From positions 32,001-96,000 of IMG/VR virus record IMGVR_UViG_3300027763_000036: a stretch of 64,000 nucleotides of DNA; one strand, 5' to 3'. The translations under genes were made by a program, and so were the position numbers. Source of the stretch: a virus. This document shows positions 1-64,000 of the stretch, piece after piece. Position 1 is the first letter of the stretch; each line of letters begins with the position of its first letter. The notes beneath the pieces were generated by a model. That model did not search any database. It was not told the DNA's origin and saw only the letters and a list, made by a program, of their open reading frames with translations.

Positions 1-4
1 TGTA

Positions 5-1132
5 ATGCTTCCAGCAGATGAAGAAAAACCTAAGTCTATGTTCTCTAAAGAGACAGTAGACACCACGTTCCTTGACAAGCCTGCTTCTAAAGAAGAAGTA
101 GCAAAGAAAGAAGAAGTAGAAGAAACTATTGCTGAGTTAGATAGTTTAATTACTCAAGAAGAAGATGCTGGTAATAAAGGAAGACCAAAGGTTGACAAGT
201 CAGGTCTTGCTGAACTGGCAAGTAAAATGATTGAGGAAGGATCTTTAGTACCTTTTGATGATGACAAACCATTAGAGGAATATACTACAAAAGATTTCCG
301 TGAACTATTTGAAGCAAACTTTCAGGAAAGAGAAAATGCAGTTAGAGAAAATACTCCAAAAGAGTTTTTCAATGCATTACCTGAAGAACTTCAGTATGCA
401 GCTAAGTATGTAGCAGATGGTGGTACAGATCTTAAGGGTCTATTTAGAACTCTTGCTCATGTAGAAGAGATGAGAGAACTAGATCCTAATGATGAATATG
501 ATCAAGCAGAAATTGCAAGACAATACTTATTTACTACAAACTTTGGTACTTCAGAAGAAATTGAAGAAGAAATCAATGATTGGAGAGATATGGATAAGCT
601 TGCACAAAAAGCTAATCAATTTAAACCAAAGTTAGATAGAATGCAAGAAGAAATTGTTGCTAGACAACTTGCTGAACAAGAAGTAAAAAAGCAACAACAA
701 GAAGAAGCTGCTAGACAATACACAGATAATGTATATGGTACTCTAGCAAATGGTGAAATCGGAGGAATTAAACTTGATAGAAAAGTACAAAGTATGCTAT
801 ACTCAGGATTAGTTCAACCTAACTACCCTTCTATTTCTGGTAAACAAACTAACTTACTTGGACACTTATTAGAAAAGTATCAGTTTGTAGAACCAAGACA
901 TGATCTTATTGCAGAAGCACTTTGGTTACTTGCAGATCCAGATGGATATAAATCTAAGATTAAAGACCAAGGAAATAAACAAGCTGTAGAAAAAACAGTA
1001 AGGCAATTAAAAACAGAACAGTCTAGAAAGATCACATCTTCTGTAAATGATGATAGAGAATATGATCAAAAGACTAGAACAAGTAAACCACAAAAAACCA
1101 TCTCAAGAACTAATATGTTTAAGAGATTTTAA
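5..1132 (+). CDS. Putative capsid scaffolding/assembly protein (probably 5'-truncated by the window edge)
   Basis: Acidic, helical/coiled-coil-like, basic C-terminus, immediately upstream of the MCP as in crAss-like capsid modules; frame is open back to the window start. Confidence 0.6.
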   Translation: MLPADEEKPKSMFSKETVDTTFLDKPASKEEVAKKEEVEETIAELDSLITQEEDAGNKGRPKVDKSGLAELASKMIEEGSLVPFDDDKPLEEYTTKDFRELFEANFQERENAVRENTPKEFFNALPEELQYAAKYVADGGTDLKGLFRTLAHVEEMRELDPNDEYDQAEIARQYLFTTNFGTSEEIEEEINDWRDMDKLAQKANQFKPKLDRMQEEIVARQLAEQEVKKQQQEEAARQYTDNVYGTLANGEIGGIKLDRKVQSMLYSGLVQPNYPSISGKQTNLLGHLLEKYQFVEPRHDLIAEALWLLADPDGYKSKIKDQGNKQAVEKTVRQLKTEQSRKITSSVNDDREYDQKTRTSKPQKTISRTNMFKRF

Positions 1133-1160
1133 TTAAGTAACAAATAAAACAAATATAAAA

Positions 1161-2780
1161 ATGGCAACTCCAATTTTAAACAATGGGATATTCCTAAGAG
1201 ACACAGCCTACCAAGCGTCATCGCATGTAGACTCTTATCACTTAGTGAATATGTTAAAAGATGCTGAACCTATGGATTTAGGTCCGGTAGACCTTTGGGC
1301 TATGGCTCAAAAAGTAGAAATGCCCCTTTACCAGCTTTCTAGCTTTGGTGGCAAAAATGTAATTATGGTAGATAATGCTCGTGGAGAGTATAAGTGGCAG
1401 ACTCCTGTCTCTACAGATCTTCCTTATATCATTGAGGACATTGAATCAGGTAATGCATTTAAAGGTGTTGATGGTACTACCTTCAAAATCAAAATTAACC
1501 GTAGAGAGTTTGGACATGGTGACATCATCACTTATGACAAATACAATGGGGTTGAGATGTACATTACAGATGAAGATATCCTTCCAATTGGTGATGGATT
1601 TATTTATACTGTTCAACTTGTAAACAATGACAATACTAAATACTTGGATAACAAGTACTTGGCTAATGGTACAAGAATGTTTAGAAAAGGTTCTGCAAGA
1701 GGTGAGTATGGTGAAAGATTCTCTGACATCATGACCAATGCAGGATTCCGTGAATACTATAACTTTGTTGGTGGTGCTGAAGCTCACGTACATTATTCTA
1801 TCTCTTCAAGAGCAGACTTAATGATCAAAGGTGGTATGAATGCAGATGGTACAGTTCCTGTAACTGAAATCTGGAGAACATTTGATAAAAACAACCTAGA
1901 TCCATCTATCACATCTTTGGAAGATATGGTAAAAGTTATGGGTAAAGATGCAGTTAAAAAAGCATTTGACAATGGAGATCTTTCTAGAACTTTCTTGACA
2001 AATATGGAAGCTGCTCACTTATCTAAAATTGCTACAGATATTGAGACTTACTTAATGTGGGGACAAGGTGGTAAAGTTAAACAAGATGGTCCAGATGATA
2101 TCAGACTTTCTGTTGGACTTTGGCAACAATTGAACAACGCGTTCAAAAGAGTATACAACAAGAATAACTTTACTCTTGACTTATTCCGTGGAGAAATTTA
2201 TAACTTCTTCAATGGTAAGGTTGAGTTCCAAGGACCAGATCCAAAAAGATCTCTTATTGTACAAACTGGTATGGGTGGTATGCGTATGGTTAATGAGGCC
2301 ATCAAGCAAGAAGCTATCTCTTCAGGTTTGTTAATTCAGGCTGCTGATATTGGTGCTATCACTGGTAAAGGTATGGACTTGAACTTTGGATTTGCTTATA
2401 CATCATATGTAATTCCATTCTTGGCAAATGTTAAGTTTGTTCTTAACCCAGCATTTGACAATGTTCATACAAATGATATTGAGAACCCAATCATTGATGG
2501 TTTCCCATTATCTTCTTATAGCTTTATCATCTTTGATATCACTGATAACACTAATGATAATATCTTTATGTTGAAACTTTCTTGGGATAACCAATTGAAG
2601 TGGTGGTATCAAAATGGTACTATGGACTACATGGGAAGAACTCAAGGATTCCAGTCTTCTGGACAATTCAACGGGTACCGTGTGATGATGTCTCAAACAA
2701 TGCCAGCTATTTGGGTAAAAGACCCAACTAAAGTCTTGAAAATTGTTATGAGAAACCCAATCACTGGAGGCTCTCTATAA
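1161..2780 (+). CDS. Major capsid protein, crAss-like
   Basis: 539 aa; overall resemblance to crAss-like MCPs (YKWQTP near the N-terminus, ETYLMWGQG, IWVKDPTK at the C-terminus); follows the scaffold and is followed by a strong terminator. Confidence 0.85.
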   Translation: MATPILNNGIFLRDTAYQASSHVDSYHLVNMLKDAEPMDLGPVDLWAMAQKVEMPLYQLSSFGGKNVIMVDNARGEYKWQTPVSTDLPYIIEDIESGNAFKGVDGTTFKIKINRREFGHGDIITYDKYNGVEMYITDEDILPIGDGFIYTVQLVNNDNTKYLDNKYLANGTRMFRKGSARGEYGERFSDIMTNAGFREYYNFVGGAEAHVHYSISSRADLMIKGGMNADGTVPVTEIWRTFDKNNLDPSITSLEDMVKVMGKDAVKKAFDNGDLSRTFLTNMEAAHLSKIATDIETYLMWGQGGKVKQDGPDDIRLSVGLWQQLNNAFKRVYNKNNFTLDLFRGEIYNFFNGKVEFQGPDPKRSLIVQTGMGGMRMVNEAIKQEAISSGLLIQAADIGAITGKGMDLNFGFAYTSYVIPFLANVKFVLNPAFDNVHTNDIENPIIDGFPLSSYSFIIFDITDNTNDNIFMLKLSWDNQLKWWYQNGTMDYMGRTQGFQSSGQFNGYRVMMSQTMPAIWVKDPTKVLKIVMRNPITGGSL

Positions 2781-2793
2781 TAGATCAAAGTAT

Positions 2794-2822
2794 AAGAGGG
2801 AGAGTAATATCTCCCTCTTTTT
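2794..2822 (+). terminator. Rho-independent terminator after MCP
   Basis: aagagggaga-gtaata-tctccctctt stem followed by a T run. Confidence 0.8.
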
Positions 2823-2853
2823 ACTTATTTTTAAATTTTAAAACCAACAAAAA

Positions 2854-3879
2854 ATGGAAAGTACAGGATTTACAATGGTGGAAATTAACAAGGCTGCCAC
2901 CAGCAGAAAAACAGCTATAGCAGTTAGAACGTTCTTTGATAGTAACTCATCTAATATGGGATTAGAAAACTACCAACAGGTATTGTTTGATGGTGTAAAA
3001 CATCATGAGCAATTAGCTTGTTTGGAAGTTAATGGAGTAATTAGATATATCACAGGTTTAAATGAGTTTGCACCTGAGATTAAAAATTTACCTACAGACC
3101 AAAAAGAAGCAAAAGTTAGAGAAATCAGAACAGCAATTGCAGAACTTGAAAGAGAATTAGCATCTAATGTTGTTGATATTGAAGACAAAGATTTTTGGAA
3201 TAAAGTAAAATTACTTACTCCAAATAACAAAGATTTCTGGAATAAGATAGATATTAAATGTGGTAATGAGCCAGTATATCTAGATCCAAAAGATCCTTTT
3301 GATAGAATTAAAATTTATGCTATTGAAGCTGGAGGATTTTCAATTATAGCAAAAAGCTATGAAGATGCAAGATCAAAAGCTAAACCGCCTAAATTTTATT
3401 TAGATAAAGAAGAAGAAACTGTAATGATCAGAACTGAGTACAAGAAAATGCGTAACAAAGCACTTTCTGAGTTACAAAAGTTATTTGATAAGAACAGTAC
3501 AAAACTATTCTATGTTGCTAAAGTAGTAGATATTAATAGCACACAGTATAGAAAAACTACTCCAAATGATATCATTTATGAAAATATGGATATGTACATA
3601 AATGGTGAAGGTGGAGAAAGCAACAAAGAAAGAGCAGCAAAATCTTTCATGGATGCAGTTAGTATGGATATGGAAACATTAAAAATTAAATCAGTTGTAC
3701 GTGATTCCATATTTTTTAAGTATATTATTAATAAGGCAGATGGTCATATTTACCATGCTAAGTCTAATAGCTTACTTGGTAGAAATGTAGCTGATGTTGT
3801 AGAGTACATGAAGAACCCACTCAATGAGGATGTTCTTAAAGACCTTACAGCTTCTGTTGAGAAATTATGGAATTCATAA
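2854..3879 (+). CDS. Conserved crAss-like protein downstream of MCP (gene 75-like)
   Basis: 341 aa; synteny directly after the MCP; DFWNK motif occurs twice. Confidence 0.55.
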   Translation: MESTGFTMVEINKAATSRKTAIAVRTFFDSNSSNMGLENYQQVLFDGVKHHEQLACLEVNGVIRYITGLNEFAPEIKNLPTDQKEAKVREIRTAIAELERELASNVVDIEDKDFWNKVKLLTPNNKDFWNKIDIKCGNEPVYLDPKDPFDRIKIYAIEAGGFSIIAKSYEDARSKAKPPKFYLDKEEETVMIRTEYKKMRNKALSELQKLFDKNSTKLFYVAKVVDINSTQYRKTTPNDIIYENMDMYINGEGGESNKERAAKSFMDAVSMDMETLKIKSVVRDSIFFKYIINKADGHIYHAKSNSLLGRNVADVVEYMKNPLNEDVLKDLTASVEKLWNS

Positions 3880-3891
3880 ATATTATATAAA

Positions 3892-5040
3892 ATGGCAACT
3901 TCAAAAAAACAAAAAAAACAAAGTACTAGTTTAATAGATGCTGTAAACAGATGGGCAGATAGAAATTTTAGAAATAGTATTAATAAATCTTCTTCAGATT
4001 TAAATAAAAAGATTCAAAAAAAACTTGATCCAGTTAGAAAAGAAGCAAAAAAAGTAAATACTAAAATTCAAAAAGAATATGGTGATCCTTTAAGAAAAAA
4101 GGCATCTAATTTAAATACTAAAATTCAGACTAAAGTTGGAGATCCAATAAGAAAAAGTACTTATGGAGATAAAAAGAAAGAAGTTAAAAAAGTAGAAGTT
4201 AAAAAACCTGCGGTTAAACCAAATAATAAAGATCTCCTTGACAAGATGACAAGAACTGCTCAAGGTTATTATTTAAATACTAAGACTGGTAAACTTGAAA
4301 AGAATCCTGATATTAATACTATAACTAAAAAATTTGCTGAAGATCTTAAAAACAAACAGACTAAAAAAGTAGAAGTTAAAAAGCCTACTGCTAAACCAAT
4401 TAGTATGAAAACCCCAGTAAGGGTATCTGATATTGCAAATAAAGTAGCAGAAGGAGCTGGAAAAAAAGACGCTCCAAAAGTAAAAGCTCAAATTGAATCT
4501 TTAATAAGACCAGAGATTAAAAAGAAAAAAGAAAAAGTAAAGAAAAAAGTATTACAACCAGAAATTAAAAGATATAAGCCTAATACTGAACCATTAAGAT
4601 ATCTTGATGATAAATTACCAATTAAAAACTCAGAGTCTAAAAAGTCTACACCAACTCCACCACCAACTCCACCACCACCTGCTTCTTCACCTACAGTATC
4701 ACAATTGTGGCAACAAAAAACTGGTACTAGTTGGTCAGAAGCTAAAAAACAAGGATTAACCGATGGTAGTGCTTCTGCAAATATGGCTTTGATGAAGAAG
4801 TTAAAGTCTGGTGAAATAAATAAAAGCAGTTTGTCAAAACCAAAAACTGAGGTTACCCCAACTCCAGTTGCAACAACTCCTACTCCTACTCCAACTCCTA
4901 AATCTAAGCCTACTCCATATGCTGGATCAGGAATAGGTGCAATGGAAAGATCAGAAAGAGAATTTGAAGAACAAGGATTTAGAAGAGGAGGTTCAGTTAG
5001 AAAAATGCGCAAGGGTGGTATGGTAAAAAGAAAAAAATAA
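3892..5040 (+). CDS. Lys/Pro-rich basic protein with internal repeats and C-terminal xxGG motifs
   Basis: 382 aa; three ~18-aa N.KIQ...DP.RK repeats, KKVEVKKP twice, PT-rich linkers, ends RRGGSVRKMRKGGMVKRKK. Confidence 0.75.
   Translation: MATSKKQKKQSTSLIDAVNRWADRNFRNSINKSSSDLNKKIQKKLDPVRKEAKKVNTKIQKEYGDPLRKKASNLNTKIQTKVGDPIRKSTYGDKKKEVKKVEVKKPAVKPNNKDLLDKMTRTAQGYYLNTKTGKLEKNPDINTITKKFAEDLKNKQTKKVEVKKPTAKPISMKTPVRVSDIANKVAEGAGKKDAPKVKAQIESLIRPEIKKKKEKVKKKVLQPEIKRYKPNTEPLRYLDDKLPIKNSESKKSTPTPPPTPPPPASSPTVSQLWQQKTGTSWSEAKKQGLTDGSASANMALMKKLKSGEINKSSLSKPKTEVTPTPVATTPTPTPTPKSKPTPYAGSGIGAMERSEREFEEQGFRRGGSVRKMRKGGMVKRKK
3997..4158 (+). repeat. Three imperfect ~54-nt coding tandem repeats (LN[TK]KIQ..[GL]DP.RK)
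   Basis: DLNKKIQKKLDPVRKE / KVNTKIQKEYGDPLRKK / NLNTKIQTKVGDPIRKS. Confidence 0.7.
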
Positions 5041-5059
5041 TTTATATAAATTAAATAAA

Positions 5060-5551
5060 ATGAAAGCAAAAATGCAAAGAGGTGGATTAACTGCCACTAA
5101 TAGAAAAACAGCTATGACAGCATTAGGAATCAAACCAAAATCTAAAGAGTTTGATCCATCAAGATTTGGTGATAAGGCTAGTGTTGGTACTACTAGAAAA
5201 AAATATGCTGAAGGTGGTCCTACACTTGGTCCGGTTTATAGCGGACCAACAGGTGGAAAAGGTGGTGCTGGAACATATGAGCCGCCTGTAACAAAAAAAA
5301 CACCAACCACAAGAAAAAAATCATATAAAACTGGTGGTATGGTTAATCCAAATGCAACAGTTAAAAAACAAACTGTACCTGGATCTAAAGGAGTTATGTC
5401 TGGAGAGAATCCAAAAGCATCTGCATCTAAAGTTGCTAAAGGACGTTCAGGTGGAATTTCAAAGGCTCCTAAAACTGCAACTCCTAAAGCAATGTATGGC
5501 ATGTCTATGAAACCAGGCATGATGAAAATGGGTGGTGCTAAAAAGAAATAG
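5060..5551 (+). CDS. Small basic low-complexity protein with multiple xxGG motifs
   Basis: 163 aa, K/G/M-rich; MQRGG, YAEGG, YKTGG, MKMGG. Confidence 0.75.
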   Translation: MKAKMQRGGLTATNRKTAMTALGIKPKSKEFDPSRFGDKASVGTTRKKYAEGGPTLGPVYSGPTGGKGGAGTYEPPVTKKTPTTRKKSYKTGGMVNPNATVKKQTVPGSKGVMSGENPKASASKVAKGRSGGISKAPKTATPKAMYGMSMKPGMMKMGGAKKK

Positions 5552-5553
5552 TC

Positions 5554-5892
5554 ATGCCTAAAGATTCTTGCTATCATAGTGTAAAATCAAGATATGCCGT
5601 CTTTCCCTCTGCAAGAGCTTCACAAGCTATTGCTAAGTGTAGAAAAGGTAAAGGTCAAGTAAGAAAGACTGAGAAGGGTGCAGAACTAAAAAGATGGCAA
5701 GCAGAAAAATGGCAAGATACTAAATCAGGAAAAGCTTGTGGTGCCGGTGGTAAAAATGAATACTGCCGGCCTACAAAAAGAGTATCTAAGGATACACCTA
5801 AAACAAAGTATGAACTAACACCTTCTAAACTAGCTGCTAAAAAGGCTGAGAAGTCAAGAGTAGGAATGGGAAGAAGAGTTAAAAAAGTATAA
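5554..5892 (+). CDS. Small basic phage protein (resembles the DUF5872-like family)
   Basis: DSCYHSVKSRY..FPSA.AS, LKRW..EKW.D and CRP.KRVSKDTPKT motifs recalled from aquatic phage proteins; family label tentative. Confidence 0.6.
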   Translation: MPKDSCYHSVKSRYAVFPSARASQAIAKCRKGKGQVRKTEKGAELKRWQAEKWQDTKSGKACGAGGKNEYCRPTKRVSKDTPKTKYELTPSKLAAKKAEKSRVGMGRRVKKV

Positions 5893-5894
5893 CC

Positions 5895-6137
5895 ATGGCA
5901 ATTAAAAAAACAACTACAAAAAAAGCACCAGCTAAGAAGTCAAGTTCTTCAGTTGGTATTTCTATTTTAGGTGGTAATAAAGCAGACATGAGAAAATGGG
6001 AAATTGAATCTGCTATGTCTACATTACAAAGAGCTGCTGAGATTCAGAAGAATGCTAAGCTTATGAATGATGTTAAGAAAATGGCAGCTGAAAAAGCAAA
6101 AGAATTCAATAGCATTGCTGCTGGTAAAAAGATTTAG
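5895..6137 (+). CDS. Small basic hypothetical protein
   Basis: 80 aa, Lys-rich N-terminus, tightly packed in the operon. Confidence 0.7.
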   Translation: MAIKKTTTKKAPAKKSSSSVGISILGGNKADMRKWEIESAMSTLQRAAEIQKNAKLMNDVKKMAAEKAKEFNSIAAGKKI

Positions 6138-6139
6138 TA

Positions 6140-6379
6140 ATGGCAAGAGTTACTGCAGGTGGTGAAAAACATAGAGTTTACAAAAAGACTAATAAGATTG
6201 GTAAAGGTAAGCCTGGTGATATAATGGTTAATCATCCTACTAAAGATAAAGGAATGTGGGATACAATTAATCTAACCAAAAAAGCAGGAGCAAAAACAGT
6301 AAAGCAAGGTATAGCAGCAACTAAAAAATGGCATAGAGAAAATCCATATCCAAAACCTAAAAAAAATGGCAAAGTATAA
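6140..6379 (+). CDS. Small basic hypothetical protein
   Basis: 79 aa, Lys-rich, 2 nt after the previous stop. Confidence 0.7.
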   Translation: MARVTAGGEKHRVYKKTNKIGKGKPGDIMVNHPTKDKGMWDTINLTKKAGAKTVKQGIAATKKWHRENPYPKPKKNGKV

Positions 6380-6644
6380 AAGTCCAAGCTGGACCAGAAA
6401 AGAAGGTAAGGATCCTAAAGGAGGATTAAATGCTAAAGGAGTAGCTTCTTATAGAGCAGCTAATCCTGGAAGTAAGCTTCAAACAGCTGTAACTACTAAA
6501 CCATCAAAGCTTAAGCCTGGTAGCAAAGATGCTAAAAGACGCAAGAGCTTTTGTGCTAGAATGTCAGGAATGCCTGGACCAATGAAAGATGAAAAAGGAA
6601 GACCAACTAGAAAAGCTCTTTCTTTAAGAAAATGGAATTGTTAA
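6366..6644 (+). CDS. Small basic phage protein (DUF6321-like)
   Basis: KGGLNAKG..SY, RRKSFCARM.G and SLRKWNC motifs. Confidence 0.7.
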   Translation: MAKYKSPSWTRKEGKDPKGGLNAKGVASYRAANPGSKLQTAVTTKPSKLKPGSKDAKRRKSFCARMSGMPGPMKDEKGRPTRKALSLRKWNC

Positions 6645-6660
6645 TTTATTATATATAATT

Positions 6661-6978
6661 ATGAAGACTTGTAAAATGGGTTGTGGTAAGATGAAATCTG
6701 GAGGCACAATCAAAAAGGTAAAAAAGATGGCATTAGGTGGTTCTGCTACCAATAAACTAAATAATCCTAAAGCACCTACTAAACCTATGAGAGGTGGTGG
6801 CAATACTAAAATGGGAATCTATGGTGTTCCTAATGCAGGACCTACAGGACCAAACATTCAAGGTATTAATACTATGAAAGCAGGTGGTAATGTTACTGCT
6901 GTTAAAAGAGGATGCCCCGGAGGGACTCAAAGATTGGAAAATGGCAAATGTGGTCAAAGACCATTATATGGTGCATAG
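6661..6978 (+). CDS. Small basic protein with xxGG motifs
   Basis: 105 aa; MKSGG, MALGG, MRGGG, MKAGG. Confidence 0.7.
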   Translation: MKTCKMGCGKMKSGGTIKKVKKMALGGSATNKLNNPKAPTKPMRGGGNTKMGIYGVPNAGPTGPNIQGINTMKAGGNVTAVKRGCPGGTQRLENGKCGQRPLYGA

Positions 6979-7003
6979 TAAATAACTATTAAAAGAAATA
7001 ATC

Positions 7004-7042
7004 ATGTGTAGCTGTAGAAATAAAGGTAAAATAAAAAAGTAA
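7004..7042 (+). CDS. Possible 12-aa micro-ORF MCSCRNKGKIKK
   Basis: Read from the DNA; leader aaataatcATG is the same as that of 7202; fills the gap before 7047. Confidence 0.35.
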   Translation: MCSCRNKGKIKK

Positions 7043-7046
7043 AGTC

Positions 7047-7199
7047 ATGGCAACTAAAAAGAAGACTGACAAGAAGTGGATCCAGAAAGCAATTAATCCT
7101 GCACATAAAGGATATTGCACTCCGATGACTAAAGCTACTTGTACTCCTAAAAGAAAGGCTCTTGCTATTACATTAAGAAAAATGTCTAAAAATAAATAA
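7047..7199 (+). CDS. 50-aa basic protein missing from the ORF track
   Basis: MATKKKTDKKWIQKAINPAHKGYCTPMTKATCTPKRKALAITLRKMSKNK; KWIQKAI...LA.TL motif typical of small phage basic proteins; ends 2 nt before the next ATG. Confidence 0.75.
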   Translation: MATKKKTDKKWIQKAINPAHKGYCTPMTKATCTPKRKALAITLRKMSKNK

Positions 7200-7201
7200 T
7201 C

Positions 7202-7786
7202 ATGAAAAAAAATAATAAAGTAAATCCACTTAAATACTTTAATGATAATAAAGCTATGGCTTATAAAAAAGCTGGTGGTGCTATGAAAGATTTTAAAAAA
7301 TCATTAAAAAGATATCAAGGTAATGTGACAGGTAGTCAAGTTTCTTCAGATGTTAGGAATGCTCTAATGGATAGTGCTAATAAAAGTAATATGGCCAATG
7401 AACAATATAATAGTAGCCTTACTAATTCACGTAAATTAATGGAGGATTCTTATAATACTCAAAATCTTTTGCGTGAAGCATCTGAAAGAAATAGACAATT
7501 ACTTGAAAATGCACCAAGAAACAATTCAGCTGCGCAAGCAAGAATGAATGCAACTATAAGCTCACCTGCAAAAGCTGTTGCCCAACCAGTTTCAAATGTT
7601 GACTCATCTTCATATGAAAGATATAAACAACAATTTAATAGAAAGGGCGGCTCTGTAAAAAAAATGTCTAAAGGTGGGGCACTTAAACCAGTTCCTGCAG
7701 ATAAAGTAGGTCTTTCTAAACTACCAACACCTGTTAGAAATAAAATGGGATATCAAAAGAAAGGTGGTTCTGTAAAAAGAAAATAA
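7202..7786 (+). CDS. Basic protein with xxGG motifs at both ends
   Basis: 194 aa; KKAGG, NRKGG, MSKGG, QKKGG. Confidence 0.75.
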   Translation: MKKNNKVNPLKYFNDNKAMAYKKAGGAMKDFKKSLKRYQGNVTGSQVSSDVRNALMDSANKSNMANEQYNSSLTNSRKLMEDSYNTQNLLREASERNRQLLENAPRNNSAAQARMNATISSPAKAVAQPVSNVDSSSYERYKQQFNRKGGSVKKMSKGGALKPVPADKVGLSKLPTPVRNKMGYQKKGGSVKRK

Positions 7787-7793
7787 ATAAGAA

Positions 7794-8495
7794 ATGTTAA
7801 ATAGTACTATAACTGTAAAGATTAAACAACGGCTGAATAAATTAGATAGCCAAGATTATGACAACTTAGAGTGTTGGCAGATAGTTGAGGCGTTTAATAA
7901 AGCTCAGGTGGAGTGGTCTAGAAGACAGTTACATGGTATTAACTTAACCAAGGAGGGTGATGAAGGATCTACTAGAAGAAAGGACGATATGCAAGTTCTT
8001 CTTTTCAAAGAGACTATAACTAATCTAACTGACAAAGGAGATTATTCATTCTTAAATATTCCTGGAGATTATTTACAATGGAAAAGAGTAGATGTATTTG
8101 CTCAAAGAGATTGTTGTGATAAAAGAAGAATGGTTATATATCTGGCAGAAGAAGGGAATGTCTCAGTACTTCTTAGAGATAAATTAAAGAAGCCAAGCTT
8201 TGAATGGGCAGAGACATTTGCTACTCTTATAGATGATAACATTAATGTTTACACCAACGGGGAATTTAATATACCAGAGGTTCAATTAACTTACTACAGA
8301 CAACCTAGAAAGATTCAGATTCAGGGATGTGTGGATCCCTATACTAATATACAATCTCCTGTTAATGTTACATGTGAGTTTAAAGATGATATAATAGAAT
8401 TAATAATTGATGAAGCAGTAAGTATTATAGCTGGAGATATTGAGTCAGGAAATCAATTCTCTAGAGGTACAGATACTGCAGAACGCAACAACTAA
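7794..8495 (+). CDS. Head-tail adaptor / ring protein (crAss-like)
   Basis: 233 aa; LNKLDSQDY..FNKAQ N-terminus and Y.RQPRKI...CEF..IIDEAV C-terminus, as in crAss ring proteins. Confidence 0.65.
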   Translation: MLNSTITVKIKQRLNKLDSQDYDNLECWQIVEAFNKAQVEWSRRQLHGINLTKEGDEGSTRRKDDMQVLLFKETITNLTDKGDYSFLNIPGDYLQWKRVDVFAQRDCCDKRRMVIYLAEEGNVSVLLRDKLKKPSFEWAETFATLIDDNINVYTNGEFNIPEVQLTYYRQPRKIQIQGCVDPYTNIQSPVNVTCEFKDDIIELIIDEAVSIIAGDIESGNQFSRGTDTAERNN

Positions 8496-8498
8496 AAA

Positions 8499-9017
8499 AT
8501 GGAACCAAAATCTAGACTTTTAAAAAGAAATCCTGAGCCTACTAGAACATTGAGTAGACCACAGGTAACAGTAACACAACCTAAATCAGAACCTTCAAAA
8601 CCACAACCTACTCCGGATACTGGAGTTGGTGGTAGCTCATTAGATACTATGACAGCAGCCTGTGCATCAGAACTTATGAATGCTACAACAAGTTTTCACA
8701 AACTTCATTTAAAAGTTACAGGAGATGGATCTTATGCAGCACATAATGCACTTAATCCATTCTATCAAGGACTTCATGAACATGCCGATACTTTGGTTGA
8801 AGGATATCAAGGAGCAGCTGAAAAACTATTAACTTATACAGAAGTGCCTGCTAGAACTTTAGATACAGTAGCAGATGGTGTAGCATATCTTAGAGATTTA
8901 TATAATATTATTAACAAATTACAAGGTATGATGCCCTACTCTGAGATTGTTAATAATTTAGATTTAGTTAAAGAGTCAATTACGTCAACTAAGTATAAAC
9001 TTCTTTTCTTGAAATAA
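8499..9017 (+). CDS. Ferritin/Dps-like protein (DUF5856-like) with Pro-rich N-terminal extension
   Basis: H..H..V.G.GSYAAH.AL..FY.....AD.LVE.YQG matches the Dps-like four-helix pattern. Confidence 0.75.
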   Translation: MEPKSRLLKRNPEPTRTLSRPQVTVTQPKSEPSKPQPTPDTGVGGSSLDTMTAACASELMNATTSFHKLHLKVTGDGSYAAHNALNPFYQGLHEHADTLVEGYQGAAEKLLTYTEVPARTLDTVADGVAYLRDLYNIINKLQGMMPYSEIVNNLDLVKESITSTKYKLLFLK

Positions 9018-9018
9018 T

Positions 9019-9047
9019 TTTGATATTGTAAATATTTTTACTATATT
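9019..9047 (+). promoter_or_regulatory. Putative promoter TTTG-N19-TATATT
   Basis: Intergenic; TTTA-N-TATATT core shared with other intergenic sites; resembles the Bacteroidota -33/-7 layout. Confidence 0.4.
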
Positions 9048-9081
9048 ATATTATATATATGTTTAACTAAAATTTAAAAAA

Positions 9082-10773
9082 ATGGCTTATTTTAATCATG
9101 CGTTTAAGAAAACGTTTCTTGCAACAGGAGCAAGTATTTCTTCTGTTCCAATCAAAAATCCACAAGGTGGATCTTTAGGTACTGCTAGTGCAACTGGTGG
9201 TTTTTTGACTACTGCATCCTCTGGTAAACCAACTTATACATTAAATCAAATTGCTGCGGCATCTACTCTAGTAAATGGTAGTTATGCAAACAATTATGTT
9301 GGATTATTTACTAAAGACCAGCTTTCTGCATCTAGTAGTGATCTTTCATCTTGTTGCCCACTTTACTTAGTTGGTTCTGCCATCTACTGTAATGATAAGA
9401 TTAGTCCTTTCTTAGGTGGATACCAAGAGACTAATAAATCTAAACTTATTAATCCTAAATATGTATCTAGATTCTATAGTGTAGGTTCTTGTGCTCCATC
9501 TAACAATGTTGTTCACGTTGGATCTACTTATTCAACTTTAGGTGGTGGTGTTAAAACAGGTTCTATTACTACTGCTGGTGCTGGGTATTTACCAGCCCCA
9601 TCTACTAATGTTCTTGTTACAACAACAACTGTTACTGGAACAGGAACCGGATTAACTTTATTTATTAATATTTCAGGTACGGGTGTTCCAACTTTAGTAG
9701 TTTCAAATCCAATTGGAAGTGTTGGTAAGGGTTATGCTGTTGGTGACACTGTAACAATTAACTCCCCTTCTGGAGTACCAGGTACTCTTGCAGTATATAC
9801 TATTGGAAGTGTATATCCTGCAGTTTCTCCAGTTATCCCAGGAACTAATTGTTGTAAAGAATTTTTATGTGGTGAGACTTATAATCTTCGTTTAGATGTT
9901 AAAGGTTCTCCTGCTCTAAGATTCTTAAATCACAATGCATACTATACTGCAACTGCTTACACAGGATGTTGTCCAGCAGGAGCTATTGCTCCAACCGCTG
10001 TTAACTCAACTAATGTTATGATCCTTTGGGCCAATGATTTATTAAACTCTCCAATTGTATCTCCATTTATTCAGATTGCTATTCAAGATGAATCTGGTGT
10101 TATCTGGTATGCTCCAGGAACAGATGCTGCTTTCTTAGCTGCTGAAGGTGCTAACACTTGGAATAACTATAATACAGCTACACCACACACAGCTAATAAA
10201 TGTGCCGGTTTAATCCTTAATGGTGCTTATGTAGATACTAGATTTGGTGATTGTACTTTCCAAATTTCTGACTTCTATGAGAAACAACCAGTCAACTTAA
10301 TTGTAAGTGAAGTAGATTTAAATGGTGATCCATGTGAGTTTACAGGTATCTGTGTTGCTAATGAGTGTCTTGGTAGTCAAGTAATGGGTCTTGGAGAAAC
10401 AGTTCTTAGAGATATTATTCTTTCTGAGTCTTATAGACAAAACTTCTTCTCTTCTGACTTCAGAATCCGGGAGATTACTCAAGGTAACCAAATTGTAAAT
10501 GCTATTAACAGACAAGCACTTTACTATAGAGATTATATTCAGCATAGTGTTCCTAGATTTAACAATCCTTCTGGAACATTTGATAATGATCAATACTTAT
10601 TGGAAGTTGTCTTTACAAGTTCTACTACTGCAAGTGCATTTGAAACTGCTGTTTCAGGTTGGTTAACAACTTGTGGAGTTTGTGAAGTTGAAGTTGGTGT
10701 AAATGGATATAACTGTTTATCTACTTGTGCAGCTATTGCATTCCCAGCTCTTCCAGCTCAGTGCGGAATCTAA
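9082..10773 (+). CDS. Structural protein, possibly auxiliary capsid/decoration protein
   Basis: 563 aa, beta-rich, Cys-rich; own putative promoter and terminator; inserted TAGAGY...GKGYAVGDTVTI beta domain. Confidence 0.55.
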   Translation: MAYFNHAFKKTFLATGASISSVPIKNPQGGSLGTASATGGFLTTASSGKPTYTLNQIAAASTLVNGSYANNYVGLFTKDQLSASSSDLSSCCPLYLVGSAIYCNDKISPFLGGYQETNKSKLINPKYVSRFYSVGSCAPSNNVVHVGSTYSTLGGGVKTGSITTAGAGYLPAPSTNVLVTTTTVTGTGTGLTLFINISGTGVPTLVVSNPIGSVGKGYAVGDTVTINSPSGVPGTLAVYTIGSVYPAVSPVIPGTNCCKEFLCGETYNLRLDVKGSPALRFLNHNAYYTATAYTGCCPAGAIAPTAVNSTNVMILWANDLLNSPIVSPFIQIAIQDESGVIWYAPGTDAAFLAAEGANTWNNYNTATPHTANKCAGLILNGAYVDTRFGDCTFQISDFYEKQPVNLIVSEVDLNGDPCEFTGICVANECLGSQVMGLGETVLRDIILSESYRQNFFSSDFRIREITQGNQIVNAINRQALYYRDYIQHSVPRFNNPSGTFDNDQYLLEVVFTSSTTASAFETAVSGWLTTCGVCEVEVGVNGYNCLSTCAAIAFPALPAQCGI

Positions 10774-10794
10774 TAGAATTAAATTAATAATTAT

Positions 10795-10832
10795 AAAAGG
10801 GGAGAGAGAGTTTATACTCCTCTCCTTTTTTT
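10795..10832 (+). terminator. Rho-independent terminator
   Basis: aaaaggggagagagag-tttata-ctcctctcctttt followed by a T run. Confidence 0.7.
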
Positions 10833-10847
10833 ATAAAATAAAGTAGT

Positions 10848-11417
10848 ATGGCAAATCATGTATTAAGTTTAGAGGTGCCTCAAGTAATGAATGAATGCAT
10901 TCTTAAGATACTTGACACAAGTGTATATCAAACATTGGATCCCGCTATTCCAATAGTATGCCCTACCTTAAATGTTACTGTACCTGGATTTGGTTATTCT
11001 AACCAGATAACAGGAACTACAATGACTAATTTTGTTAATACAGGTCACATAACTTTAACAGCATGTGATTTGCAATTGCAAACTACAAATTGTGGAACAA
11101 CTTATTTTAATATACCAGACGGTATTTATATTATAAAATACAGTGTATCCCCTAATGAGACAGTATATGTAGAGTATAATCATTTAAGAGTAACAGCAGC
11201 ATTAAATAAATATTACAAGATTCTTTGTGATGTAGATGTAGCTGATTGTGATCCTCCTTTTAAAATAAAACAAAGACTTGAAGAACTAAGATTAATTTTT
11301 ATGTATCTTCAAGCAGCAAAGTCTAAGGTAGAGTTTTGTCTTGAGCCACAGAAAGGTATGAGCTTATATAACTATGCCCTTAAACTTTTGAATAGAATGG
11401 AATGTAGAAATTGTTAA
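10848..11417 (+). CDS. Conserved structural protein (crAss-like tail/fibre hub candidate)
   Basis: 189 aa; PDGIY.IKYSV.P motif and helical C-terminus ending in CxxC. Confidence 0.5.
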   Translation: MANHVLSLEVPQVMNECILKILDTSVYQTLDPAIPIVCPTLNVTVPGFGYSNQITGTTMTNFVNTGHITLTACDLQLQTTNCGTTYFNIPDGIYIIKYSVSPNETVYVEYNHLRVTAALNKYYKILCDVDVADCDPPFKIKQRLEELRLIFMYLQAAKSKVEFCLEPQKGMSLYNYALKLLNRMECRNC

Positions 11418-11436
11418 ACCAATAAAATCAATAATT

Positions 11437-11595
11437 ATGTCAGTTTGTCCTAATTGTAAAGCAAATTTATCCTGCGGATGTCAAATAAGAAAAGCCTCTG
11501 ATGGAACTCAAGTATGCACTAGTTGTCTAGGTAATTATGAAATAAAAGTAAAAGGTCCTCAACCAAAAGATAATTTAAAAAAATTCACTAAATAA
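11437..11595 (+). CDS. 52-aa Cys-rich (zinc-finger-like) protein missing from the ORF track
   Basis: MSVCPNCKANLSCGCQIRKASDGTQVCTSCLGNYEIKVKGPQPKDNLKKFTK; TAATG overlap with the next gene. Confidence 0.8.
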   Translation: MSVCPNCKANLSCGCQIRKASDGTQVCTSCLGNYEIKVKGPQPKDNLKKFTK

Positions 11596-14024
11596 TGTCT
11601 GCACCTGTTCCTTATTATTTAATAACTAGTTGTTGCTCTCAAACAGTAATCTCTGGTTTATTTCGTATACCAGGTTTAGGTACAGTTCCTAATGGAGTAT
11701 ATCAATATACCGGACCTACTTTTACTGAATCTGTAACAGGCATGGTATTTAACTCTAATTTTTGTTATACAGTAATATTTCAAGGAACAGTTTCTACAGC
11801 ATATCCATCAGCTTTTAATTCAAGTCAAATAACATTAACTGCAAGTAATGATTGTGAAGATCTAATATGCGCACCATGTGGTTCTAAATTTCCAGCATAC
11901 TCTATTTTTAATTGCTGTGATACTGCTAATGTAATTAGTTTAAATATTGATACAGATGCCTGTACCCCAACAGATGGAGTATGGGTATATAATGGTCCTG
12001 GTTTTATAGAACCAATTAGTGGATTTATTTTTAGTACAGGAGAATGTTATAATTTTACTGAGTTACCTGATGGAACATTTGAGCAAGGACCAGATTGTAC
12101 AGATTTTGATATAACAATTTATGATACATGTCAAGCAGCACAAGCTGATGCTGAATGTCCTGCATGTAATTTAGCTTTAGAATTTTTAATATTCACAAGT
12201 TGTTGTGATGATACTGAACTTTTATTTAAAGGTCCTTTTCCTACTTCAACTTATTATGGTGTAAAAGAATATTTAGGACTTCCAGTAAATGGATTAGAAA
12301 ATATATGTTATTCTATTGAAACTGGTGTTGTAGGGGATATACAAGTTCCAGATCTTGCAGCATATAATCTTTTACCAGATCCTCCAGTATATGTAGAAGG
12401 TCTTACTTTTAGTAACTTATCGGCATTAAATACAGATTGTGCACTTTATATTGATGAATGCCCAAATTGTATTAAACAATGTTATACACTTTATGACTGT
12501 GATGGTAATCGTTTTAATACTGAAATAGATTTATCTACATATGTAAATACTTTTATAACAATAATTCAATTAGGAGTTTCTTCAGGACCTTGGTATGTTT
12601 TAGAAAATAATACCGGATCTTGTAATAATGCTGTAACTGGTTTTACAGTAAGCCCCACAGCTCCAACTCCTTGTGATTGTATATGTTATACAGTTGTTGC
12701 ATTAGCTAAAAATTGTGTTTATATAGATTGTGATGGAAATTTACAAAACACAGGTCCTTTATTAACCGGAACACCAATAGAATTTTGTTCTATAGTATAT
12801 CCTTTTATTCAAGGATCTTTTGGAAATCCACCATATATAGTTGGTCCAGGAATTTGTGGAACAACAGCCTGTAACCCGTGTTATAAACTTCAAGATTGTG
12901 AAGGTTTATTACCTGATATTTATACTACAAAACCTTCATTAGGCATAAACGCTATACTTGGACAGATTGTAATACTTTTAGAATACCCAGGAGTTTGTTG
13001 GGAAGTAATTGACACAGTTGAATGTGACTGTGCAATAGATGTTACTGTTATACAATCTTTTGCTAGTTGTGCAACTTGCTTAAGTGCTCCTAAATATAAA
13101 CTAACTAATTGTGATGATTCTACAACAATTGTTTATACTAGTACAGATTTAAGTGCATATGTTGGTCAAGTAATAATCAGATTAGATTGTCCAGGATGCT
13201 GGTTAGTGGAAGAAATAAAAGATATTCCTTCAGATGTTATTATTACAGTAGATGCAAGTTATATTAACTGTACTGAATGTGCAAGAGATTATTACTTACT
13301 TACAGATTGTACAGGATATAAAGATCCTATTATTACTTATACAGATCTTAGTCAATCTGTAGGAAATGTAATTAAAATTAAATATTGTCCAGAAACTTGT
13401 TGGACGGTAACTAGAACATTATTAGCTACAAATGCAGGTATAGTAATTCCAGATGTAGAATATGAAGATTGTGAAGAATGTTTATTAACATTCCCTTGTA
13501 TTTGTACAACAGTTAGAAATGATAGTACTACAAGTAAAGAATATGAATATTATGATTGTGAACTTATAGTACAAACATTTACGTTAGCTCCAGGTGTAAC
13601 ATCAGAAAGATTTTGTGTAAGAACATGGGGAGAGTATTATCCTGAAATAGATTTCATAGTAACATTTGGTAATTGTTCAGAAACTACACCTAATATTTGG
13701 AATTGTCCGCCAATTGTTTATCCAAGAAGAAGTGTACAACCAGGATATAATACACCAGCATGTACTATATCAAAATATGAAAAAATATCTTGTAGATCTG
13801 CAGATGTATACTATAAGCAAGTACTCTATTTAAGATACGGTATATCAGATTGTTGTCCAGAAGACAATGACAAGTGGTTAATCAAAAAGGAACTAATAGA
13901 CTTGGATGCAATAAGAGATCCTAACTATGAATGTACTGTAATAAACCCATGTTGTCCAAATACGCCATCTTGTGGTTCAACACCTTGTGGATGTACTTCA
14001 AATATTCCTTGTAATTCTCATTAA
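11595..14024 (+). CDS. Cys-rich repeat structural protein (fibre/spike candidate)
   Basis: 809 aa made of Y.L..C(C)...C[WY].[VI]...C..C modules. Confidence 0.7.
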   Translation: MSAPVPYYLITSCCSQTVISGLFRIPGLGTVPNGVYQYTGPTFTESVTGMVFNSNFCYTVIFQGTVSTAYPSAFNSSQITLTASNDCEDLICAPCGSKFPAYSIFNCCDTANVISLNIDTDACTPTDGVWVYNGPGFIEPISGFIFSTGECYNFTELPDGTFEQGPDCTDFDITIYDTCQAAQADAECPACNLALEFLIFTSCCDDTELLFKGPFPTSTYYGVKEYLGLPVNGLENICYSIETGVVGDIQVPDLAAYNLLPDPPVYVEGLTFSNLSALNTDCALYIDECPNCIKQCYTLYDCDGNRFNTEIDLSTYVNTFITIIQLGVSSGPWYVLENNTGSCNNAVTGFTVSPTAPTPCDCICYTVVALAKNCVYIDCDGNLQNTGPLLTGTPIEFCSIVYPFIQGSFGNPPYIVGPGICGTTACNPCYKLQDCEGLLPDIYTTKPSLGINAILGQIVILLEYPGVCWEVIDTVECDCAIDVTVIQSFASCATCLSAPKYKLTNCDDSTTIVYTSTDLSAYVGQVIIRLDCPGCWLVEEIKDIPSDVIITVDASYINCTECARDYYLLTDCTGYKDPIITYTDLSQSVGNVIKIKYCPETCWTVTRTLLATNAGIVIPDVEYEDCEECLLTFPCICTTVRNDSTTSKEYEYYDCELIVQTFTLAPGVTSERFCVRTWGEYYPEIDFIVTFGNCSETTPNIWNCPPIVYPRRSVQPGYNTPACTISKYEKISCRSADVYYKQVLYLRYGISDCCPEDNDKWLIKKELIDLDAIRDPNYECTVINPCCPNTPSCGSTPCGCTSNIPCNSH

Positions 14025-14043
14025 TAATTAGTATATTATAAAT

Positions 14044-15723
14044 ATGAAACCTCTTAATTTAGATAATAGTCCATGTAGTCCAATATCAAGTAACTGTGTT
14101 ATTTGGCAAGGACCAGACATTCCATGTATTAAACTATGTACAGGGGATACAGTATCTGATGTAATCCATAAACTTGCAACAGAACTTTGTAATATTATGG
14201 ATCTGTTAGATGTTAATGGTTATGACTTATCTTGTTTTGACTTAGCAAGCTGTAAGCCTCAGAATATCCAAGAGTTAATTCAGTTTTTAATTGAAAGAAT
14301 TTGTGCACTTGAAGCTGTTGATGCTGTGGTAGCTGCAGCACCTGCTGGACAGACAAGATCAGCAACAGCAGAAACTCTTGTTACTGTTGCTCCTTGTTTT
14401 GTTATAGGTACTACAACAGTAATGACCATTGCTGAATATGCCCAAGCTATGGGAACTAGAATTTGTGGTATAATAGATCAAATAGGTATTATCAATAATC
14501 AAATTAATGATTTAAATGTTAGAGTAACAACATTAGAAACTACCCCAGTACCTACATTCACTATTCCTACATTTACATTAGCATGTAACATTAATACTTT
14601 ATTGTCTGGTGTTACATACGGCATTGATCAAATTCTTGAAGAATATATAAATAATGTATGGTGTGGTTTTTATGCAGTAACTGGATCAACTGCAGATTTA
14701 TCTAGTGCAGTTGCATCACAATGTATATTAGGTACAGATTTTACTAAAGTGAATCCTGCAGCTACATATGCAGTACAATATCCAACCTGGATTCAACCAA
14801 CCACTACTGTTGCAGACTTATTAAATAATGCATGGATAGTTTTATGTGATATTTATAATGGAACTAATGTAACAGTAACAGGAGCTACTACAAACACAAT
14901 TCAAACAACTGTAACTGGTGGACCAGCATATACTGTATCTTCAAAACTTTTAGATACCGGATGGGTAGACCTAAATGGTTTTGGTTATTATTCTGGAGCT
15001 GACACATTAGCATTAAAACCACAAGCAAGAAGAATTGGTAATGTAGTACATTTTAGAGGGTTGATCACTATTCCAATTGATGATGGTGCTGGTGCTCCAT
15101 TATTATGGCAATACCAATCAGCTCCCCCAGTTGATACATATTATCTTTCAACTGTTGTTGCTCCTGCAACAATTGGTCCCAACTCTGTTGTAGCTTCTAC
15201 TGCAGGTACTATAACATTTAATCAAGGTAATTCAGTTATCCCAACATCTATAATGGCTGTAGGTGAAACATTTGATAATAGCTATGCATTAACATTTGTT
15301 GTAGGAACAAGACCAATTCAAGTTGATGGCTCTCCTGTAACAAGTTCTATTTTGTCAGGACTATTTAATGTTTCAATTTCTAGTGCAAAAACATTATCTC
15401 TTTCCCTTCCTAAAAATGCAGAGCAAAATATATTTTCAGGAACTGGAGCATTTAATACATCTCATTTAAACTATATTGTTTCTCATGTTATTTCTGGTGA
15501 TAACGTACCTAAATTTGATAGTGCAAATACTAATGTAAACAGTAATGGTGGGGCAGGAACAATTGGACTTGACTTAGAATATGATGCAACATTAACATAT
15601 CCTTTTACATGTAATGCAAATAATGAACAACAAGTTGGTGGGTTTAGAATTCAACTTGACGGACTAGTTGCATATATTGATCCATGTACTACTGATATAC
15701 TAACACCAATTGTTTGTCCTTAA
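14044..15723 (+). CDS. Tail fibre / receptor-binding protein
   Basis: Cys-containing N-terminal module, coiled coil (INNQINDLNVRVTTLE), then DTGWV.L...ARRIGNVVHFRG head-domain motif. Confidence 0.65.
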   Translation: MKPLNLDNSPCSPISSNCVIWQGPDIPCIKLCTGDTVSDVIHKLATELCNIMDLLDVNGYDLSCFDLASCKPQNIQELIQFLIERICALEAVDAVVAAAPAGQTRSATAETLVTVAPCFVIGTTTVMTIAEYAQAMGTRICGIIDQIGIINNQINDLNVRVTTLETTPVPTFTIPTFTLACNINTLLSGVTYGIDQILEEYINNVWCGFYAVTGSTADLSSAVASQCILGTDFTKVNPAATYAVQYPTWIQPTTTVADLLNNAWIVLCDIYNGTNVTVTGATTNTIQTTVTGGPAYTVSSKLLDTGWVDLNGFGYYSGADTLALKPQARRIGNVVHFRGLITIPIDDGAGAPLLWQYQSAPPVDTYYLSTVVAPATIGPNSVVASTAGTITFNQGNSVIPTSIMAVGETFDNSYALTFVVGTRPIQVDGSPVTSSILSGLFNVSISSAKTLSLSLPKNAEQNIFSGTGAFNTSHLNYIVSHVISGDNVPKFDSANTNVNSNGGAGTIGLDLEYDATLTYPFTCNANNEQQVGGFRIQLDGLVAYIDPCTTDILTPIVCP

Positions 15724-15734
15724 TAAATTAAACT

Positions 15735-15980
15735 ATGGCTACTAATACTTGCACAACTTGCGGATGTAGAAAATGTGGATGTTCAGATAATGCACTTACA
15801 TCTCCACCACCATGTCCTACACCAGAAGGATGTCCTACTCCTTTAACATGTTCTGAAGTTTTTGATGCAGAGTGTGTAGTATATACAGGAGCTCCAATTC
15901 TTTGTGGGCAAACAGTTGTTGTACCTACTGATACAAATATGGCAGAAGCATTACAATTAATTGTTGCTTACTTCTGTTAA
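15735..15980 (+). CDS. Small Cys-rich protein paralogous to the fibre N-terminal module
   Basis: CSEVFDAECVVYTGAPILC versus CSPISSNCVIWQGPDIPC in 14044. Confidence 0.7.
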   Translation: MATNTCTTCGCRKCGCSDNALTSPPPCPTPEGCPTPLTCSEVFDAECVVYTGAPILCGQTVVVPTDTNMAEALQLIVAYFC

Positions 15981-16023
15981 CAATATAAAGTTGCAGTTTG
16001 TTGGTTTCTGTAACAAATGGTAG

Positions 16024-16053
16024 AACCCCTGCACTTGCGGGGGTTTTGCTTTT
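16024..16053 (+). terminator. Rho-independent terminator
   Basis: aacccctgc-actt-gcgggggtt followed by ttgctttt. Confidence 0.75.
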
Positions 16054-16092
16054 ATTACTATATTTGTTAAAGTCATTTATTTTTAGTATATT
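16035..16092 (+). promoter_or_regulatory. Putative promoter(s): TTG-N21-TATATTTG and a second TTTAGTATATT core
   Basis: TATATTTG at 16059-16066 fits the Bacteroidota -7 consensus TAnnTTTG; second core at 16082-16092. Confidence 0.45.
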
Positions 16093-16104
16093 AATTAGTA
16101 TAGT

Positions 16105-16686
16105 ATGAAGGAATTTAGAAGTCCTGATTTAACAGCACCACGGTATAGACCAGAAGTATATACCATAATGAACAAGAAGTTCTTTGAAAGTTTTAAAAAG
16201 AAACATCCTAAGTATAAAGACTTAGATGATAAAGAGTTAAGAAAGATTGTTAAATATTTTAACAATGCTCTTTTTCAGACAGTTATAGATACAAGGGATG
16301 GTGTTCAACTACCTGAACAAATAGGTTGGTTGTTTATTGGAACTTGTCAAAGTCCTAAAAAACAAAACACTGATTTTATTAAGTCAAAAAAATATGGAGT
16401 AACAGTAACAAATAAAAACTGGGAATCAGATGGTAAGCTTGCCAAAATATTTTTTACAAGCTATGCATTAAAACACAAAATGAAGAATAGAGAGTTTTGG
16501 GGTTTTACAGCATGCAGAGATTTTAAAAGATCAGTAGCAAAAGCTTATCCAGAAAACTGGAACATGTACCTAGTAGTTGAACCAACAAAAAGAATAAAAC
16601 TTGAACATACTAAAAACTTTTTAATCAACTCTGCCAAAATTAAGGAAAGGGAAGATTTAAAACATTATAATGAATTTGACTTATGA
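16105..16686 (+). CDS. IHF/HU-like DNA-binding protein (crAss-like)
   Basis: Basic; helical segment then DGVQLPEQIGWLFIG and a later F.ACRDFKR segment; located before the tail tubular and stabilization genes as in crAss-like phages. Confidence 0.55.
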   Translation: MKEFRSPDLTAPRYRPEVYTIMNKKFFESFKKKHPKYKDLDDKELRKIVKYFNNALFQTVIDTRDGVQLPEQIGWLFIGTCQSPKKQNTDFIKSKKYGVTVTNKNWESDGKLAKIFFTSYALKHKMKNREFWGFTACRDFKRSVAKAYPENWNMYLVVEPTKRIKLEHTKNFLINSAKIKEREDLKHYNEFDL

Positions 16687-17348
16687 CAACTATTGGTGAA
16701 GCAATATCAAGGGTTAGAAATACTCTAAAGGCAGTTAAAGAAGATCCATTCTTAACTGATAGAGTTATATACAGCTCATTGATTAAATATGGTCAGACTC
16801 TTTTAAAGAGAGAAGATAATCAATTTAAACTTATGAAGATAAGTTCTATCTTTCAGGTATTGCCTTATATAGAACTTATAGATGTAGACAAAGTAGAAGC
16901 AGGTTGTATAGGAGTTTATTCTGGATGTTATTTTAAGAGATCTAAAGAAAAACTTCCAACTATTCTTGAAGGGGCAATGGGTCCTATTATACGTACTACA
17001 TCTTCAATAGATGGTACAATAGAAATGTTTAGAACAGATCCAGGTACTTGGGTGTCTATGGTTAGAACAACAACATTTAAATATAATACAAGAAAATATT
17101 TCTGGTATCTTAATGGATACTTATATGCACCAAACATTGATTGGGAAGCAGTAAGGATGGAAGCTATATTTCAAGGAGTTACAGATCCATGTGATCCAAA
17201 ACAGCAATGTGAAATTGCACAGGATCAAAGATTAACTATTCCGGAATATTTATTCTCTGAAGTAGAACAGTTTGTAATCAAAGAACTATCAATGTCAATG
17301 CAGGTTCCTGCTGATAATGCAGATGATAGTCAAAACTCTCTTAGATAA
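16683..17348 (+). CDS. Tail ring/adaptor protein
   Basis: 221 aa; T.GE.ISRVR N-terminus, YFWYLNGYLY, IPEYL; synteny with the tail module. Confidence 0.6.
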   Translation: MTTIGEAISRVRNTLKAVKEDPFLTDRVIYSSLIKYGQTLLKREDNQFKLMKISSIFQVLPYIELIDVDKVEAGCIGVYSGCYFKRSKEKLPTILEGAMGPIIRTTSSIDGTIEMFRTDPGTWVSMVRTTTFKYNTRKYFWYLNGYLYAPNIDWEAVRMEAIFQGVTDPCDPKQQCEIAQDQRLTIPEYLFSEVEQFVIKELSMSMQVPADNADDSQNSLR

Positions 17349-18400
17349 TGGATTTTAATTATACTCTTAGATATAGAACATTTGATCAACTGTTAGAAGA
17401 TGTAACAGTTGACTTAAATACTTTTGCTCTTGAAAATATGATAGAGCCTCAACAGCTGATTAAGCTTACTAAAAAAATAAACTATGATCTTGGTTTACGA
17501 GTAAATCAAACTAAAGAAATTATATTAGAGGTATGTCATGGTAGAGTAAAACTACCAGATGATTTTTATGTATTTAACTTTGCATTTGTTTGTGGAAATT
17601 ATGAACAGCATGCAGGTTATGGACCAATGGCATCAGGGACTCATATTATGGAAGTTCCTTATCAAGAAGTTCCATCTACTGTAGATGTATGTGCTCCACC
17701 AACAGTAAACTGTAGAACATGTAATTCTAATCCATGTAACCAAACTGCAGCATGTAGTCTTAATCATCCAATAGTAGATCCAATACCTACAGAGTATGAT
17801 CCTTTAAATCCTTATGGTAACACATGTGTTGCTCCTAGAGTATTTATGAACTGTAAAGGAGAAAAATGGGAACTTGTTCAAGTAATGAATAACTCCGGTT
17901 CAAGTGTTACTAGAGTTTATAGAGATCTTTTGCCATTAAGAATGAAGGCAAGTCAAGAAATAGAATGTGATTGTCCAAATCTTTATTGGAATGCTGCAAA
18001 CGAGGGATGGATTAAAGGAGGATTTTTATTTACAACATTTCAAACAGGAAGAGTATATTTAAACTACCAAGGTCAAATGGAAGATGATAATGGAAACTTA
18101 ATGGTTCCGGATCATGATCTTTTAAATGAATACTATGAGTATGCACTAAAAGCTAGAATCTTTGAAAACTTATATTTAAATGGAGAGGATGTAGCACAAA
18201 GAATGCAACTTGTAGAACAAAGACTTAAAGCTGCAAGAAACAATGCATTAAGTGTAGTTAATACTCCAAACTTTAGAGAGTTAGAGCAAATGTGGTGGAC
18301 AAATAGAAAAGCTATGTACGGTAAGTACTATTCTATGTTTCAAAGTTATTCACCTAATGCAGGATATTATAGAAATATAACTGGTAATAGAATTATATAA
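17348..18400 (+). CDS. Tail tubular protein (P22 gp4-like, crAss Ttub) with Cys-rich insert
   Basis: GRVKLPDDF and YLNYQG..EDD.GNLMVPD motifs; precedes the stabilization protein. Confidence 0.65.
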   Translation: MDFNYTLRYRTFDQLLEDVTVDLNTFALENMIEPQQLIKLTKKINYDLGLRVNQTKEIILEVCHGRVKLPDDFYVFNFAFVCGNYEQHAGYGPMASGTHIMEVPYQEVPSTVDVCAPPTVNCRTCNSNPCNQTAACSLNHPIVDPIPTEYDPLNPYGNTCVAPRVFMNCKGEKWELVQVMNNSGSSVTRVYRDLLPLRMKASQEIECDCPNLYWNAANEGWIKGGFLFTTFQTGRVYLNYQGQMEDDNGNLMVPDHDLLNEYYEYALKARIFENLYLNGEDVAQRMQLVEQRLKAARNNALSVVNTPNFRELEQMWWTNRKAMYGKYYSMFQSYSPNAGYYRNITGNRII

Positions 18401-21400
18401 TGGGTAAAGAAATTCAAAATACTAGTCAAACAGTAACTAATAGTTTTTCAAAAGGTCTTAATAAAGATACAGACCCTTCATTTGTAGAATCTGGATTGTG
18501 GACACATGCTAGAAACATGGTTAACAATACAGATGAAGGTAACTTAGGTACATTAACTAATGAGGACTCAAACTATCTCTGTGGAACAAGTGGTGAAACC
18601 ATGCAGGGTGAGAAAGATATTATTGGATTAATACATCTCTTTGCTGATAAGTGGGTAGTCTTTACTGTTGCTAATGTTAATGGAAAACCTGTTAACTCTG
18701 AGATTGGTTTATATGAAGAAGACTTCTGTAGGTATAGACCAATTGTTTCTGCACCATGTTTAAACTTTAGTAATTTACATCTTATAACTGGTGGATCAAG
18801 ACAGAAGGGAGATTGTAGATGGGAAGTTTATTGGGTTGATGGAAATAACGTGGATAGGTATATGGATGTTGGTGATCCTAAAACTTGGCCAGATCCTAAT
18901 TTTGTTTGGGGAGGTTCTGATCAATCAGTAGCTGGTGCCAATTATAATTACTATTTAGATAATAATGGAAATACAGTTCTTTGGCCAATAACTGCTTGGG
19001 AACAAAAATGTTTACCAACAAATTGTCATATATGTTTTGACACTAATCAACTAGACTGTGATAAAATAAGATTAGCATCTCTTGTTAAAACTCCATGTGT
19101 AGAATTATCTATTGCACCTGGTACAGGTACATTAGAAAATGGAACATACTTTGCAATTGTAGCTTATACAATTAATACTCAGAAAGTAACCAACTATTTT
19201 TCTCCAAGTAATTTACAACCGGTATATACTGAAAGAAATTTATCACAAGGATCTTTACAATTAAATTTAGATTTAGATACAGATAACTTTCAGCAGTTTG
19301 AACTTGTAATAGTAGCATCTATAAATGAAAATGTTATTGCAAAAAAGATTGGATATTATTCTACATCACAAACAACAATTCTATTAGATGATATCCCACT
19401 TACATTAGAGACTATTCCATTAAGTTTAATTACCATTCAGAATCCTGTGTATGAAACATCTGATCAAATGGTTAATGTTAATCAGTACTTATTAAGGATA
19501 GCTCCTAAATCTAAATTTGATTTTAACTATCAGCCATTAGCAAATTTAATTAATACCGAATGGGTTTCTGTTGAATATCCAGAAGATTATTATATTAAAG
19601 GTGGATCAAAGACTGGATATCTTAGAGATGAAGTATACTCATTCTTTATACGTTGGGTATATAATACAGGAGATAAATCTGCTTCTTATCACATTCCAGG
19701 TAGAGCAGCTGAACCATATACATTTGTTGCACCTAATGGAACTACACAAACTTTATTAGACACTGCATCTTATACAGATATAAATAGTTTTGCAGATGAC
19801 ATAAGACTTTGGCAAACTATAAATACAGCAACTCAAACTGGTGTATTTTTAATTAATAATCCAATATTACCAGATGGAGGAAAAGTATTAGCATTTGGTA
19901 AAATGGGATATTGGGAGTCAACAGAATTATATCCACCTAATCAACCAGAAGTTTGGAATTCAAGTTCTCAATGTTGGACAGGAACTACAAATCCAAATTA
20001 TGATTTATGTGGTACACCAATAAGACACCATAAGTTTCCTGATAATGCTTTATCATCTGAAACATATCACTTTAGAGTAGACAATGCAAACTTTGTAGCT
20101 AATCCTTCTGATGGTAAAAAATATATTAGAATCATGAGTGTTAGATTTAATGGAATCATTTATCCAAAAGATAATGATGGAAATCCAATACCAGGAATAG
20201 TTGGTTATGAAATTCTAAGAGGGTCAAGAGAAGGTAATCAAAGTATAGTAGCTAAAGGTATGATTAATAACTTTAGAGATTATGAAATACAAGGTCAGTC
20301 AAAAGGTAATAGAAAAGGGTTGTACGCAAACTATCCATTTAACTGTAGTATTCCTTTAGGTAATACATTGACACCAACTGATCATGATTATAGATTTAAT
20401 GATCCATTTATTAAACCAGTAACTATAAATTCACAAGGAAATGAAACTTTTGTAAATCAGTTTATACCTGAAAATTTATTAACATTTACTTCTCCAGATA
20501 CAAGTTTTAGAAATCCATTTTTAAATCAAACTGAGTTAAAAATATATGGAAGTTTAGAAGGAAACTCAACACATGCATTTGTAGTTCCTAATAAACATCC
20601 AGAAAATAAATTAATGAGTGATGAAGCATTTTATATTTCTGTTATAGTTGGTTTAGGTAATGCTCTTTTAAATTTATTAGGAAAACAAGAAATGCATACA
20701 CAAGCAACTCCTGATTTTCAAGCACCTTATCAAAAATATCCACAATGGAATATAGCAGCTGGTCCAACAGGAGGAACAACAGGTGCTACATTTGATTTAG
20801 ACGCATTTACAGTTAATGCAGCCTCAAGTACTTATAATAATTATGTAACTCAAATGCAAAATTATTTTACATTGGGTGGACAATTAAATGCAGCATTAAC
20901 CGGAGCATTAACATTACAGGATATTTATGATACAACATCTCAAACATATGCTAATATAGGATTATCTACTCCACAAGTAATCGTAACAGATTATACAGCA
21001 GCAACTGTATTTAACAATCTTGGTTTAAATCCAGTTGTAACTGGAGCTATAAATGTTGCTATACAAATACCCTATTACTTTGCAGAAGGATTTAATACTA
21101 CACTAAGAGTAATACAAGCATTCTTACCATTTAGACAGTATGCATTACAATCTCTTGCCCATGGTTTCTATGCAAGGTTTGTTCCTCCTGTAAATAGTTT
21201 CTTAAAAAGATTTAGTTTAAAGGATGGATTTTATTTAACAGATAGTAATCAAGAAGTTCCTGATTATTTAAATGGCCTTGGTGGATTTGAAAGATATTCA
21301 ATAAATAATCTTAATAGAACTAAGACAGTATTTTTAAGAACTGCTGCACCTAATAATTTAAATCCGCTTACTGCTCCTGTTATTGGTCCAAGATTGGTTG

Positions 21401-23892
21401 GAACATATGCGGCTGGTGTTTTACAACCAGGTAACCAAGAAGATAACACATTAATTAATCTTGGTAAAGCTGTATCTGCTTCATTAGGTGGAGGTATGGC
21501 GTTTGACAATGAAACAAGATTTAATAGTTTTATAGCTAATATTGCTAGTCATTATGTTGGATTAAAATATAATGTACAAAATCAATATGGACAATTAGAA
21601 AGTATTAAACAAGTTGTTGCTACATCATGTGAAGTTAGATTTGATAAAAATAGTATTTATGATCCAGCAACAAATCCTGATGGAGATGTTTCAATTGTAA
21701 CAACATCAGCTTTTTGTGGTCCAACTACTAGTCCTACACAAGTTCAACATACTATATTATTACCAACACAACCAATCTTTGGTGGAGATACTTATATAAA
21801 CAGATTTACAGAAAAGAATACAATGCTATTCTTTTACAATTGGTTATATAATCTTCCTGATGGCACTCCTTGGAATTATGCTTTATATAATAATATTCCA
21901 ACAGCAAGATACTGGATGAACTCTCAACCATATTCTAAAGATGAGAATGTATTATTTGGAGGAGGTATTAACCCTTTATCTATAATTCAAGGATTATTTA
22001 ATAGTAATCCAAACTTTGGTACAGGACCAACTCCTAGAGGTTATTATAATTTAGATAATGATAATTATGATAGACAAACCGATCAAGAAACTGGAGCAGG
22101 TTCCTTCCCTAGAGGTTATGATGGATTCATGTCTGTTAAAAATTCTTATTTCTATCTAGCTAATTCAGGTGTTAGAGATTTCTTTGTAGAGAGTAATGTA
22201 CTTGTAGATTTTAGATCTCAAGGAACTTTCCAATATGAACAGCCATATATACCATATCAGTATACAGATATGCGGCAGTTATTTGATATGAATCCAGAAG
22301 TAATTACTAAAGGTAACTTCTATAACTATGATTACTCATTAAGTGTTACTAAGTTCTTTACACAATATCTTTCTGCAGGATCTTTACAAGGATTAACATA
22401 TAATCCTTATGTAGCTGAATTATGTTTTACATATTATCCTAACAGAGCATTATATTCGTTATATCAAGATGATGAATCATATGACAATAACTGGTTAATT
22501 TATTTACCATTAAACTATGTACAGTTTAATGATAGAATAACTACAGTTAAACCTGTAGGGATGAGTGGTATGTTATTTACATTTCCAACTACGGGTCCTT
22601 TATTCTATCAAGGTGTGGATCAATTAACTACAAACTTGGGTAAAAAAGTTACTATAGGTGACGGAGGTTTATTTTCTAACCCGCCTTCATCAGCAGCTAA
22701 TTCAGATGCTCCATTTGAATATGGTTCATCACAAAATATTAGATCAGTAATTTATTCTCCCGCAGGACTTTACTATGTATCAATGAATCAAGGAAAGATA
22801 TTTTCATATGGAGAAGGAATTAAAGAAATATCTCAGAATGGTCTTAAGTGGTGGTTTACATTATTTTTACCATATAAGCTTACAGAGGACTTCCCAGATT
22901 TTCCACATATAGATAATCCAGTAGCTGGTATTGGTATACAATCAATGTATGATAGCAGAAACTCATTATTATATTTTAGCAAAAAAGATTATCAGTTAAA
23001 ACCTAACTTAGGTAAAGTAATATATAGTCCTACTATTAACAGATTTATTTATTCTGGTGTTAAATATCAACTAGGAGATCCAGCAATATTTGATGATGCA
23101 TCTTGGACAGTAAGTTATGATCCTAAGATGAATGTGTTTATTAGTTATCATGACTGGCATCCTGATTTAGCTTTCTCATCTAAAGAAACTGTATTTACTG
23201 TAAAGAATAATACTATCTGGAAACACAATGACACATGTACAGATTTTAATAACTATTATGGTATTCAATATCCTTTTGAGATAGAGTATCCTATAAATAC
23301 TGGTCAATCACCTACAGTTATTAAATCATTTGAATATATTCTTGAGGCTTACAGATATTCTCATCTTAATTGTGTAGATCAGTTCCATGTTCTAGATGCA
23401 AACTTTAATCAAGCTGTGGTATCTAACACAGAACAAGTATCTGGATATTTAAACTTAAATATATTCCCTAAGAACAACATTACTCTTTCACTTGATTATC
23501 CAAAACTAAATCAATCTAACTTATCTTCATTTGATATTTTATTCTCAAAAGAAGAAAACAAATATAGATTCAACCAGTTCTGGGATATTACAAAAGATAG
23601 AGGAGAGTTTCCAATAGGATCAGATTATCCTCCAACAGGACAACTTATTCCTGGAACTACACAGTTATTAGGTAACTATGCAGATCAAGTTATTTGGAAT
23701 ACACAACCTAACGGTTATATCAAAACTTTAAATGCAAATAACTTGAATTACAATAAACCTGAAATGCAAAGAAAAAGATTTAGACATTATCTTAATTATC
23801 TATTCTTGTCAAAACTTGCAACACCAGAAGAAAGAGATATTAACTTTATCCTTAAGATAATAAATAGTAAGAATCAAGCATCATATAGATAA
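18400..23892 (+). CDS. Tail stabilization / muzzle protein (P22 gp10-like, crAss Tstab)
   Basis: 1830 aa; F.KGLNKD.DP N-terminus, GYLRDEVYSF.I.W, IRHHKFPD, FGGDTYINRF, SWTVSYD...SYHDW.P. Confidence 0.75.
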   Translation: MGKEIQNTSQTVTNSFSKGLNKDTDPSFVESGLWTHARNMVNNTDEGNLGTLTNEDSNYLCGTSGETMQGEKDIIGLIHLFADKWVVFTVANVNGKPVNSEIGLYEEDFCRYRPIVSAPCLNFSNLHLITGGSRQKGDCRWEVYWVDGNNVDRYMDVGDPKTWPDPNFVWGGSDQSVAGANYNYYLDNNGNTVLWPITAWEQKCLPTNCHICFDTNQLDCDKIRLASLVKTPCVELSIAPGTGTLENGTYFAIVAYTINTQKVTNYFSPSNLQPVYTERNLSQGSLQLNLDLDTDNFQQFELVIVASINENVIAKKIGYYSTSQTTILLDDIPLTLETIPLSLITIQNPVYETSDQMVNVNQYLLRIAPKSKFDFNYQPLANLINTEWVSVEYPEDYYIKGGSKTGYLRDEVYSFFIRWVYNTGDKSASYHIPGRAAEPYTFVAPNGTTQTLLDTASYTDINSFADDIRLWQTINTATQTGVFLINNPILPDGGKVLAFGKMGYWESTELYPPNQPEVWNSSSQCWTGTTNPNYDLCGTPIRHHKFPDNALSSETYHFRVDNANFVANPSDGKKYIRIMSVRFNGIIYPKDNDGNPIPGIVGYEILRGSREGNQSIVAKGMINNFRDYEIQGQSKGNRKGLYANYPFNCSIPLGNTLTPTDHDYRFNDPFIKPVTINSQGNETFVNQFIPENLLTFTSPDTSFRNPFLNQTELKIYGSLEGNSTHAFVVPNKHPENKLMSDEAFYISVIVGLGNALLNLLGKQEMHTQATPDFQAPYQKYPQWNIAAGPTGGTTGATFDLDAFTVNAASSTYNNYVTQMQNYFTLGGQLNAALTGALTLQDIYDTTSQTYANIGLSTPQVIVTDYTAATVFNNLGLNPVVTGAINVAIQIPYYFAEGFNTTLRVIQAFLPFRQYALQSLAHGFYARFVPPVNSFLKRFSLKDGFYLTDSNQEVPDYLNGLGGFERYSINNLNRTKTVFLRTAAPNNLNPLTAPVIGPRLVGTYAAGVLQPGNQEDNTLINLGKAVSASLGGGMAFDNETRFNSFIANIASHYVGLKYNVQNQYGQLESIKQVVATSCEVRFDKNSIYDPATNPDGDVSIVTTSAFCGPTTSPTQVQHTILLPTQPIFGGDTYINRFTEKNTMLFFYNWLYNLPDGTPWNYALYNNIPTARYWMNSQPYSKDENVLFGGGINPLSIIQGLFNSNPNFGTGPTPRGYYNLDNDNYDRQTDQETGAGSFPRGYDGFMSVKNSYFYLANSGVRDFFVESNVLVDFRSQGTFQYEQPYIPYQYTDMRQLFDMNPEVITKGNFYNYDYSLSVTKFFTQYLSAGSLQGLTYNPYVAELCFTYYPNRALYSLYQDDESYDNNWLIYLPLNYVQFNDRITTVKPVGMSGMLFTFPTTGPLFYQGVDQLTTNLGKKVTIGDGGLFSNPPSSAANSDAPFEYGSSQNIRSVIYSPAGLYYVSMNQGKIFSYGEGIKEISQNGLKWWFTLFLPYKLTEDFPDFPHIDNPVAGIGIQSMYDSRNSLLYFSKKDYQLKPNLGKVIYSPTINRFIYSGVKYQLGDPAIFDDASWTVSYDPKMNVFISYHDWHPDLAFSSKETVFTVKNNTIWKHNDTCTDFNNYYGIQYPFEIEYPINTGQSPTVIKSFEYILEAYRYSHLNCVDQFHVLDANFNQAVVSNTEQVSGYLNLNIFPKNNITLSLDYPKLNQSNLSSFDILFSKEENKYRFNQFWDITKDRGEFPIGSDYPPTGQLIPGTTQLLGNYADQVIWNTQPNGYIKTLNANNLNYNKPEMQRKRFRHYLNYLFLSKLATPEERDINFILKIINSKNQASYR

Positions 23893-26800
23893 TGAAAAAA
23901 TCTTTTAAAAAATATGAAGTGGCAGGTTTACCTGGAGGACCAAATGAATTAAAAAGATTCACTAACGGATTTATTATATCTGAGAGAGGTCAATGGGATT
24001 ATCCCGGACAACCTACAGCAGTACCAACTCCTTCTGGTAGAATTACTACTGAAGGAGTAGAAGATGATCTAGTGGGTATTGATAATTTAGGTAACACACA
24101 ATACATGTCTCCTGATAATGAATATCAGTTTGAAGGAGATATGGTATATGAAATACCACAAGCAAAAAAAGGAGGAAGCAAGAAACCATCTAAAAAGTTC
24201 TCAAAAAGTCTGATGGCTAAGAATAGATTATTTGCAAAAAATCCTTTACTTAAAAAATCAAAGTCTGTTAAGAATAAAATCTTTGATCCTTATTCCCCAT
24301 ACTTTCAACCAGGAGGAGAAACTTATAATCAGTTACCTTCAAGATACGGAGATGCTTTAAAAAACTTTGTGTATCCTGAAGTAGTTGATTCATCTGAAGA
24401 AACAGGTTATGATGCAGCATTAGGGGTTATTAAACAAAATCCAAATGACCCTATTGCAAATGTAAATAATCCTTGGTGGTATGAACATGAGTTAATGCAT
24501 CATTTACAAAATCAAGCTGGAGGAATGAGTACATATGGCGCAGTTGGTTTAAGACCAAATCCTTATGTAGCTTCAGATGAAGCAATAGGTTCTTACTATG
24601 ATAGAAGAGGGTCAGAATTTGAAACAGAATTAAATAGAATTTTAGAAGAAAATCCAGATATATTAGAAGAAGAAGCATATGCAAGAGCTGAAGAAGATTT
24701 ATATAACAATCCAACAACTACAGAAGGTGAAGCAAGAAACTATGAAGGATACATAGAAGCTGGTAATCCATCTATCTTCCCAAAAAAACAACAAGATGGC
24801 GGAATAATTTTAGATCTTACAGAAGATCGAATAGAAGAATATAGAAAAGGTGGATACATAGTAGAAGAAATAAATGATTATAAAAAAGGTGGTGCATTAC
24901 TTACTAAGAAAGTAACATGTAAAAAATGTGGTTGGACATGGGATGCTGCAGATGGTGGTAATGATCTTACTACTTGTCATAAATGTGGTGGTCAAGGATT
25001 AATACATGCACAAACTGGAGGATATATAAATGACATTTCTATACCTACATTAACTAGAATGCAACCTGGTGGACCAGTTCCTGAATCTACATATACTCCA
25101 ATTGATCCAAACTTCTTATCTGCAAATCCTGATACATATTCTCAAATTGTAAATAAACCTGAAGTTACATCAGAAAGACAAGCTTCAGATATTGGTAAAT
25201 TAAGAGCAGAGTATCGTGATAAAAATTCAATGGATAAATTTTTAGATGAAAAGAAAAGACAATATTTAAAAAAGAATAAGGGATTAAATAAAGCTGCTGG
25301 AGTTACTATGGAAAATTTTCCAGAAGATGTTCTTCAAAACTTTACAAATGAGTATAATTATAAAACAAATAATTATGCTGTAAATAAACTTGGTAAGAAA
25401 GAAGGATGGAATCCTAAAAGAAGAGGTGAGTGGGTGGATGAATTAACACCGGGAGAAAAAGATGCTGTTGCTGAATCTAAATATGGATCTAAACTACAAC
25501 CTAGTTATTGGTCAAGATCATTAGCTGGTGTACAAGAACTTGGTAATGCAGCAATTAAATTATTACCGGGAAAACAAGGTGATGTCTTAAAATATAATAT
25601 CCCAGGACTTACTAAAAAGGAACAAAAAGAAATAGCAGAATCAAAAATAGGAGCTCTTGAAACTTTAGCTCCAATGGATATACCAGGAGCAGCAATAGCT
25701 AATTTAGTTAAGAATACTGGATTATCTACAGGATCAGATTACAAAGAACAGGCTAATGCTTTAGCAGGAGAAAAAATGGCTAATGTATCTGATACAGAAG
25801 CAATGGCATTTAATCCATTAACTTATGCAGGATTAGAGTCTTTACCTGAACTTGGAGTAAACTTAGCAAGAGGTATTGGTAAAGGTGCAAGCAAGCTTGA
25901 AAGGTTTGTTAAAAATGCAAGGGATATGGAGAAAATATCTAAAGCATATAGTCCCAATCTTACAAAAATGGGCTTCTCATTCTCATCATCTAAACCAGCA
26001 GTTGATTTTGTAGGACCAATGAGAGCACCAGCACATGCTGTTAGTGATGTTCTATCAGGTTTGAAAAATAGAGGGACAAAATGGGATAAAGTTGGTGCAA
26101 AAGGAGAAGAACTTTTACATCCTGATATGATTAATTATCATGGAACATATGCTGGAAGACCAATTGTTGAAGTAAGAATGCCAGATGGTACACCAGAGTT
26201 TTTTTATAAATCTTCTGGATGGGCTGGAAAAGAAGGTGCTGGTTTAAAAGGAACTACAGAAGGACAATGGCAAGTATTTGGAGGATTTAGTGACGTACCA
26301 AATACTAAAGATTGGTTTATTAAAGATGCAGGTTATAAAGATTATTATGGTAGTAACACATTTAAAGGTATGGCTGAAAATCTTGATAATGCTTTAATAC
26401 AAAAGCTTGGTTTTCAAAATACTGATGAATTGGATAATGCAATTAATTTTCAAAATAGATTTGGAAATGTAGATTCATACACACCAATAAGAAAATATGG
26501 TGGTACAGCCGCTAAATATGGATACTCTGTTGGAAATCTTATAAGAAAAGATAAAGGGGGTGCTGTTAGTGGTACTCAAGGTTTAACAGCTGATTTCTCA
26601 CAGAGACTTACTCAAATGATTCTAGATGCTAGATCACAAGGTATAGACTTAGGTGTTGGTTCAGGATATAGATCATATGAAAAACAAAAGAGACTTTGGG
26701 AACAAGCTCTTAAGAAATATGGATCTCCTGAGAAAGCAAGAAAATGGGTAGCTCCTCCGGGAGGGTCATTTCATAATAAAGGTCTTGCAGTTGATTTACA

Positions 26801-27296
26801 TTCAAGTGGAAATGCATTAGGTAAAGAAAAAAATGCCAAAGCCACAGAATGGGCACATGCTAATGCTAAGAAGTATGGTTTACATTTTAGAATGGGGCAT
26901 GAGCCTTGGCACATTGAACCTATAGAGAAAACTAAATCAAGTTCTGAGAAAGAAAATGAACATGATCATTCAGATCAAGAAGAGTATGAGCAAATGATTG
27001 CAGATAAAAATATGGAGTTTGAGTTAAAACAAAAAGAATTAGCAGAAAGAGAAAGAAAGTTACATGATGATGATTATAGTAATTGGGAACCTGCTAAAAA
27101 AGAAGTTGTAGATCCAAGACAAGAAATGTTAGATGATTATGCAAAGGTGATTGCTCCAAGCAATCAAAACCTTTTTGAACTCTATACAGCTAATCTTCAA
27201 GGTCAAATGAAAAAGGGAGGATTTATTATGGAATTAACTGATAAAGAAATTGAAAGATATAGAAAAGGAGGATTTATTATAGAAGAACTTGATTAA
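23892..27296 (+). CDS. Multidomain virion cargo protein: zincin HExxH domain, Zn ribbon, M15 (VanY-like) peptidoglycan peptidase
   Basis: HELMH at 24486-24500; CKKC...CHKC at 24918-24986; SGYRS..Q, APPG.S.H..GLAVD and EPWH at 26661-26918. Confidence 0.75.
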   Translation: MKKSFKKYEVAGLPGGPNELKRFTNGFIISERGQWDYPGQPTAVPTPSGRITTEGVEDDLVGIDNLGNTQYMSPDNEYQFEGDMVYEIPQAKKGGSKKPSKKFSKSLMAKNRLFAKNPLLKKSKSVKNKIFDPYSPYFQPGGETYNQLPSRYGDALKNFVYPEVVDSSEETGYDAALGVIKQNPNDPIANVNNPWWYEHELMHHLQNQAGGMSTYGAVGLRPNPYVASDEAIGSYYDRRGSEFETELNRILEENPDILEEEAYARAEEDLYNNPTTTEGEARNYEGYIEAGNPSIFPKKQQDGGIILDLTEDRIEEYRKGGYIVEEINDYKKGGALLTKKVTCKKCGWTWDAADGGNDLTTCHKCGGQGLIHAQTGGYINDISIPTLTRMQPGGPVPESTYTPIDPNFLSANPDTYSQIVNKPEVTSERQASDIGKLRAEYRDKNSMDKFLDEKKRQYLKKNKGLNKAAGVTMENFPEDVLQNFTNEYNYKTNNYAVNKLGKKEGWNPKRRGEWVDELTPGEKDAVAESKYGSKLQPSYWSRSLAGVQELGNAAIKLLPGKQGDVLKYNIPGLTKKEQKEIAESKIGALETLAPMDIPGAAIANLVKNTGLSTGSDYKEQANALAGEKMANVSDTEAMAFNPLTYAGLESLPELGVNLARGIGKGASKLERFVKNARDMEKISKAYSPNLTKMGFSFSSSKPAVDFVGPMRAPAHAVSDVLSGLKNRGTKWDKVGAKGEELLHPDMINYHGTYAGRPIVEVRMPDGTPEFFYKSSGWAGKEGAGLKGTTEGQWQVFGGFSDVPNTKDWFIKDAGYKDYYGSNTFKGMAENLDNALIQKLGFQNTDELDNAINFQNRFGNVDSYTPIRKYGGTAAKYGYSVGNLIRKDKGGAVSGTQGLTADFSQRLTQMILDARSQGIDLGVGSGYRSYEKQKRLWEQALKKYGSPEKARKWVAPPGGSFHNKGLAVDLHSSGNALGKEKNAKATEWAHANAKKYGLHFRMGHEPWHIEPIEKTKSSSEKENEHDHSDQEEYEQMIADKNMEFELKQKELAERERKLHDDDYSNWEPAKKEVVDPRQEMLDDYAKVIAPSNQNLFELYTANLQGQMKKGGFIMELTDKEIERYRKGGFIIEELD

Positions 27297-27346
27297 ACTT
27301 ATTAAGTTTAAACACTATGTTTTTATTTATTATATTTATATTATAG
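27293..27346 (+). promoter_or_regulatory. Composite element copy 1: TAAACTT-N3-AAGTTTA-N20-TATATTTATATTATAG
   Basis: Perfect inverted repeat plus a 16-nt box; repeated with identical spacing at 33263-33315. Confidence 0.6.
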
Positions 27347-27355
27347 CGCGTTATA

Positions 27356-30300
27356 ATGAAAAGAAAAGTAAGAATTTATAAAGACCCATTTGGGCAAGGT
27401 GGTTATATAAACAAGACTGCTCAGTGGTTAAGAAAAGCACAAGAAGGTGCTGAAACAGGGATGACTCCTGTAACTGCTGGTATCATGCAACAAATGCAAC
27501 CTGCTCAACAGCAAATGATGCAACAGCAACAACCACAACAAGATCCACAAGAACAAATCTTACAAGTTGTAGTTGCATTAGCTCAACAAGGAAAAGGAGA
27601 AGATGAGATTAAAGATTACTTGTTAACTAATGTTTATGGTTTTGAGGAAGGGTCTCAAGAGTATGCTGCATATGAGCCACAAATATTAGACTTTGTATCT
27701 GCTGTGTTTGAAAGATCTGCACCAGAGGAAGAAGAACAAGCAGTAACAAATGAACCTATAGAAGATATTGTTGCAGATACAAGTGTTGAAGATACATCAG
27801 AAGAAGATGGTAACTATGATCAAATGATCAATGACATTATTTATGATGATGAGGATCAAGAAGCTAGATATGGAGGTGTTCCAAATAAAAGATCTTATGT
27901 CAACAAATTAATAAGACAACTTAAGAAAGCTCAGAAAGGGGATCAAGTAGAAGAAGCTAACACAGCTAATGTAAGAGGAACTGAAGATAACCCTACAAGT
28001 GATGCTCCTGGAAATAAAAATCCATTTATCTCAGGAGTAAAAGGACAAGCTGAGAATCATTTCTATAAACAACAAGCGGAGCAAATGTATAACAATCAGT
28101 TTGGTCAAGGTATGCCTCAAGCAGGTATGTCTCAACCACAAGATGATATGGATTATGCTCAACGCGGAGGTTGGAGAATGAGAAGAGCTAATAGAAAAAT
28201 GTTTGGTACTCCAAATTTACCAATGGGAGTTACATCATCTAAATATTCTTTTGGTCCATTGGGTGGAGTTAGATCTGCAGAGATGCAGTTTAATCCACTT
28301 ATGATGGCTTCTATGTTTCCTATGATGACATTCCCAGGAATGGGAGGAAGTTCATCATGGGGATATAATGAACCTTACAGAAAAACTACAAAAGGAAGAC
28401 TTGTTACTGAAAAGATTGCAAGTACTGTAAATAATAAATCTATAGAAGATGTAGCTAATGATACTGATTCTGATGCAGCTAATAAATCTGCAGAACCAAA
28501 AAAAGATACTGCAATTCCAAATGCAGATGGGACAGTTACAGTAGATACTAGTGGAGAAGGTGCTTCTAGCACTACTCCAGGAACAACTCCAAATACTGGT
28601 GGCGGTACTGGGCCAGTTCCTATTGACGGTGCAAGACAAGCCATGGAGCTTAGAAATAAGAAAGATAAATGGGGTAGATCGCGAGCTGATAAATGGTATG
28701 GTTTTGATCCAGCTACAAAAAAATGGACACTTACTGCTGCACCAGACTGGTATAAAGAACCATCTAAGAAAAGTAGATGGAGTAATGTTACTATGAAAAA
28801 AGATTCTTGGGGAAGAAATGAAGATAGCAAGTGGTATGGTTATGATTCTAAAAAGAAAAAATATACTGAGGGTCCAAATAAAGGAAAAACAACAACACAA
28901 GTAAAAAATAAACTAGAAGATCAAAAAAATAAAGAGCTTATTAAAAAATTTCCAAAACTAAAAGAGCAAATAGAATATGACTCATGGTATAAAAATGCTA
29001 GTGGTACTGATAGAGTATTAGGATTATTAGGTTTTGGTCCAAGTGATCCAAGTTTTCGTGGTGGTTTTACAGATGATGATGCTCTATCATATGTAACACC
29101 AATGGGAATTAAAGGAGCAACTGAAGCATTTAAATTAACTCCCGCAGCAGAAAGAATTTTAAGGGGTGAAAGATTAAATATTGGTTCAGGAATGGCTGCT
29201 AGTTTTAGAGATCCTAAAGCCCAACAAGCTGCAAATGCTATTTATAAAAACTTTTACAAGTCAGTTAGATCTGCACCAAAAGGTTTACCAGAACCTCCTC
29301 CAGGAACACAATTAAAATTTAATTTTGCAGCCGGTGGATTTGTAAATAATCCTATGCAAGATCAATTTGGAAATCTTCAGAAGTTTATATATGGTGATCA
29401 GGTAGATGATCAAATGCTGGAAAATTTATATCAACCACCAATTAATCAATCTGACTTAGACTACTCTGATTCTGAAGATCCATCAGATCCATACTTTAAA
29501 AAACATGGTGGTCTTCACAGATTTGATGGAACTACTAATAGTCAAACTAATCCTACAAATGCTCCAAAAACATATACTCAAGAAGAGTTAGACAAGATGC
29601 TTGCTGAAAAACAAAAGTCTTGGGAAACTGATTATCAAAAAAAATATAATCAGCAGATGCAAGGTCAACAACAAATGATGCAAGGGTTTGGTGGTTATGG
29701 TGCAGCAGGTTATAATCCTTATGATAGTTATTCTGCTTGGAGTTCAAGAGGTAACTATGGAGGATTTGGTCCTATGGCAAGTACTGGTCTTTTAGGAGCT
29801 GCTGGTAATTTAATTAAAGGTTTTGGTAGAGGTCCAAGTACATATGGTCCTGCAGGAAATCCATTGCAATATGCAGCTACTGCTGCCCAAATTACCAAGT
29901 CAGGAATGCTACCTACAGGAATGAAATACTCTAAAGAAAAAGCAGAAGGTTTCCTTGGTAAATTAGGATTGAAGAATGATAAAGTTTGGACTCTTGATTA
30001 TGCTACACCAGAACAAATAAAAGCTGGTGCAATACCTGGTGCACAAGGAACTGCACCTGGTACTAATCAAAATACTTCAAACATGTCCGGTAGAGATAGA
30101 AGAATTAATAGAAGAGATGAGAGATTAAATAGAAATACTCCTGCTGAAGCTGATGCTTATCAATTTACAGGTACTCTTACCGGATCTCCAGTAACATATG
30201 CAAAAGAGCCTTTATCTAATGAAGAGATGTTAAAGTCTCAAGGAAAAATGTGGGATGAAAAACAACAGAAATGGGTTACTGGTTCTGCACCAACAAAAAA

Positions 30301-30946
30301 TACTGAGATGGCATATGGTGGATTTATTCCAGATTATATGGCTTATGGTGGAGACTTGCCTACTGCTGATAATGGAATTAATTTTTCTACCGTGTCTTAT
30401 GAGGGTAATCCAGTTATAGGTGTTGAAGAAAGTCCAACATGGGGAGCAATGCAATATTTCAATCAAAATCAGAATATTAAAAATCCTGATGCTGATAAGT
30501 TTAAAAATTATACCATAGAACCAGAAGGTGAAGATTTAACAGATTGTACATATGAACAAAAACTAGATCCAACAAGTAAGTGTTATGAACCTCAAACTGC
30601 TCAGTTAAAAATTAAAGAGGAAAAGGGCAAAATGGATCCTACTAAACTTTCTAGAGGTGTGTTAGATTTTGGAGCTAATCTTGCAGATGCTCAAGATTAT
30701 ATGACTGAAAGAAGAACTAAGTATATTCCTGGAATGACAGAGTTTGCAATGGGTGAAAAACAAGATGCAGAAGAAAGAATAAATAAAGGTGAGTGGAATG
30801 CAAGAACTGGTAAAGAAGGTATACAAGGTTTTGAAGGTGTAATAAGAAAGGGTGGTTCTATTAAAAGTAAAAAATCAAAAGCTAGTGGTCATAAAATAAA
30901 CATAAGTGACTTTCAAGATTTAATGAGATTGGCTGGTTTAAAATAA
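27356..30946 (+). CDS. Low-complexity virion cargo protein (putatively ejected)
   Basis: 1196 aa; Q/G/M-rich; many xxGG motifs; duplicated KKD.WGR....KWYG.D...KK.T unit at 28658-28867. Confidence 0.65.
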   Translation: MKRKVRIYKDPFGQGGYINKTAQWLRKAQEGAETGMTPVTAGIMQQMQPAQQQMMQQQQPQQDPQEQILQVVVALAQQGKGEDEIKDYLLTNVYGFEEGSQEYAAYEPQILDFVSAVFERSAPEEEEQAVTNEPIEDIVADTSVEDTSEEDGNYDQMINDIIYDDEDQEARYGGVPNKRSYVNKLIRQLKKAQKGDQVEEANTANVRGTEDNPTSDAPGNKNPFISGVKGQAENHFYKQQAEQMYNNQFGQGMPQAGMSQPQDDMDYAQRGGWRMRRANRKMFGTPNLPMGVTSSKYSFGPLGGVRSAEMQFNPLMMASMFPMMTFPGMGGSSSWGYNEPYRKTTKGRLVTEKIASTVNNKSIEDVANDTDSDAANKSAEPKKDTAIPNADGTVTVDTSGEGASSTTPGTTPNTGGGTGPVPIDGARQAMELRNKKDKWGRSRADKWYGFDPATKKWTLTAAPDWYKEPSKKSRWSNVTMKKDSWGRNEDSKWYGYDSKKKKYTEGPNKGKTTTQVKNKLEDQKNKELIKKFPKLKEQIEYDSWYKNASGTDRVLGLLGFGPSDPSFRGGFTDDDALSYVTPMGIKGATEAFKLTPAAERILRGERLNIGSGMAASFRDPKAQQAANAIYKNFYKSVRSAPKGLPEPPPGTQLKFNFAAGGFVNNPMQDQFGNLQKFIYGDQVDDQMLENLYQPPINQSDLDYSDSEDPSDPYFKKHGGLHRFDGTTNSQTNPTNAPKTYTQEELDKMLAEKQKSWETDYQKKYNQQMQGQQQMMQGFGGYGAAGYNPYDSYSAWSSRGNYGGFGPMASTGLLGAAGNLIKGFGRGPSTYGPAGNPLQYAATAAQITKSGMLPTGMKYSKEKAEGFLGKLGLKNDKVWTLDYATPEQIKAGAIPGAQGTAPGTNQNTSNMSGRDRRINRRDERLNRNTPAEADAYQFTGTLTGSPVTYAKEPLSNEEMLKSQGKMWDEKQQKWVTGSAPTKNTEMAYGGFIPDYMAYGGDLPTADNGINFSTVSYEGNPVIGVEESPTWGAMQYFNQNQNIKNPDADKFKNYTIEPEGEDLTDCTYEQKLDPTSKCYEPQTAQLKIKEEKGKMDPTKLSRGVLDFGANLADAQDYMTERRTKYIPGMTEFAMGEKQDAEERINKGEWNARTGKEGIQGFEGVIRKGGSIKSKKSKASGHKINISDFQDLMRLAGLK

Positions 30947-30952
30947 AGAAAG

Positions 30953-33265
30953 ATGAACAAAAGACTAACAAGACTTCCTAAAGCAAGAACTGGATACCAA
31001 GTAAGAGGTTCATTAGCAAATGATGTACCTGCTTTTGGTGGAGCAGATTATAATGCTTACATGGGTATAGCAAGTCCACAGGTAAGAAAAACTATGGGAG
31101 CTGTGCCTAGAGAAGAAGCAAATTTAGAAGCTGAAGGTGGAGAAACATTAGTAGGAGATCTTGATGGCTCTACATTCCCATCTTTCTTTCATATAAAAGG
31201 ACCAAGACACTCTGCTGGTGGAGTTCCTATGAACTTACCAGATGACACATTTATCTTCAGTGATACAGCATCTATGAAGATAACTGATCCTAAGATCTTA
31301 AAGATGTTTAATAAGTCACCTAAGAAAGGTGGTTATACTCCAGCAGAACTATCTAAAGGTTATGACATAAATAAATATAGAAAAACTTTGCAAGATCCTG
31401 AAGCCAATAAGATGGAAAAGAAGACTGCAGAGATGATGATTAAAAACTATGTTATGAAGCTTGGTGCATTAGCTATTGCACAAGAATCTAAAAAAGGTTT
31501 TCCTCAAGGTATCCCTGTTATAGCTAAACCTTATATGGAGGCTAATAAAATTACAGAAGCTGATTTAATGCCTGAAGTTGCTAAACAACAAGAAGAGCAA
31601 CAACAGATGATGGCTCAACAACAAGGTGCACCACAAGAACAGATGGGAGAAGCACCTGAGCAAATGCCATCTGGAGAACCAGTAGCACAACCTTCTATGG
31701 AGGAAGATATGCAAATGCCACCACAGATGTCACCTGAGCAAATGCAACAAGCACCAATGGCTATGTATGGTATGGAGATGGGAGGCTATGATATGCCATT
31801 TGCTGCATATGGTATGGCTATGGGAGCTAATTCTAGTAACTATATGGGAAGGACTAAAAACATTGTTGGTAGTGGTCCATTCTTAAATCGTGAGATGGCT
31901 AAAGAAGGACTTATTGTTGGTGGTATGTTAGGTATGCCGGTAATAATGAGTGGTGGAGGTTACATAGATAAGTATCCAGGTGGTGGACAAAAGAAAACTA
32001 AGGAACAATTGCAAAAAGAAATTGATGCAAAAAAATATAAGGACAACACTAAAAAGGTTAAGGAATTTGAAAAAGATGTTGATGTTTTTGAAGTAGATGG
32101 TAAAAAGATTGGAGCAAGAGGTACATCAGATGAACAAAATAAAAATTTAACATATAACAAAAGAAAAAATCCTTATGTGTATGATAAAGGTAAAGAAGAA
32201 GCCTATATAAAAAGCCTTTGTGAAAGAATGAAAAATGGAGACTTAAAAGGTTATACTGTTGATGATCTTGTAAAAAAGAATTTAATTGTTGCAGCTGCAG
32301 GTTCAAAATTAGCAGGATGTGAAACTAAATCTGAAAGTGATGTAACAGAATTCTTTGAATTAGAAGATACTCCAGAAACTCCAGGTGAAGTAGAAAAATG
32401 TTATTGTACAGATCCAGAAACTGGTAAAGAAGTTGAAGTAGCTCTTACTAATGGTAAGTGTGAATGTGAAGAAGAAGTAAGTGGTGGCGGAGGTTATGGA
32501 GCTCAAGCTCAACCTTGGCAAATACCAATGCAATGGACTCCGCAAGATGAAAGAAATCTAGCAACAGCTATGAGAACTAGAACTGGTATTGAATATCCTA
32601 CAGCTATGACATATCAGTATCCTGAAGTAGAACTAGCTAAAGAAGAATGGTTATCTAAAGTACAAGGTCTTCAGGGACAGGCTGCTAAGAATTTAGATGT
32701 GTTATCTGGAACAGCAGGGTCATCTAATGCTAAACAAGCTACAGCAGCTTCATTACAAGGAGATGTTGCAGAAGGTATTGTAAATGCTATTGCTAGTACT
32801 CAAGCAAGAAATGTTGGTACAGAGAATCAAGAAAGATTGACAAACTATCAAGGTGATGTAGCTGAAGGATTAAATAGACAAGGTATACTTAACCAGTATA
32901 TGGATAAAGTAGGTGCAGTTGAAAATAATTATAGGGGAGAGTTAAATGCTAAAGATGCCTTAACTGCTCAAATGATTAATCAAGGAGATACTAATGCAGC
33001 TAATATATACAATCTACAAACTGAACAATACGGTATAGATCCAAGAACTGGTAAACAAATATTTAAGACTGGTAAACCAATAGAACCAGAACAACAAGGA
33101 CAAGATATGATTGCATATGCTAAAGAACTAGAGGCTTCACATTTACCAGAGGATGTTCAAGAATTAATTCTAAAACAAAGATTCTCTAGGTATGGAGGCC
33201 CTGTCTTACAAATGGGTGGAATGGTATATGGAGACATGGTTTATCCTTTCTATTACTATGAATAA
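30953..33265 (+). CDS. crAss-like cargo protein
   Basis: E.EGGE...GP.H..GGV...FIFSD domain seen in crAss-like cargo proteins; Q/M-rich linker; xxGG motifs. Confidence 0.6.
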   Translation: MNKRLTRLPKARTGYQVRGSLANDVPAFGGADYNAYMGIASPQVRKTMGAVPREEANLEAEGGETLVGDLDGSTFPSFFHIKGPRHSAGGVPMNLPDDTFIFSDTASMKITDPKILKMFNKSPKKGGYTPAELSKGYDINKYRKTLQDPEANKMEKKTAEMMIKNYVMKLGALAIAQESKKGFPQGIPVIAKPYMEANKITEADLMPEVAKQQEEQQQMMAQQQGAPQEQMGEAPEQMPSGEPVAQPSMEEDMQMPPQMSPEQMQQAPMAMYGMEMGGYDMPFAAYGMAMGANSSNYMGRTKNIVGSGPFLNREMAKEGLIVGGMLGMPVIMSGGGYIDKYPGGGQKKTKEQLQKEIDAKKYKDNTKKVKEFEKDVDVFEVDGKKIGARGTSDEQNKNLTYNKRKNPYVYDKGKEEAYIKSLCERMKNGDLKGYTVDDLVKKNLIVAAAGSKLAGCETKSESDVTEFFELEDTPETPGEVEKCYCTDPETGKEVEVALTNGKCECEEEVSGGGGYGAQAQPWQIPMQWTPQDERNLATAMRTRTGIEYPTAMTYQYPEVELAKEEWLSKVQGLQGQAAKNLDVLSGTAGSSNAKQATAASLQGDVAEGIVNAIASTQARNVGTENQERLTNYQGDVAEGLNRQGILNQYMDKVGAVENNYRGELNAKDALTAQMINQGDTNAANIYNLQTEQYGIDPRTGKQIFKTGKPIEPEQQGQDMIAYAKELEASHLPEDVQELILKQRFSRYGGPVLQMGGMVYGDMVYPFYYYE

Positions 33266-33315
33266 ACTTTTAAGGTTTATTAAACTTAGAAAATTTTAAT
33301 ATATTTATACTATAG
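33261..33315 (+). promoter_or_regulatory. Composite element copy 2: TAAACTT-N3-AGGTTTA-N20-TATATTTATACTATAG
   Basis: Same architecture and spacing as 27293-27346. Confidence 0.6.
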
Positions 33316-33326
33316 AATAGAACATT

Positions 33327-36300
33327 ATGGCAACTTATACGGCAGCCACATTTATACCGCAATTACAACCTTATCAGCCTGATCTGAATTTGTATGCTAA
33401 TTTAATACAGAATAAACAGACTCAGTATGATTCAAATTGGAAGTCATTAAATAAAATATATGGTCAGTATTTTTATGCAGATCTTACAAGAGAAGATAAT
33501 GCAAAAAAGAAAGACTATCTATTAGATCAAATTAATTTTAATGTAGGAAGACTTGCGGGCCTTGATCTTTCTTTACAACAAAATGTAGCTCAAGCTACTC
33601 AAGTATTTAAACCTTTCTATGAAGACAAGGCTTTAATGAAAGATATGGCTTGGACAAAAAACTATAACTCACAAATTGGGACAGCTCAAGCATTACAAGG
33701 TTCAGCAGATGAAAAAAGAAGAGCTGAGTTTTGGGATACAGGTATGAGACAGCTTCAATACAAAAGAGATGAGTTTAAAGAAGCTACTGCAGATAAAGCT
33801 ATGGGTATGGAGAATGTATTATATACTCCATATGTAAATGTTGAAGGAAAAGCTTTTGATCTTGCAAAACAATATGGTGATATTAAAACTGTAAAGTGGT
33901 CAGAAGATGGTAGATACATGATTACTAAAACAAATGGTGAACCATTGGAAGAACCTTTACAACATTTATTTGAAGCTAACCTAGGAAATGATCCACAAGT
34001 TCAAGCTATCTATCAAACACAAGCATATGTAAATAGAAAAGATTATGCTTACTCTAATGCTGCTCAGTTTAATGGAGATAAGAATGCTGCAGAGATGAAG
34101 TATCTTGAGAATAACTTTAATATACTTAAAGGACAATCAGAAAAAAGATATAAGAATATAGAAGCTGCTGCAAATGTATATGACAGTAAGATAAAAGATT
34201 TAGAAGCTCAAATTAAAAATGGTACAGCTGGACCAAATGCTAAAAATATGCTTGCCGCATATACTGAAGGAAGAGACATTAATAATTCAGTATTAGAAAG
34301 AGCTAAGAAAGATTATGACTCTATGAGTAGTGGAGAATCTAAAACTGCTACAACAAGTACTGGATTTAAAAATCCTTATGGAGATATAGAGTCTTTAAGA
34401 TATAAAGTTGATAATGGTATGGCATCATTATTAATGCAAAAAGATTTGGATGAGGCAGCTCATTCATTAGCACTTAGAAACTCTAGTGAAGAATATAAAG
34501 CAGATCCATACGCTGTTATGGAACAGAGGCAAAGATATGCTTTACAGTTAGCAGAATATAAAAGTAAACTTGAAAGAAAAAATGATTTAGATGCAGCTAA
34601 GATAGAAGCAGGTACTCACTATGAAGATGACCAAGGAAATGTTGTTCCTGTGGAAAGTCAAAATATAGTTACAACAGAACAGAATGATAAAGGTAATGTA
34701 ACTGATGTTGTAAACTTTAAAGAGAAAAGTAGAGAAATATCAAATTTGACTAAGCAAGAATATCTTGATCCTTTCTTTAATTCTAGTTTTGCTATTATTG
34801 GTAAAGCTTTATCAACCGGAAAAATGTCTCAGAAAACTGCGGCATATATTCTTGGATATAGCAAAGACAAAAAAATTACTGCACAAGAGTTTATTAATAA
34901 GTACACTAAATATGGTGACTCTTGGTTAAGAAAATATGTTGGACAAGATGGAATTAAAAGTATCCATAATAGAATGGATACTTGGGTTTCTAAAAATAGA
35001 GAGTTAAGTTTATTTAATCAAGATGGTCAGAAGACTCAAGATTATATAAACTATGTTAACGGTAGTGTAAAAGCTAATGACTATATGTTATATCTTGAAT
35101 CTGATCAAAAGTTTAGAAAAGATTCTGCAAAAGGCATTGAAAAATCTTTAATGAAAGATGGCTATCAATATGCTTATTTATTGTATGATGATAAAGGAAA
35201 CTTGAGAAGTGAAAAAGAGTTTTTAAATCAACTAAAAAGTAAAAATATTGTATCTAGTAATACATTGGATATATATAAACAAAAGATTTTAACAGATACA
35301 AAATATAGAAAAGAACTAGAAAAATTAGCTAAAGAAAAAGGTGACAAAGGATTTTTAAGTTTTCTGTCACAATTAACTCCTGTAACAGGTCTAGCTAATC
35401 AAATCTATAATTATGCATCTGGTTCAAAAGGAAGTTTTGCTGCAAATAATGCATATTATGCTAAACAAATTGGAAACTTTTTAAAAAACGTAGGTCCTGG
35501 AAACTGGCTTGATAATTTTATTGAAGGAAAAATTCTAGAAGATGTTGATTATAAAACTTTAGTAAATGCTGCTGGTAAAAGATATAGTAATTCAAATATT
35601 GTAAAAGCTAATCCTGCTAGACTTTCGTTAGGTCCTATAGATAAAGGTACGGGATTATTTACAGTAGGTTCTTCTGCAATTACAGTTAATCCAAAAGGAA
35701 TGTCAGCAGGTAAAGCACACTTTGGTGAAGCAATTAATGCTCTAAGTAATTTTGATTGGGGTGGTGCAGATGTGTTTACATTTGGGAATCTTACTAAAGA
35801 TAATTATGATAAAGCTAAAGGTATGCAATCCTCAAGAGCTGCACAAGGACAAAAGCTTCTTTCAGACTTAATGTTAGACTTTGAAAAGGCTCAACAAAAA
35901 GGCGGTAAAACAAAACTATCACAATTTAAATTAAAAGTTTCACCTATTGCTGGTGGATCAAGTAAGTTATCAAGTATTACTATTGTTCCAAATAAAGAAT
36001 GGTTGGATCAATATTTATCAACTAATAAAGAAACACCTAATAATTTACTTACAGCTACTGAATATAAAAGTGCATTAACAAATGGTTTGACTTTTATAAT
36101 GAATAGCAGTAAATTAAATAATGTTACAATGTATAAACAATCATATACATCTCCAATGGCATCTTATGTTGAGTCTTTTGGTAAGTATGAACTTAATAAT
36201 ATTGGCGGTGATCCAATGAAAAGATATGTTGTAACTCCAAATACATATGGTACTGGAGATTATATTACAACTGTATATTATCCTAAATACAATCCAAATA

Positions 36301-36449
36301 CTGGAGAAATTGAACAAGCAAAAGAAGTAGTTAATACAGGTATACAAGGAGGATTACTAGAAAGCAATAGAGATCAAATGATAAACTTTCTTAATCAAAA
36401 TGATGACCATATTAACTACTTACATAACAACTATTATCAAGGAGAATAA
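33327..36449 (+). CDS. Large virion cargo protein preceding the RNAP-associated giant genes
   Basis: 1040 aa, helical, no Cys seen; synteny with crAss-like cargo genes. Confidence 0.6.
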   Translation: MATYTAATFIPQLQPYQPDLNLYANLIQNKQTQYDSNWKSLNKIYGQYFYADLTREDNAKKKDYLLDQINFNVGRLAGLDLSLQQNVAQATQVFKPFYEDKALMKDMAWTKNYNSQIGTAQALQGSADEKRRAEFWDTGMRQLQYKRDEFKEATADKAMGMENVLYTPYVNVEGKAFDLAKQYGDIKTVKWSEDGRYMITKTNGEPLEEPLQHLFEANLGNDPQVQAIYQTQAYVNRKDYAYSNAAQFNGDKNAAEMKYLENNFNILKGQSEKRYKNIEAAANVYDSKIKDLEAQIKNGTAGPNAKNMLAAYTEGRDINNSVLERAKKDYDSMSSGESKTATTSTGFKNPYGDIESLRYKVDNGMASLLMQKDLDEAAHSLALRNSSEEYKADPYAVMEQRQRYALQLAEYKSKLERKNDLDAAKIEAGTHYEDDQGNVVPVESQNIVTTEQNDKGNVTDVVNFKEKSREISNLTKQEYLDPFFNSSFAIIGKALSTGKMSQKTAAYILGYSKDKKITAQEFINKYTKYGDSWLRKYVGQDGIKSIHNRMDTWVSKNRELSLFNQDGQKTQDYINYVNGSVKANDYMLYLESDQKFRKDSAKGIEKSLMKDGYQYAYLLYDDKGNLRSEKEFLNQLKSKNIVSSNTLDIYKQKILTDTKYRKELEKLAKEKGDKGFLSFLSQLTPVTGLANQIYNYASGSKGSFAANNAYYAKQIGNFLKNVGPGNWLDNFIEGKILEDVDYKTLVNAAGKRYSNSNIVKANPARLSLGPIDKGTGLFTVGSSAITVNPKGMSAGKAHFGEAINALSNFDWGGADVFTFGNLTKDNYDKAKGMQSSRAAQGQKLLSDLMLDFEKAQQKGGKTKLSQFKLKVSPIAGGSSKLSSITIVPNKEWLDQYLSTNKETPNNLLTATEYKSALTNGLTFIMNSSKLNNVTMYKQSYTSPMASYVESFGKYELNNIGGDPMKRYVVTPNTYGTGDYITTVYYPKYNPNTGEIEQAKEVVNTGIQGGLLESNRDQMINFLNQNDDHINYLHNNYYQGE

Positions 36450-36451
36450 AT

Positions 36452-39400
36452 ATGGCAGAGCAAGAATTATTTGATCCTCTAGATCCACTAGGACCAGAGT
36501 ATGGAAGAATAAATCAACCTATACCAGATGCAAAAGGTTTATCTGCATTTGAAGGAGATTTAATTGATATGCCAAAAGCTAACATTCCCACAAGGAATGA
36601 ATCTTTTTTTCCATCTATTGCAAATATTGAAAATTTAAATAGACCTAACAGAGAGATTAAACATAATCTTGTTAAGACTAATGCTGTTAACCCTAGTATC
36701 CCAAAGAAGCCTATTGATATAAATCAATATAATAAGTCTACTAGTCAGTATATTCAATCTTTTTTTCAAGCTAATCAGGATAAAAATAACTATGCTAAAA
36801 TCTATTCATATAATGCTGGACCAGATGGTAATGCATTCTATAAAAGATATGCTGCATATGGACAAAAGAAATTTGATGAAGTTGGTTTCTCTCCACTAAG
36901 AGATAATGAAGCAAACTTTAATGCCAATACAACAAAATGGGAAAACTTCTCTACAATGATGGCGCATTCTTTTATTCCATTATTTACAAGAGGTTTTGTT
37001 TCTGGTCCTAAGAGTTTAGGTAAAATGCTAACAGGAGATTTTACCTCTGGAGATTTAGAAGATGCAAGAGCTTATGAAGAAGCAGCTGCTATAGGTAACT
37101 CAAGTAAAGGTGGCATTTTTGGTTTTGTTAATAATACTGTAATGAACTTTGGTTATACTGCAGGTATTATTGGTGAAGCTGTAGCAGAAGAAGCTGCAGG
37201 AGCATTATTAGCTGCACCAACAGGTGGTAGTAGTTTAATTGCAACTACTGCAAATAACTTATTAAAAATTCCAAAACTGTTTAAAGGATTAAATTCAGCA
37301 AAGAAAGGTTATGATGCTGTAAGAAAAACATTGAAACTTACTGAATCCGTAAGTGGTGCAAGAAATTTCTGGAATGCTGCAAGATCATCTGAGTTTTTAA
37401 AGTCAAGTGTTCAAGCATTAAATCCTTTGGAAAATACAATGCATGCATTTAGAGGTTTTAAACAAGCTGATAATTTAACTGACATGGCTATCTTATCAAA
37501 AACTGCTGGTGGATTCTACAGAGATGTTAGAAAAATAAACATGGCACTATCTGAGGCTAGACTAGAAGCTGGTATGGTGGAGAATCATGTTTATGATAAG
37601 CTTTATAATGAAGCATACATAGCAAATAATAATGAAGTACCTAATAATAAAGAGCTTGCTGAAATTGAGAAACAAGCTAAGGATGCTTCTTATGAAACTT
37701 TACTAGAGAATACAGCATTAATATATGTAAGTAATGGTATTACATTTCACAATATTACTGGACCTAAAGGTGGTATAAGAAACTTTATTAAATCTACTAC
37801 AGATGACATATATGATATTGCATCAAGAGAGGGTAGTAAGAACTTTGGTAAAATAGGTAAAGTTGTTTATGATAGAGCGGCAAAGAAGTTTGCTATTGAA
37901 AAAAACAATTTAAAAACTTTAGCTAAAGGTTGGTTAAAAAATCCAGTATATAAATCTGTTGGAAACACCGTAGGTTACTTTAAGGCTAACTTTACAGAAG
38001 GTATTCAAGAAAACTTACAGGAAACAATTGCGGAAGCTAATGAAAGATATTTTCTTGATAGCTATAAAAGCCCTACTCTTCAGACCATGCTTTACTCTAG
38101 AGCAGCAATGCGTGCTATCAATAGAGATAAGTTAGATTATTTCAGTGAGTCATGGGCAGAACAAAATCCTTTTACAGCAAAAGGTGCTGAAACATTTGCT
38201 TCTGGTTTTTTTATGGGGACTCTTGCGGGACCGTTAAACAGTGCAGTTCCTTTTCTTAGTTCTAACTGGAATAGAATGTTCCATAAAGAACAATATCAAA
38301 AATGGAAAGAGGCTCAAACAACTGTTGCTCAAAATTTAGTTAGCCAACTGAATGATATGGATCTTGGAACTTTTATGTCAGAGGAAATGCAAAATCTTGG
38401 AGCTCAAGATTTAGTAGGTGCTTTAAGAGCAAGAGAAAATAAAAAAGCAGGATTAGATAGTGAAGTAGAATCTTATATATCACAAGTTCAGAAATTAAAA
38501 AATACAGGTACCTTTGGTATATTTAAAGAAAAACTTGAAGGATTAAAAGAACTTACTGATGAAGAGTTTGCTGATGCTGTAAATATTGATTTAGAAAAAG
38601 TTCCTAAATATAGAACCCGTATTGATAAATCTATAGCTAGATTAGATAAGATAAAAGGCCTATATGAAAGAGTGGAAAAAAAATTTCCTAATCCTATTAG
38701 TAACATAGATGATTTAGATAAAAATGATCCTAACTATGAAGAAAAAAAACTTTTAGGGAATGCTTGGAATTTAGCTACAAGAAATATGGTTTTCTTCAAT
38801 GAGACCTATGATGATATACTTGAAAGAAGAGCAAAGATAGATGCAAAGTTTAATTCTAACCCTAAGTTTCAAAAGATAGATAATAAACAAAGAAATCTTT
38901 TATTCAACCCTCTTGTGCCAGAAGGACAGTTTAGTAAAGACTCTGGAGACATGGTTGAGGAAATTGACATATTAAAAAAAGAATTAGCACTAGAAAAAGA
39001 GTTAGGTAAAAATTCTAATAAGATAAAAGGTCTTGAAGAAAAAATAAAAATTACTACTGACTATGTAGAGAAGTTTAAGAATTTTGATTTATTCTTTAAT
39101 AGAAGCGGATACATAGAAAAGTATGCTGAGGATATTAAAAAAGCAACTGGTAAAGATGCTACTTCAGAAGAGATAATGGAATATATGGATTCTGATCTTG
39201 GAGGAAGTTTAGATGAAAACAATCCAACTGGGCAAAGAATTATTTCTGAGCTAAGAGACTCTTACAAAAACTATCTTAAAACTTTAGGTAAACAAAAAGG
39301 TGAGGATATATTCAGTGAAGATCTAGATCTTACATTTGAAGCATTAATGGATTACTATAAACTTGGTCATGAGAAAGTAAACATTGCAAAATATGTAGAG

Positions 39401-42400
39401 CTATTTAATGACTCAGATGCTTTCTTAGATATAGTAAGAAGGAATACTGATTGGATGAGAGTTCAAAATGGTAGAAGAGTAAAGTATTTTGAAGATCTAA
39501 TTAGATCTGAGATGGATAAAGTAAGAGCTAACGCATTACTAAATTCATTAGCTGATAAAGGCTTGTACATGAGTCTTGAGGATATGGGGAACTATATGAA
39601 TAATGGTATTCCGCCTAAAGAGATTTTTAACAATATTACTAAAGAAATATATAGAATAGGTGATCCTAAGTATGCTGAGATCTATCAAGAATATTTTCAA
39701 AAAAATGATGATTTAAAGTCTGATTTAAACCCTAGAAAAACAGGAATTTTAGATGATGCATATCAAAAACAAATTGATGATTTTGAAGCTAAGAAACAAG
39801 AAGAGATAGATAAGCTTGAAAAGAAACCTACAAGAAGAGAGACTGGAGAAGTAAAAGGTAAAGATCGGAATAAAACTTTTTCAGCTACTGAGGCAAGTAA
39901 TCAATTAGCTAATAATGAATATGTAGAACTTAAGATTAACAAAGACTCAGAGCCAATAGTATTATTCAAAGATGCTGAAGGTAATATTCACATGGATGAT
40001 GTTGATGGAGAACTTGTAGATGTTAGAGATATAAAAGATAGATTCTTAGAAGGAAAAAGATATGTAGTAGAAATGCTACCAGATCCATTAGAGGTAGAAA
40101 GAATTACAAATGTCTACAATGCTAAAATAGAGGGTGTGTTTAAAGCATATGCTGCAGATAAAGATTCTGTAGATCTTGAAGTTCCATATGAAGAAGTTAC
40201 TCAAGAAAGTAATCTTAATACACCTGACTTAATTGATTTTAGAAATTCTTTATATGTAGCATATCAAGAAGAGTATGTTGAAAATCTTTCTGCAGAACAA
40301 CAAGAAGCTTTGTTAGAAGATTCTGACTTAGATCAAGAAACATTTGAGAAGTGGTATTCTTTGCCTGAAAATAAAAAATACTTTGATGAGTATAATAATG
40401 AAAACAGACCAGCTATCTCAGAAAAGGAAACTGTCCTTAGTGTTAATGGGGTTACTGTAGATACTAAGAACAGAACCCTTGAACAATTATTTGAGATTAG
40501 AAATACACTTGCAGATAAGTTAACTATAGCAAATGAAGATATAGAGCTTCTAGATGATGAGACTGAAAAAGAAGAAAAGAAACAAGCACAAAAAGTAATA
40601 GATGCTTTAGCTTTAGATTTAAAAAATCTTAATGTTATTATTGCAGCAAGACAGTTTGCAAAATATCCAGAGGAAATAAAAGATTCTGTAAGAAGTATCC
40701 AAAAGTTATTTAAAGCCCAGGATAAAGTTGAAAGAGTAACGCTTACAGAAGATGATGAAGTAACAGGATTAAAGAAAGGACAAAAAGCATATAGAGTAAA
40801 TGGGAAGATTCATAGAAGAATGACCCAAGCTATGCATGATGTTATTGATCAAAAATATGAGTATAAAGGACAAGAAGATGTAGATACTGTATTCAATCAA
40901 ACAATAGGTAAGAATGGTTTAAATCCAGCTTCTGCAAAAGAGTTTGTAGATAGATTAAGAATACTTGCCGAAGATGATAAAAAGCTTCCAGGAACAAATA
41001 AAATATTCTTTGATAAGTTACAAGATCAGTTATTGGTATTACCATCTAGAACTGTTGAACAGATTAAACTTGAAAATCAAAAGTCTGAAATATTAACTAA
41101 AGCAGATAAAGAAAAAGATGCTGCTAAGAAAGAAGCATTATATGAGCAAGCTGTAGAAATTCAAAATAAAATTGATGGTGTTACAGCTCCTGTTTCTACA
41201 GATGCTAAAGCTGATATAGAAAGAAAGTCTGGTGAGTCTGTAAAAGACTTTATGGAAAGACTATTTTCTAATAATTATTTTACGGAAGTATCTGGAAAAC
41301 AAATATTTAGTTTAACACAAGGAAGATGGGGAGTTATTGTTAATATAGATGGTGTACAGGTACCTTTTTATCAATCTACTTCTGGTACAGATACTAAAGT
41401 AAAAGGTCAGTGGTATCCGTTTTTTGGAGATCAAGGTAATTGGGTTATAAAAGGTAATAGTGATGATTCTAATATAGGATATGGTTTCAAAGCTATACAA
41501 GATGTACAATCTTTTTTAAATAATAATATAAAAGAAACAGATGCTATAGCCTTAAGTGGTATTATATCTAAAGAAGTTCTTCAAAATCAAAGTTCATTAA
41601 GAATGTTAGATGAATCCAAAATAAAAGGTAATGAAAAAATATCTTTAAATAAAGAAGCAACTGCAGAAAGATTAGCTAGTGTAGCAGGTTATTCACTTGA
41701 AGAAGGAAGAAAAACTAAATCAGATTCAGAATTATTTCAGTTAGCATCTAAAAAAATATTTGCAGAACTAGCTTCTTTAGGTACAGCAGAAACAGTTGCT
41801 AAAGATAATTTTGATATTGCTACCAAGAAGAACGGTATTAAAGATATAACAGATGTATTCTTTGCAGAACAATCTTATCAAGATGGTAGAGATGCAGGTG
41901 ATTTCTTTGACTTAGCTAAAGACTATTTAGAGTCTGGTAAAAAACCAGAGTTTAATGAAAACATAATTACAAGAGAAGCATATGATAATTTAATAGGAGT
42001 TTTAGATCCAATTAAAAGTAAGATAGAGTCTGGAGAACTATATATTGTAGGTAGAGATCTTGTTGTATATGATTCAGATATAGACCTTGGTAATGATAGA
42101 AGAGATAGAATAGCTGGGGAAATTGACCTTATCTTAGTTGATAAAGATGGTATTTATGTTTTAGATATTAAATCTGGGGAAGCATCTAAATTTCTAAACT
42201 TTAATAATTTAAGTAGTAAACAAAAGATATTTAGCAAAAGGAATGAGTATACTCTTCAAACAGCTGGATATGCTACTATGTTAGAAAGAATGATAGATAG
42301 AAGAGTAGCTGGTCTAGCTATGCTTCCTATACAAAGAGCATCTAATAAAGAAACAAACCAAGTAATTGAAGTTAAGAAACCTATAAATCCTGATCTCTAT

Positions 42401-43948
42401 GAAGAAATTAATTACAAAAGAGATGCAGACGGGAATATAATTCTTAGTAAAGAAATAGATCCAAAAACTGGTAAGCCATTTAATGAAAAACAATTTGAAA
42501 AAACTAAAAAGAAATACAAGTATGATTTCTTAGTTCCTTTATATAGAGAATCTGTACAAGAAGAAATAGATAAGTTGTTTGGTAAAAAAGAAGGTAAACT
42601 TGCCCCGGGAGCTAAGAGAACTTTATCACGTAGATATAGTTTATTTAGAAGTGCTTTAGAACAGATTACTGATGAGGAGAGTAAAGCAAACATAGATAAA
42701 ATTAGAAGAGCTGAAAAACTTATAAATGATGCTGTTGAGAAAGATGGAATAATTATACCAGATGATATTGCTAATCTACTTGCACAAAAGAAACAAGCAC
42801 TAAGAGCTTATACGGGTAAAGAAGTTATTAAAAGTATAATTAAAAAATATAAAGAAGATTTATCTGACACAGAGAAAAAAGTAAAAGATCAAAAAGAAGC
42901 ACTGGAAAAAATAACTAGTAATATTTCATTTGATGATATAGATAAATCTAAACTTGAAGATGGTACTGATTTCATAGAAGAGCAATTAGCAAAAGATAAA
43001 GACTTTGCATTTTACTATAAAAAGCATGATGACTTTAAGGAAGAAGATTCTAAAGATGCTGCTGAAGTTCAAAAATTAACTATCTTAACAATGAAGGCAT
43101 CTAGATTATTAACAGATCAAGATATAGAAGATGACTTAATTGATGAGCTTACAATGGCTGATGCTTCTGAGTTAATACATGAAGGAGTTAAAAGAATTCA
43201 GTATTTAAAAACTGAAACTACAGATAATAAAACTCTCAAGGAATTAAAAGATTATCAATCCAAAATTTCTTTGCTTACTAGAACAATAGGCCTTAATACA
43301 AATAATCTTAATATTTTAGAGACTCTTGAAGCAGCAGAGTTTAATGCAGAACAAGGACTTATGGATCTAGCTTATGAGCAGATATCTAAAAAAATTCAGA
43401 ATCTTGAGGATGAGTTAAATAGAAACTATACTAAACCAAGTCGTAGGACAGATATTAATAAAGAGCTTGTTAATTTTAATAAATTCAAAGAAGCACTAGC
43501 TCTTGCTTATGAGATACCAATAGATATATTTGAAAATATAGTAGAAGAAGAGGAGGAAGTAATAGAAGATGAGTATGATAATGTAATTAAAGTAGGGGAT
43601 ACAGTTTATTCTAGAACTGGTACTGATACAACACCATATACAGTAAAAGAAATTACTCCTAAAAATTATATTCTTAAAGATCCAAAAGGTAAAGAAATAT
43701 CAGTTGAAATTAGTAAATTTGATGAACAATACATAACAGAAAGTGAGATGAATGCTGGTGAAACTACACCTCCGGGATACAATCCTACAGAAGGTGAAAA
43801 ATCTGTAATGCAAGAAAGCCAAATGTCAGTAGATGATTTCTTAAGAAAAGCTGAAGAAGATAAGGCTAAAGCTTACCAGGAAGGAGTTAGCAATACGCTT
43901 GCTCAAAATAGAGAGAACTTATTAAATAAAACAAAAGACTGTCCATAA
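36452..43948 (+). CDS. Giant virion/ejected protein with PD-(D/E)xK nuclease-like domain
   Basis: 2498 aa; IAGEIDL...VLDIKS...Y.LQ...Y at ~42110-42280; G/A-rich hydrophobic N-terminal segments; C-terminal KOW/SH3-like IKVGDTVY. Confidence 0.7.
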   Translation: MAEQELFDPLDPLGPEYGRINQPIPDAKGLSAFEGDLIDMPKANIPTRNESFFPSIANIENLNRPNREIKHNLVKTNAVNPSIPKKPIDINQYNKSTSQYIQSFFQANQDKNNYAKIYSYNAGPDGNAFYKRYAAYGQKKFDEVGFSPLRDNEANFNANTTKWENFSTMMAHSFIPLFTRGFVSGPKSLGKMLTGDFTSGDLEDARAYEEAAAIGNSSKGGIFGFVNNTVMNFGYTAGIIGEAVAEEAAGALLAAPTGGSSLIATTANNLLKIPKLFKGLNSAKKGYDAVRKTLKLTESVSGARNFWNAARSSEFLKSSVQALNPLENTMHAFRGFKQADNLTDMAILSKTAGGFYRDVRKINMALSEARLEAGMVENHVYDKLYNEAYIANNNEVPNNKELAEIEKQAKDASYETLLENTALIYVSNGITFHNITGPKGGIRNFIKSTTDDIYDIASREGSKNFGKIGKVVYDRAAKKFAIEKNNLKTLAKGWLKNPVYKSVGNTVGYFKANFTEGIQENLQETIAEANERYFLDSYKSPTLQTMLYSRAAMRAINRDKLDYFSESWAEQNPFTAKGAETFASGFFMGTLAGPLNSAVPFLSSNWNRMFHKEQYQKWKEAQTTVAQNLVSQLNDMDLGTFMSEEMQNLGAQDLVGALRARENKKAGLDSEVESYISQVQKLKNTGTFGIFKEKLEGLKELTDEEFADAVNIDLEKVPKYRTRIDKSIARLDKIKGLYERVEKKFPNPISNIDDLDKNDPNYEEKKLLGNAWNLATRNMVFFNETYDDILERRAKIDAKFNSNPKFQKIDNKQRNLLFNPLVPEGQFSKDSGDMVEEIDILKKELALEKELGKNSNKIKGLEEKIKITTDYVEKFKNFDLFFNRSGYIEKYAEDIKKATGKDATSEEIMEYMDSDLGGSLDENNPTGQRIISELRDSYKNYLKTLGKQKGEDIFSEDLDLTFEALMDYYKLGHEKVNIAKYVELFNDSDAFLDIVRRNTDWMRVQNGRRVKYFEDLIRSEMDKVRANALLNSLADKGLYMSLEDMGNYMNNGIPPKEIFNNITKEIYRIGDPKYAEIYQEYFQKNDDLKSDLNPRKTGILDDAYQKQIDDFEAKKQEEIDKLEKKPTRRETGEVKGKDRNKTFSATEASNQLANNEYVELKINKDSEPIVLFKDAEGNIHMDDVDGELVDVRDIKDRFLEGKRYVVEMLPDPLEVERITNVYNAKIEGVFKAYAADKDSVDLEVPYEEVTQESNLNTPDLIDFRNSLYVAYQEEYVENLSAEQQEALLEDSDLDQETFEKWYSLPENKKYFDEYNNENRPAISEKETVLSVNGVTVDTKNRTLEQLFEIRNTLADKLTIANEDIELLDDETEKEEKKQAQKVIDALALDLKNLNVIIAARQFAKYPEEIKDSVRSIQKLFKAQDKVERVTLTEDDEVTGLKKGQKAYRVNGKIHRRMTQAMHDVIDQKYEYKGQEDVDTVFNQTIGKNGLNPASAKEFVDRLRILAEDDKKLPGTNKIFFDKLQDQLLVLPSRTVEQIKLENQKSEILTKADKEKDAAKKEALYEQAVEIQNKIDGVTAPVSTDAKADIERKSGESVKDFMERLFSNNYFTEVSGKQIFSLTQGRWGVIVNIDGVQVPFYQSTSGTDTKVKGQWYPFFGDQGNWVIKGNSDDSNIGYGFKAIQDVQSFLNNNIKETDAIALSGIISKEVLQNQSSLRMLDESKIKGNEKISLNKEATAERLASVAGYSLEEGRKTKSDSELFQLASKKIFAELASLGTAETVAKDNFDIATKKNGIKDITDVFFAEQSYQDGRDAGDFFDLAKDYLESGKKPEFNENIITREAYDNLIGVLDPIKSKIESGELYIVGRDLVVYDSDIDLGNDRRDRIAGEIDLILVDKDGIYVLDIKSGEASKFLNFNNLSSKQKIFSKRNEYTLQTAGYATMLERMIDRRVAGLAMLPIQRASNKETNQVIEVKKPINPDLYEEINYKRDADGNIILSKEIDPKTGKPFNEKQFEKTKKKYKYDFLVPLYRESVQEEIDKLFGKKEGKLAPGAKRTLSRRYSLFRSALEQITDEESKANIDKIRRAEKLINDAVEKDGIIIPDDIANLLAQKKQALRAYTGKEVIKSIIKKYKEDLSDTEKKVKDQKEALEKITSNISFDDIDKSKLEDGTDFIEEQLAKDKDFAFYYKKHDDFKEEDSKDAAEVQKLTILTMKASRLLTDQDIEDDLIDELTMADASELIHEGVKRIQYLKTETTDNKTLKELKDYQSKISLLTRTIGLNTNNLNILETLEAAEFNAEQGLMDLAYEQISKKIQNLEDELNRNYTKPSRRTDINKELVNFNKFKEALALAYEIPIDIFENIVEEEEEVIEDEYDNVIKVGDTVYSRTGTDTTPYTVKEITPKNYILKDPKGKEISVEISKFDEQYITESEMNAGETTPPGYNPTEGEKSVMQESQMSVDDFLRKAEEDKAKAYQEGVSNTLAQNRENLLNKTKDCP

Positions 43949-46900
43949 TGATAACATGTAGCATTAATAATATTGAAATTGTAAAGGCTTTATATGCAGA
44001 TGTAAGTGGTGCTCTAAAGAAAGCTCAAGATTCTAAAAAAGACTTTGATCATAAGGACTATATGAAAAAGTTATTCAAAGATCTTTCTGAACAATCATCA
44101 CCAGAAGTAGCTGCTAAATATTTACAGTCTGTACCAAAAATAATCATTGATGCACAAAACAATTATTTTGAAGATCTTTTTGTTAATCTAAATGCTTTAA
44201 GTAAACTAAATCAAGATTTTAAAAATTCTGACACAGGTGTCACAGCTGTAATTAAAGAATTAGGTGATACTTCTAATCTTGGTGAAAAAAAAGATAATTT
44301 ACAGAATAAAAAAAATAATTCGATTAATTTAAATCAAAATCCTGTAGCACCAAAACCAGTAGTAAGATTACCACAAAGATTTAGAACATTAACTCCTTTT
44401 GGTGGTACTTTACAATCTTATATTAAGATTGATCCAAATTTAAAAGAACAATCTATTACTCCTGAAAGTATAAATCAGGAGTTACTCTATATGATTAGAA
44501 CCTTTGATAAGATTAAAGAAATTCAAAATACTACTGATACACTTAATGGAGTTGTTTATGATGGAGTAAAACTTCACTTTAAGTCTATTACTCTTAGTGC
44601 ATATGATAAGCCTGAAAATCAAAAATATTTAGATGCAGATACTAAAGCTTTAATTGCTAAATCAGCAAGTATAATTAATCAAGGTACAGCTCCAAAAGAT
44701 GTTGTTCAAATAACTGAACTTCCTATACTTTTATTAAGTGATATAGATGGTAATGTTCTTTATTTTGATAATAATGGAAACATAACTACTGAAGATTCTG
44801 GTAAGCCAGTATATCAGTTTATGAGAACTGTTAGAAAAGATGGAAATACTTTTTCTGTTACTAATAGATATAATACTGAAGACTTACTAATTACTCCTGA
44901 AGATTTTGCAGATGCAACATATGATGAAGCTATAGATGGTCCAAAAGATAAATATTTAGTATCTGTAAAAGAAATGATGCAAAAAGAAATGTCAGACTTA
45001 TATGACATTCAACAAAGAGTAATTTCTGGACAAGAGATGATACTTCCTATTACAGGAATTAGTAATGGTATACCCGCAAATTTGTCTGCTACAAAAATAA
45101 CTTTGAGCAACTTATTAAATTTGCCAACACTAAATGCAAATCCTATTGGTGTAATTAAAACAATTAGAACAATACCTATTGCACAAGATGGATTTAATAC
45201 TGGTTCAGCTTTTATTCAGTTGAATGGTAATAAATTTTTTATTGAAAGACCTTTAATAACACAAGACTTAGCAGTTGAGATTGCTGATGTTTTAACTAAT
45301 CCTAATATTTCTAATGCTGCAAAACAAGAATATACAGATCAGTTTTTAAAGGGATACTCCACAAATAATTCAAGTAAAAAATTTACCTTAATATATTCTA
45401 AAAATGGTAAATCAATTTACTTTAATATGTTTGAAAAGTTTTATCAAACAGATCCAAAAGATATAAAAGAAAAACTAGACTTACACTCCTCATATTTAAA
45501 AACATTAGATCAATCACAAATTGATAAGTATAAGGAAACAATTATAAAGTATTTAACTAAAGAAGGGACTAAAGCTAATCAAGGAAGAATAAATATAATA
45601 TTTCAAAATGCAGCTTTAGAGAGTGGTAAGTACACAAGGTTAAATGATGCTGGTACTGGATTTAATAGAAATGCTGATTATCATACTTTCCTTACAACTA
45701 CAGATTCTGAAATTTCTTTAACTAATGCTGATCCTGGATTCTATAATTATGTAGTTAATTTTACAACATTTGATACACCTGTTGGAGAGTTTATTAATGC
45801 TGAGAAGAATGAAAAAGATTCTAAGCTTATAGATGCTGAGTTAAATAGAGTAATTGGAAATGCATTATCAAACGAATATAAGGCTAAAGTTAAACAAGAA
45901 GATCCTACTCAACAAAGACCTTATGATAGTTTTTTAGTCACTAGATACTTAAGAGATCAGATATCTACTGTCTATAACAAATCACAGAGCAAAACTTTTG
46001 TGCAAGGTCTTATAGATGCATTAAAGGGTCCGTTATATAGTTACTTGCATTTACGTGACGCACAAATAAAGATTCTTCAGGACAAATTAAATATAACTAA
46101 TTTCCAAACTGTTACACCTGCACCAACTGCTAAGCCTCCTGTTCAAGAGGAAATAGTAGATGTAATAGAAGTTCTAGGAGCAGAATCTCCACAAGACAAT
46201 ACTGTAGTTAATAGAATATTTAATGAAGATACTACAGAAGATGATAGTATATTTTTTGATAGAGCTGGTATTAAAAAAGAGTTTATTAATCCATTAAAAA
46301 TTGTACAAGCTAAGATATGGTGGAATAGTAAAAAAATGGAGCCAATGAGAAAACTCATAGAGTTTGACCGTATGCTTAACATTGTAAACTCAGATAGTTA
46401 TGCAAGATTTATTGTAGCTGGAGCTACTCTTGCTGACACAGGTACATTAGGTACTATATTAGTTAATAAAGAGAAAGGTACAGTATTTCAAAACCTTACA
46501 ATTTATCATGAGGCATGGCACGTATTCTCTCAGTTGTTCTTAACTAAAAAACAAAAGTCAGATTTATATAACGAGCTACTCAATTATACAGATGCTAAAG
46601 GAAATACTCCTTATGCAAAGATGAGTCTTAGAGAATTAGAGGAGATGCTTGCAGAAGATTTCCGTAACTATGTTAAAACAGGTAAAGCAAAACAAGGTGC
46701 TCAAAAAAGAAATAGTTTATTCAGAAAAATAGTTGAGTTCTTAAAACAACTATTTGGTAAAGTATTAAAGAAATTTAAAAAACAAGAAATTGTAATTAAT
46801 AGTCTTAACTCGCCAATGGCAGCAAGATTATTTAATGAATTATACATAGGAGAATTTAATAAGTATTCTCCTAGTATAACTAATCAAATGTTTACTAAGC

Positions 46901-49900
46901 TAGATAGAGGACCAAGACAAATTGAATATCCATCACAAGATGCACTATCTCCTGGAGATGGTATGACAGTGGTATCTTCTATTGATAATTTCTTTGCTGA
47001 AGAAGTAGATAAATTATATCAACAAAGAAAAGCTAAAGGAGAAGACAGAAAAGAAATTAGCTTATCTGTAATAAAGAGTCCTGCACAAAAAGAAGAGTTA
47101 TATAAGAGAGCACGCAAAAGATTTGAAACTGTTCTTGCTCAAGAGCAAGCTAAACTTAGAGCTGTAGAAGGCATAGCAGATTTCAATACCTTAGATACTT
47201 TAGAAGAGATTGAAAGCAATGCTTTTGCTATAATGAAAAATGAGGTATATGACAAAGAAGGAAAGTTGATCCCGGAGAAATCAGGAAAAGACAAATATTT
47301 CTTTTTAACATCTCAGGTTACAAACTTTGATAATCTATCTGCTTCAACTAAAAAAGGAGAAAGAGTAAGGGGAGAAGACTATAAAGATACTATTAGAATT
47401 GTTGGTGATTTTTATAAGCACAAAACAATTAAGAAAGATGGAAGAAGCATAGATATTGTTTTAGTAACAAGACCTCAAGATGCACAAACCCAATTTGATA
47501 ACTATCTAAAAGGAAATGTATGGGATGAATCATCTAAGAAATGGATTCAAGATGCAGGTGGTGCAAAAATCTTTACAAGAATTGAGAAAAAACCTATAGT
47601 AGATAAAGCTAAGATAGATCAAACTCAAGAAGAGATAAGAGATAATGTAAGAGTATTAGAAACTACTCTTAAAAACTGGGGTGATGAGAAGAGTGGTATT
47701 GTACAATACCATATGCAAAATACAGACTTTGATGTTGCTAAAAGAAGATATAGTGTTGATGGAGAATTACTTCCTGAGATAGAAGAATTAAAAGAAGATA
47801 GTAAAGGTGAGGTAAAAGATGAATCAGAAAAAGACCTAGAAAATGACGGAGGCTTAGGACAGGGTAATGAAGGTACTGGAGATGTATCTTTACAACAAAC
47901 AATGAGCAAAGAAACTATATTTGTTTTAAAGACATTGTTTAAAGTAAACTCTGATGGTACTATTCCAACAGATAGATTTGGAATTAAACAAAGAGCGGAT
48001 TTTAGTAAAACATTTGCTATAGTTGCAAAAACTATTGGTGGTATTCGTGATAGACAAAAGGCTTATGAAAAATTAAGATTAGAGTCTGAAAAGTTTCCAG
48101 AGCTAAAACAATTGTTTGAAACTAAGTTTCCTAATCCAAATAAGTCAGGAGCTACTGTTAATACATTTGAATTTGACTTAGCTAGAAACTTTTTCCAAGA
48201 TTTTGGTAAACCACATATTGATTATTTACAACTCTATGGTTACTATGATAAAGAAGTTGTAAATGATGCAGAAAGATATAACCTAAACTTTGTAGTAAAA
48301 GAATCTGACTTAGCAATAGATAACTTACTAAATAAATGGTCAAACAACTTTGCAACTCTTAAGGGAAATAAATATATCAATGTATCAAGAGATAATATAA
48401 GAAGTTTAAAGTTAGCTGACGTTGTAAAAGATTTTAAATCAAAATCAACTAGTGAATTAGATTTAGCTAAGCAAATTGAGTTTGCTAAAGTATTGGGTAT
48501 TGAGCTTCAGAATAATGATAATGTTAAATCTGAGCTTGAAAGATCTGCATACTATGGTTTACCGTACATATTCAAAATAGTAAATTCAATAAATAATATT
48601 GAGCAAGGGTCTGTTGAAAAAGCTTTATCTAAAGAAAAATCTAGACTTGTAAGTAACTTTAAAGAAAACCCACTTAAGGTTTTAACAGATGGTTTTAGTG
48701 GATCTTTAATAGGTGATAAGGGAACCGTAAAACAATTAACTCAGTTAAAAAGATTAGCAGAGTTACAAACTACATATGGTTATGATAGTTCAAGTACTGC
48801 TATAATTAGATCTAACCAAAACGTTGGTTATAAGGAAGTTAACTGGAGTTCTGGTCATGCAAGAGCATATGCATTAAATGAAGTAGAGAATTTTAATCAG
48901 CTTTGGGAAGATCCAAGATATAACTACATGTCACATCTTAATCCTGAGATAAACACTCATGTTAGACATTTAAAAATCATATCTTCTTTATTCCCTAATT
49001 TAGAAAAGAAAAGTGAAAATACTTCAGTAAAATTCTTTGCACAAGATGGATTTGCCATTACAGATGAAAGAGGTGACAGTAGTGGTAATACAACTACTGA
49101 GTTAGATCCATTATCTAAATTTATATTTGAATTTCATTCATTTAGTTTAGCTGGTGTAGCTGAACTACCAAGAACATCTGAAAAGAAATTCTCATGGGGC
49201 TTTAAAGTAGACGGAGGTATAAACCATCCAGATGTTAATTTTGAATCTGCAAAAGATCCAAATCTATATATTGACATTGACATGTTCAAAACTGTAGCTG
49301 GAGAACAATACGCAAGAGCTGGGTTTTTATATGGATATATTCAAGGTGAGTTTGATAGAATTAAAAAGTTCAGAGGTCCAGAAAAAGAAAAGTATTTAAA
49401 CTTTACTGGGTATAATGAGCCTGTAATTGAAGATGGTGAAAAAATGTTTTCCGGACAAACCTTTGTAGCATTCAAAGGGGTGTTAAGTGAAGGAACAAAA
49501 AAGAGGTTATACGCATTAGCAGATCAACAAGCAGACATAGAAATCTTAGACTATGTTAAAAATGTTGATAAAGAACTTGGTAAAATGATCAAGGATGATA
49601 TAACAACATTCTTCAATGAAAAAACAAATGAGATTAAAGAACTTTACTTTAATAAAATTCCTTACATATCTAGATCATTACTTGAGAAGTTTGGTATAGA
49701 TAAGGAGTCTCTTAAAGATGAAGAAGTATTTAAATCTTATTTAGCAAAACCAGAGATCGTAAATGCTTTACTTAAAGCTTATACATATAATGACTTTATC
49801 CATAAATATGAGACAAGCATTATTATGTTTGGAGATCATGCTCAATGGAATCACGGAAAAGAGGATTGGTCAAAAAGAATTCCTGGACTTACTTCAGATG

Positions 49901-52900
49901 GTATTGGTTTTATGTTTGATAATCAAACTCAAAACTTTATAAATGATGTATTCAATAAAGAAACATATGCTTCTAAATTAACTGAGAAAGAAGGTAATAA
50001 AATAAACTATAATACTTTTCAGTTTAGTGAAAAAATGAATGCAGCAGTTATAAAAGATGCTGAAAGAAGTTCTATATATGTTGATGATTATGAAAAAATG
50101 TGGGAGAAAGACTATCTAAAAAGATTTAGTCCAGAAGTTGCAAAAGAAAAAGCAGCAGCAGATGCTAAGCCCTACAGAGAAATGAAAGAGTCAGATGGTA
50201 TTGCATTTGTCACATTAGATGCATACCGAACACTTAAGAAAGTAGGAAGAGGTTGGAGTTTGGGTGAAGATGCACTTTATAAGAAAATTATAAATGGTGA
50301 AGAAATATCAAGTAAAGATGTAAAAGAGTTCTATTCTATTTTCAAGTTACATTATTTTGGAACAATAGAAAATGATTTATTACCTGTGACTGGTATGTTT
50401 AAGTTTTCGGTTATGCCAATTATACCTGGAGTAAATGCAATTCCAGGTAATGAGCTTGATAAGCTTCACAAAAAAATGATGAGACAAAATACTCAGCTTG
50501 TTTTGTTTGCATCCGGTTCAAAAGGGTCACATATAACTTCAGATGGTAAAACAGATAATATTTATACTAATAAAGAAGATAAATATATTAATACTGAAGT
50601 AGATGAAAAAGGTAATGATGTATTTCAGTTTACTAAAAATCCATTCTACTTAGCTAACTTTAAAGAGGTTACTGTAATGAATAACTCTTTTAAAGAACAT
50701 CTTCCAATAGCTACACAAACAAGAGCTATTACAATAGATAATTTATTTGAAGATGGAGATTTAAAAAATCCAGACAATAAACCTTTTGTAGATGAGTACA
50801 CAAATACAATCCGTGAATACTCTAAAGTATTAAAAGAAGATTTATTAAATGGATTAGGAATTGAGCTTATAGATGGTAGAGTAATTGGTGACTTTACAAG
50901 GTTTGTTGAGATTATTAGGGATGAGATGTCTCAAAGAGATACCCCACCACATTTAATTAAACTAGTAAATACCAATCTTAAGGGACAAATTGCAATGGAT
51001 TTATCATTGCATCCTGAATCAGATAGTATTGAAAAATTACTTGTTAGTTTAATTCAAAGAGGAGTTATTAAACAACAAACTAAAGGTGAGCCATTAGTTC
51101 AATCTCCAGCAACATTTACAAATGGTATTTGGGATACACCATATTTAGATCTTACAGAATTAAAAGAAATACAAAAGTATTTAGGAACTAATACTCTTCC
51201 TTTCTATTTAGCAAATGGAGAAACTAGAACTGAAGAAATGAAAGTTGCTATTGCCTTACAAGGAGACTTTAGAAACTTACTTAATGCTAATGATCTAGAA
51301 GGAAATAAGATTGAGACTATTGAAAGATTAAATCAGTTGATAAAGAATCCTAAGTGGTTTGCAAAAAATAAAAAGTCATTAACATTGTTCGGGCCTAGAA
51401 TCCCTAATGATGCACATAACACTATTGAGGCAGCTACCGTTTGGCATTTCTTACCAGAGTCATTTGGTAATACTATTATTACACCAACTGAGATTGTAGC
51501 AAAAGCAGGTTCTGACTTTGATGGGGATAAGTTATTTATGTCCATGCCTAATATAGACAGTGAAGGAAACTTTATTAATAAAGGAGTAGAAAACTTTGAC
51601 AAAGTTTTAGAAGAGACTAAAGAACTTGAGAAGAAAAAGAAACTTCCTAAAGATAGACCTACTTCTAAACAGATAATTGAACTACAGAAAAAGTATTTAC
51701 AGAACAGATACTTACAAGCATCTGTAGAAATATTAATGCTTCCTGAAAATGCTATAACATTAACTAAGCCTAATGGTACATATCTAGTAGATAGATATGA
51801 GGAAAATGTAACAGAATTTAGAACAGGATATGATAAGTTTAAAAATGTTGGTGGAAGACCATCTGATGTAAACACAAAAGGTGTAAAGATTCCAAATACG
51901 TCAAACCATTTTACAGCAGGATATAACCTTTATGTACATGATGCAAACTTATCACTTGAACCATCACTAGGTATTTTAGCAAAACTTACCAAGTCTATTC
52001 CTATGTATAAAGCTGCTGGTGCAAAAATGCCAGCAACATATAATGCAGGTATCACACTAAAGGTTCCATTAGATGTTAGATTTAATAAGAATATTACAGT
52101 AAATTCTAAAGGTGAAACTGTTATATCTATTGGTGCTGAAAATAATGTGGCTGGTGAAAATATTTCTGACACAACTTCTCACTCATTACAAGGGGTATTG
52201 GATAGAGCTAAAGCTACATTCCCATTTGAATTAAAGTTGGTTCCAGAAGCAATGGATGTTTATGGTTATCTAACAAGAGCAGGGGTAGATCAAGAACAAA
52301 TAGTTTACTTGCTTAATCAACCACTAGTATCTCAGTATCTTGATTTACAAAAGATAAATGAGTCTTCTATAAACAATGCTTTGTTTGGAAAGCAGAAAAA
52401 ATTTATGATTTCTCAAAATTTGTTTATTGAAAATCTTAAGAAGACTTTAACTGAAGATCAATTAAAAAGGCTGGTTCTTGAGATAAATAAAAATAAACTT
52501 GCCGCTATAATGAAATCATTACCTGAAGACTTAGAACTTCAAGTAATTATTCCTCGTAAAGAGGGTGTTTATACTGTGGCTGCTTTAAGAAATCAATTAA
52601 ATGCTTTTGTAAAAACTGGTGAAGGAATAAATCCTAATTCTATTTCATCTATTTTGATAGAGTTACCGGATGAAACAAAAAAAGAAATTTATAGTTATGT
52701 TGTTCCTACTTTTGATAAAGCTGGATATTTATTGAGCCAAGGAAATGCATATTTCTTAATTGATTATATTGCAAAAAACAAACTTGCTAATAAAGATGAA
52801 ATTCAAACATCTGATTTGGTAGATATAATGAAGAAACAAGATTCATCTAGCTTAAAAGCACTGATGATCTTTGCACATTATGTTGAATTAGAGAGACAGT

Positions 52901-55900
52901 ATTCAAGAATGAATGATCTTGAAAAATCATTTACTCCGGATACTGCAAAAGTTTCTACTACTCAAGAAGCAATAATTAGAAAGAAAAAATATAAAACTTT
53001 CTTTAGTGCAATACAAACTAATGTTCCAGAATATTTAAAACAATCAGAAGAAATAGATCAAGATTTCTTAAATAAGTTAATGAATGAATCTGTTGTATCT
53101 TCATTAATATTTGATGATTTAACAATTGATTTATTAAAACCATTATTTCAAACTAAACTTGATGATGTCATTGTTAATTATATAGATGATGCATTAAAAG
53201 AAAATAGAGGAGAAATTTCTAATGCTTTTGGTGTGGGTGCTGATGGAAGAGCTGAGTTCATAAGACAGTATGGAAATACTTTAGTAAACTTTATATATCA
53301 AAACTATTTATCATATTCTTCTGATGCAACTGGTAAGTTAGCAAATTATCCAGAAGCAATCAATGGTAAAGAAGTAGTGGTAGATAATACTATGGATGTT
53401 CTTGTAAAAATTGAAGAAGATAAAATTCTTATAAACACTAGAATTATTGAATTTGATTTTGCAAATAAATCTTTCTTGGAAAATAATGATACTGAAGCAG
53501 CTTATGTAAACAGAAATTATGATACTTTTAAAGTAGGTCAAGATCCATTTAAAAATCTAAGATCTTTCTATAGATATCATATTGAGTTAGCTCTATTAGA
53601 AGAAAATAATTCAATAGACACATTAGCAGATAGTGAATATTATTATTTTGGACAAATGGTTGCAAAAAATGATGGTAATATAGAACGAGCATATATTCAG
53701 TATATATCTGAAAGAGCACTATCAAATAGTTATAACCCATATTATATCATGGGTAGAACTAAATATAGTTATACCAACAACGTATTAGAGTTAATTGATT
53801 CATTGGAAAATTACCCAGCACTATTTGATAGATTCCCAATCCTTACTCAAATTTCTCCACAAAGAAACAGAGAAGGATTTAGAATAATTAGATTGAATAA
53901 TAGATCAGATGTAAAAGGAGCACTAGCTCAAGACTACTACAATCAGATTAGACAGCTTGGAGATATCTCTATCCAAAAATTAGATAACCCAAGTAACAAT
54001 CCTGTAATTACATCTAAGGATAAAAGAATAAGTGAGATATTTAATTTATTCTCAATCATGATGTACTATCAGCATGGTGTAGGTAAATCAGGAACAAGCT
54101 TTAATAGTGCTTTAGATTCATCTCAATTTAAAGATATTATCATGCCTTCTACACAGGCGTTTATGGGTAATTACATTAATCCAAGTAAAACTTCTAGAGA
54201 AGAAATACAATCATTATTAAATGCTGTATATCAACAAACTGTTTCTAGACAGAGGTTTAAAATAATGTTAGGTACTAAGAATGAATATGCAAATGCAGAC
54301 ATAGAAGCTATAGCAAATGAACTTGATAAAAAAAGAACAGAAGGAGAAATAGAAGAGTTTGATGAGGATGAAGGTTCACAAAAGATTCCTTCAGAATTTA
54401 AAAAAGGTGAGAAACTTATTTTAGATGAAGATGTTAAAGCATTTAAAAGATATTTGATATCATCTAATGGAGTTAAGCCTTCTAAGTTTACAACTGTACA
54501 AACTAAGTTTTCAGAGTTCTATAATGGTAGACAACAGGGTATGCCAAATACTGCTGCCTGGATGCTTAATAGCTCTAATCTATATGACATGGTAGAAATA
54601 AGTCAAGACTCTGACTTATTAGGTATTGTATACTATGAAAATGTAGATCTAGAAACAGGATACCAAATGATTAAAAAGGGTGAGGGTCCTACTCAACCTA
54701 CTGGAGTTAAAGAAGTTATTAAAAATGAAAAAGGACTGATTATAATTAATAATGCAATTCCTTTACAAAAAACTCAACAAATAGTAAATGATAGTAAAAA
54801 ATTTATAGAAGAAACTTCTTTTAAACAAACAGGTGGTTCAGTATCTTGGGGTTATGGAATGCAATGGATAAGATCAGCCGGATTAACAGCAAAACAAAAA
54901 GAAGGTGTTGTAATTGGTAAACAGATAGGTGGTCAAGAAGTAACTCAAGAAATGGTAAATGATCTTATTGCTGGAGTTGACCCTAAAAAAATAAAAGGTT
55001 TACCATTATATGTATATACTATTTATGACAAAAATGGTAATAGGTTACCTAATATACCAAGTGACATAATACTAACATTGCAAGAACAAGGAATTGATTT
55101 ATCTCAATATGATGCTAGTTATAATTCTGTATATGATAAGAATGACAAAGGTAGTTTAATTGTACATCAAGATAATACTGAGTTTAATACTTCACCAATT
55201 ATTACTGTTTCTTTGGGTAGACCAATGAAATTTATTACATATCAATTAAAAGATTCTAATAATTATAGTTTTGGTACTAATTCTAAAAATAAATATGAAT
55301 TAACCTTAAATACTATTTCTAATAAACTTGTATCTCAAAAGCTTGCTCCTGAATTAAAAAGACAAAAAAATTTTAGAGGTGATGAAGTTATAGCATATGG
55401 TGAATTAACTCCTGGAAATTTAGCTAAATATGCTAAAATGGTAGGAATGGAATCTGAAGCATTAGATGTTTTAGCAAATTCAATAGAAAAAATTGAAGAA
55501 CATATGTTAACAAATGGTGCAGTTTTAGTTTTTTCTAATGAAAATAGAAATGTGTTTCATGAGATTATTTTTGATGAGGAAACAGATAAATTACCAATGC
55601 CTCAAGGTTTTCCTGATTTAACAATAAATAAATCTTATACAGGGATGGGCAGACCAGATAAAATGGTTAATACAAGAGATTATAGGGTTGTATTAACTTT
55701 AAGAAAAGTAACTGGTGCTACTGTTAATAATATTGATATACAAAAACTTACATCTACTCAACCTACTAAAACACTTACTACTCAAGATTCTGAAAACATA
55801 TACTCTCAATTAGGCACTTTAACTTCAAATATTGTCATATCCAATATAAAAACTAAAGATGGTAAGTATGATAGGACCGCTAATATAAAAGAAGCAAAAG

Positions 55901-57264
55901 TTAAAGGTAGAGTGTACACTATGGAAGTAGATAGTGATGTAAAAAGCTTCTCAAATCCTTGGGCTAGTTTTAATAGAAAAGGAACAATTAAAACAAATTC
56001 TACAAAAGAAGCTGTTTTAAATTACATTGATTGGCTTACTACAGATAAATTTATAAATGTTAAACCAGAAAGAAGAGCTTTTATTTTAGATATTTTAAAA
56101 TCTGGTAAATTAAAAGGAAGACAACTTCAATATTATGCTGAATTAGGAGAGCCATCTCATGCTACAGCTTTAGATTATTTAATTAATAAATATAACTGGG
56201 GGCAACCTACGTCAACATCTAAAACACCAGTATTTGATTCTCTTCCTGGTAAATCTACTACACCTACTATGACTTATGCTGGTATAGGAAGTAGACAAAC
56301 ACCACAAGAAGCTCTTGATCTTATGCCTCAAATTGCTAAGTATCTTGATAATTTAGGTTATACATTAAGAAGTGGTGCAGCAGAGGGTGCAGACACAGCT
56401 TTTGAAAAAGGTGCAACAAAAAAAGAAATATTTAAAGGATTTGACAGAACAGGTCAAAGAGAAATAAATGTTGCTAATGAAATACATCCTGATCTTCAGG
56501 GTGCTATGAATGCATCTAAATCTAAAAAAATAAAATCAAGATTAGCTGAAGGTGCAACACAAGAAGAAGCTGAAAAATCAGGTGAAAGATCTGCATGGGC
56601 TGTTCAAAACTTAATGGCAAGAAATACTAATCAAATATTTGGTGTTAATTTAGATACACCGGTAGATTTTGTATTGTTCTGGGCACAAGAAATTCCTGGT
56701 TCAATTAGACCAAAAGGTGGTACAGGACAAGCTGTAGAAATGGCTAGAAGAAAAGGTATACCTACTATTAATTTAGCAGATAAAAATTGGAGAGAACAAC
56801 TTAAAGCTGTACTTTCTAATAAACCATCTACTCAACCTACTGAAGTTAAACCAGGTGGAGAACAATCTTCTATCAATGATGACATGGCTGAGTACACTAA
56901 ACTTGTTGAACAAAACAACGGAGCTCAACCAAAAACATTTACTGTAGGTACAAGAACTTGGACTCTTAATAAATTTGGTAACTATGACTGGTCTGACCCA
57001 ACAACTGGGCAAATCTACATGAGAAACATTAACATGGAGACTGGAGTAGCTGTACCTGAACCATTAATGAATGAGCCTGTAGATCCGGCATTAGTAGAAG
57101 AAAGCTTAAACTTTATAAATAGTAATAGAAAATTATTAGCTTTGGATCATAAACTTGCTGATATGGGTATTGATATAAATGATTTCCTTAAGCAAGTAGA
57201 GCAAATAAAAACAATGGAAGATTATTTCAAAGCTAAAAAAACAATAGATAAGTTATGTCAATAG
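43948..57264 (+). CDS. Giant virion RNA polymerase (double-psi beta-barrel) with zincin and accessory C-terminal domains
   Basis: 4438 aa; PRIP...GSDFDGDK (DFDGD at 51514-51528), ESDG and FKFS motifs; HEAWH at 46507-46521 with EEMLAE; AlkB-like, DUF4326-like and SLOG domains near the C-terminus. Confidence 0.88.
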   Translation: MITCSINNIEIVKALYADVSGALKKAQDSKKDFDHKDYMKKLFKDLSEQSSPEVAAKYLQSVPKIIIDAQNNYFEDLFVNLNALSKLNQDFKNSDTGVTAVIKELGDTSNLGEKKDNLQNKKNNSINLNQNPVAPKPVVRLPQRFRTLTPFGGTLQSYIKIDPNLKEQSITPESINQELLYMIRTFDKIKEIQNTTDTLNGVVYDGVKLHFKSITLSAYDKPENQKYLDADTKALIAKSASIINQGTAPKDVVQITELPILLLSDIDGNVLYFDNNGNITTEDSGKPVYQFMRTVRKDGNTFSVTNRYNTEDLLITPEDFADATYDEAIDGPKDKYLVSVKEMMQKEMSDLYDIQQRVISGQEMILPITGISNGIPANLSATKITLSNLLNLPTLNANPIGVIKTIRTIPIAQDGFNTGSAFIQLNGNKFFIERPLITQDLAVEIADVLTNPNISNAAKQEYTDQFLKGYSTNNSSKKFTLIYSKNGKSIYFNMFEKFYQTDPKDIKEKLDLHSSYLKTLDQSQIDKYKETIIKYLTKEGTKANQGRINIIFQNAALESGKYTRLNDAGTGFNRNADYHTFLTTTDSEISLTNADPGFYNYVVNFTTFDTPVGEFINAEKNEKDSKLIDAELNRVIGNALSNEYKAKVKQEDPTQQRPYDSFLVTRYLRDQISTVYNKSQSKTFVQGLIDALKGPLYSYLHLRDAQIKILQDKLNITNFQTVTPAPTAKPPVQEEIVDVIEVLGAESPQDNTVVNRIFNEDTTEDDSIFFDRAGIKKEFINPLKIVQAKIWWNSKKMEPMRKLIEFDRMLNIVNSDSYARFIVAGATLADTGTLGTILVNKEKGTVFQNLTIYHEAWHVFSQLFLTKKQKSDLYNELLNYTDAKGNTPYAKMSLRELEEMLAEDFRNYVKTGKAKQGAQKRNSLFRKIVEFLKQLFGKVLKKFKKQEIVINSLNSPMAARLFNELYIGEFNKYSPSITNQMFTKLDRGPRQIEYPSQDALSPGDGMTVVSSIDNFFAEEVDKLYQQRKAKGEDRKEISLSVIKSPAQKEELYKRARKRFETVLAQEQAKLRAVEGIADFNTLDTLEEIESNAFAIMKNEVYDKEGKLIPEKSGKDKYFFLTSQVTNFDNLSASTKKGERVRGEDYKDTIRIVGDFYKHKTIKKDGRSIDIVLVTRPQDAQTQFDNYLKGNVWDESSKKWIQDAGGAKIFTRIEKKPIVDKAKIDQTQEEIRDNVRVLETTLKNWGDEKSGIVQYHMQNTDFDVAKRRYSVDGELLPEIEELKEDSKGEVKDESEKDLENDGGLGQGNEGTGDVSLQQTMSKETIFVLKTLFKVNSDGTIPTDRFGIKQRADFSKTFAIVAKTIGGIRDRQKAYEKLRLESEKFPELKQLFETKFPNPNKSGATVNTFEFDLARNFFQDFGKPHIDYLQLYGYYDKEVVNDAERYNLNFVVKESDLAIDNLLNKWSNNFATLKGNKYINVSRDNIRSLKLADVVKDFKSKSTSELDLAKQIEFAKVLGIELQNNDNVKSELERSAYYGLPYIFKIVNSINNIEQGSVEKALSKEKSRLVSNFKENPLKVLTDGFSGSLIGDKGTVKQLTQLKRLAELQTTYGYDSSSTAIIRSNQNVGYKEVNWSSGHARAYALNEVENFNQLWEDPRYNYMSHLNPEINTHVRHLKIISSLFPNLEKKSENTSVKFFAQDGFAITDERGDSSGNTTTELDPLSKFIFEFHSFSLAGVAELPRTSEKKFSWGFKVDGGINHPDVNFESAKDPNLYIDIDMFKTVAGEQYARAGFLYGYIQGEFDRIKKFRGPEKEKYLNFTGYNEPVIEDGEKMFSGQTFVAFKGVLSEGTKKRLYALADQQADIEILDYVKNVDKELGKMIKDDITTFFNEKTNEIKELYFNKIPYISRSLLEKFGIDKESLKDEEVFKSYLAKPEIVNALLKAYTYNDFIHKYETSIIMFGDHAQWNHGKEDWSKRIPGLTSDGIGFMFDNQTQNFINDVFNKETYASKLTEKEGNKINYNTFQFSEKMNAAVIKDAERSSIYVDDYEKMWEKDYLKRFSPEVAKEKAAADAKPYREMKESDGIAFVTLDAYRTLKKVGRGWSLGEDALYKKIINGEEISSKDVKEFYSIFKLHYFGTIENDLLPVTGMFKFSVMPIIPGVNAIPGNELDKLHKKMMRQNTQLVLFASGSKGSHITSDGKTDNIYTNKEDKYINTEVDEKGNDVFQFTKNPFYLANFKEVTVMNNSFKEHLPIATQTRAITIDNLFEDGDLKNPDNKPFVDEYTNTIREYSKVLKEDLLNGLGIELIDGRVIGDFTRFVEIIRDEMSQRDTPPHLIKLVNTNLKGQIAMDLSLHPESDSIEKLLVSLIQRGVIKQQTKGEPLVQSPATFTNGIWDTPYLDLTELKEIQKYLGTNTLPFYLANGETRTEEMKVAIALQGDFRNLLNANDLEGNKIETIERLNQLIKNPKWFAKNKKSLTLFGPRIPNDAHNTIEAATVWHFLPESFGNTIITPTEIVAKAGSDFDGDKLFMSMPNIDSEGNFINKGVENFDKVLEETKELEKKKKLPKDRPTSKQIIELQKKYLQNRYLQASVEILMLPENAITLTKPNGTYLVDRYEENVTEFRTGYDKFKNVGGRPSDVNTKGVKIPNTSNHFTAGYNLYVHDANLSLEPSLGILAKLTKSIPMYKAAGAKMPATYNAGITLKVPLDVRFNKNITVNSKGETVISIGAENNVAGENISDTTSHSLQGVLDRAKATFPFELKLVPEAMDVYGYLTRAGVDQEQIVYLLNQPLVSQYLDLQKINESSINNALFGKQKKFMISQNLFIENLKKTLTEDQLKRLVLEINKNKLAAIMKSLPEDLELQVIIPRKEGVYTVAALRNQLNAFVKTGEGINPNSISSILIELPDETKKEIYSYVVPTFDKAGYLLSQGNAYFLIDYIAKNKLANKDEIQTSDLVDIMKKQDSSSLKALMIFAHYVELERQYSRMNDLEKSFTPDTAKVSTTQEAIIRKKKYKTFFSAIQTNVPEYLKQSEEIDQDFLNKLMNESVVSSLIFDDLTIDLLKPLFQTKLDDVIVNYIDDALKENRGEISNAFGVGADGRAEFIRQYGNTLVNFIYQNYLSYSSDATGKLANYPEAINGKEVVVDNTMDVLVKIEEDKILINTRIIEFDFANKSFLENNDTEAAYVNRNYDTFKVGQDPFKNLRSFYRYHIELALLEENNSIDTLADSEYYYFGQMVAKNDGNIERAYIQYISERALSNSYNPYYIMGRTKYSYTNNVLELIDSLENYPALFDRFPILTQISPQRNREGFRIIRLNNRSDVKGALAQDYYNQIRQLGDISIQKLDNPSNNPVITSKDKRISEIFNLFSIMMYYQHGVGKSGTSFNSALDSSQFKDIIMPSTQAFMGNYINPSKTSREEIQSLLNAVYQQTVSRQRFKIMLGTKNEYANADIEAIANELDKKRTEGEIEEFDEDEGSQKIPSEFKKGEKLILDEDVKAFKRYLISSNGVKPSKFTTVQTKFSEFYNGRQQGMPNTAAWMLNSSNLYDMVEISQDSDLLGIVYYENVDLETGYQMIKKGEGPTQPTGVKEVIKNEKGLIIINNAIPLQKTQQIVNDSKKFIEETSFKQTGGSVSWGYGMQWIRSAGLTAKQKEGVVIGKQIGGQEVTQEMVNDLIAGVDPKKIKGLPLYVYTIYDKNGNRLPNIPSDIILTLQEQGIDLSQYDASYNSVYDKNDKGSLIVHQDNTEFNTSPIITVSLGRPMKFITYQLKDSNNYSFGTNSKNKYELTLNTISNKLVSQKLAPELKRQKNFRGDEVIAYGELTPGNLAKYAKMVGMESEALDVLANSIEKIEEHMLTNGAVLVFSNENRNVFHEIIFDEETDKLPMPQGFPDLTINKSYTGMGRPDKMVNTRDYRVVLTLRKVTGATVNNIDIQKLTSTQPTKTLTTQDSENIYSQLGTLTSNIVISNIKTKDGKYDRTANIKEAKVKGRVYTMEVDSDVKSFSNPWASFNRKGTIKTNSTKEAVLNYIDWLTTDKFINVKPERRAFILDILKSGKLKGRQLQYYAELGEPSHATALDYLINKYNWGQPTSTSKTPVFDSLPGKSTTPTMTYAGIGSRQTPQEALDLMPQIAKYLDNLGYTLRSGAAEGADTAFEKGATKKEIFKGFDRTGQREINVANEIHPDLQGAMNASKSKKIKSRLAEGATQEEAEKSGERSAWAVQNLMARNTNQIFGVNLDTPVDFVLFWAQEIPGSIRPKGGTGQAVEMARRKGIPTINLADKNWREQLKAVLSNKPSTQPTEVKPGGEQSSINDDMAEYTKLVEQNNGAQPKTFTVGTRTWTLNKFGNYDWSDPTTGQIYMRNINMETGVAVPEPLMNEPVDPALVEESLNFINSNRKLLALDHKLADMGIDINDFLKQVEQIKTMEDYFKAKKTIDKLCQ
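54689..56841 (+). repeat. Dispersed 14-nt direct repeat CTACTCAACCTACT (x3) plus one degenerate copy
   Basis: Exact copies at 54689-54702, 55754-55767 and 56828-56841; partial CAACCTAC at 56203-56210; all encode (T)QPT linkers. Confidence 0.85.
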
Positions 57265-60200
57265 GTAGTTGTCCAAATGTAAATAGTCAAGAATGGAAAG
57301 ATATACTTGAACTAAATAATGGTAATGTTGAAAGAGCCAGAGAAGAATGGGATCTTCTTTATGGTTTTGATCAATCATTAAATAGTGATCCAGATTTATC
57401 TGATATTCCTGTAGAAGTTTTTGAAGATGAAACTGTAGATGAATTCATAGAAGAGCCAACTTTTGATAGAGCTCTTAAAAAAGTAAAAATCTTTTTAAAG
57501 ACAAAACAATATGAACTAAATAGAAAAAAAGTTCAGAATCAAAAAGCAAAACAAGCGGCATTAGCAAGAATCATTAAGAACTTAAATGAACTTGAAGGAG
57601 TAGAAGCTATTAATGCTTTTATTGAACATGCTTATACAGAAGGCATGGAGACAAGAAAGCTATTAAATGAAGCTCTAAAAAGAAGTAGAGAAGGAACAAT
57701 TGATAGTAAAGAACTTTTGGATATCTTGTCTGCTGCTAATCAGTTTGCTAATGGTTATAGTATATTAGATGAAATAAGCAAAGAAGATATTGACAGATAC
57801 TTTTCTAAACCTGTTGCATCAAATAAACCTGAGTCAGAATTAACACCTCAAGATAAATTAACAAGAGCTATTGCTAATAGAAATAATATTAGAACAGTAT
57901 TTGATGAAAAAGTAATAGATGTAATTGCTGAGACTCTAGTTGATTATAGATCTACAAGAGGTACATTAACTATTCAAGAAAATATAAAAGCTTTTGAAGA
58001 AAGAATAGAAAATGCTAGAAATGATACATCTTTAACTGATAAAGCAAGAGCAAGAGTATTAGAAAATAATGAGAAGCAACTAGCAAAGTGGAAAGCACTT
58101 ATGTTAGATAAAGAATCATTAGGTAATTTGTTAAGAGAAACATCTAAGAATGAAAATATATTTGATGCTTATCTTAATCCATTAATAAGTTCAGGAGATG
58201 CTCCTTTATCTTTATTTGCTAAGATGATTAAAACTCAGTTTGAAAGCACAAAAGTTGAAGATATCCAAGAAAGAAATCAAGGTGTAGACCAGCTTAAAGA
58301 ATTTGCTAGTAAAACAGGTAGGGGTTTTAGTAATGTTGCAAAATTAAATGAAGGCTTATATGAGTTTTTGGAGATTGCAAGAAGAGATGTTAGAGGTAAA
58401 GTAATTAGAGATCCAAAAACAGGTGAGGTAGTTATTGATAAGGTAGTTTCTTTTGTTCAAAAATATGACATGAACAAATATCAACAAGCTGAACGAGAGT
58501 TTTATAAAAATAATCCTAAACCAAAACTTAAAGAAGATGCATCTGATATAGAAAAAAAGCAATATAATGATGCATTGGATGATTGGTATAAAACAAGAAA
58601 CAGATGGTATAAAGCTAATACACAGCCCAAGTCTCAAGAAGAGATAAACAAAATAAAAAATGAGAAAGAAAAAGATTATATTCAAGGTATTATAACAAAT
58701 GAAGAATACCAAGAGTGGTTAAAACGCGTAGAGCGTGATACAAAAAGGGGTAAAGAATTTTATGGGGAGCTTGCAGAACCTAATAATAGTTACTTAAATA
58801 ATAACTGGTTAAATTTATATGATAAAGACGGCAAGCCAAAAAATGCAGAAGGTTTGTATCACAAATATCTTGTAGATAAATATCTTGCTGCTCAAGAATT
58901 ATTACCGGATGGTCAGAGAAGAGGATACATATTACCATCTATAGAGATGGATGAAGCAGAAAGACTACAAAGATTTGGTGTAAAAGCTACTGTTAAAAGT
59001 AGAGTCTCTGAAACATTTAGAAGAAAGAAATATGATCAAGAATTATTTGGAGAGGAAGCTGGTCAAACAGAAGAGATAGATAGAAATGTTTATGGTGTAG
59101 GTAGTTCTTCAGGGGAGAAGTTTGATATTATCCCAACTTACTTTACACAATTCATGGATGCTGATGATGTTACTGTAGATTTATTATCTTCAGTTTTAAG
59201 GTTTGATGCAATGGCTAGAAGATACAATGCATTAAATGAAGTTCAGTCAGAGATATATGCTTTCCAAAAAGTAATTGGTAATAGAAAGATTGCTGCCAAA
59301 GACAGTAAGGGTAGACCTGTAATGGATGCTTTTGCAAAGAAGATGGGTTATGAGGAATACATAAAAGAAAATGGAATGGATTATTCATCTTTTCATGTTA
59401 ATGAGTTTATTAATATGGTTATTAAAGGTGAATCACAAAAATCACAGCAATTTATGAATGTAGAGTTATCTAAAATAACTAATACATTAATTTCTGTATC
59501 TGCAATTACTACTCTTTCAATGGACTTACTCAAGGGTGTTGCTAATAATTTACAAGGTAATATTCAGCTTGTTATTGAATCAGCTGGTTCTGAGTTTTTT
59601 AGTTTAAAGAATTATGGAAAAGCCAAAGCAGTTTATTTATCTAAAGTTGGTGGATGCATATCAGACTTTGGTAAGCCATATGCAGAAAGTTGGTTAGGTG
59701 GTTTAATTGATTACTATGATGCTATACAGGGTCAGTTTAAAGATGAATACGGTAGAGATGTTTCTGCTACTGTAGCTCAAAAACTTTTCAGAACTAATAC
59801 TCTTTTCTGGAATCAGCACTTTGGAGAACATGAGGTACAAGTTACAGCCATGTTAGCATTAATGGATGCTACAAAAGTTATTGATAAAGAAACTGGAAAA
59901 GAAATTTCCCTACTTCAGGCGCATGAAAAATATGGAACATTCTTATTTGATGTTGTTACAGATGAGAATGGTAATAAAACTAAAAACTATAAAGTTCAAA
60001 TTAGAGCTAACAAGACATTAGAAAACCCAGAAGGTGATCTTATAGATTTTGATGAGAAGCAAAGAATAGAACACACAAATATACTACATGCATTAAATAA
60101 AAGAATGCATGGTGTATACAATGACTTTGATAAATCAGTACTTCAGAAATACTCTGCTGGTAGATTAGTAATGATGTATAGAAAGTTTATGGTTCCTGCT

Positions 60201-60806
60201 GTAAAAAGAAGATACAAGAATCTTGGTTTTGATGATGAGCTTGGTACAGCAACTGAAGGTATATATCAGACATTCTATAGAACATTAATGAAAGATGTTA
60301 GAACATATAAGTTCAATGTTACTAAACAGTGGGCTACTTATACTCCTTTTGAGAAAGCACAAATAAGAAAAGTTGTTGCTGAGTTAACTATAATTGCAGG
60401 CTTTATGGCCTTAATACTTGCTTTATCAGCATTAGGTGGTGGAGATGGAGATGATGAAGAAAATGCAATTAAGAAAAGTTGGATGTATAACTTTATGCTA
60501 TATGAGGCAATAAGGATGAGATCAGAAACTATTCAGTTCTTACCTGGAGTTGGTCTTAGAGATTGGTATAGAACTGTAAAGTCTCCATCAGCAATGACAG
60601 GAACATTAGATAGATTCATTAGATTCTCTAATCAGTTTTTCTTTACTTGGGATCCAGAGAAATTAAATTATGAAAGAGATCAAGGAGTTTGGAAGAAAGG
60701 AGACAATAAGTCTTGGGCTTATTTCTTAAAGCTTATGGGTTATTCAGGATACACTCTTACCCCAGGAGAAGCAGTGAAAGCCTTTGAAGGTACATACAAT
60801 AGATAG
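57255..60806 (+). CDS. Large virion/ejected protein with a C-terminal hydrophobic helix
   Basis: 1183 aa; CPN.NS.EW N-terminus; LTIIAGFMALILALSAL (60384-60434) followed by GGGDGDDEE. Confidence 0.7.
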   Translation: MSIGSCPNVNSQEWKDILELNNGNVERAREEWDLLYGFDQSLNSDPDLSDIPVEVFEDETVDEFIEEPTFDRALKKVKIFLKTKQYELNRKKVQNQKAKQAALARIIKNLNELEGVEAINAFIEHAYTEGMETRKLLNEALKRSREGTIDSKELLDILSAANQFANGYSILDEISKEDIDRYFSKPVASNKPESELTPQDKLTRAIANRNNIRTVFDEKVIDVIAETLVDYRSTRGTLTIQENIKAFEERIENARNDTSLTDKARARVLENNEKQLAKWKALMLDKESLGNLLRETSKNENIFDAYLNPLISSGDAPLSLFAKMIKTQFESTKVEDIQERNQGVDQLKEFASKTGRGFSNVAKLNEGLYEFLEIARRDVRGKVIRDPKTGEVVIDKVVSFVQKYDMNKYQQAEREFYKNNPKPKLKEDASDIEKKQYNDALDDWYKTRNRWYKANTQPKSQEEINKIKNEKEKDYIQGIITNEEYQEWLKRVERDTKRGKEFYGELAEPNNSYLNNNWLNLYDKDGKPKNAEGLYHKYLVDKYLAAQELLPDGQRRGYILPSIEMDEAERLQRFGVKATVKSRVSETFRRKKYDQELFGEEAGQTEEIDRNVYGVGSSSGEKFDIIPTYFTQFMDADDVTVDLLSSVLRFDAMARRYNALNEVQSEIYAFQKVIGNRKIAAKDSKGRPVMDAFAKKMGYEEYIKENGMDYSSFHVNEFINMVIKGESQKSQQFMNVELSKITNTLISVSAITTLSMDLLKGVANNLQGNIQLVIESAGSEFFSLKNYGKAKAVYLSKVGGCISDFGKPYAESWLGGLIDYYDAIQGQFKDEYGRDVSATVAQKLFRTNTLFWNQHFGEHEVQVTAMLALMDATKVIDKETGKEISLLQAHEKYGTFLFDVVTDENGNKTKNYKVQIRANKTLENPEGDLIDFDEKQRIEHTNILHALNKRMHGVYNDFDKSVLQKYSAGRLVMMYRKFMVPAVKRRYKNLGFDDELGTATEGIYQTFYRTLMKDVRTYKFNVTKQWATYTPFEKAQIRKVVAELTIIAGFMALILALSALGGGDGDDEENAIKKSWMYNFMLYEAIRMRSETIQFLPGVGLRDWYRTVKSPSAMTGTLDRFIRFSNQFFFTWDPEKLNYERDQGVWKKGDNKSWAYFLKLMGYSGYTLTPGEAVKAFEGTYNR

Positions 60807-60818
60807 TGAAGAAACCAT

Positions 60819-60850
60819 AAAAAAAAGGGGGATTATCTTTTCCCCCTTTT
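60819..60850. terminator. Bidirectional terminator between convergent modules
   Basis: A-run, ggggga-ttatcttt-tccccc stem, T-run; loop contains the stop codon of the 60833 gene. Confidence 0.8.
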
Positions 60851-61024
60851 AACTTTTTTAAGTTTACTTACATCAATTCCTACAAGATCACTTGTGTCAA
60901 GTTTAAACTTACCAAGTGTACCTTCTTTATCTTTGCTTACAAGAACATAGCTATTGTTTTCTGAAACATAGTTGATATACAGTTCCTGACCGTTAAATTC
61001 AATTTTCATTTTGTTTTTTTTCAT
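60833..61024 (-). CDS. Small hypothetical protein
   Basis: 63 aa; overlaps the MazG-like gene end; terminates in the terminator. Confidence 0.6.
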   Translation of the reverse strand: MKKNKMKIEFNGQELYINYVSENNSYVLVSKDKEGTLGKFKLDTSDLVGIDVSKLKKVKRGKR

Positions 61025-61409
61025 ATGATTGGTTTATAAATTTACTAAGATTTGGTTTAAAATACTCGGGTCCTTTTAATATTTTTCCATCTTCTCTAAG
61101 AATAGGTTGTCCGTCTGGACCCAACTTACTCATGTTACTAGCTTGTATCTCATTGAAGACATCTATTATTATATCTTGCATACCATGTTTTAGAATAGTA
61201 CCGCAGAGAATATATAACTGATCTCCAAGAGCATCACCTATTTCTACAAGAGAGTTTTTCTCACAAGCTTCTAGGTATTCATCATTTTCTTCTTTCATTA
61301 GAGCATGTCTTAACACATACTCGCTCTGCTCAAGTGGTTGTGGCCACTTACCATCTTTTTGTTTGAATGCTTTGTGGAACTCAGCCACAGCTTTTAATTG
61401 TTCTTTCAT
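60999..61409 (-). CDS. MazG-like / PRA-PH-family NTP pyrophosphohydrolase
   Basis: EE..EY...E..DALGD.LY and SNMSKLG.DG.PI.REDGKILKGP motifs. Confidence 0.85.
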   Translation of the reverse strand: MKEQLKAVAEFHKAFKQKDGKWPQPLEQSEYVLRHALMKEENDEYLEACEKNSLVEIGDALGDQLYILCGTILKHGMQDIIIDVFNEIQASNMSKLGPDGQPILREDGKILKGPEYFKPNLSKFINQSYEKKQNEN

Positions 61410-61420
61410 GTTGTAAAATT

Positions 61421-61452
61421 AAAAAAAAAGGGGACAACTTGCGTCATCCCCT
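61421..61452 (-). terminator. Rho-independent terminator (minus strand)
   Basis: aggggatgac-gcaa-gttgtcccct followed by a long T run on the minus strand. Confidence 0.8.
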
Positions 61453-61484
61453 CTCTTATACTTCAAAATTGGGAATTGAAGGTC

Positions 61485-62693
61485 TTAGAAAAAGTCTGAT
61501 GAATCATCATCATTATCTTCTTCAATATTGAAAATTAAATCATCAAAGTTAGCTTCACTAGTAAACTCTTGATTTGCTATATCTAATTCTGCTTGATCTC
61601 TTTCTTCAGGAGAAACCTCTAGACTCATAAAAGAAGCATTGTCACCCATATACACTTGATTTTCATCTGGAGCATAAGTAGGTGCGTCATCTTCATCTGA
61701 TTCTAATGGTAAATTCATCCAATCATTTAGATCTTCTTCATCTTCTGGATCTTCAGTGTAGTTATTAACAACTTCATTGTGAAAATCTATTGCTTCAAAA
61801 GTATTCCCAGCAGGGTCAGTATAAGTTATTTGAGTTGCCTCAGCTTCTTTAGCCTCTTCTTCAGCTATTACATCAAAGATAGTTATCTGATTAGGATTAA
61901 CTAAAGTTTCTGTAGCTTCAATAACTTCTTCCTCTTGAGGTGCAACTACAGGAATTACCTGTGCAGGTGCACTGCACTGTTGGAAATTATTTACAGTAGA
62001 AATAAAATAATGCAAGACTCTTTGATCTTCCATCCAAGTCTTAGGATGTGAATGCTGTAATGCAATAGTCACAAAGTTATAGAATGCCCACAAACTATTG
62101 CTATCAGCATAAACATGACTTGGTCTATCCATTTGTTGTCTTATAATACTAGCCTGCTCTGTAGTAAGAATCTGATACTCCGCAAATAGGATACCTAGTA
62201 GCTGAGCTTGTTTTCTCTTATTTAGAGTAATGCCCTTCATAGATTCTTTATCAGAACATAGCTGATTATAATACATGTGAGCATTAGCTATTTGATCTTG
62301 TATGGTTTTAACTGTCTCTTCATCTGCAGTACCAGTATGTTTACGAGCCCAGCTTCCCATATCTCCACATACCATAGTAGTACCTGTTAGATTAATATAA
62401 CCACCCACACCACACTTGAATCTTACTTGTTTGTTATAACTGTTTGTCCATGCAAACATCATAGATAGCTCAGGGTCATTATTAAAATTTAATTTATAAA
62501 TCCCATGAGCAATATTCCCGTCAGCAGTACATCTGTACTCTTCACTAACAACTCCAAAACCTGCAGCAGCAAGCTCAGTATATACATAATCCATTACGGA
62601 TTGGTGACTAATTACAGTGTAAGTAGCACCATGATTTGGTAAAGGCACACTAACTAAGTGCGCCTTTGTACATTCAGCAATTTTCTTTGGCAT
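61485..62693 (-). CDS. DUF932-like protein with a long acidic C-terminal tail
   Basis: Y.VISH, NSYNK..RF....G, RKHTG and SLW.FYN.VT motifs. Confidence 0.65.
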   Translation of the reverse strand: MPKKIAECTKAHLVSVPLPNHGATYTVISHQSVMDYVYTELAAAGFGVVSEEYRCTADGNIAHGIYKLNFNNDPELSMMFAWTNSYNKQVRFKCGVGGYINLTGTTMVCGDMGSWARKHTGTADEETVKTIQDQIANAHMYYNQLCSDKESMKGITLNKRKQAQLLGILFAEYQILTTEQASIIRQQMDRPSHVYADSNSLWAFYNFVTIALQHSHPKTWMEDQRVLHYFISTVNNFQQCSAPAQVIPVVAPQEEEVIEATETLVNPNQITIFDVIAEEEAKEAEATQITYTDPAGNTFEAIDFHNEVVNNYTEDPEDEEDLNDWMNLPLESDEDDAPTYAPDENQVYMGDNASFMSLEVSPEERDQAELDIANQEFTSEANFDDLIFNIEEDNDDDSSDFF

Positions 62694-62695
62694 AA

Positions 62696-64000
62696 TTAAA
62701 ATAAACTAAGTTGTGTTATAATAGGCTCAAGATCTCTTATTTCTTTATTGATCTTGTCCAAATAATAATCATAATTAATATCATACTCACTAAAAGGTTT
62801 ATCCTTATAGTCTATCATTAGAGTCTGCATCCATTTGCCAGCCTCAATTTGTATTTCCCTGTTGTCAGTATTGTTCTTCTTAATCACCTTACTACCTGTG
62901 TTAGATATAAAATATCTGATAGTGTGTTGTAATTTCTCTATAGAATAATCCCCGTCAGAAACCTTATGCTCATAGAACGACCAGTCCCCTTTGATCTTTA
63001 CTCCACCACAAAAATCAAATATATTTGTGACAGATTTAATATAATCTTCGGGCTTAATACCATCTACAAAATAAGCATGTATTGCTCTAGGAATTACAAG
63101 AAAACTCTTGTTCTTATGCATAGCAAGATTAGCAAACTCAAACCTACCCTTACATTTAGATTTACCATCTTCTGTAATAGCAATGTAATTATTTACATCA
63201 CCTAGGATAATCTTAGAATACTTATCATGCTCCAGCTGTAGATTGGTTAGCTTCTCCCATCTTCTGCAGATTTCCATATACTTATCTTCATACTGTTTAG
63301 GGATCATTGTCTCCAAACCATCTGTATTCTGCATAAGTGGTAAAGCATTTGGAATCTCTTCACAAATCATTTCATACAACATAGTAAGACTAAGCTGACC
63401 ATTGATAGTGATTCTCATAGTAAACTCTGGGTCATACAAGAAACTGTTCTCATCATTAGATAAACCATAGGTGGAATTCAAGATAATCTTGTACACATAA
63501 TTCTTCGGGTCTTTCTTAGGAATCTTTTTCCTTTCCTCAAAGAACCATTCATACAGATTACAAAATTCTTCTTTAGGTAAATGTGCAGGAGCCCACTTAT
63601 TTCTAATAGCTAGATTAGGATAGAAACTAGTAACATCAGATGTCATTATTATCATCTCCTGATTAGTTTCATATACTTTAGTAGACCGTGCACCATGAAC
63701 ACCACCAAGACCAAAGTCTGTCTGTACACCTTTATACCTTACAGAATATTTAAAACCACCTTTAGTTTCACCCGGATATATAACAACATCCTGAAACTTC
63801 TTCAAAAGATTTTGAAAAGTAGCTGTCTTAAATTCTATATAAGGTAGTATAATATCACGGACTGTGATCTTTAACCTGTTAGTTCTCATCTGTCTGAGCT
63901 CATATTTCTTAATTCCAGTTTGCTTACTAAGAAACAATAAAAACAACTCCTTAGATATTCTTGGTTCAGATGCTGAGTATAAATCTATTCCATACTCATC
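62696..64000 (-). CDS. polB: Family B DNA polymerase (C-terminal part; the gene continues beyond the window)
   Basis: Motif A DVTSFYPN, motif B YKIILNSTYG, motif C QNTDG; frame stays open to 64000 (DEYGIDLYSASEPRISKEL). Confidence 0.9.
   Translation of the reverse strand, partial: DEYGIDLYSASEPRISKELFLLFLSKQTGIKKYELRQMRTNRLKITVRDIILPYIEFKTATFQNLLKKFQDVVIYPGETKGGFKYSVRYKGVQTDFGLGGVHGARSTKVYETNQEMIIMTSDVTSFYPNLAIRNKWAPAHLPKEEFCNLYEWFFEERKKIPKKDPKNYVYKIILNSTYGLSNDENSFLYDPEFTMRITINGQLSLTMLYEMICEEIPNALPLMQNTDGLETMIPKQYEDKYMEICRRWEKLTNLQLEHDKYSKIILGDVNNYIAITEDGKSKCKGRFEFANLAMHKNKSFLVIPRAIHAYFVDGIKPEDYIKSVTNIFDFCGGVKIKGDWSFYEHKVSDGDYSIEKLQHTIRYFISNTGSKVIKKNNTDNREIQIEAGKWMQTLMIDYKDKPFSEYDINYDYYLDKINKEIRDLEPIITQLSLF

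Follow-up and report, generated by a model that had tools for sequence, protein, structure and literature searches.

Facing terminal cysteines in separately encoded RNA polymerase cargo proteins of crAss-like phages point to end-to-end, probably disulfide, links

Three consecutive genes for giant proteins in an uncultured IMG/VR virus genome encode cysteines at the protein ends that face one another in gene order. The window analyzed here is a 64,000-nucleotide stretch of that genome (record IMGVR_UViG_3300027763_000036, positions 32,001 to 96,000), and on sequence evidence the three products, designated gpA, gpB, and gpC, are the Crassvirales-type RNA polymerase cargo block of a marine crAss-like phage. 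Relatives in habitats as different as sea water and the human gut have these cysteines where the cargo genes are separate and lack them at fused junctions, a pattern that points to end-to-end, probably disulfide, links. What is directly observed is that the cysteine pattern is conserved, has a fixed polarity, and covaries with gene fusion and fission. We consider it rather probable that gpA, gpB, and gpC are joined head to tail by disulfide clasps.

All features of the window described here lie on the plus strand. gpA (36452 to 43948; 2,498 aa), the first link and the orthologue of crAss001 gp47 and phi14:2 gp078, has a sole cysteine, Cys2497 (TGT codon at 43940 to 43942), the penultimate residue of a protein ending in KDCP. 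gpB (43948 to 57264; 4,438 aa), the middle link, is a virion RNA polymerase with extra domains whose orthologues are phi14:2 gp077 (PDB 6VR4) and crAss001 gp50. It contains two cysteines and none between them, Cys4 (TGT at 43957 to 43959, in the N-terminal MITC) and the penultimate Cys4437 (TGT at 57256 to 57258, in the C-terminal KLCQ), and both are invariant columns of the family alignment (C4 and C4437). gpC (57255 to 60806; 1,183 aa), the last link, is orthologous to crAss001 gp49, to phi14:2 gp076, and to the C-terminal part of p-crAssphage gp44. Its cysteines are Cys6 (TGT at 57270 to 57272, in MSIGSCPN) and Cys801 (59655 to 59657), the latter being the sole internal cysteine in the three proteins and not conserved. 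A recheck of all coordinates and residues reproduced the cysteine positions and codons given in the initial annotation, and an exact count added no internal cysteines (totals of 1, 2, and 2 for gpA, gpB, and gpC). The two gene overlaps it had described, a 1-nt TAATG overlap between gpA and gpB and a 10-nt overlap between gpB and gpC, are both real, and the Cys4437 codon overlaps the gpC ATG. The 1,040-aa protein encoded upstream (33327 to 36449) has no cysteine and is not part of the cysteine chain; it had no match in Pfam or PHROG and is probably another cargo or ejection protein.

In-frame TGY codons numbered 1, 2, and 2 in gpA, gpB, and gpC, against about 54, 98, and 28 predicted from base composition; reading frame +2 of the same genes contained 137, 249, and 75. 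Cysteine content was 0.055% in the four cargo proteins, compared with 1.6% in the other ORFs of the window. The joint probability of the terminal placements was ~9e-11 under a uniform null, a post hoc figure. Judged from these counts the placement is not chance, and the real proof is conservation.

The RNA polymerase label that had been attached to the 4,438-aa protein is backed by both a motif and a profile match. gpB carries the DFDGD catalytic motif of two-barrel RNA polymerases (51514 to 51528; residues 2523 to 2527) within the stretch AGSDFDGDK (residues 2520 to 2528), in which D2523, D2525, and D2527 were invariant in 31 homologues. The catalytic block aligned with residues 1314 to 1375 of the phi14:2 virion RNA polymerase, and the gpB family profile matched phi14:2 gp077, the chain in PDB 6VR4, with an E value of 4.4e-18 (Z = 1e5, filters off), catalytic block included. 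An HExxH zincin-like motif, HEAWH (46507 to 46521; residues 854 to 858), in which H854, E855, and H858 are invariant in the family alignment, marks a putative protease. An AlkB-like 2OG-Fe(II) oxygenase domain (55033 to 55704; residues 3696 to 3919; Pfam PF13532, E value of 1.7e-7, 32.1 bits versus a cutoff of 31.2) occupies a variable cargo region in which homologues carry other domains. In gpA, residues ~1880 to 1979 weakly resemble PD-(D/E)XK nucleases.

Orthology of A, B, and C across crassviruses was assigned by profile searches. The gpA family profile matched crAss001 gp47 (E value, 1.7e-15) and phi14:2 gp078 (1.1e-8), and that of gpC matched crAss001 gp49 (3.4e-89), phi14:2 gp076 (1e-59), and p-crAssphage gp44 (7e-28). 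The cargo block lies at the end of the structural module and follows, on the same strand, genes for the major head protein, for virion structural proteins, and for a tape-measure/lysin-like protein. Mass spectrometry found all three cargo proteins in phi14:2 and crAss001 virions (structure papers of these phages), and by analogy gpA, gpB, and gpC would be present in the virion and ejected. Searches of GenBank phages with the junction region and the gpB N terminus (blastn and tblastn) gave no match, and the clade of the window is known only from metagenomes. phmmer searches of the PDB with gpA, gpB, and gpC gave no useful match (none at all for gpB), and the gpC family profile had 0 matches there. 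A mostly helical AlphaFold2 model of gpC (17-row alignment; mean pLDDT, 62.6) retrieved nothing from the PDB with Foldseek at an E value of ≤0.001.

The homologues counted here are in part related to one another and do not represent independent events. All 50 full-length gpB homologues (25 to 100% identity) had a cysteine at residues 3 to 5 and another in the last 1 to 5 residues, with 0 to 2 internal cysteines per ~4,000 aa. A C-terminal cysteine (last 8 residues) was found in 119/120 gpA homologues and an N-terminal one in 0/120, and 118/120 had no internal cysteine. For gpC homologues, the cysteine was N terminal (residues 3 to 6) in 118/120 and C terminal in 0/120, and internal cysteines were missing from 90/120. 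The gpA and gpC homologues that broke the rule were truncated sequences. In each terminal segment of the family alignments, the cysteine was the only invariant residue.

The same arrangement was present in cultured phages. In phi14:2, gp078 ends in TIC, gp077 has only Cys3 and Cys2179, and gp076 has only Cys3. In crAss001, gp47 (gene A, encoded on the opposite strand) has only Cys2339 (position -3), gp50 has Cys5 and Cys2404, and gp49 has only Cys5. The rule also held in cr111_1, IAS virus, cr116_1, L023, and L025; the B gene of IAS virus appears as two ORFs in a record with N bases, and this split was not counted as evidence. The C-terminal cysteine lies 9 to 11 residues from the end in crAss001 gp50 and the cr10_1 AB protein, not the 1 to 5 residues seen in the gpB homologues, and several internal cysteines are tolerated in gut phages. 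A lone near-C-terminal cysteine with no obvious N-terminal partner was also seen in p-crAssphage gp47 and gp48 and in crAss002 gp30.

Whether terminal cysteines appear wherever the genes are split was a check proposed with the initial annotation. In about 20 genomes plus 290 homologues from metagenomes, they were present at every protein split and absent at fused junctions. Where A and B are fused (six Suoliviridae, cr108_1, and Fpv1), cysteines were found only at the C terminus of AB and the N terminus of C; where B and C are fused (p-crAssphage, crAss002, and ctbg_1; Intestiviridae), they were found only at the C terminus of A and the N terminus of BC. For more than 150 residues around the inferred fused junctions, no cysteine occurred, and the intron-like sequence that interrupts the catalytic motif in cr108_1 was without a cysteine pair. 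In every architecture seen, proteins with a C-terminal cysteine equaled in number those with an N-terminal cysteine, and one fusion corresponded to the loss of exactly one facing pair.

In the mechanism proposed here, the capsid would hold the cargo block until its expulsion into the host, which would come ahead of the DNA or together with it. Selection would have purged cysteine from gpA, gpB, and gpC, as from other ejected phage proteins, with the exception of one cysteine within ~1 to 10 residues of each end that adjoins a neighbor in the chain. gpB Cys4 would pair with the C-terminal cysteine of gpA and gpC Cys6 with that of gpB, most likely as disulfides, each of which would fasten a C-terminal helix of one protein to the N-terminal domain of the protein after it. 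The product would be a 1:1:1 head-to-tail chain of about 8,100 residues, a posttranslational equivalent of the single fused polypeptides of other crassviruses, and with the cysteines next to the termini the joined chain would be essentially unbranched. By analogy with cyanopodophage A4, we infer that disulfides join the proteins and arise in the virion. Such a chain may serve fixed-stoichiometry copackaging, ordered exit through the tail, and then reduction in the cytoplasm. A bolder version, which we regard as possible but doubtful, is that in all split-gene crassviruses the entire RNA polymerase cargo is one covalent, essentially unbranched thread of 5,000 to 8,000 residues, a posttranslational polyprotein that is pulled through the tail in fixed order and whose polymerase is released and activated when the two clasps are reduced in the host cytoplasm.

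The initial annotation had proposed links between facing termini in gene order; the cysteines at splits, their absence at fusions, and the A4 disulfide all favor such links, although the bond itself is known in A4 and not in crAss-like phages. Cofolding of the termini, which it had also suggested, lent weak support at the gpB-gpC junction: gpB residues 4240 to 4438 with gpC residues 1 to 330 gave an ipSAE of 0.53 versus 0.00 for the best of three controls. Of 80 solved complexes, 58 attained the mark, as did 2 of 110 mismatched pairs; among those that attained it, only 7 solved complexes, yet both mismatched pairs, had an ipSAE of ≤0.60. The cofold runs agreed in at least 45% of contacts, with a partner pLDDT of at least 65. 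In a single-sequence model of gpB, the last ~15 residues were helical (mean pLDDT, 59).

Phages assemble in the reducing cytoplasm, and gut crassviruses live anaerobically. In such settings, the time and place of oxidation are a difficulty for a disulfide. Neither thioredoxin nor glutaredoxin was detected in the phage's own genome; no Erv1/Alr-type oxidase was detected there either, in a search that had no positive control and is uninformative. The facing cysteines could instead hold a metal between them (a Zn or Fe-S type site that has other ligands as well). Such a bridge could be made in the reducing cytoplasm as the phage assembles and would thus raise no oxidation problem; it would give the same chain architecture, and the pairing evidence does not specify the chemistry. 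We consider it improbable all the same, as each terminus offers one cysteine with no conserved His, Cys, Asp, or Glu beside it, two-protein systems total just 2 cysteines, too few for a Cys4 site, and the sole solved analogue, in A4, is a disulfide. A four-cysteine cluster serving as one site for all three proteins is ruled out by those same two-protein architectures. There is likewise little likelihood that each terminal cysteine instead binds a protein of the capsid, portal, or tail, a further copy of its own protein (as homotypic dimers or polymers), or a small thiol and so anchors or caps the terminus. The pairing partners are predicted here from the sequence pattern, crAss001 virions contain other structural disulfides, and the lone near-C-terminal cysteines of the p-crAssphage and crAss002 proteins named above would fit such a role. 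However, the outer ends of the block never carry a cysteine (0/120 gpA N termini and 0/120 gpC C termini), the pairing in the A4 structure is heterotypic, and homotypic or external anchoring predicts neither equal numbers of C- and N-terminal cysteines nor the loss of a pair with each fusion. Cyclization of gpB through its own termini, combined with gpA-gpC pairing, was rejected as a less parsimonious arrangement, given that each fusion loses exactly one facing pair.

The initial annotation took the gene overlaps to suggest coupled translation, and the cysteine codons could in principle be a nucleotide-level by-product of overlapping starts and stops, of such coupling, or of chance. The TGT of gpB Cys4437 does overlap the gpC ATG (ttATGt). 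When an ATG overlaps in this way, the codon after it has to be TGN, and many relatives combine a KLC end with an ML start, which fits an ATGTTAA overlap. The other three cysteines, however, are not forced by any overlap, and the pattern is kept in crAss001, IAS virus, and cr116_1, where gene A is on the opposite strand, and in cr111_1, where the genes are separated by 4- and 10-nt intergenic gaps. Together with conservation down to 25% identity and the uniform-null probability given above, this leaves the by-product or chance explanation with a negligible likelihood; the nonadjacent, nonoverlapping cases already refute it, and coupled translation is not needed for the pattern.

Crassviruses are the most abundant human gut phages. 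The crAss001 and N4 structure papers (PMC13434306 for N4) leave open how a polymerase cargo of ~0.7 to 1 MDa comes to be packed in stoichiometric amounts and to leave in order. The facing-terminus cysteine rule yields a specific hypothesis, one that could be tested at low cost with cultured phi14:2 and crAss001. If the disulfide clasp is real, it would explain the free fusing and splitting of the cargo genes, because a peptide bond and a cysteine clasp would be interchangeable, and it would turn a single structural detail of A4 into a general principle. The rule also provides a sequence signature for ejected protein chains in uncultured phage genomes, where it could help to correct start codons.

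Among known systems, phi14:2 (gp078-gp077-gp076) and crAss001 (gp47-gp50-gp49) share with the window the order A, virion RNA polymerase, C, the DFDGD two-barrel polymerase, and the terminal cysteines. They differ in the size of the polymerase (2,180 to 2,412 aa versus 4,438 aa for gpB), which in the window has the additional HExxH motif and AlkB-like domain. The crAss001 cryo-electron microscopy paper, in which the cargo is not resolved, and the phi14:2 paper (bioRxiv version) mention neither cysteines nor a covalent link. The fused forms in Suoliviridae, Fpv1, and Intestiviridae have the same modules in the same order, but a peptide bond replaces the cysteine pair, whereas the window would need two posttranslational links. 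N4 gp50 is similarly a giant, cysteine-purged polymerase cargo that is stored in the capsid and has to thread its way through a narrow tail, and the ejected N4 proteins gp50, gp51, and gp52 have zero cysteines. Unlike the cargo of the window, gp50 is a single 3,500-aa polypeptide ("beads on a string") and therefore needs no link, and the N4 polymerase is T7-like, not two-barrel. It has been suggested that A, B, and C may match the N-terminal domain, core, and C-terminal domain of gp50 in function (PMC13434306).

The closest precedent is cyanopodophage A4 (Anabaena phage A-4L), whose cryo-electron microscopy structure contains a disulfide between gp27 Cys1715 and gp26 Cys5 in the pre-ejectosome, with the C-terminal helix of gp27 sitting in a cleft of gp26 (PNAS 2025, PMC12002296). 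In the A4 genome (KF356198), Cys1715 (position -3) is the sole cysteine of the 1,717-aa gp27, and Cys5 is the sole cysteine of the 1,114-aa gp26. As in the window, consecutive co-oriented genes encode capsid-internal ejection proteins with facing terminal cysteines. A4 differs in being a T7-like podophage with a 42-kb genome, in having one link rather than two, and in having no RNA polymerase in the chain; its bond was described as a detail that stabilizes a folded pentameric ring, not an unfolded thread, and the paper neither derives a general rule nor mentions covariation with gene fusion or a tie to ejection order (PMC12002296). The gpA, gpB, and gpC profiles matched no A4 protein, an hhalign comparison of the gpC family with A4 gp26 gave a probability of 0.2% (no detectable homology), and no fold relation between gpC and gp26 was detected. 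By these comparisons the A4 precedent is an analogy and not homology. The initial annotation knew of no description of such a mechanism; given the one-link precedent in A4 (PNAS 2025), the mechanism has been described in part.

The structural module of the window, which spans bases 32001 to 96000 of an IMG/VR virus record of 113.5 kb that is 97% complete, ends with three giant ORFs in the same orientation. These ORFs encode gpA (36452-43948; 2,498 aa), gpB (43948-57264; 4,438 aa), and gpC (57255-60806; 1,183 aa). The lengths, coordinates, and cysteine positions reported for them in the initial annotation were all reproduced by an exact count: the sole Cys of gpA is Cys2497 (KDCP at the C terminus), gpB contains Cys4 (MITC) and Cys4437 (KLCQ at the C terminus), and gpC contains Cys6 (MSIGSCPN) and Cys801. 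The 1,040-aa protein encoded ahead of gpA contains no Cys. In-frame TGY codons numbered 1, 2, and 2 in gpA, gpB, and gpC, compared to ~54, ~98, and ~28 expected from base composition; read in frame +2, these genes held 137, 249, and 75. The Cys content of the four cargo proteins was 0.055%, versus 1.6% in the remaining ORFs of the window. The joint probability of the terminal Cys placements was ~9e-11 (uniform null, post hoc). The hexamer TGTCCA (Cys-Pro) was found at both junctions, in the final two codons of gpA (43939-43944) and in codons 6 and 7 of gpC (57270-57275); Pro follows the N-terminal Cys in 94% of the gpC family, and Cys-Pro is found in only part of the gpA C termini.

The gpB family profile matched the virion RNA polymerase gp077 of phage phi14:2 (the chain in PDB entry 6VR4) with an E value of 4e-18, including the catalytic block, and also matched crAss001 gp50, p-crAssphage gp44, and cr50_1 gp059. 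The gpA profile matched crAss001 gp47 and phi14:2 gp078, and the gpC profile matched crAss001 gp49 (3e-89), phi14:2 gp076 (1e-59), and residues 3441 to 4011 of p-crAssphage gp44 (7e-28). Judged by this profile-search orthology, gpA, gpB, and gpC are the RNA-polymerase cargo block of crassviruses, members of which were found by mass spectrometry in phi14:2 and crAss001 virions (phi14:2 preprint and crAss001 atlas). The three Asp residues of AGSDFDGDK (gpB residues 2520 to 2528) and the HExxH motif (residues 854 to 858) were invariant across 31 homologues. An AlkB-like 2OG-Fe(II) oxygenase domain occupies gpB residues 3696 to 3919. The C-terminal third of gpB (55033-57264) corresponds to a variable cargo region among homologues P0001 to P0052, where alternative domains include AlkB-like (PF13532), DUF1768/YbiA (PF08719), PF18760, PF25176, helicase, and intein/homing-endonuclease domains; despite this variability, the last ~120 residues, ending in Cys, are conserved in all gpB homologues.

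The placement of terminal Cys was retained across homologues. Among 52 metagenomic gpB homologues (25 to 100% identity; 3,400 to 6,000 aa), all 50 full-length sequences had Cys at residues 3 to 5 and within the last 1 to 5 residues, with 0 to 2 internal Cys each. Cys was present among the last 8 residues of 119/120 gpA homologues, none of the 120 had an N-terminal Cys, and 118/120 were otherwise Cys free. Homologues of gpC had Cys at residues 3 to 6 in 118/120 cases, a C-terminal Cys in 0/120, and no further Cys in 90/120. Sequences breaking the rule were truncated. With homologue termini anchored on the Cys, no invariant positions were found beside it. More distant marine relatives also keep the rule, including one (L025) with 4 Cys in 7,785 residues, all at the two junctions.

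Terminal Cys covaried with gene fusion. Where A, B, and C are separate (phi14:2, crAss001, cr111_1, cr116_1, IAS virus, and bajarodcaudo virus), Cys is found at the C terminus only of A, at both ends of B, and at the N terminus only of C. In genomes with A and B fused (cr50_1, cr1_1, cr109_1, cr7_1, cr52_1, cr10_1, cr108_1, and Flavobacterium phage Fpv1), the fusion protein has one C-terminal and no N-terminal Cys, and C has an N-terminal Cys. Where B and C are fused (p-crAssphage, ctbg_1, and crAss002), A has a C-terminal Cys and the fusion protein begins with MSC and lacks a C-terminal Cys. No Cys was found within >150 residues of the inferred fused junctions, and no Cys pair accompanies the intron-like gap in the cr108_1 catalytic motif, where the protein itself is not split. 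Thus, the proposal that terminal Cys would appear wherever gene split points occur held at splits and fused junctions alike. Exactly one facing pair is lost per fusion, and C-terminal-Cys and N-terminal-Cys proteins are equal in number in every genome compared. On these sequence comparisons, heterotypic A-B and B-C pairing is favored; the same parity and one-pair loss oppose a four-Cys site common to A, B, and C, cyclization of B, and homotypic or external anchoring. The predicted partners in phi14:2 are the C terminus of gp078 (TIC) and the N terminus of gp077 (MAC), and the C terminus of gp077 (ECK) and the N terminus of gp076 (MSC); those in crAss001 are gp47 Cys2339 and gp50 Cys5, and gp50 Cys2404 and gp49 Cys5. 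That the terminal Cys are a by-product of gene overlap might be suggested by the TGT of gpB Cys4437, which overlaps the gpC start codon, but nothing in the overlaps forces the remaining three terminal Cys of the window. This explanation is refuted by crAss001, IAS virus, and cr116_1, in which gene A lies on the opposite strand and the pattern is kept, and by cr111_1, in which it persists across gaps of 4 and 10 nt.

Several annotations in related genomes touch on these genes. Internal Met codons 32 codons into crAss002 gp33 (11088-23825; MSC) and 19 codons into bajarodcaudo virus XHH63389 (20129-24238; MAKSC) give starts like those of orthologues; annotation has probably placed both starts upstream of the true ones, and the terminal-Cys rule offers a way to check start codons. 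The RNA polymerase gene is interrupted in cr108_1 (16405-16696) by a gap of ~290 nt exactly within the catalytic motif (between AKAGSD and FDGD), and gaps in cr116_1 (15618-16459) and bajarodcaudo virus (16491-17386) hold an endonuclease ORF; these interruptions of the polymerase gene resemble group I introns or homing elements. Lone Cys close to the C terminus, without an obvious N-terminal partner, were seen in further proteins of the cargo region, namely, p-crAssphage (BK010471) gp47 (857 aa; sole Cys at -2, QSCR) and gp48 (C terminus, YRCGGHRR) and crAss002 gp30 (sole Cys at -8, FRCGGKKKIA), and these Intestiviridae Cys may form an additional link or serve some other purpose.

Cofolding of gpB residues 4240 to 4438 with gpC residues 1 to 330 weakly supported the B-C pairing (score, 0.53 versus 0.00 for the best of three controls; contact agreement between runs of ≥45% and partner pLDDT of ≥65). 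The mark used was reached by 58/80 solved complexes and 2/110 mismatched pairs, and scores of ≤0.60 that reached it included just 7/80 solved complexes but both passing mismatches. The last ~15 residues of gpB were modeled, at low confidence from a single sequence, as a helix ending at the Cys; the gpC model (pLDDT, 62.6) had no fold match. The facing Cys are probably joined by disulfides, and a metal bridge between them seems unlikely. Neither thioredoxin nor glutaredoxin was detectable in the phage genome. Cys positions ~1 to 11 residues from the termini are consistent with an arrangement in which A, B, and C would be copackaged at a fixed 1:1:1 ratio, would leave in order as one nearly unbranched thread, and would be released from one another by reduction.

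Unlike the cargo, the window proteins encoded at 11595-14024 (65 Cys/809 aa), 9082-10773 (19/563), and 14044-15723 (17/559) are very Cys rich; they had no family match and are probably disulfide-stabilized external fiber or receptor-binding proteins. The 1,134-aa protein at 23892-27296 has two CxxC pairs (residues 343 to 365) and a tape-measure/endolysin-like region (890 to 1029; PHROG 16823 and 938) and likely acts in wall degradation as an ejected or tail protein.

Cys seems to have been purged from ejected proteins generally, which makes the retained terminal Cys conspicuous: N4 (EF056009) gp50 (3,500 aa), gp51, and gp52 contain none, nor do T7 (NC_001604) gp15 and gp16 residues 1 to 1135. 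In T7 gp14, the only Cys is residue 2 (MCW). The single 3,500-aa chain of N4 has been regarded as a "beads on a string" equivalent (PMC13434306), a view that the roles proposed here fit. Cysteine in cargo-block proteins goes unmentioned in both the crAss001 atlas and the phi14:2 preprint, and full-text literature searches found no description of terminal-Cys links in crassviruses. The mechanism does have a published one-link precedent, a disulfide between gp27 Cys1715 and gp26 Cys5 seen by cryo-EM of cyanopodophage A4 (PMC12002296), showing for A4 that a bond of this type can exist in a virion. In A4 (KF356198), gp27 (1,717 aa) has its sole Cys at -3, gp26 (1,114 aa) has its sole Cys at residue 5, and gp29 has none, the gp27/gp26 signature being the same as that at the cargo junctions of the window. 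Homology between the gpC family and A4 gp26 was not detectable, and the likeness is therefore functional rather than by descent. Beyond the known A4 link, what is new, as read from sequence, is a chain of two links with the polymerase as its central member, the order-wide conservation of this chain, and its covariation with gene fusion, with the links themselves predicted.

Follow-up and report, generated by a model that had tools for sequence, protein, structure and literature searches.

Polyvalent proteins of phages and conjugative elements (Iyer, Burroughs, Anand, de Souza and Aravind 2017, PMC5512222) are the closest described relatives of the system reported here. As at our locus, they are giant, virion-associated polypeptides, which combine many unrelated effector domains, differ in a mosaic fashion among orthologues and are predicted to enter the host together with the DNA. 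The signature domains of the class include ART-PolyVal, MPTase-PolyVal and NADAR, NAD/ADP-ribose-processing domains are also among the effectors, and N4-like virion polymerases have already been counted as a polyvalent module (PMC5512222). In crassviruses, RNA-polymerase-associated proteins are virion cargo delivered into the host, represented in phage crAss001 by the cargo proteins gp47, gp49 and gp50 (PMC10172136).

The locus lies in a stretch of 64,000 nucleotides (hereafter the window; positions 32,001 to 96,000 of IMG/VR record IMGVR_UViG_3300027763_000036), which is part of a 113.5-kb virus genome. A 4438-aa ORF at 43948-57264, located on the plus strand like all other features named below, encodes a virion RNA polymerase of the crAss type that ends in a tail of effector domains, and the neighbours of this gene are giant genes too. 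A profile built from 8 relatives around a DFDGD motif (51514-51528, residue 2523), i.e. the catalytic-type motif of two-barrel RNA polymerases, matched PDB entry 6VR4, the DNA-dependent RNA polymerase gp66 of phage phi14:2, with an E-value of 3e-19, and aligned DFDGD with DFDID of gp66, both being forms of the metal-binding DxDxD motif. The profile was required for this identification, as the same region used as a single-sequence query gave no match in the PDB. The motif and its surrounding context are kept in every relative whose sequence reaches that region. The match is confined to the catalytic region of gp66, whose chain in the PDB entry has 2194 residues, and, unlike gp66, the much longer protein of the window has an HExxH region and an effector tail of ~860 aa. 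The former contains the zincin-like motif HEAWH (46507-46521, residue 854), but a peptidase role of this region is unproven, because no metallopeptidase family of Pfam matches it.

The source is a freshwater crAss-like phage, which probably delivers its 4438-aa polymerase into the host alongside its DNA. We infer packaging and injection of the protein from its homology to crAss-type virion polymerases. The DNA of the tail matched none of the 50,697 phage records searched, so there is no close cultured relative among them.

The effector tail comprises the last ~860 residues of the protein and is placed between two related modules. Directly 5' of the array lies the conserved 'X' module (54391-54684, supported by an alignment), and this module and the first half of the C-terminal domain are paralogues (hhalign probability 98.5%, E 3.4e-15). 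The C-terminal domain itself (56857-57261, ~135 aa, delimited by alignment of the relatives) ends in a conserved Cys and was found in all relatives recovered. Pfam names neither of these modules, nor the HExxH region, nor the middle domain of the array. Between them, an earlier note on this DNA had recognized an AlkB-like, a DUF4326-like and a SLOG/DprA-like domain. The first and the last of these assignments are confirmed by Pfam and by PHROG 768, respectively, whereas the second finds no Pfam match.

Cassette 1 (54703-55750) is an AlkB-type 2OG-Fe(II) oxygenase domain with an insert. It matches 2OG-FeII_Oxy_2 (PF13532) with an E-value of 1.5e-8 and 35.5 bits (curated cut-off 31.2), and its translation shows an HxD motif, a distal His and RxxxxxR, which we take to be the characteristic residues of the AlkB family. 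Copies of this cassette are 82% identical in L019/L020, where the tail context is different, and 63% identical in L021/L022. Cassette 3 (56226-56826) is the SLOG/DprA-like domain and the only cassette named by the PHROGs search (PHROG 768, E 1e-44, 180 of 191 profile positions covered); against Pfam DNA_processg_A (PF02481) it reaches 22 bits, which is under the cut-off of 29.6. It has stand-alone homologues in more than 1200 phage records, and at the amino acid level it is 98% identical in the relative L001 and 92% identical in an unrelated giant ORF of L024.

Cassette 2 (55768-56199) is an unnamed domain of ~145 aa. Neither this cassette nor the versions from three relatives gave any Pfam hit up to an E-value of 10. 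DUF4326 (PF14216) appeared at sub-threshold level in 2 of 10 stand-alone homologues (E 0.006 and 0.055), and by sequence the cassette may at best be called weakly DUF4326-like. The family has 669 cluster representatives, found both within giant proteins and as stand-alone proteins. An AF2 model based on 22 sequences reached a pLDDT of 91 (42 with 4 sequences only). Its comparison with the PDB returned nothing at E ≤ 0.001 in Foldseek and nothing above Z 2.9 in VIA-align; a few phosphatase-fold chains, present among the weak Foldseek rows only, were dismissed as evidence.

The cassettes are separated by a short repeat. The 14-mer CTACTCAACCTACT is present in exactly three copies in the 113.5-kb genome, starting at 54689, 55754 and 56828, all in the single frame of the polymerase ORF, where they translate to [P/S]TQPT (residues 3581, 3936 and 4294). 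The earlier note had claimed these three exact in-frame copies, and its description also proved accurate as regards their extent: joint copies 1 (54689-54711, PTQPTGVK) and 3 (56825-56850, PSTQPTEVK) match over 23 nt with one mismatch, copy 2 (55751-55767, TSTQPT) matches copy 3 over 17 exact nt, and the degenerate copy (56203-56225, QPTSTSK) has an 8-nt core in common with them and encodes QPTSTS. The 12-nt core of the joint occurs at the same three sites only, with no copy on the opposite strand of the genome. A further copy with 2 mismatches (STTPT, 56255-56268) lies within the leader of cassette 3; it moves along with the SLOG cassette and showed no joint use in the sampled relatives.

The triplication cannot be considered significant by itself. 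The window is AT-rich, two further AT-rich 14-mers also reach three copies, and 16 of 200 triplet shuffles yielded a three-copy 14-mer. The non-random features are rather the clustering of the copies within 2.1 kb, their common frame and their coincidence with domain boundaries, together with the evidence from relatives.

The earlier note had proposed aligning relatives and looking for variation in domain content with breakpoints at the repeat, and this variation was indeed found. The 17 non-redundant relatives, all of which are metagenomic contigs, carry 17 distinct cassette arrays composed of ~18 domain families, with up to five cassettes per array and a cassette order that varies among relatives. 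In this analysis cassettes were assigned by annotation against reference cassettes; single-linkage clustering of linker-split segments had merged unrelated domains. Domains characteristic of polyvalent proteins occur in these arrays, namely cpYpsA SLOG, 2OG-FeII_Oxy_2, ART-PolyVal (PF18760) and NADAR, the latter two being absent from the window's own array; a P-loop kinase-like module is present as well. For a cassette of L001, L010 and L013, provisionally labelled 'ASCH-like', no Pfam match was obtained at E ≤ 0.01.

Comparison of closely related backbones shows that the joints are the sites where exchange happens. Backbones with 94-97% nucleotide identity to the window lose this identity exactly at repeat 1, at the degenerate copy and at repeat 3. 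L001 is 96.5% identical up to 54706, within joint copy 1, and again 96.8% identical over 56204-56837, i.e. from the degenerate joint into joint copy 3, with 88% identity past 56880; it carries an unrelated domain between repeat 1 and the degenerate copy and an additional module past repeat 3. L025 is 94% identical from 56813 across 4.9 kb downstream, and upstream it has a single ART-like cassette. The contig of L002 stops 15 nt short of joint copy 1.

Single cassettes have also been transferred horizontally between divergent backbones. Cassette 2 and its counterpart in L009 are 90-92% identical in amino acids and ~95% in nucleotides, the identity beginning just 3' of joint copy 2 and stopping at the degenerate joint, while the polymerase cores are 38% identical in amino acids. 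Similarly, the first cassette of L001 is 90% identical in nucleotides to that of L010, with a core identity of 38%. In total, 21 of 79 unique homology breakpoints are located ≤12 nt from [ST][QE]P[ST], whereas randomly placed positions gave 1.3 ± 1.1 and never more than 7 in 5000 trials, which corresponds to a ~16-fold enrichment at the linker. Recombination takes place inside homologous cassettes as well, as exemplified by the chimeric SLOG domain of L027.

It could be argued that the linker serves as nothing more than a flexible spacer in the protein: illegitimate recombination would be random, selection would keep the in-frame, foldable survivors, and the DNA identity would follow from codon bias and from recent descent of the linkers with their cassettes. 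We regard this explanation as rather unlikely. General codon bias is strong indeed (ACT 0.53, CAA 0.82-0.86), and in the window alone the probability that all three copies have the identical four codons, given the peptide, is merely 0.0057, which, together with the fact that three-copy 14-mers are not rare there, is compatible with a simple spacer. However, among the relatives the codon pairs used for a given dipeptide are 3-4 times more uniform in linkers than at other places in those genes. Pro-Thr is encoded by CCT ACT in 17 of 20 linkers versus 43 of 143 occurrences elsewhere in the same genes, Pro-Ser by CCA TCT in 10 of 15 versus 19 of 107, and the first Thr of the linker by ACT in 28 of 30 cases, although p-values calculated from such codon counts are overstated, because the linkers copy one another and are statistically dependent. 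Moreover, linkers at the same position retain their codons even where the protein identity of the backbones is as low as 38-45%. As the earlier note had claimed, the linkers are conserved at the DNA level: their synonymous sites vary less than codon and codon-pair usage would predict. The spacer explanation gains some ground from the boundaries without the strict motif in some relatives (e.g. L012 and L035) and from more distant lineages, which use different P/T/S/Q-rich spacers (only 7 of 71 giant proteins have the strict motif beside the middle domain), but it does not account for crossovers which fall within a common patch of 12-20 nt, repeatedly across pairs.

Based on these observations, we consider it likely that the polymerase tail is a beads-on-a-string array of enzyme domains, reshuffled in frame via crossovers at the linker DNA. 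The beads are separated by a short Pro/Thr/Gln/Ser linker, whose DNA is nearly identical within the clade over 12-23 nt and comes in two variants, ACTCAACCTACT and ACTCAACCATCT. Crossovers in these patches might arise by recombination or template switching, either between co-infecting relatives or between intragenomic copies. As linker crossovers preserve the reading frame, whole domains could be gained, lost, replaced and reordered. Domains of these kinds are part of the effector repertoire of injected 'polyvalent' proteins. Their predicted time of action is the first minutes of infection, and their predicted roles are nucleic-acid repair and the clearing of host immune signals derived from NAD/ADP-ribose.

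The variable arrays, the breakpoints at the linker and the synonymous conservation support the recombination-joint reading put forward in the earlier note. As to its causal part, we infer that the identity of the linker DNA drives the crossovers, as opposed to selection merely filtering them; nevertheless, because linkers flank every domain, viable in-frame exchanges would tend to map at linkers anyway. The involvement of a recombination machinery, like the virion packaging and injection of the protein and the biochemical roles of its domains, is presumed in this model. Stretches of 12-23 nt make short substrates for recombination of the RecA type, and a search of the genome for the RecT, ERF and RecA families found none of them. 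The genome encodes a Sak4-like AAA_24 protein, which lends circumstantial support to recombination at the joints. A shufflon- or integron-like site-specific system was set aside, as the genome has no store of silent cassettes, all copies of the repeat are direct and the variation is seen between genomes.

We would tentatively go one step further, although this is only a speculation which may well prove wrong. The linker DNA might itself be a selected recombination signal, i.e. a clade-wide in-frame joint of 12-23 nt, and the tail might be a programmable array, equivalent at the level of protein domains to an integron or a polymorphic-toxin locus, which would let co-infecting phages frequently exchange the counter-defence enzymes they inject.

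Another explanation, for which we see very little room, is that TQP[ST] is mainly a proteolytic processing site, at which the HExxH region or a head protease would free separate effectors before or after injection. Its conservation would then be at the peptide level and would be compatible with recombination at the same place. The polyvalent-protein model does include a zincin peptidase domain that cuts the protein into functional units, but in phage N4 the virion polymerase is packaged without being processed (PMC5512222). The HExxH at residue 854 of our protein belongs to a region without any Pfam peptidase match. The peptide motif, even if retained across backbones just 38% identical, is variable (TQPT, TQPS, TEPS, SQPT, QPTSTS) and missing from other lineages with the same domains, and a constraint on the peptide leaves the synonymous conservation unexplained. 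Finally, it is hardly credible that the variable arrays arose by chimeric metagenome assembly at the short repeat. The relatives are all metagenomic contigs, and L002, L025, L026 and L027 start or stop at a linker, but assembly k-mers are usually longer than a repeat of 12-23 nt, the open frames span thousands of codons, contig breaks at joints are expected from variants co-existing in one sample, and identical architectures from independent metagenomes (L010 = L011, L008 = L028, L012 = L036) argue against assembly artefacts.

With the in-frame reshuffling of the array as the preferred reading, the polymerase tail resembles a rapidly changing toolbox of enzymes with predicted counter-defence roles. 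As injected effectors act before phage gene expression, the host defences that a phage can survive probably depend on their repertoire, and the locus illustrates how such a repertoire can change fast in a natural phage population. Enzyme domains pass, always at one short joint, between phages with little sequence in common otherwise, and the 13-kb gene stays intact. The ~18 candidate early-acting counter-defence or repair modules catalogued here include several outside known families, and the joint provides a simple sequence rule for the detection of further arrays in metagenomes. Recoding of the joint combined with measurement of exchange would make this locus a testable model of the evolvability of injected proteins.

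Several known systems resemble this array in part. In polymorphic toxins, such as CdiA and Rhs, a short conserved in-frame motif marks the point at which unrelated C-terminal modules are swapped. These proteins carry one terminal toxin accompanied by an immunity gene, often with silent orphan cassettes downstream, whereas the tail described here contains several internal cassettes in series and no immunity gene was seen. Orphan or silent cassettes with the joint were also sought elsewhere in the 113.5-kb genome and none was found, the 12-nt joint being restricted to its three sites within the gene. In tail-fibre and receptor-binding genes, short coding motifs flank variable segments, e.g. the 'His boxes' of T-even phages and the collagen-like repeats of Streptococcus thermophilus phages, and are thought to be recombination hot spots that preserve the frame. 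These systems exchange host-range determinants in structural fibres; in our case enzymatic effector domains of a polymerase, presumably injected, are exchanged. Integrons share with the array the ordered, interchangeable units and the repeated bounding sequence. However, integrons move whole genes, and not in frame, by means of a dedicated integrase and attC sites, while here domains are exchanged within one ORF, and the repeats are direct, 12-23 nt long and without inverted copies.

The best correspondence is with the polyvalent proteins, and the phenomenon is a further form of this known theme. Such polypeptides combine two to fifteen unrelated effector-type domains, and the tail in the window combines an AlkB-type, an unnamed and a SLOG/DprA-like domain. 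Their orthologues have mosaic, fast-changing architectures, as do the 17 relatives with their 17 arrays. In the original description (PMC5512222) the word 'linker' does not occur, and recombinational variability of cassettes is raised merely as a possibility, for one kinase locus. Unlike the proteins described there, the carrier here is a crAss-type two-barrel polymerase, and the array is limited to a C-terminal slot between paralogous modules and is held together by a single repeated linker whose DNA sequence is conserved.

The ORF at 43948-57264, which encodes 4438 residues on a virus record of 113.5 kb (97% complete), ends in an array of domains that varies between relatives, and the exchange of these domains is located at a short in-frame repeat between them. 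The window covers positions 32001-96000 of that record. The 14-mer CTACTCAACCTACT has three exact copies in total, at 54689, 55754 and 56828 (repeats 1-3), all in the frame of the gene, where they read xCT ACT CAA CCT ACT and encode [P/S]TQPT at residues 3581, 3936 and 4294. As an earlier note made from the sequence alone had described, copies 1 and 3 have 23 nt in common with one mismatch, copies 2 and 3 have 17 nt in common exactly, and the degenerate copy at 56203 is real, encoding QPTSTS; a copy with two mismatches lies at 56255. Searching both strands of the 113.5-kb genome revealed no further copy of the 12-nt core. Three copies of one 14-mer are not, on that count alone, significant in such AT-rich DNA: two other AT-rich 14-mers are present three times in the window, and 16 of 200 triplet shuffles yielded a 14-mer present three times. 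The signal of the repeat therefore resides in its clustering, common frame and placement at domain boundaries, rather than in bare copy number.

Relatives were gathered by searches with two conserved anchors, the segment preceding repeat 1 and the C-terminal domain, and by additional searches using single cassettes as the query; their arrays were annotated against reference cassettes. The 17 non-redundant relatives carry 17 different arrays, built from approximately 18 domain families in variable order, among which NADAR, ART-PolyVal, 2OG-FeII_Oxy_2 and cpYpsA SLOG are named in Pfam. Exchange is seen most clearly in the closest relatives of the window, at its own joints. The metagenomic locus L001 shows 96.5% DNA identity to the window over 50948-54706, ending at repeat 1, after which an unrelated 130-aa domain replaces the first (AlkB-type) and middle cassettes; between the degenerate copy and repeat 3 (56204-56837) identity returns, at 96.8%, and past repeat 3 an additional module of ~140 aa is followed by 88% identity. 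Another contig, L025, is 94% identical to the window over 56813-61685, beginning at repeat 3, and has upstream of it one ART-like cassette only.

Single cassettes have also moved between divergent phages. The middle cassettes of the window and L009 share 92% protein and ~95% DNA identity, which begins and ends at linkers, whereas the polymerase cores are only 38% identical; similarly, the first cassette of L001 shows 90% DNA identity to cassettes in L010 and L013, with cores ~38% identical. As far as the first linker, L010 and L013 themselves are 99% identical; they then diverge totally, share one common cassette at 98% and diverge again. L007 and L008 match at 99% over the 992 nt leading to a linker and are unrelated after it. 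The SLOG cassette of L027 (L027:413-1058, contig Ga0181344_1002892) is chimeric, with ends like those of the window's cassette (85% and 95% nucleotide identity) and a middle insert resembling the one in L021 and L040, so exchange happens inside homologous cassettes too. The phage contigs L021 and L022 (141 and 226 kb) carry a 1450-aa ORF (4816-9168) with the three domain types of the window in a different order (middle domain, AlkB, SLOG), its AlkB domain being 63% identical to the window's. In a 75.6-kb phage contig (L024), a SLOG cassette with 92% identity to that of the window lies in a different giant ORF of >3200 aa, in which a homologue of the middle domain and a putatively helicase-like P-loop motif are also present.

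Among homology blocks of 150 nt or more with identity of 85% or higher, 21 of 79 unique block ends (18 loci) lie within 12 nt of a [ST][QE]P[ST] motif, against 1.3 +/- 1.1 expected for random positions (maximum 7 in 5000 trials). Synonymous sites of the joint are conserved, in line with the DNA-level conservation claimed earlier. In 35 linker instances, compared with the same dipeptides elsewhere in these genes, Pro-Thr is CCT ACT in 17/20 (43/143 elsewhere) and Pro-Ser is CCA TCT in 10/15 (19/107 elsewhere), and the first Thr is ACT in 28/30; as linker instances are copies of one another, the p-values of these codon counts are not independent tests. Given the peptide, the probability of the same four codons in all three window copies is 0.0057.

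The main rival explanation is a plain spacer combined with selection on the products of exchange. Distant lineages with the same domains have different P/T/S/Q-rich spacers (e.g. L020), the strict motif stands beside the middle domain in only 7 of 71 giant proteins, and certain domain boundaries in relatives are without it; the joint is particular to this phage clade. We nevertheless regard the plain spacer as rather improbable, since the codon counts show that the linker acts as a single DNA element in two variants and not as independently encoded peptide spacers. An additional role of the linker as a processing site is possible but unsupported. Four contig ends fall within ~30 nt of a linker: L002, which is 96.9% identical to the window across 9.5 kb, stops 15 nt short of repeat 1, and L025, L026 and L027 start at or adjoining a linker. 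This suggests assembly-graph forks from array variants co-existing in the same samples, and an assembly artefact is unlikely.

The earlier note had taken the repeat for a recombination joint at which effector domains are added, lost or swapped. The homology breakpoints establish the location of exchange; that shared linker DNA causes the crossovers is what we infer. Repeated exchange might in turn homogenise the linkers, making the process self-reinforcing. Template switching at microhomology and annealing-type recombination are equally plausible routes. Family searches for RecT, ERF, RecA and AAA_24 found none of the first three in the genome; the sole match was an AAA_24 (Sak4-like) protein at G000:C1:105962-106537 of the full virus record, outside the window (E 4e-27).

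A single-sequence search of the protein against the PDB gave no match. A profile built from eight relatives over the region of the conserved DFDGD motif matched the RNA polymerase gp66 of the crAss-type Cellulophaga phage phi14:2 (6VR4, E 3e-19), the motif aligning to DFDID of gp66, and the name virion RNAP used in the earlier note is thus supported by homology. By analogy with known crassvirus cargo proteins, the polymerase would be packaged and injected (PMC10172136). Flexible linkers would suit a cargo protein needing partial unfolding for tail passage (PMC10172136), and the tail domains may counter host defences or damage at an early stage (PMC5512222, PMC9503650). In the N-terminal third of the protein there is a HEAWH (HExxH) motif at 46507-46521, a region matching no Pfam metallopeptidase family.

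Among the tail domains proposed earlier, the AlkB-type oxygenase exceeds the curated Pfam cut-off, and the SLOG/DprA-like domain matches PHROG 768 (E 1e-44), with stand-alone homologues in >1200 phage records. The DUF4326-like label of the unnamed middle domain (55768-56199, ~145 aa) is a weak one: only 2/10 stand-alone homologues give matches, both sub-threshold, and the window's own domain has no Pfam match. Its AF2 model is confident (pLDDT 91) and has no significant match among solved structures. The family is large, with 669 cluster representatives; many of these lie in proteins of 3000-6800 aa, and others are small stand-alone proteins. The domain is of effector type, is common in phages and has no solved fold.

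The module just before the array (54391-54684) and the first half of the conserved C-terminal domain (56857-57060) are paralogous (hhalign probability 98.5%, E 3.4e-15), so that a duplicated module flanks the variable slot on both sides; it may serve in docking or packaging. A terminal cysteine (Cys 4437, 57256-57258) occupies the same position in L001-L020 (..KLC, ..KYTC) and is an invariant column of the C-terminal domain alignment (A5), present in every aligned relative. In L030, L031 and L032, this domain has an ORF of its own (288 aa), preceded by in-frame stop codons; the gene may be split or frameshifted there, or the genes may be arranged differently.

Full-text literature searches returned nothing relevant, either on crAss-type polymerases carrying effector tails of this kind or on conserved linkers as phage recombination joints. 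The nearest known concept is that of the polyvalent protein; linkers are nowhere discussed in the paper on these proteins, which covers N4-like virion polymerases and notes mosaicism (PMC5512222).
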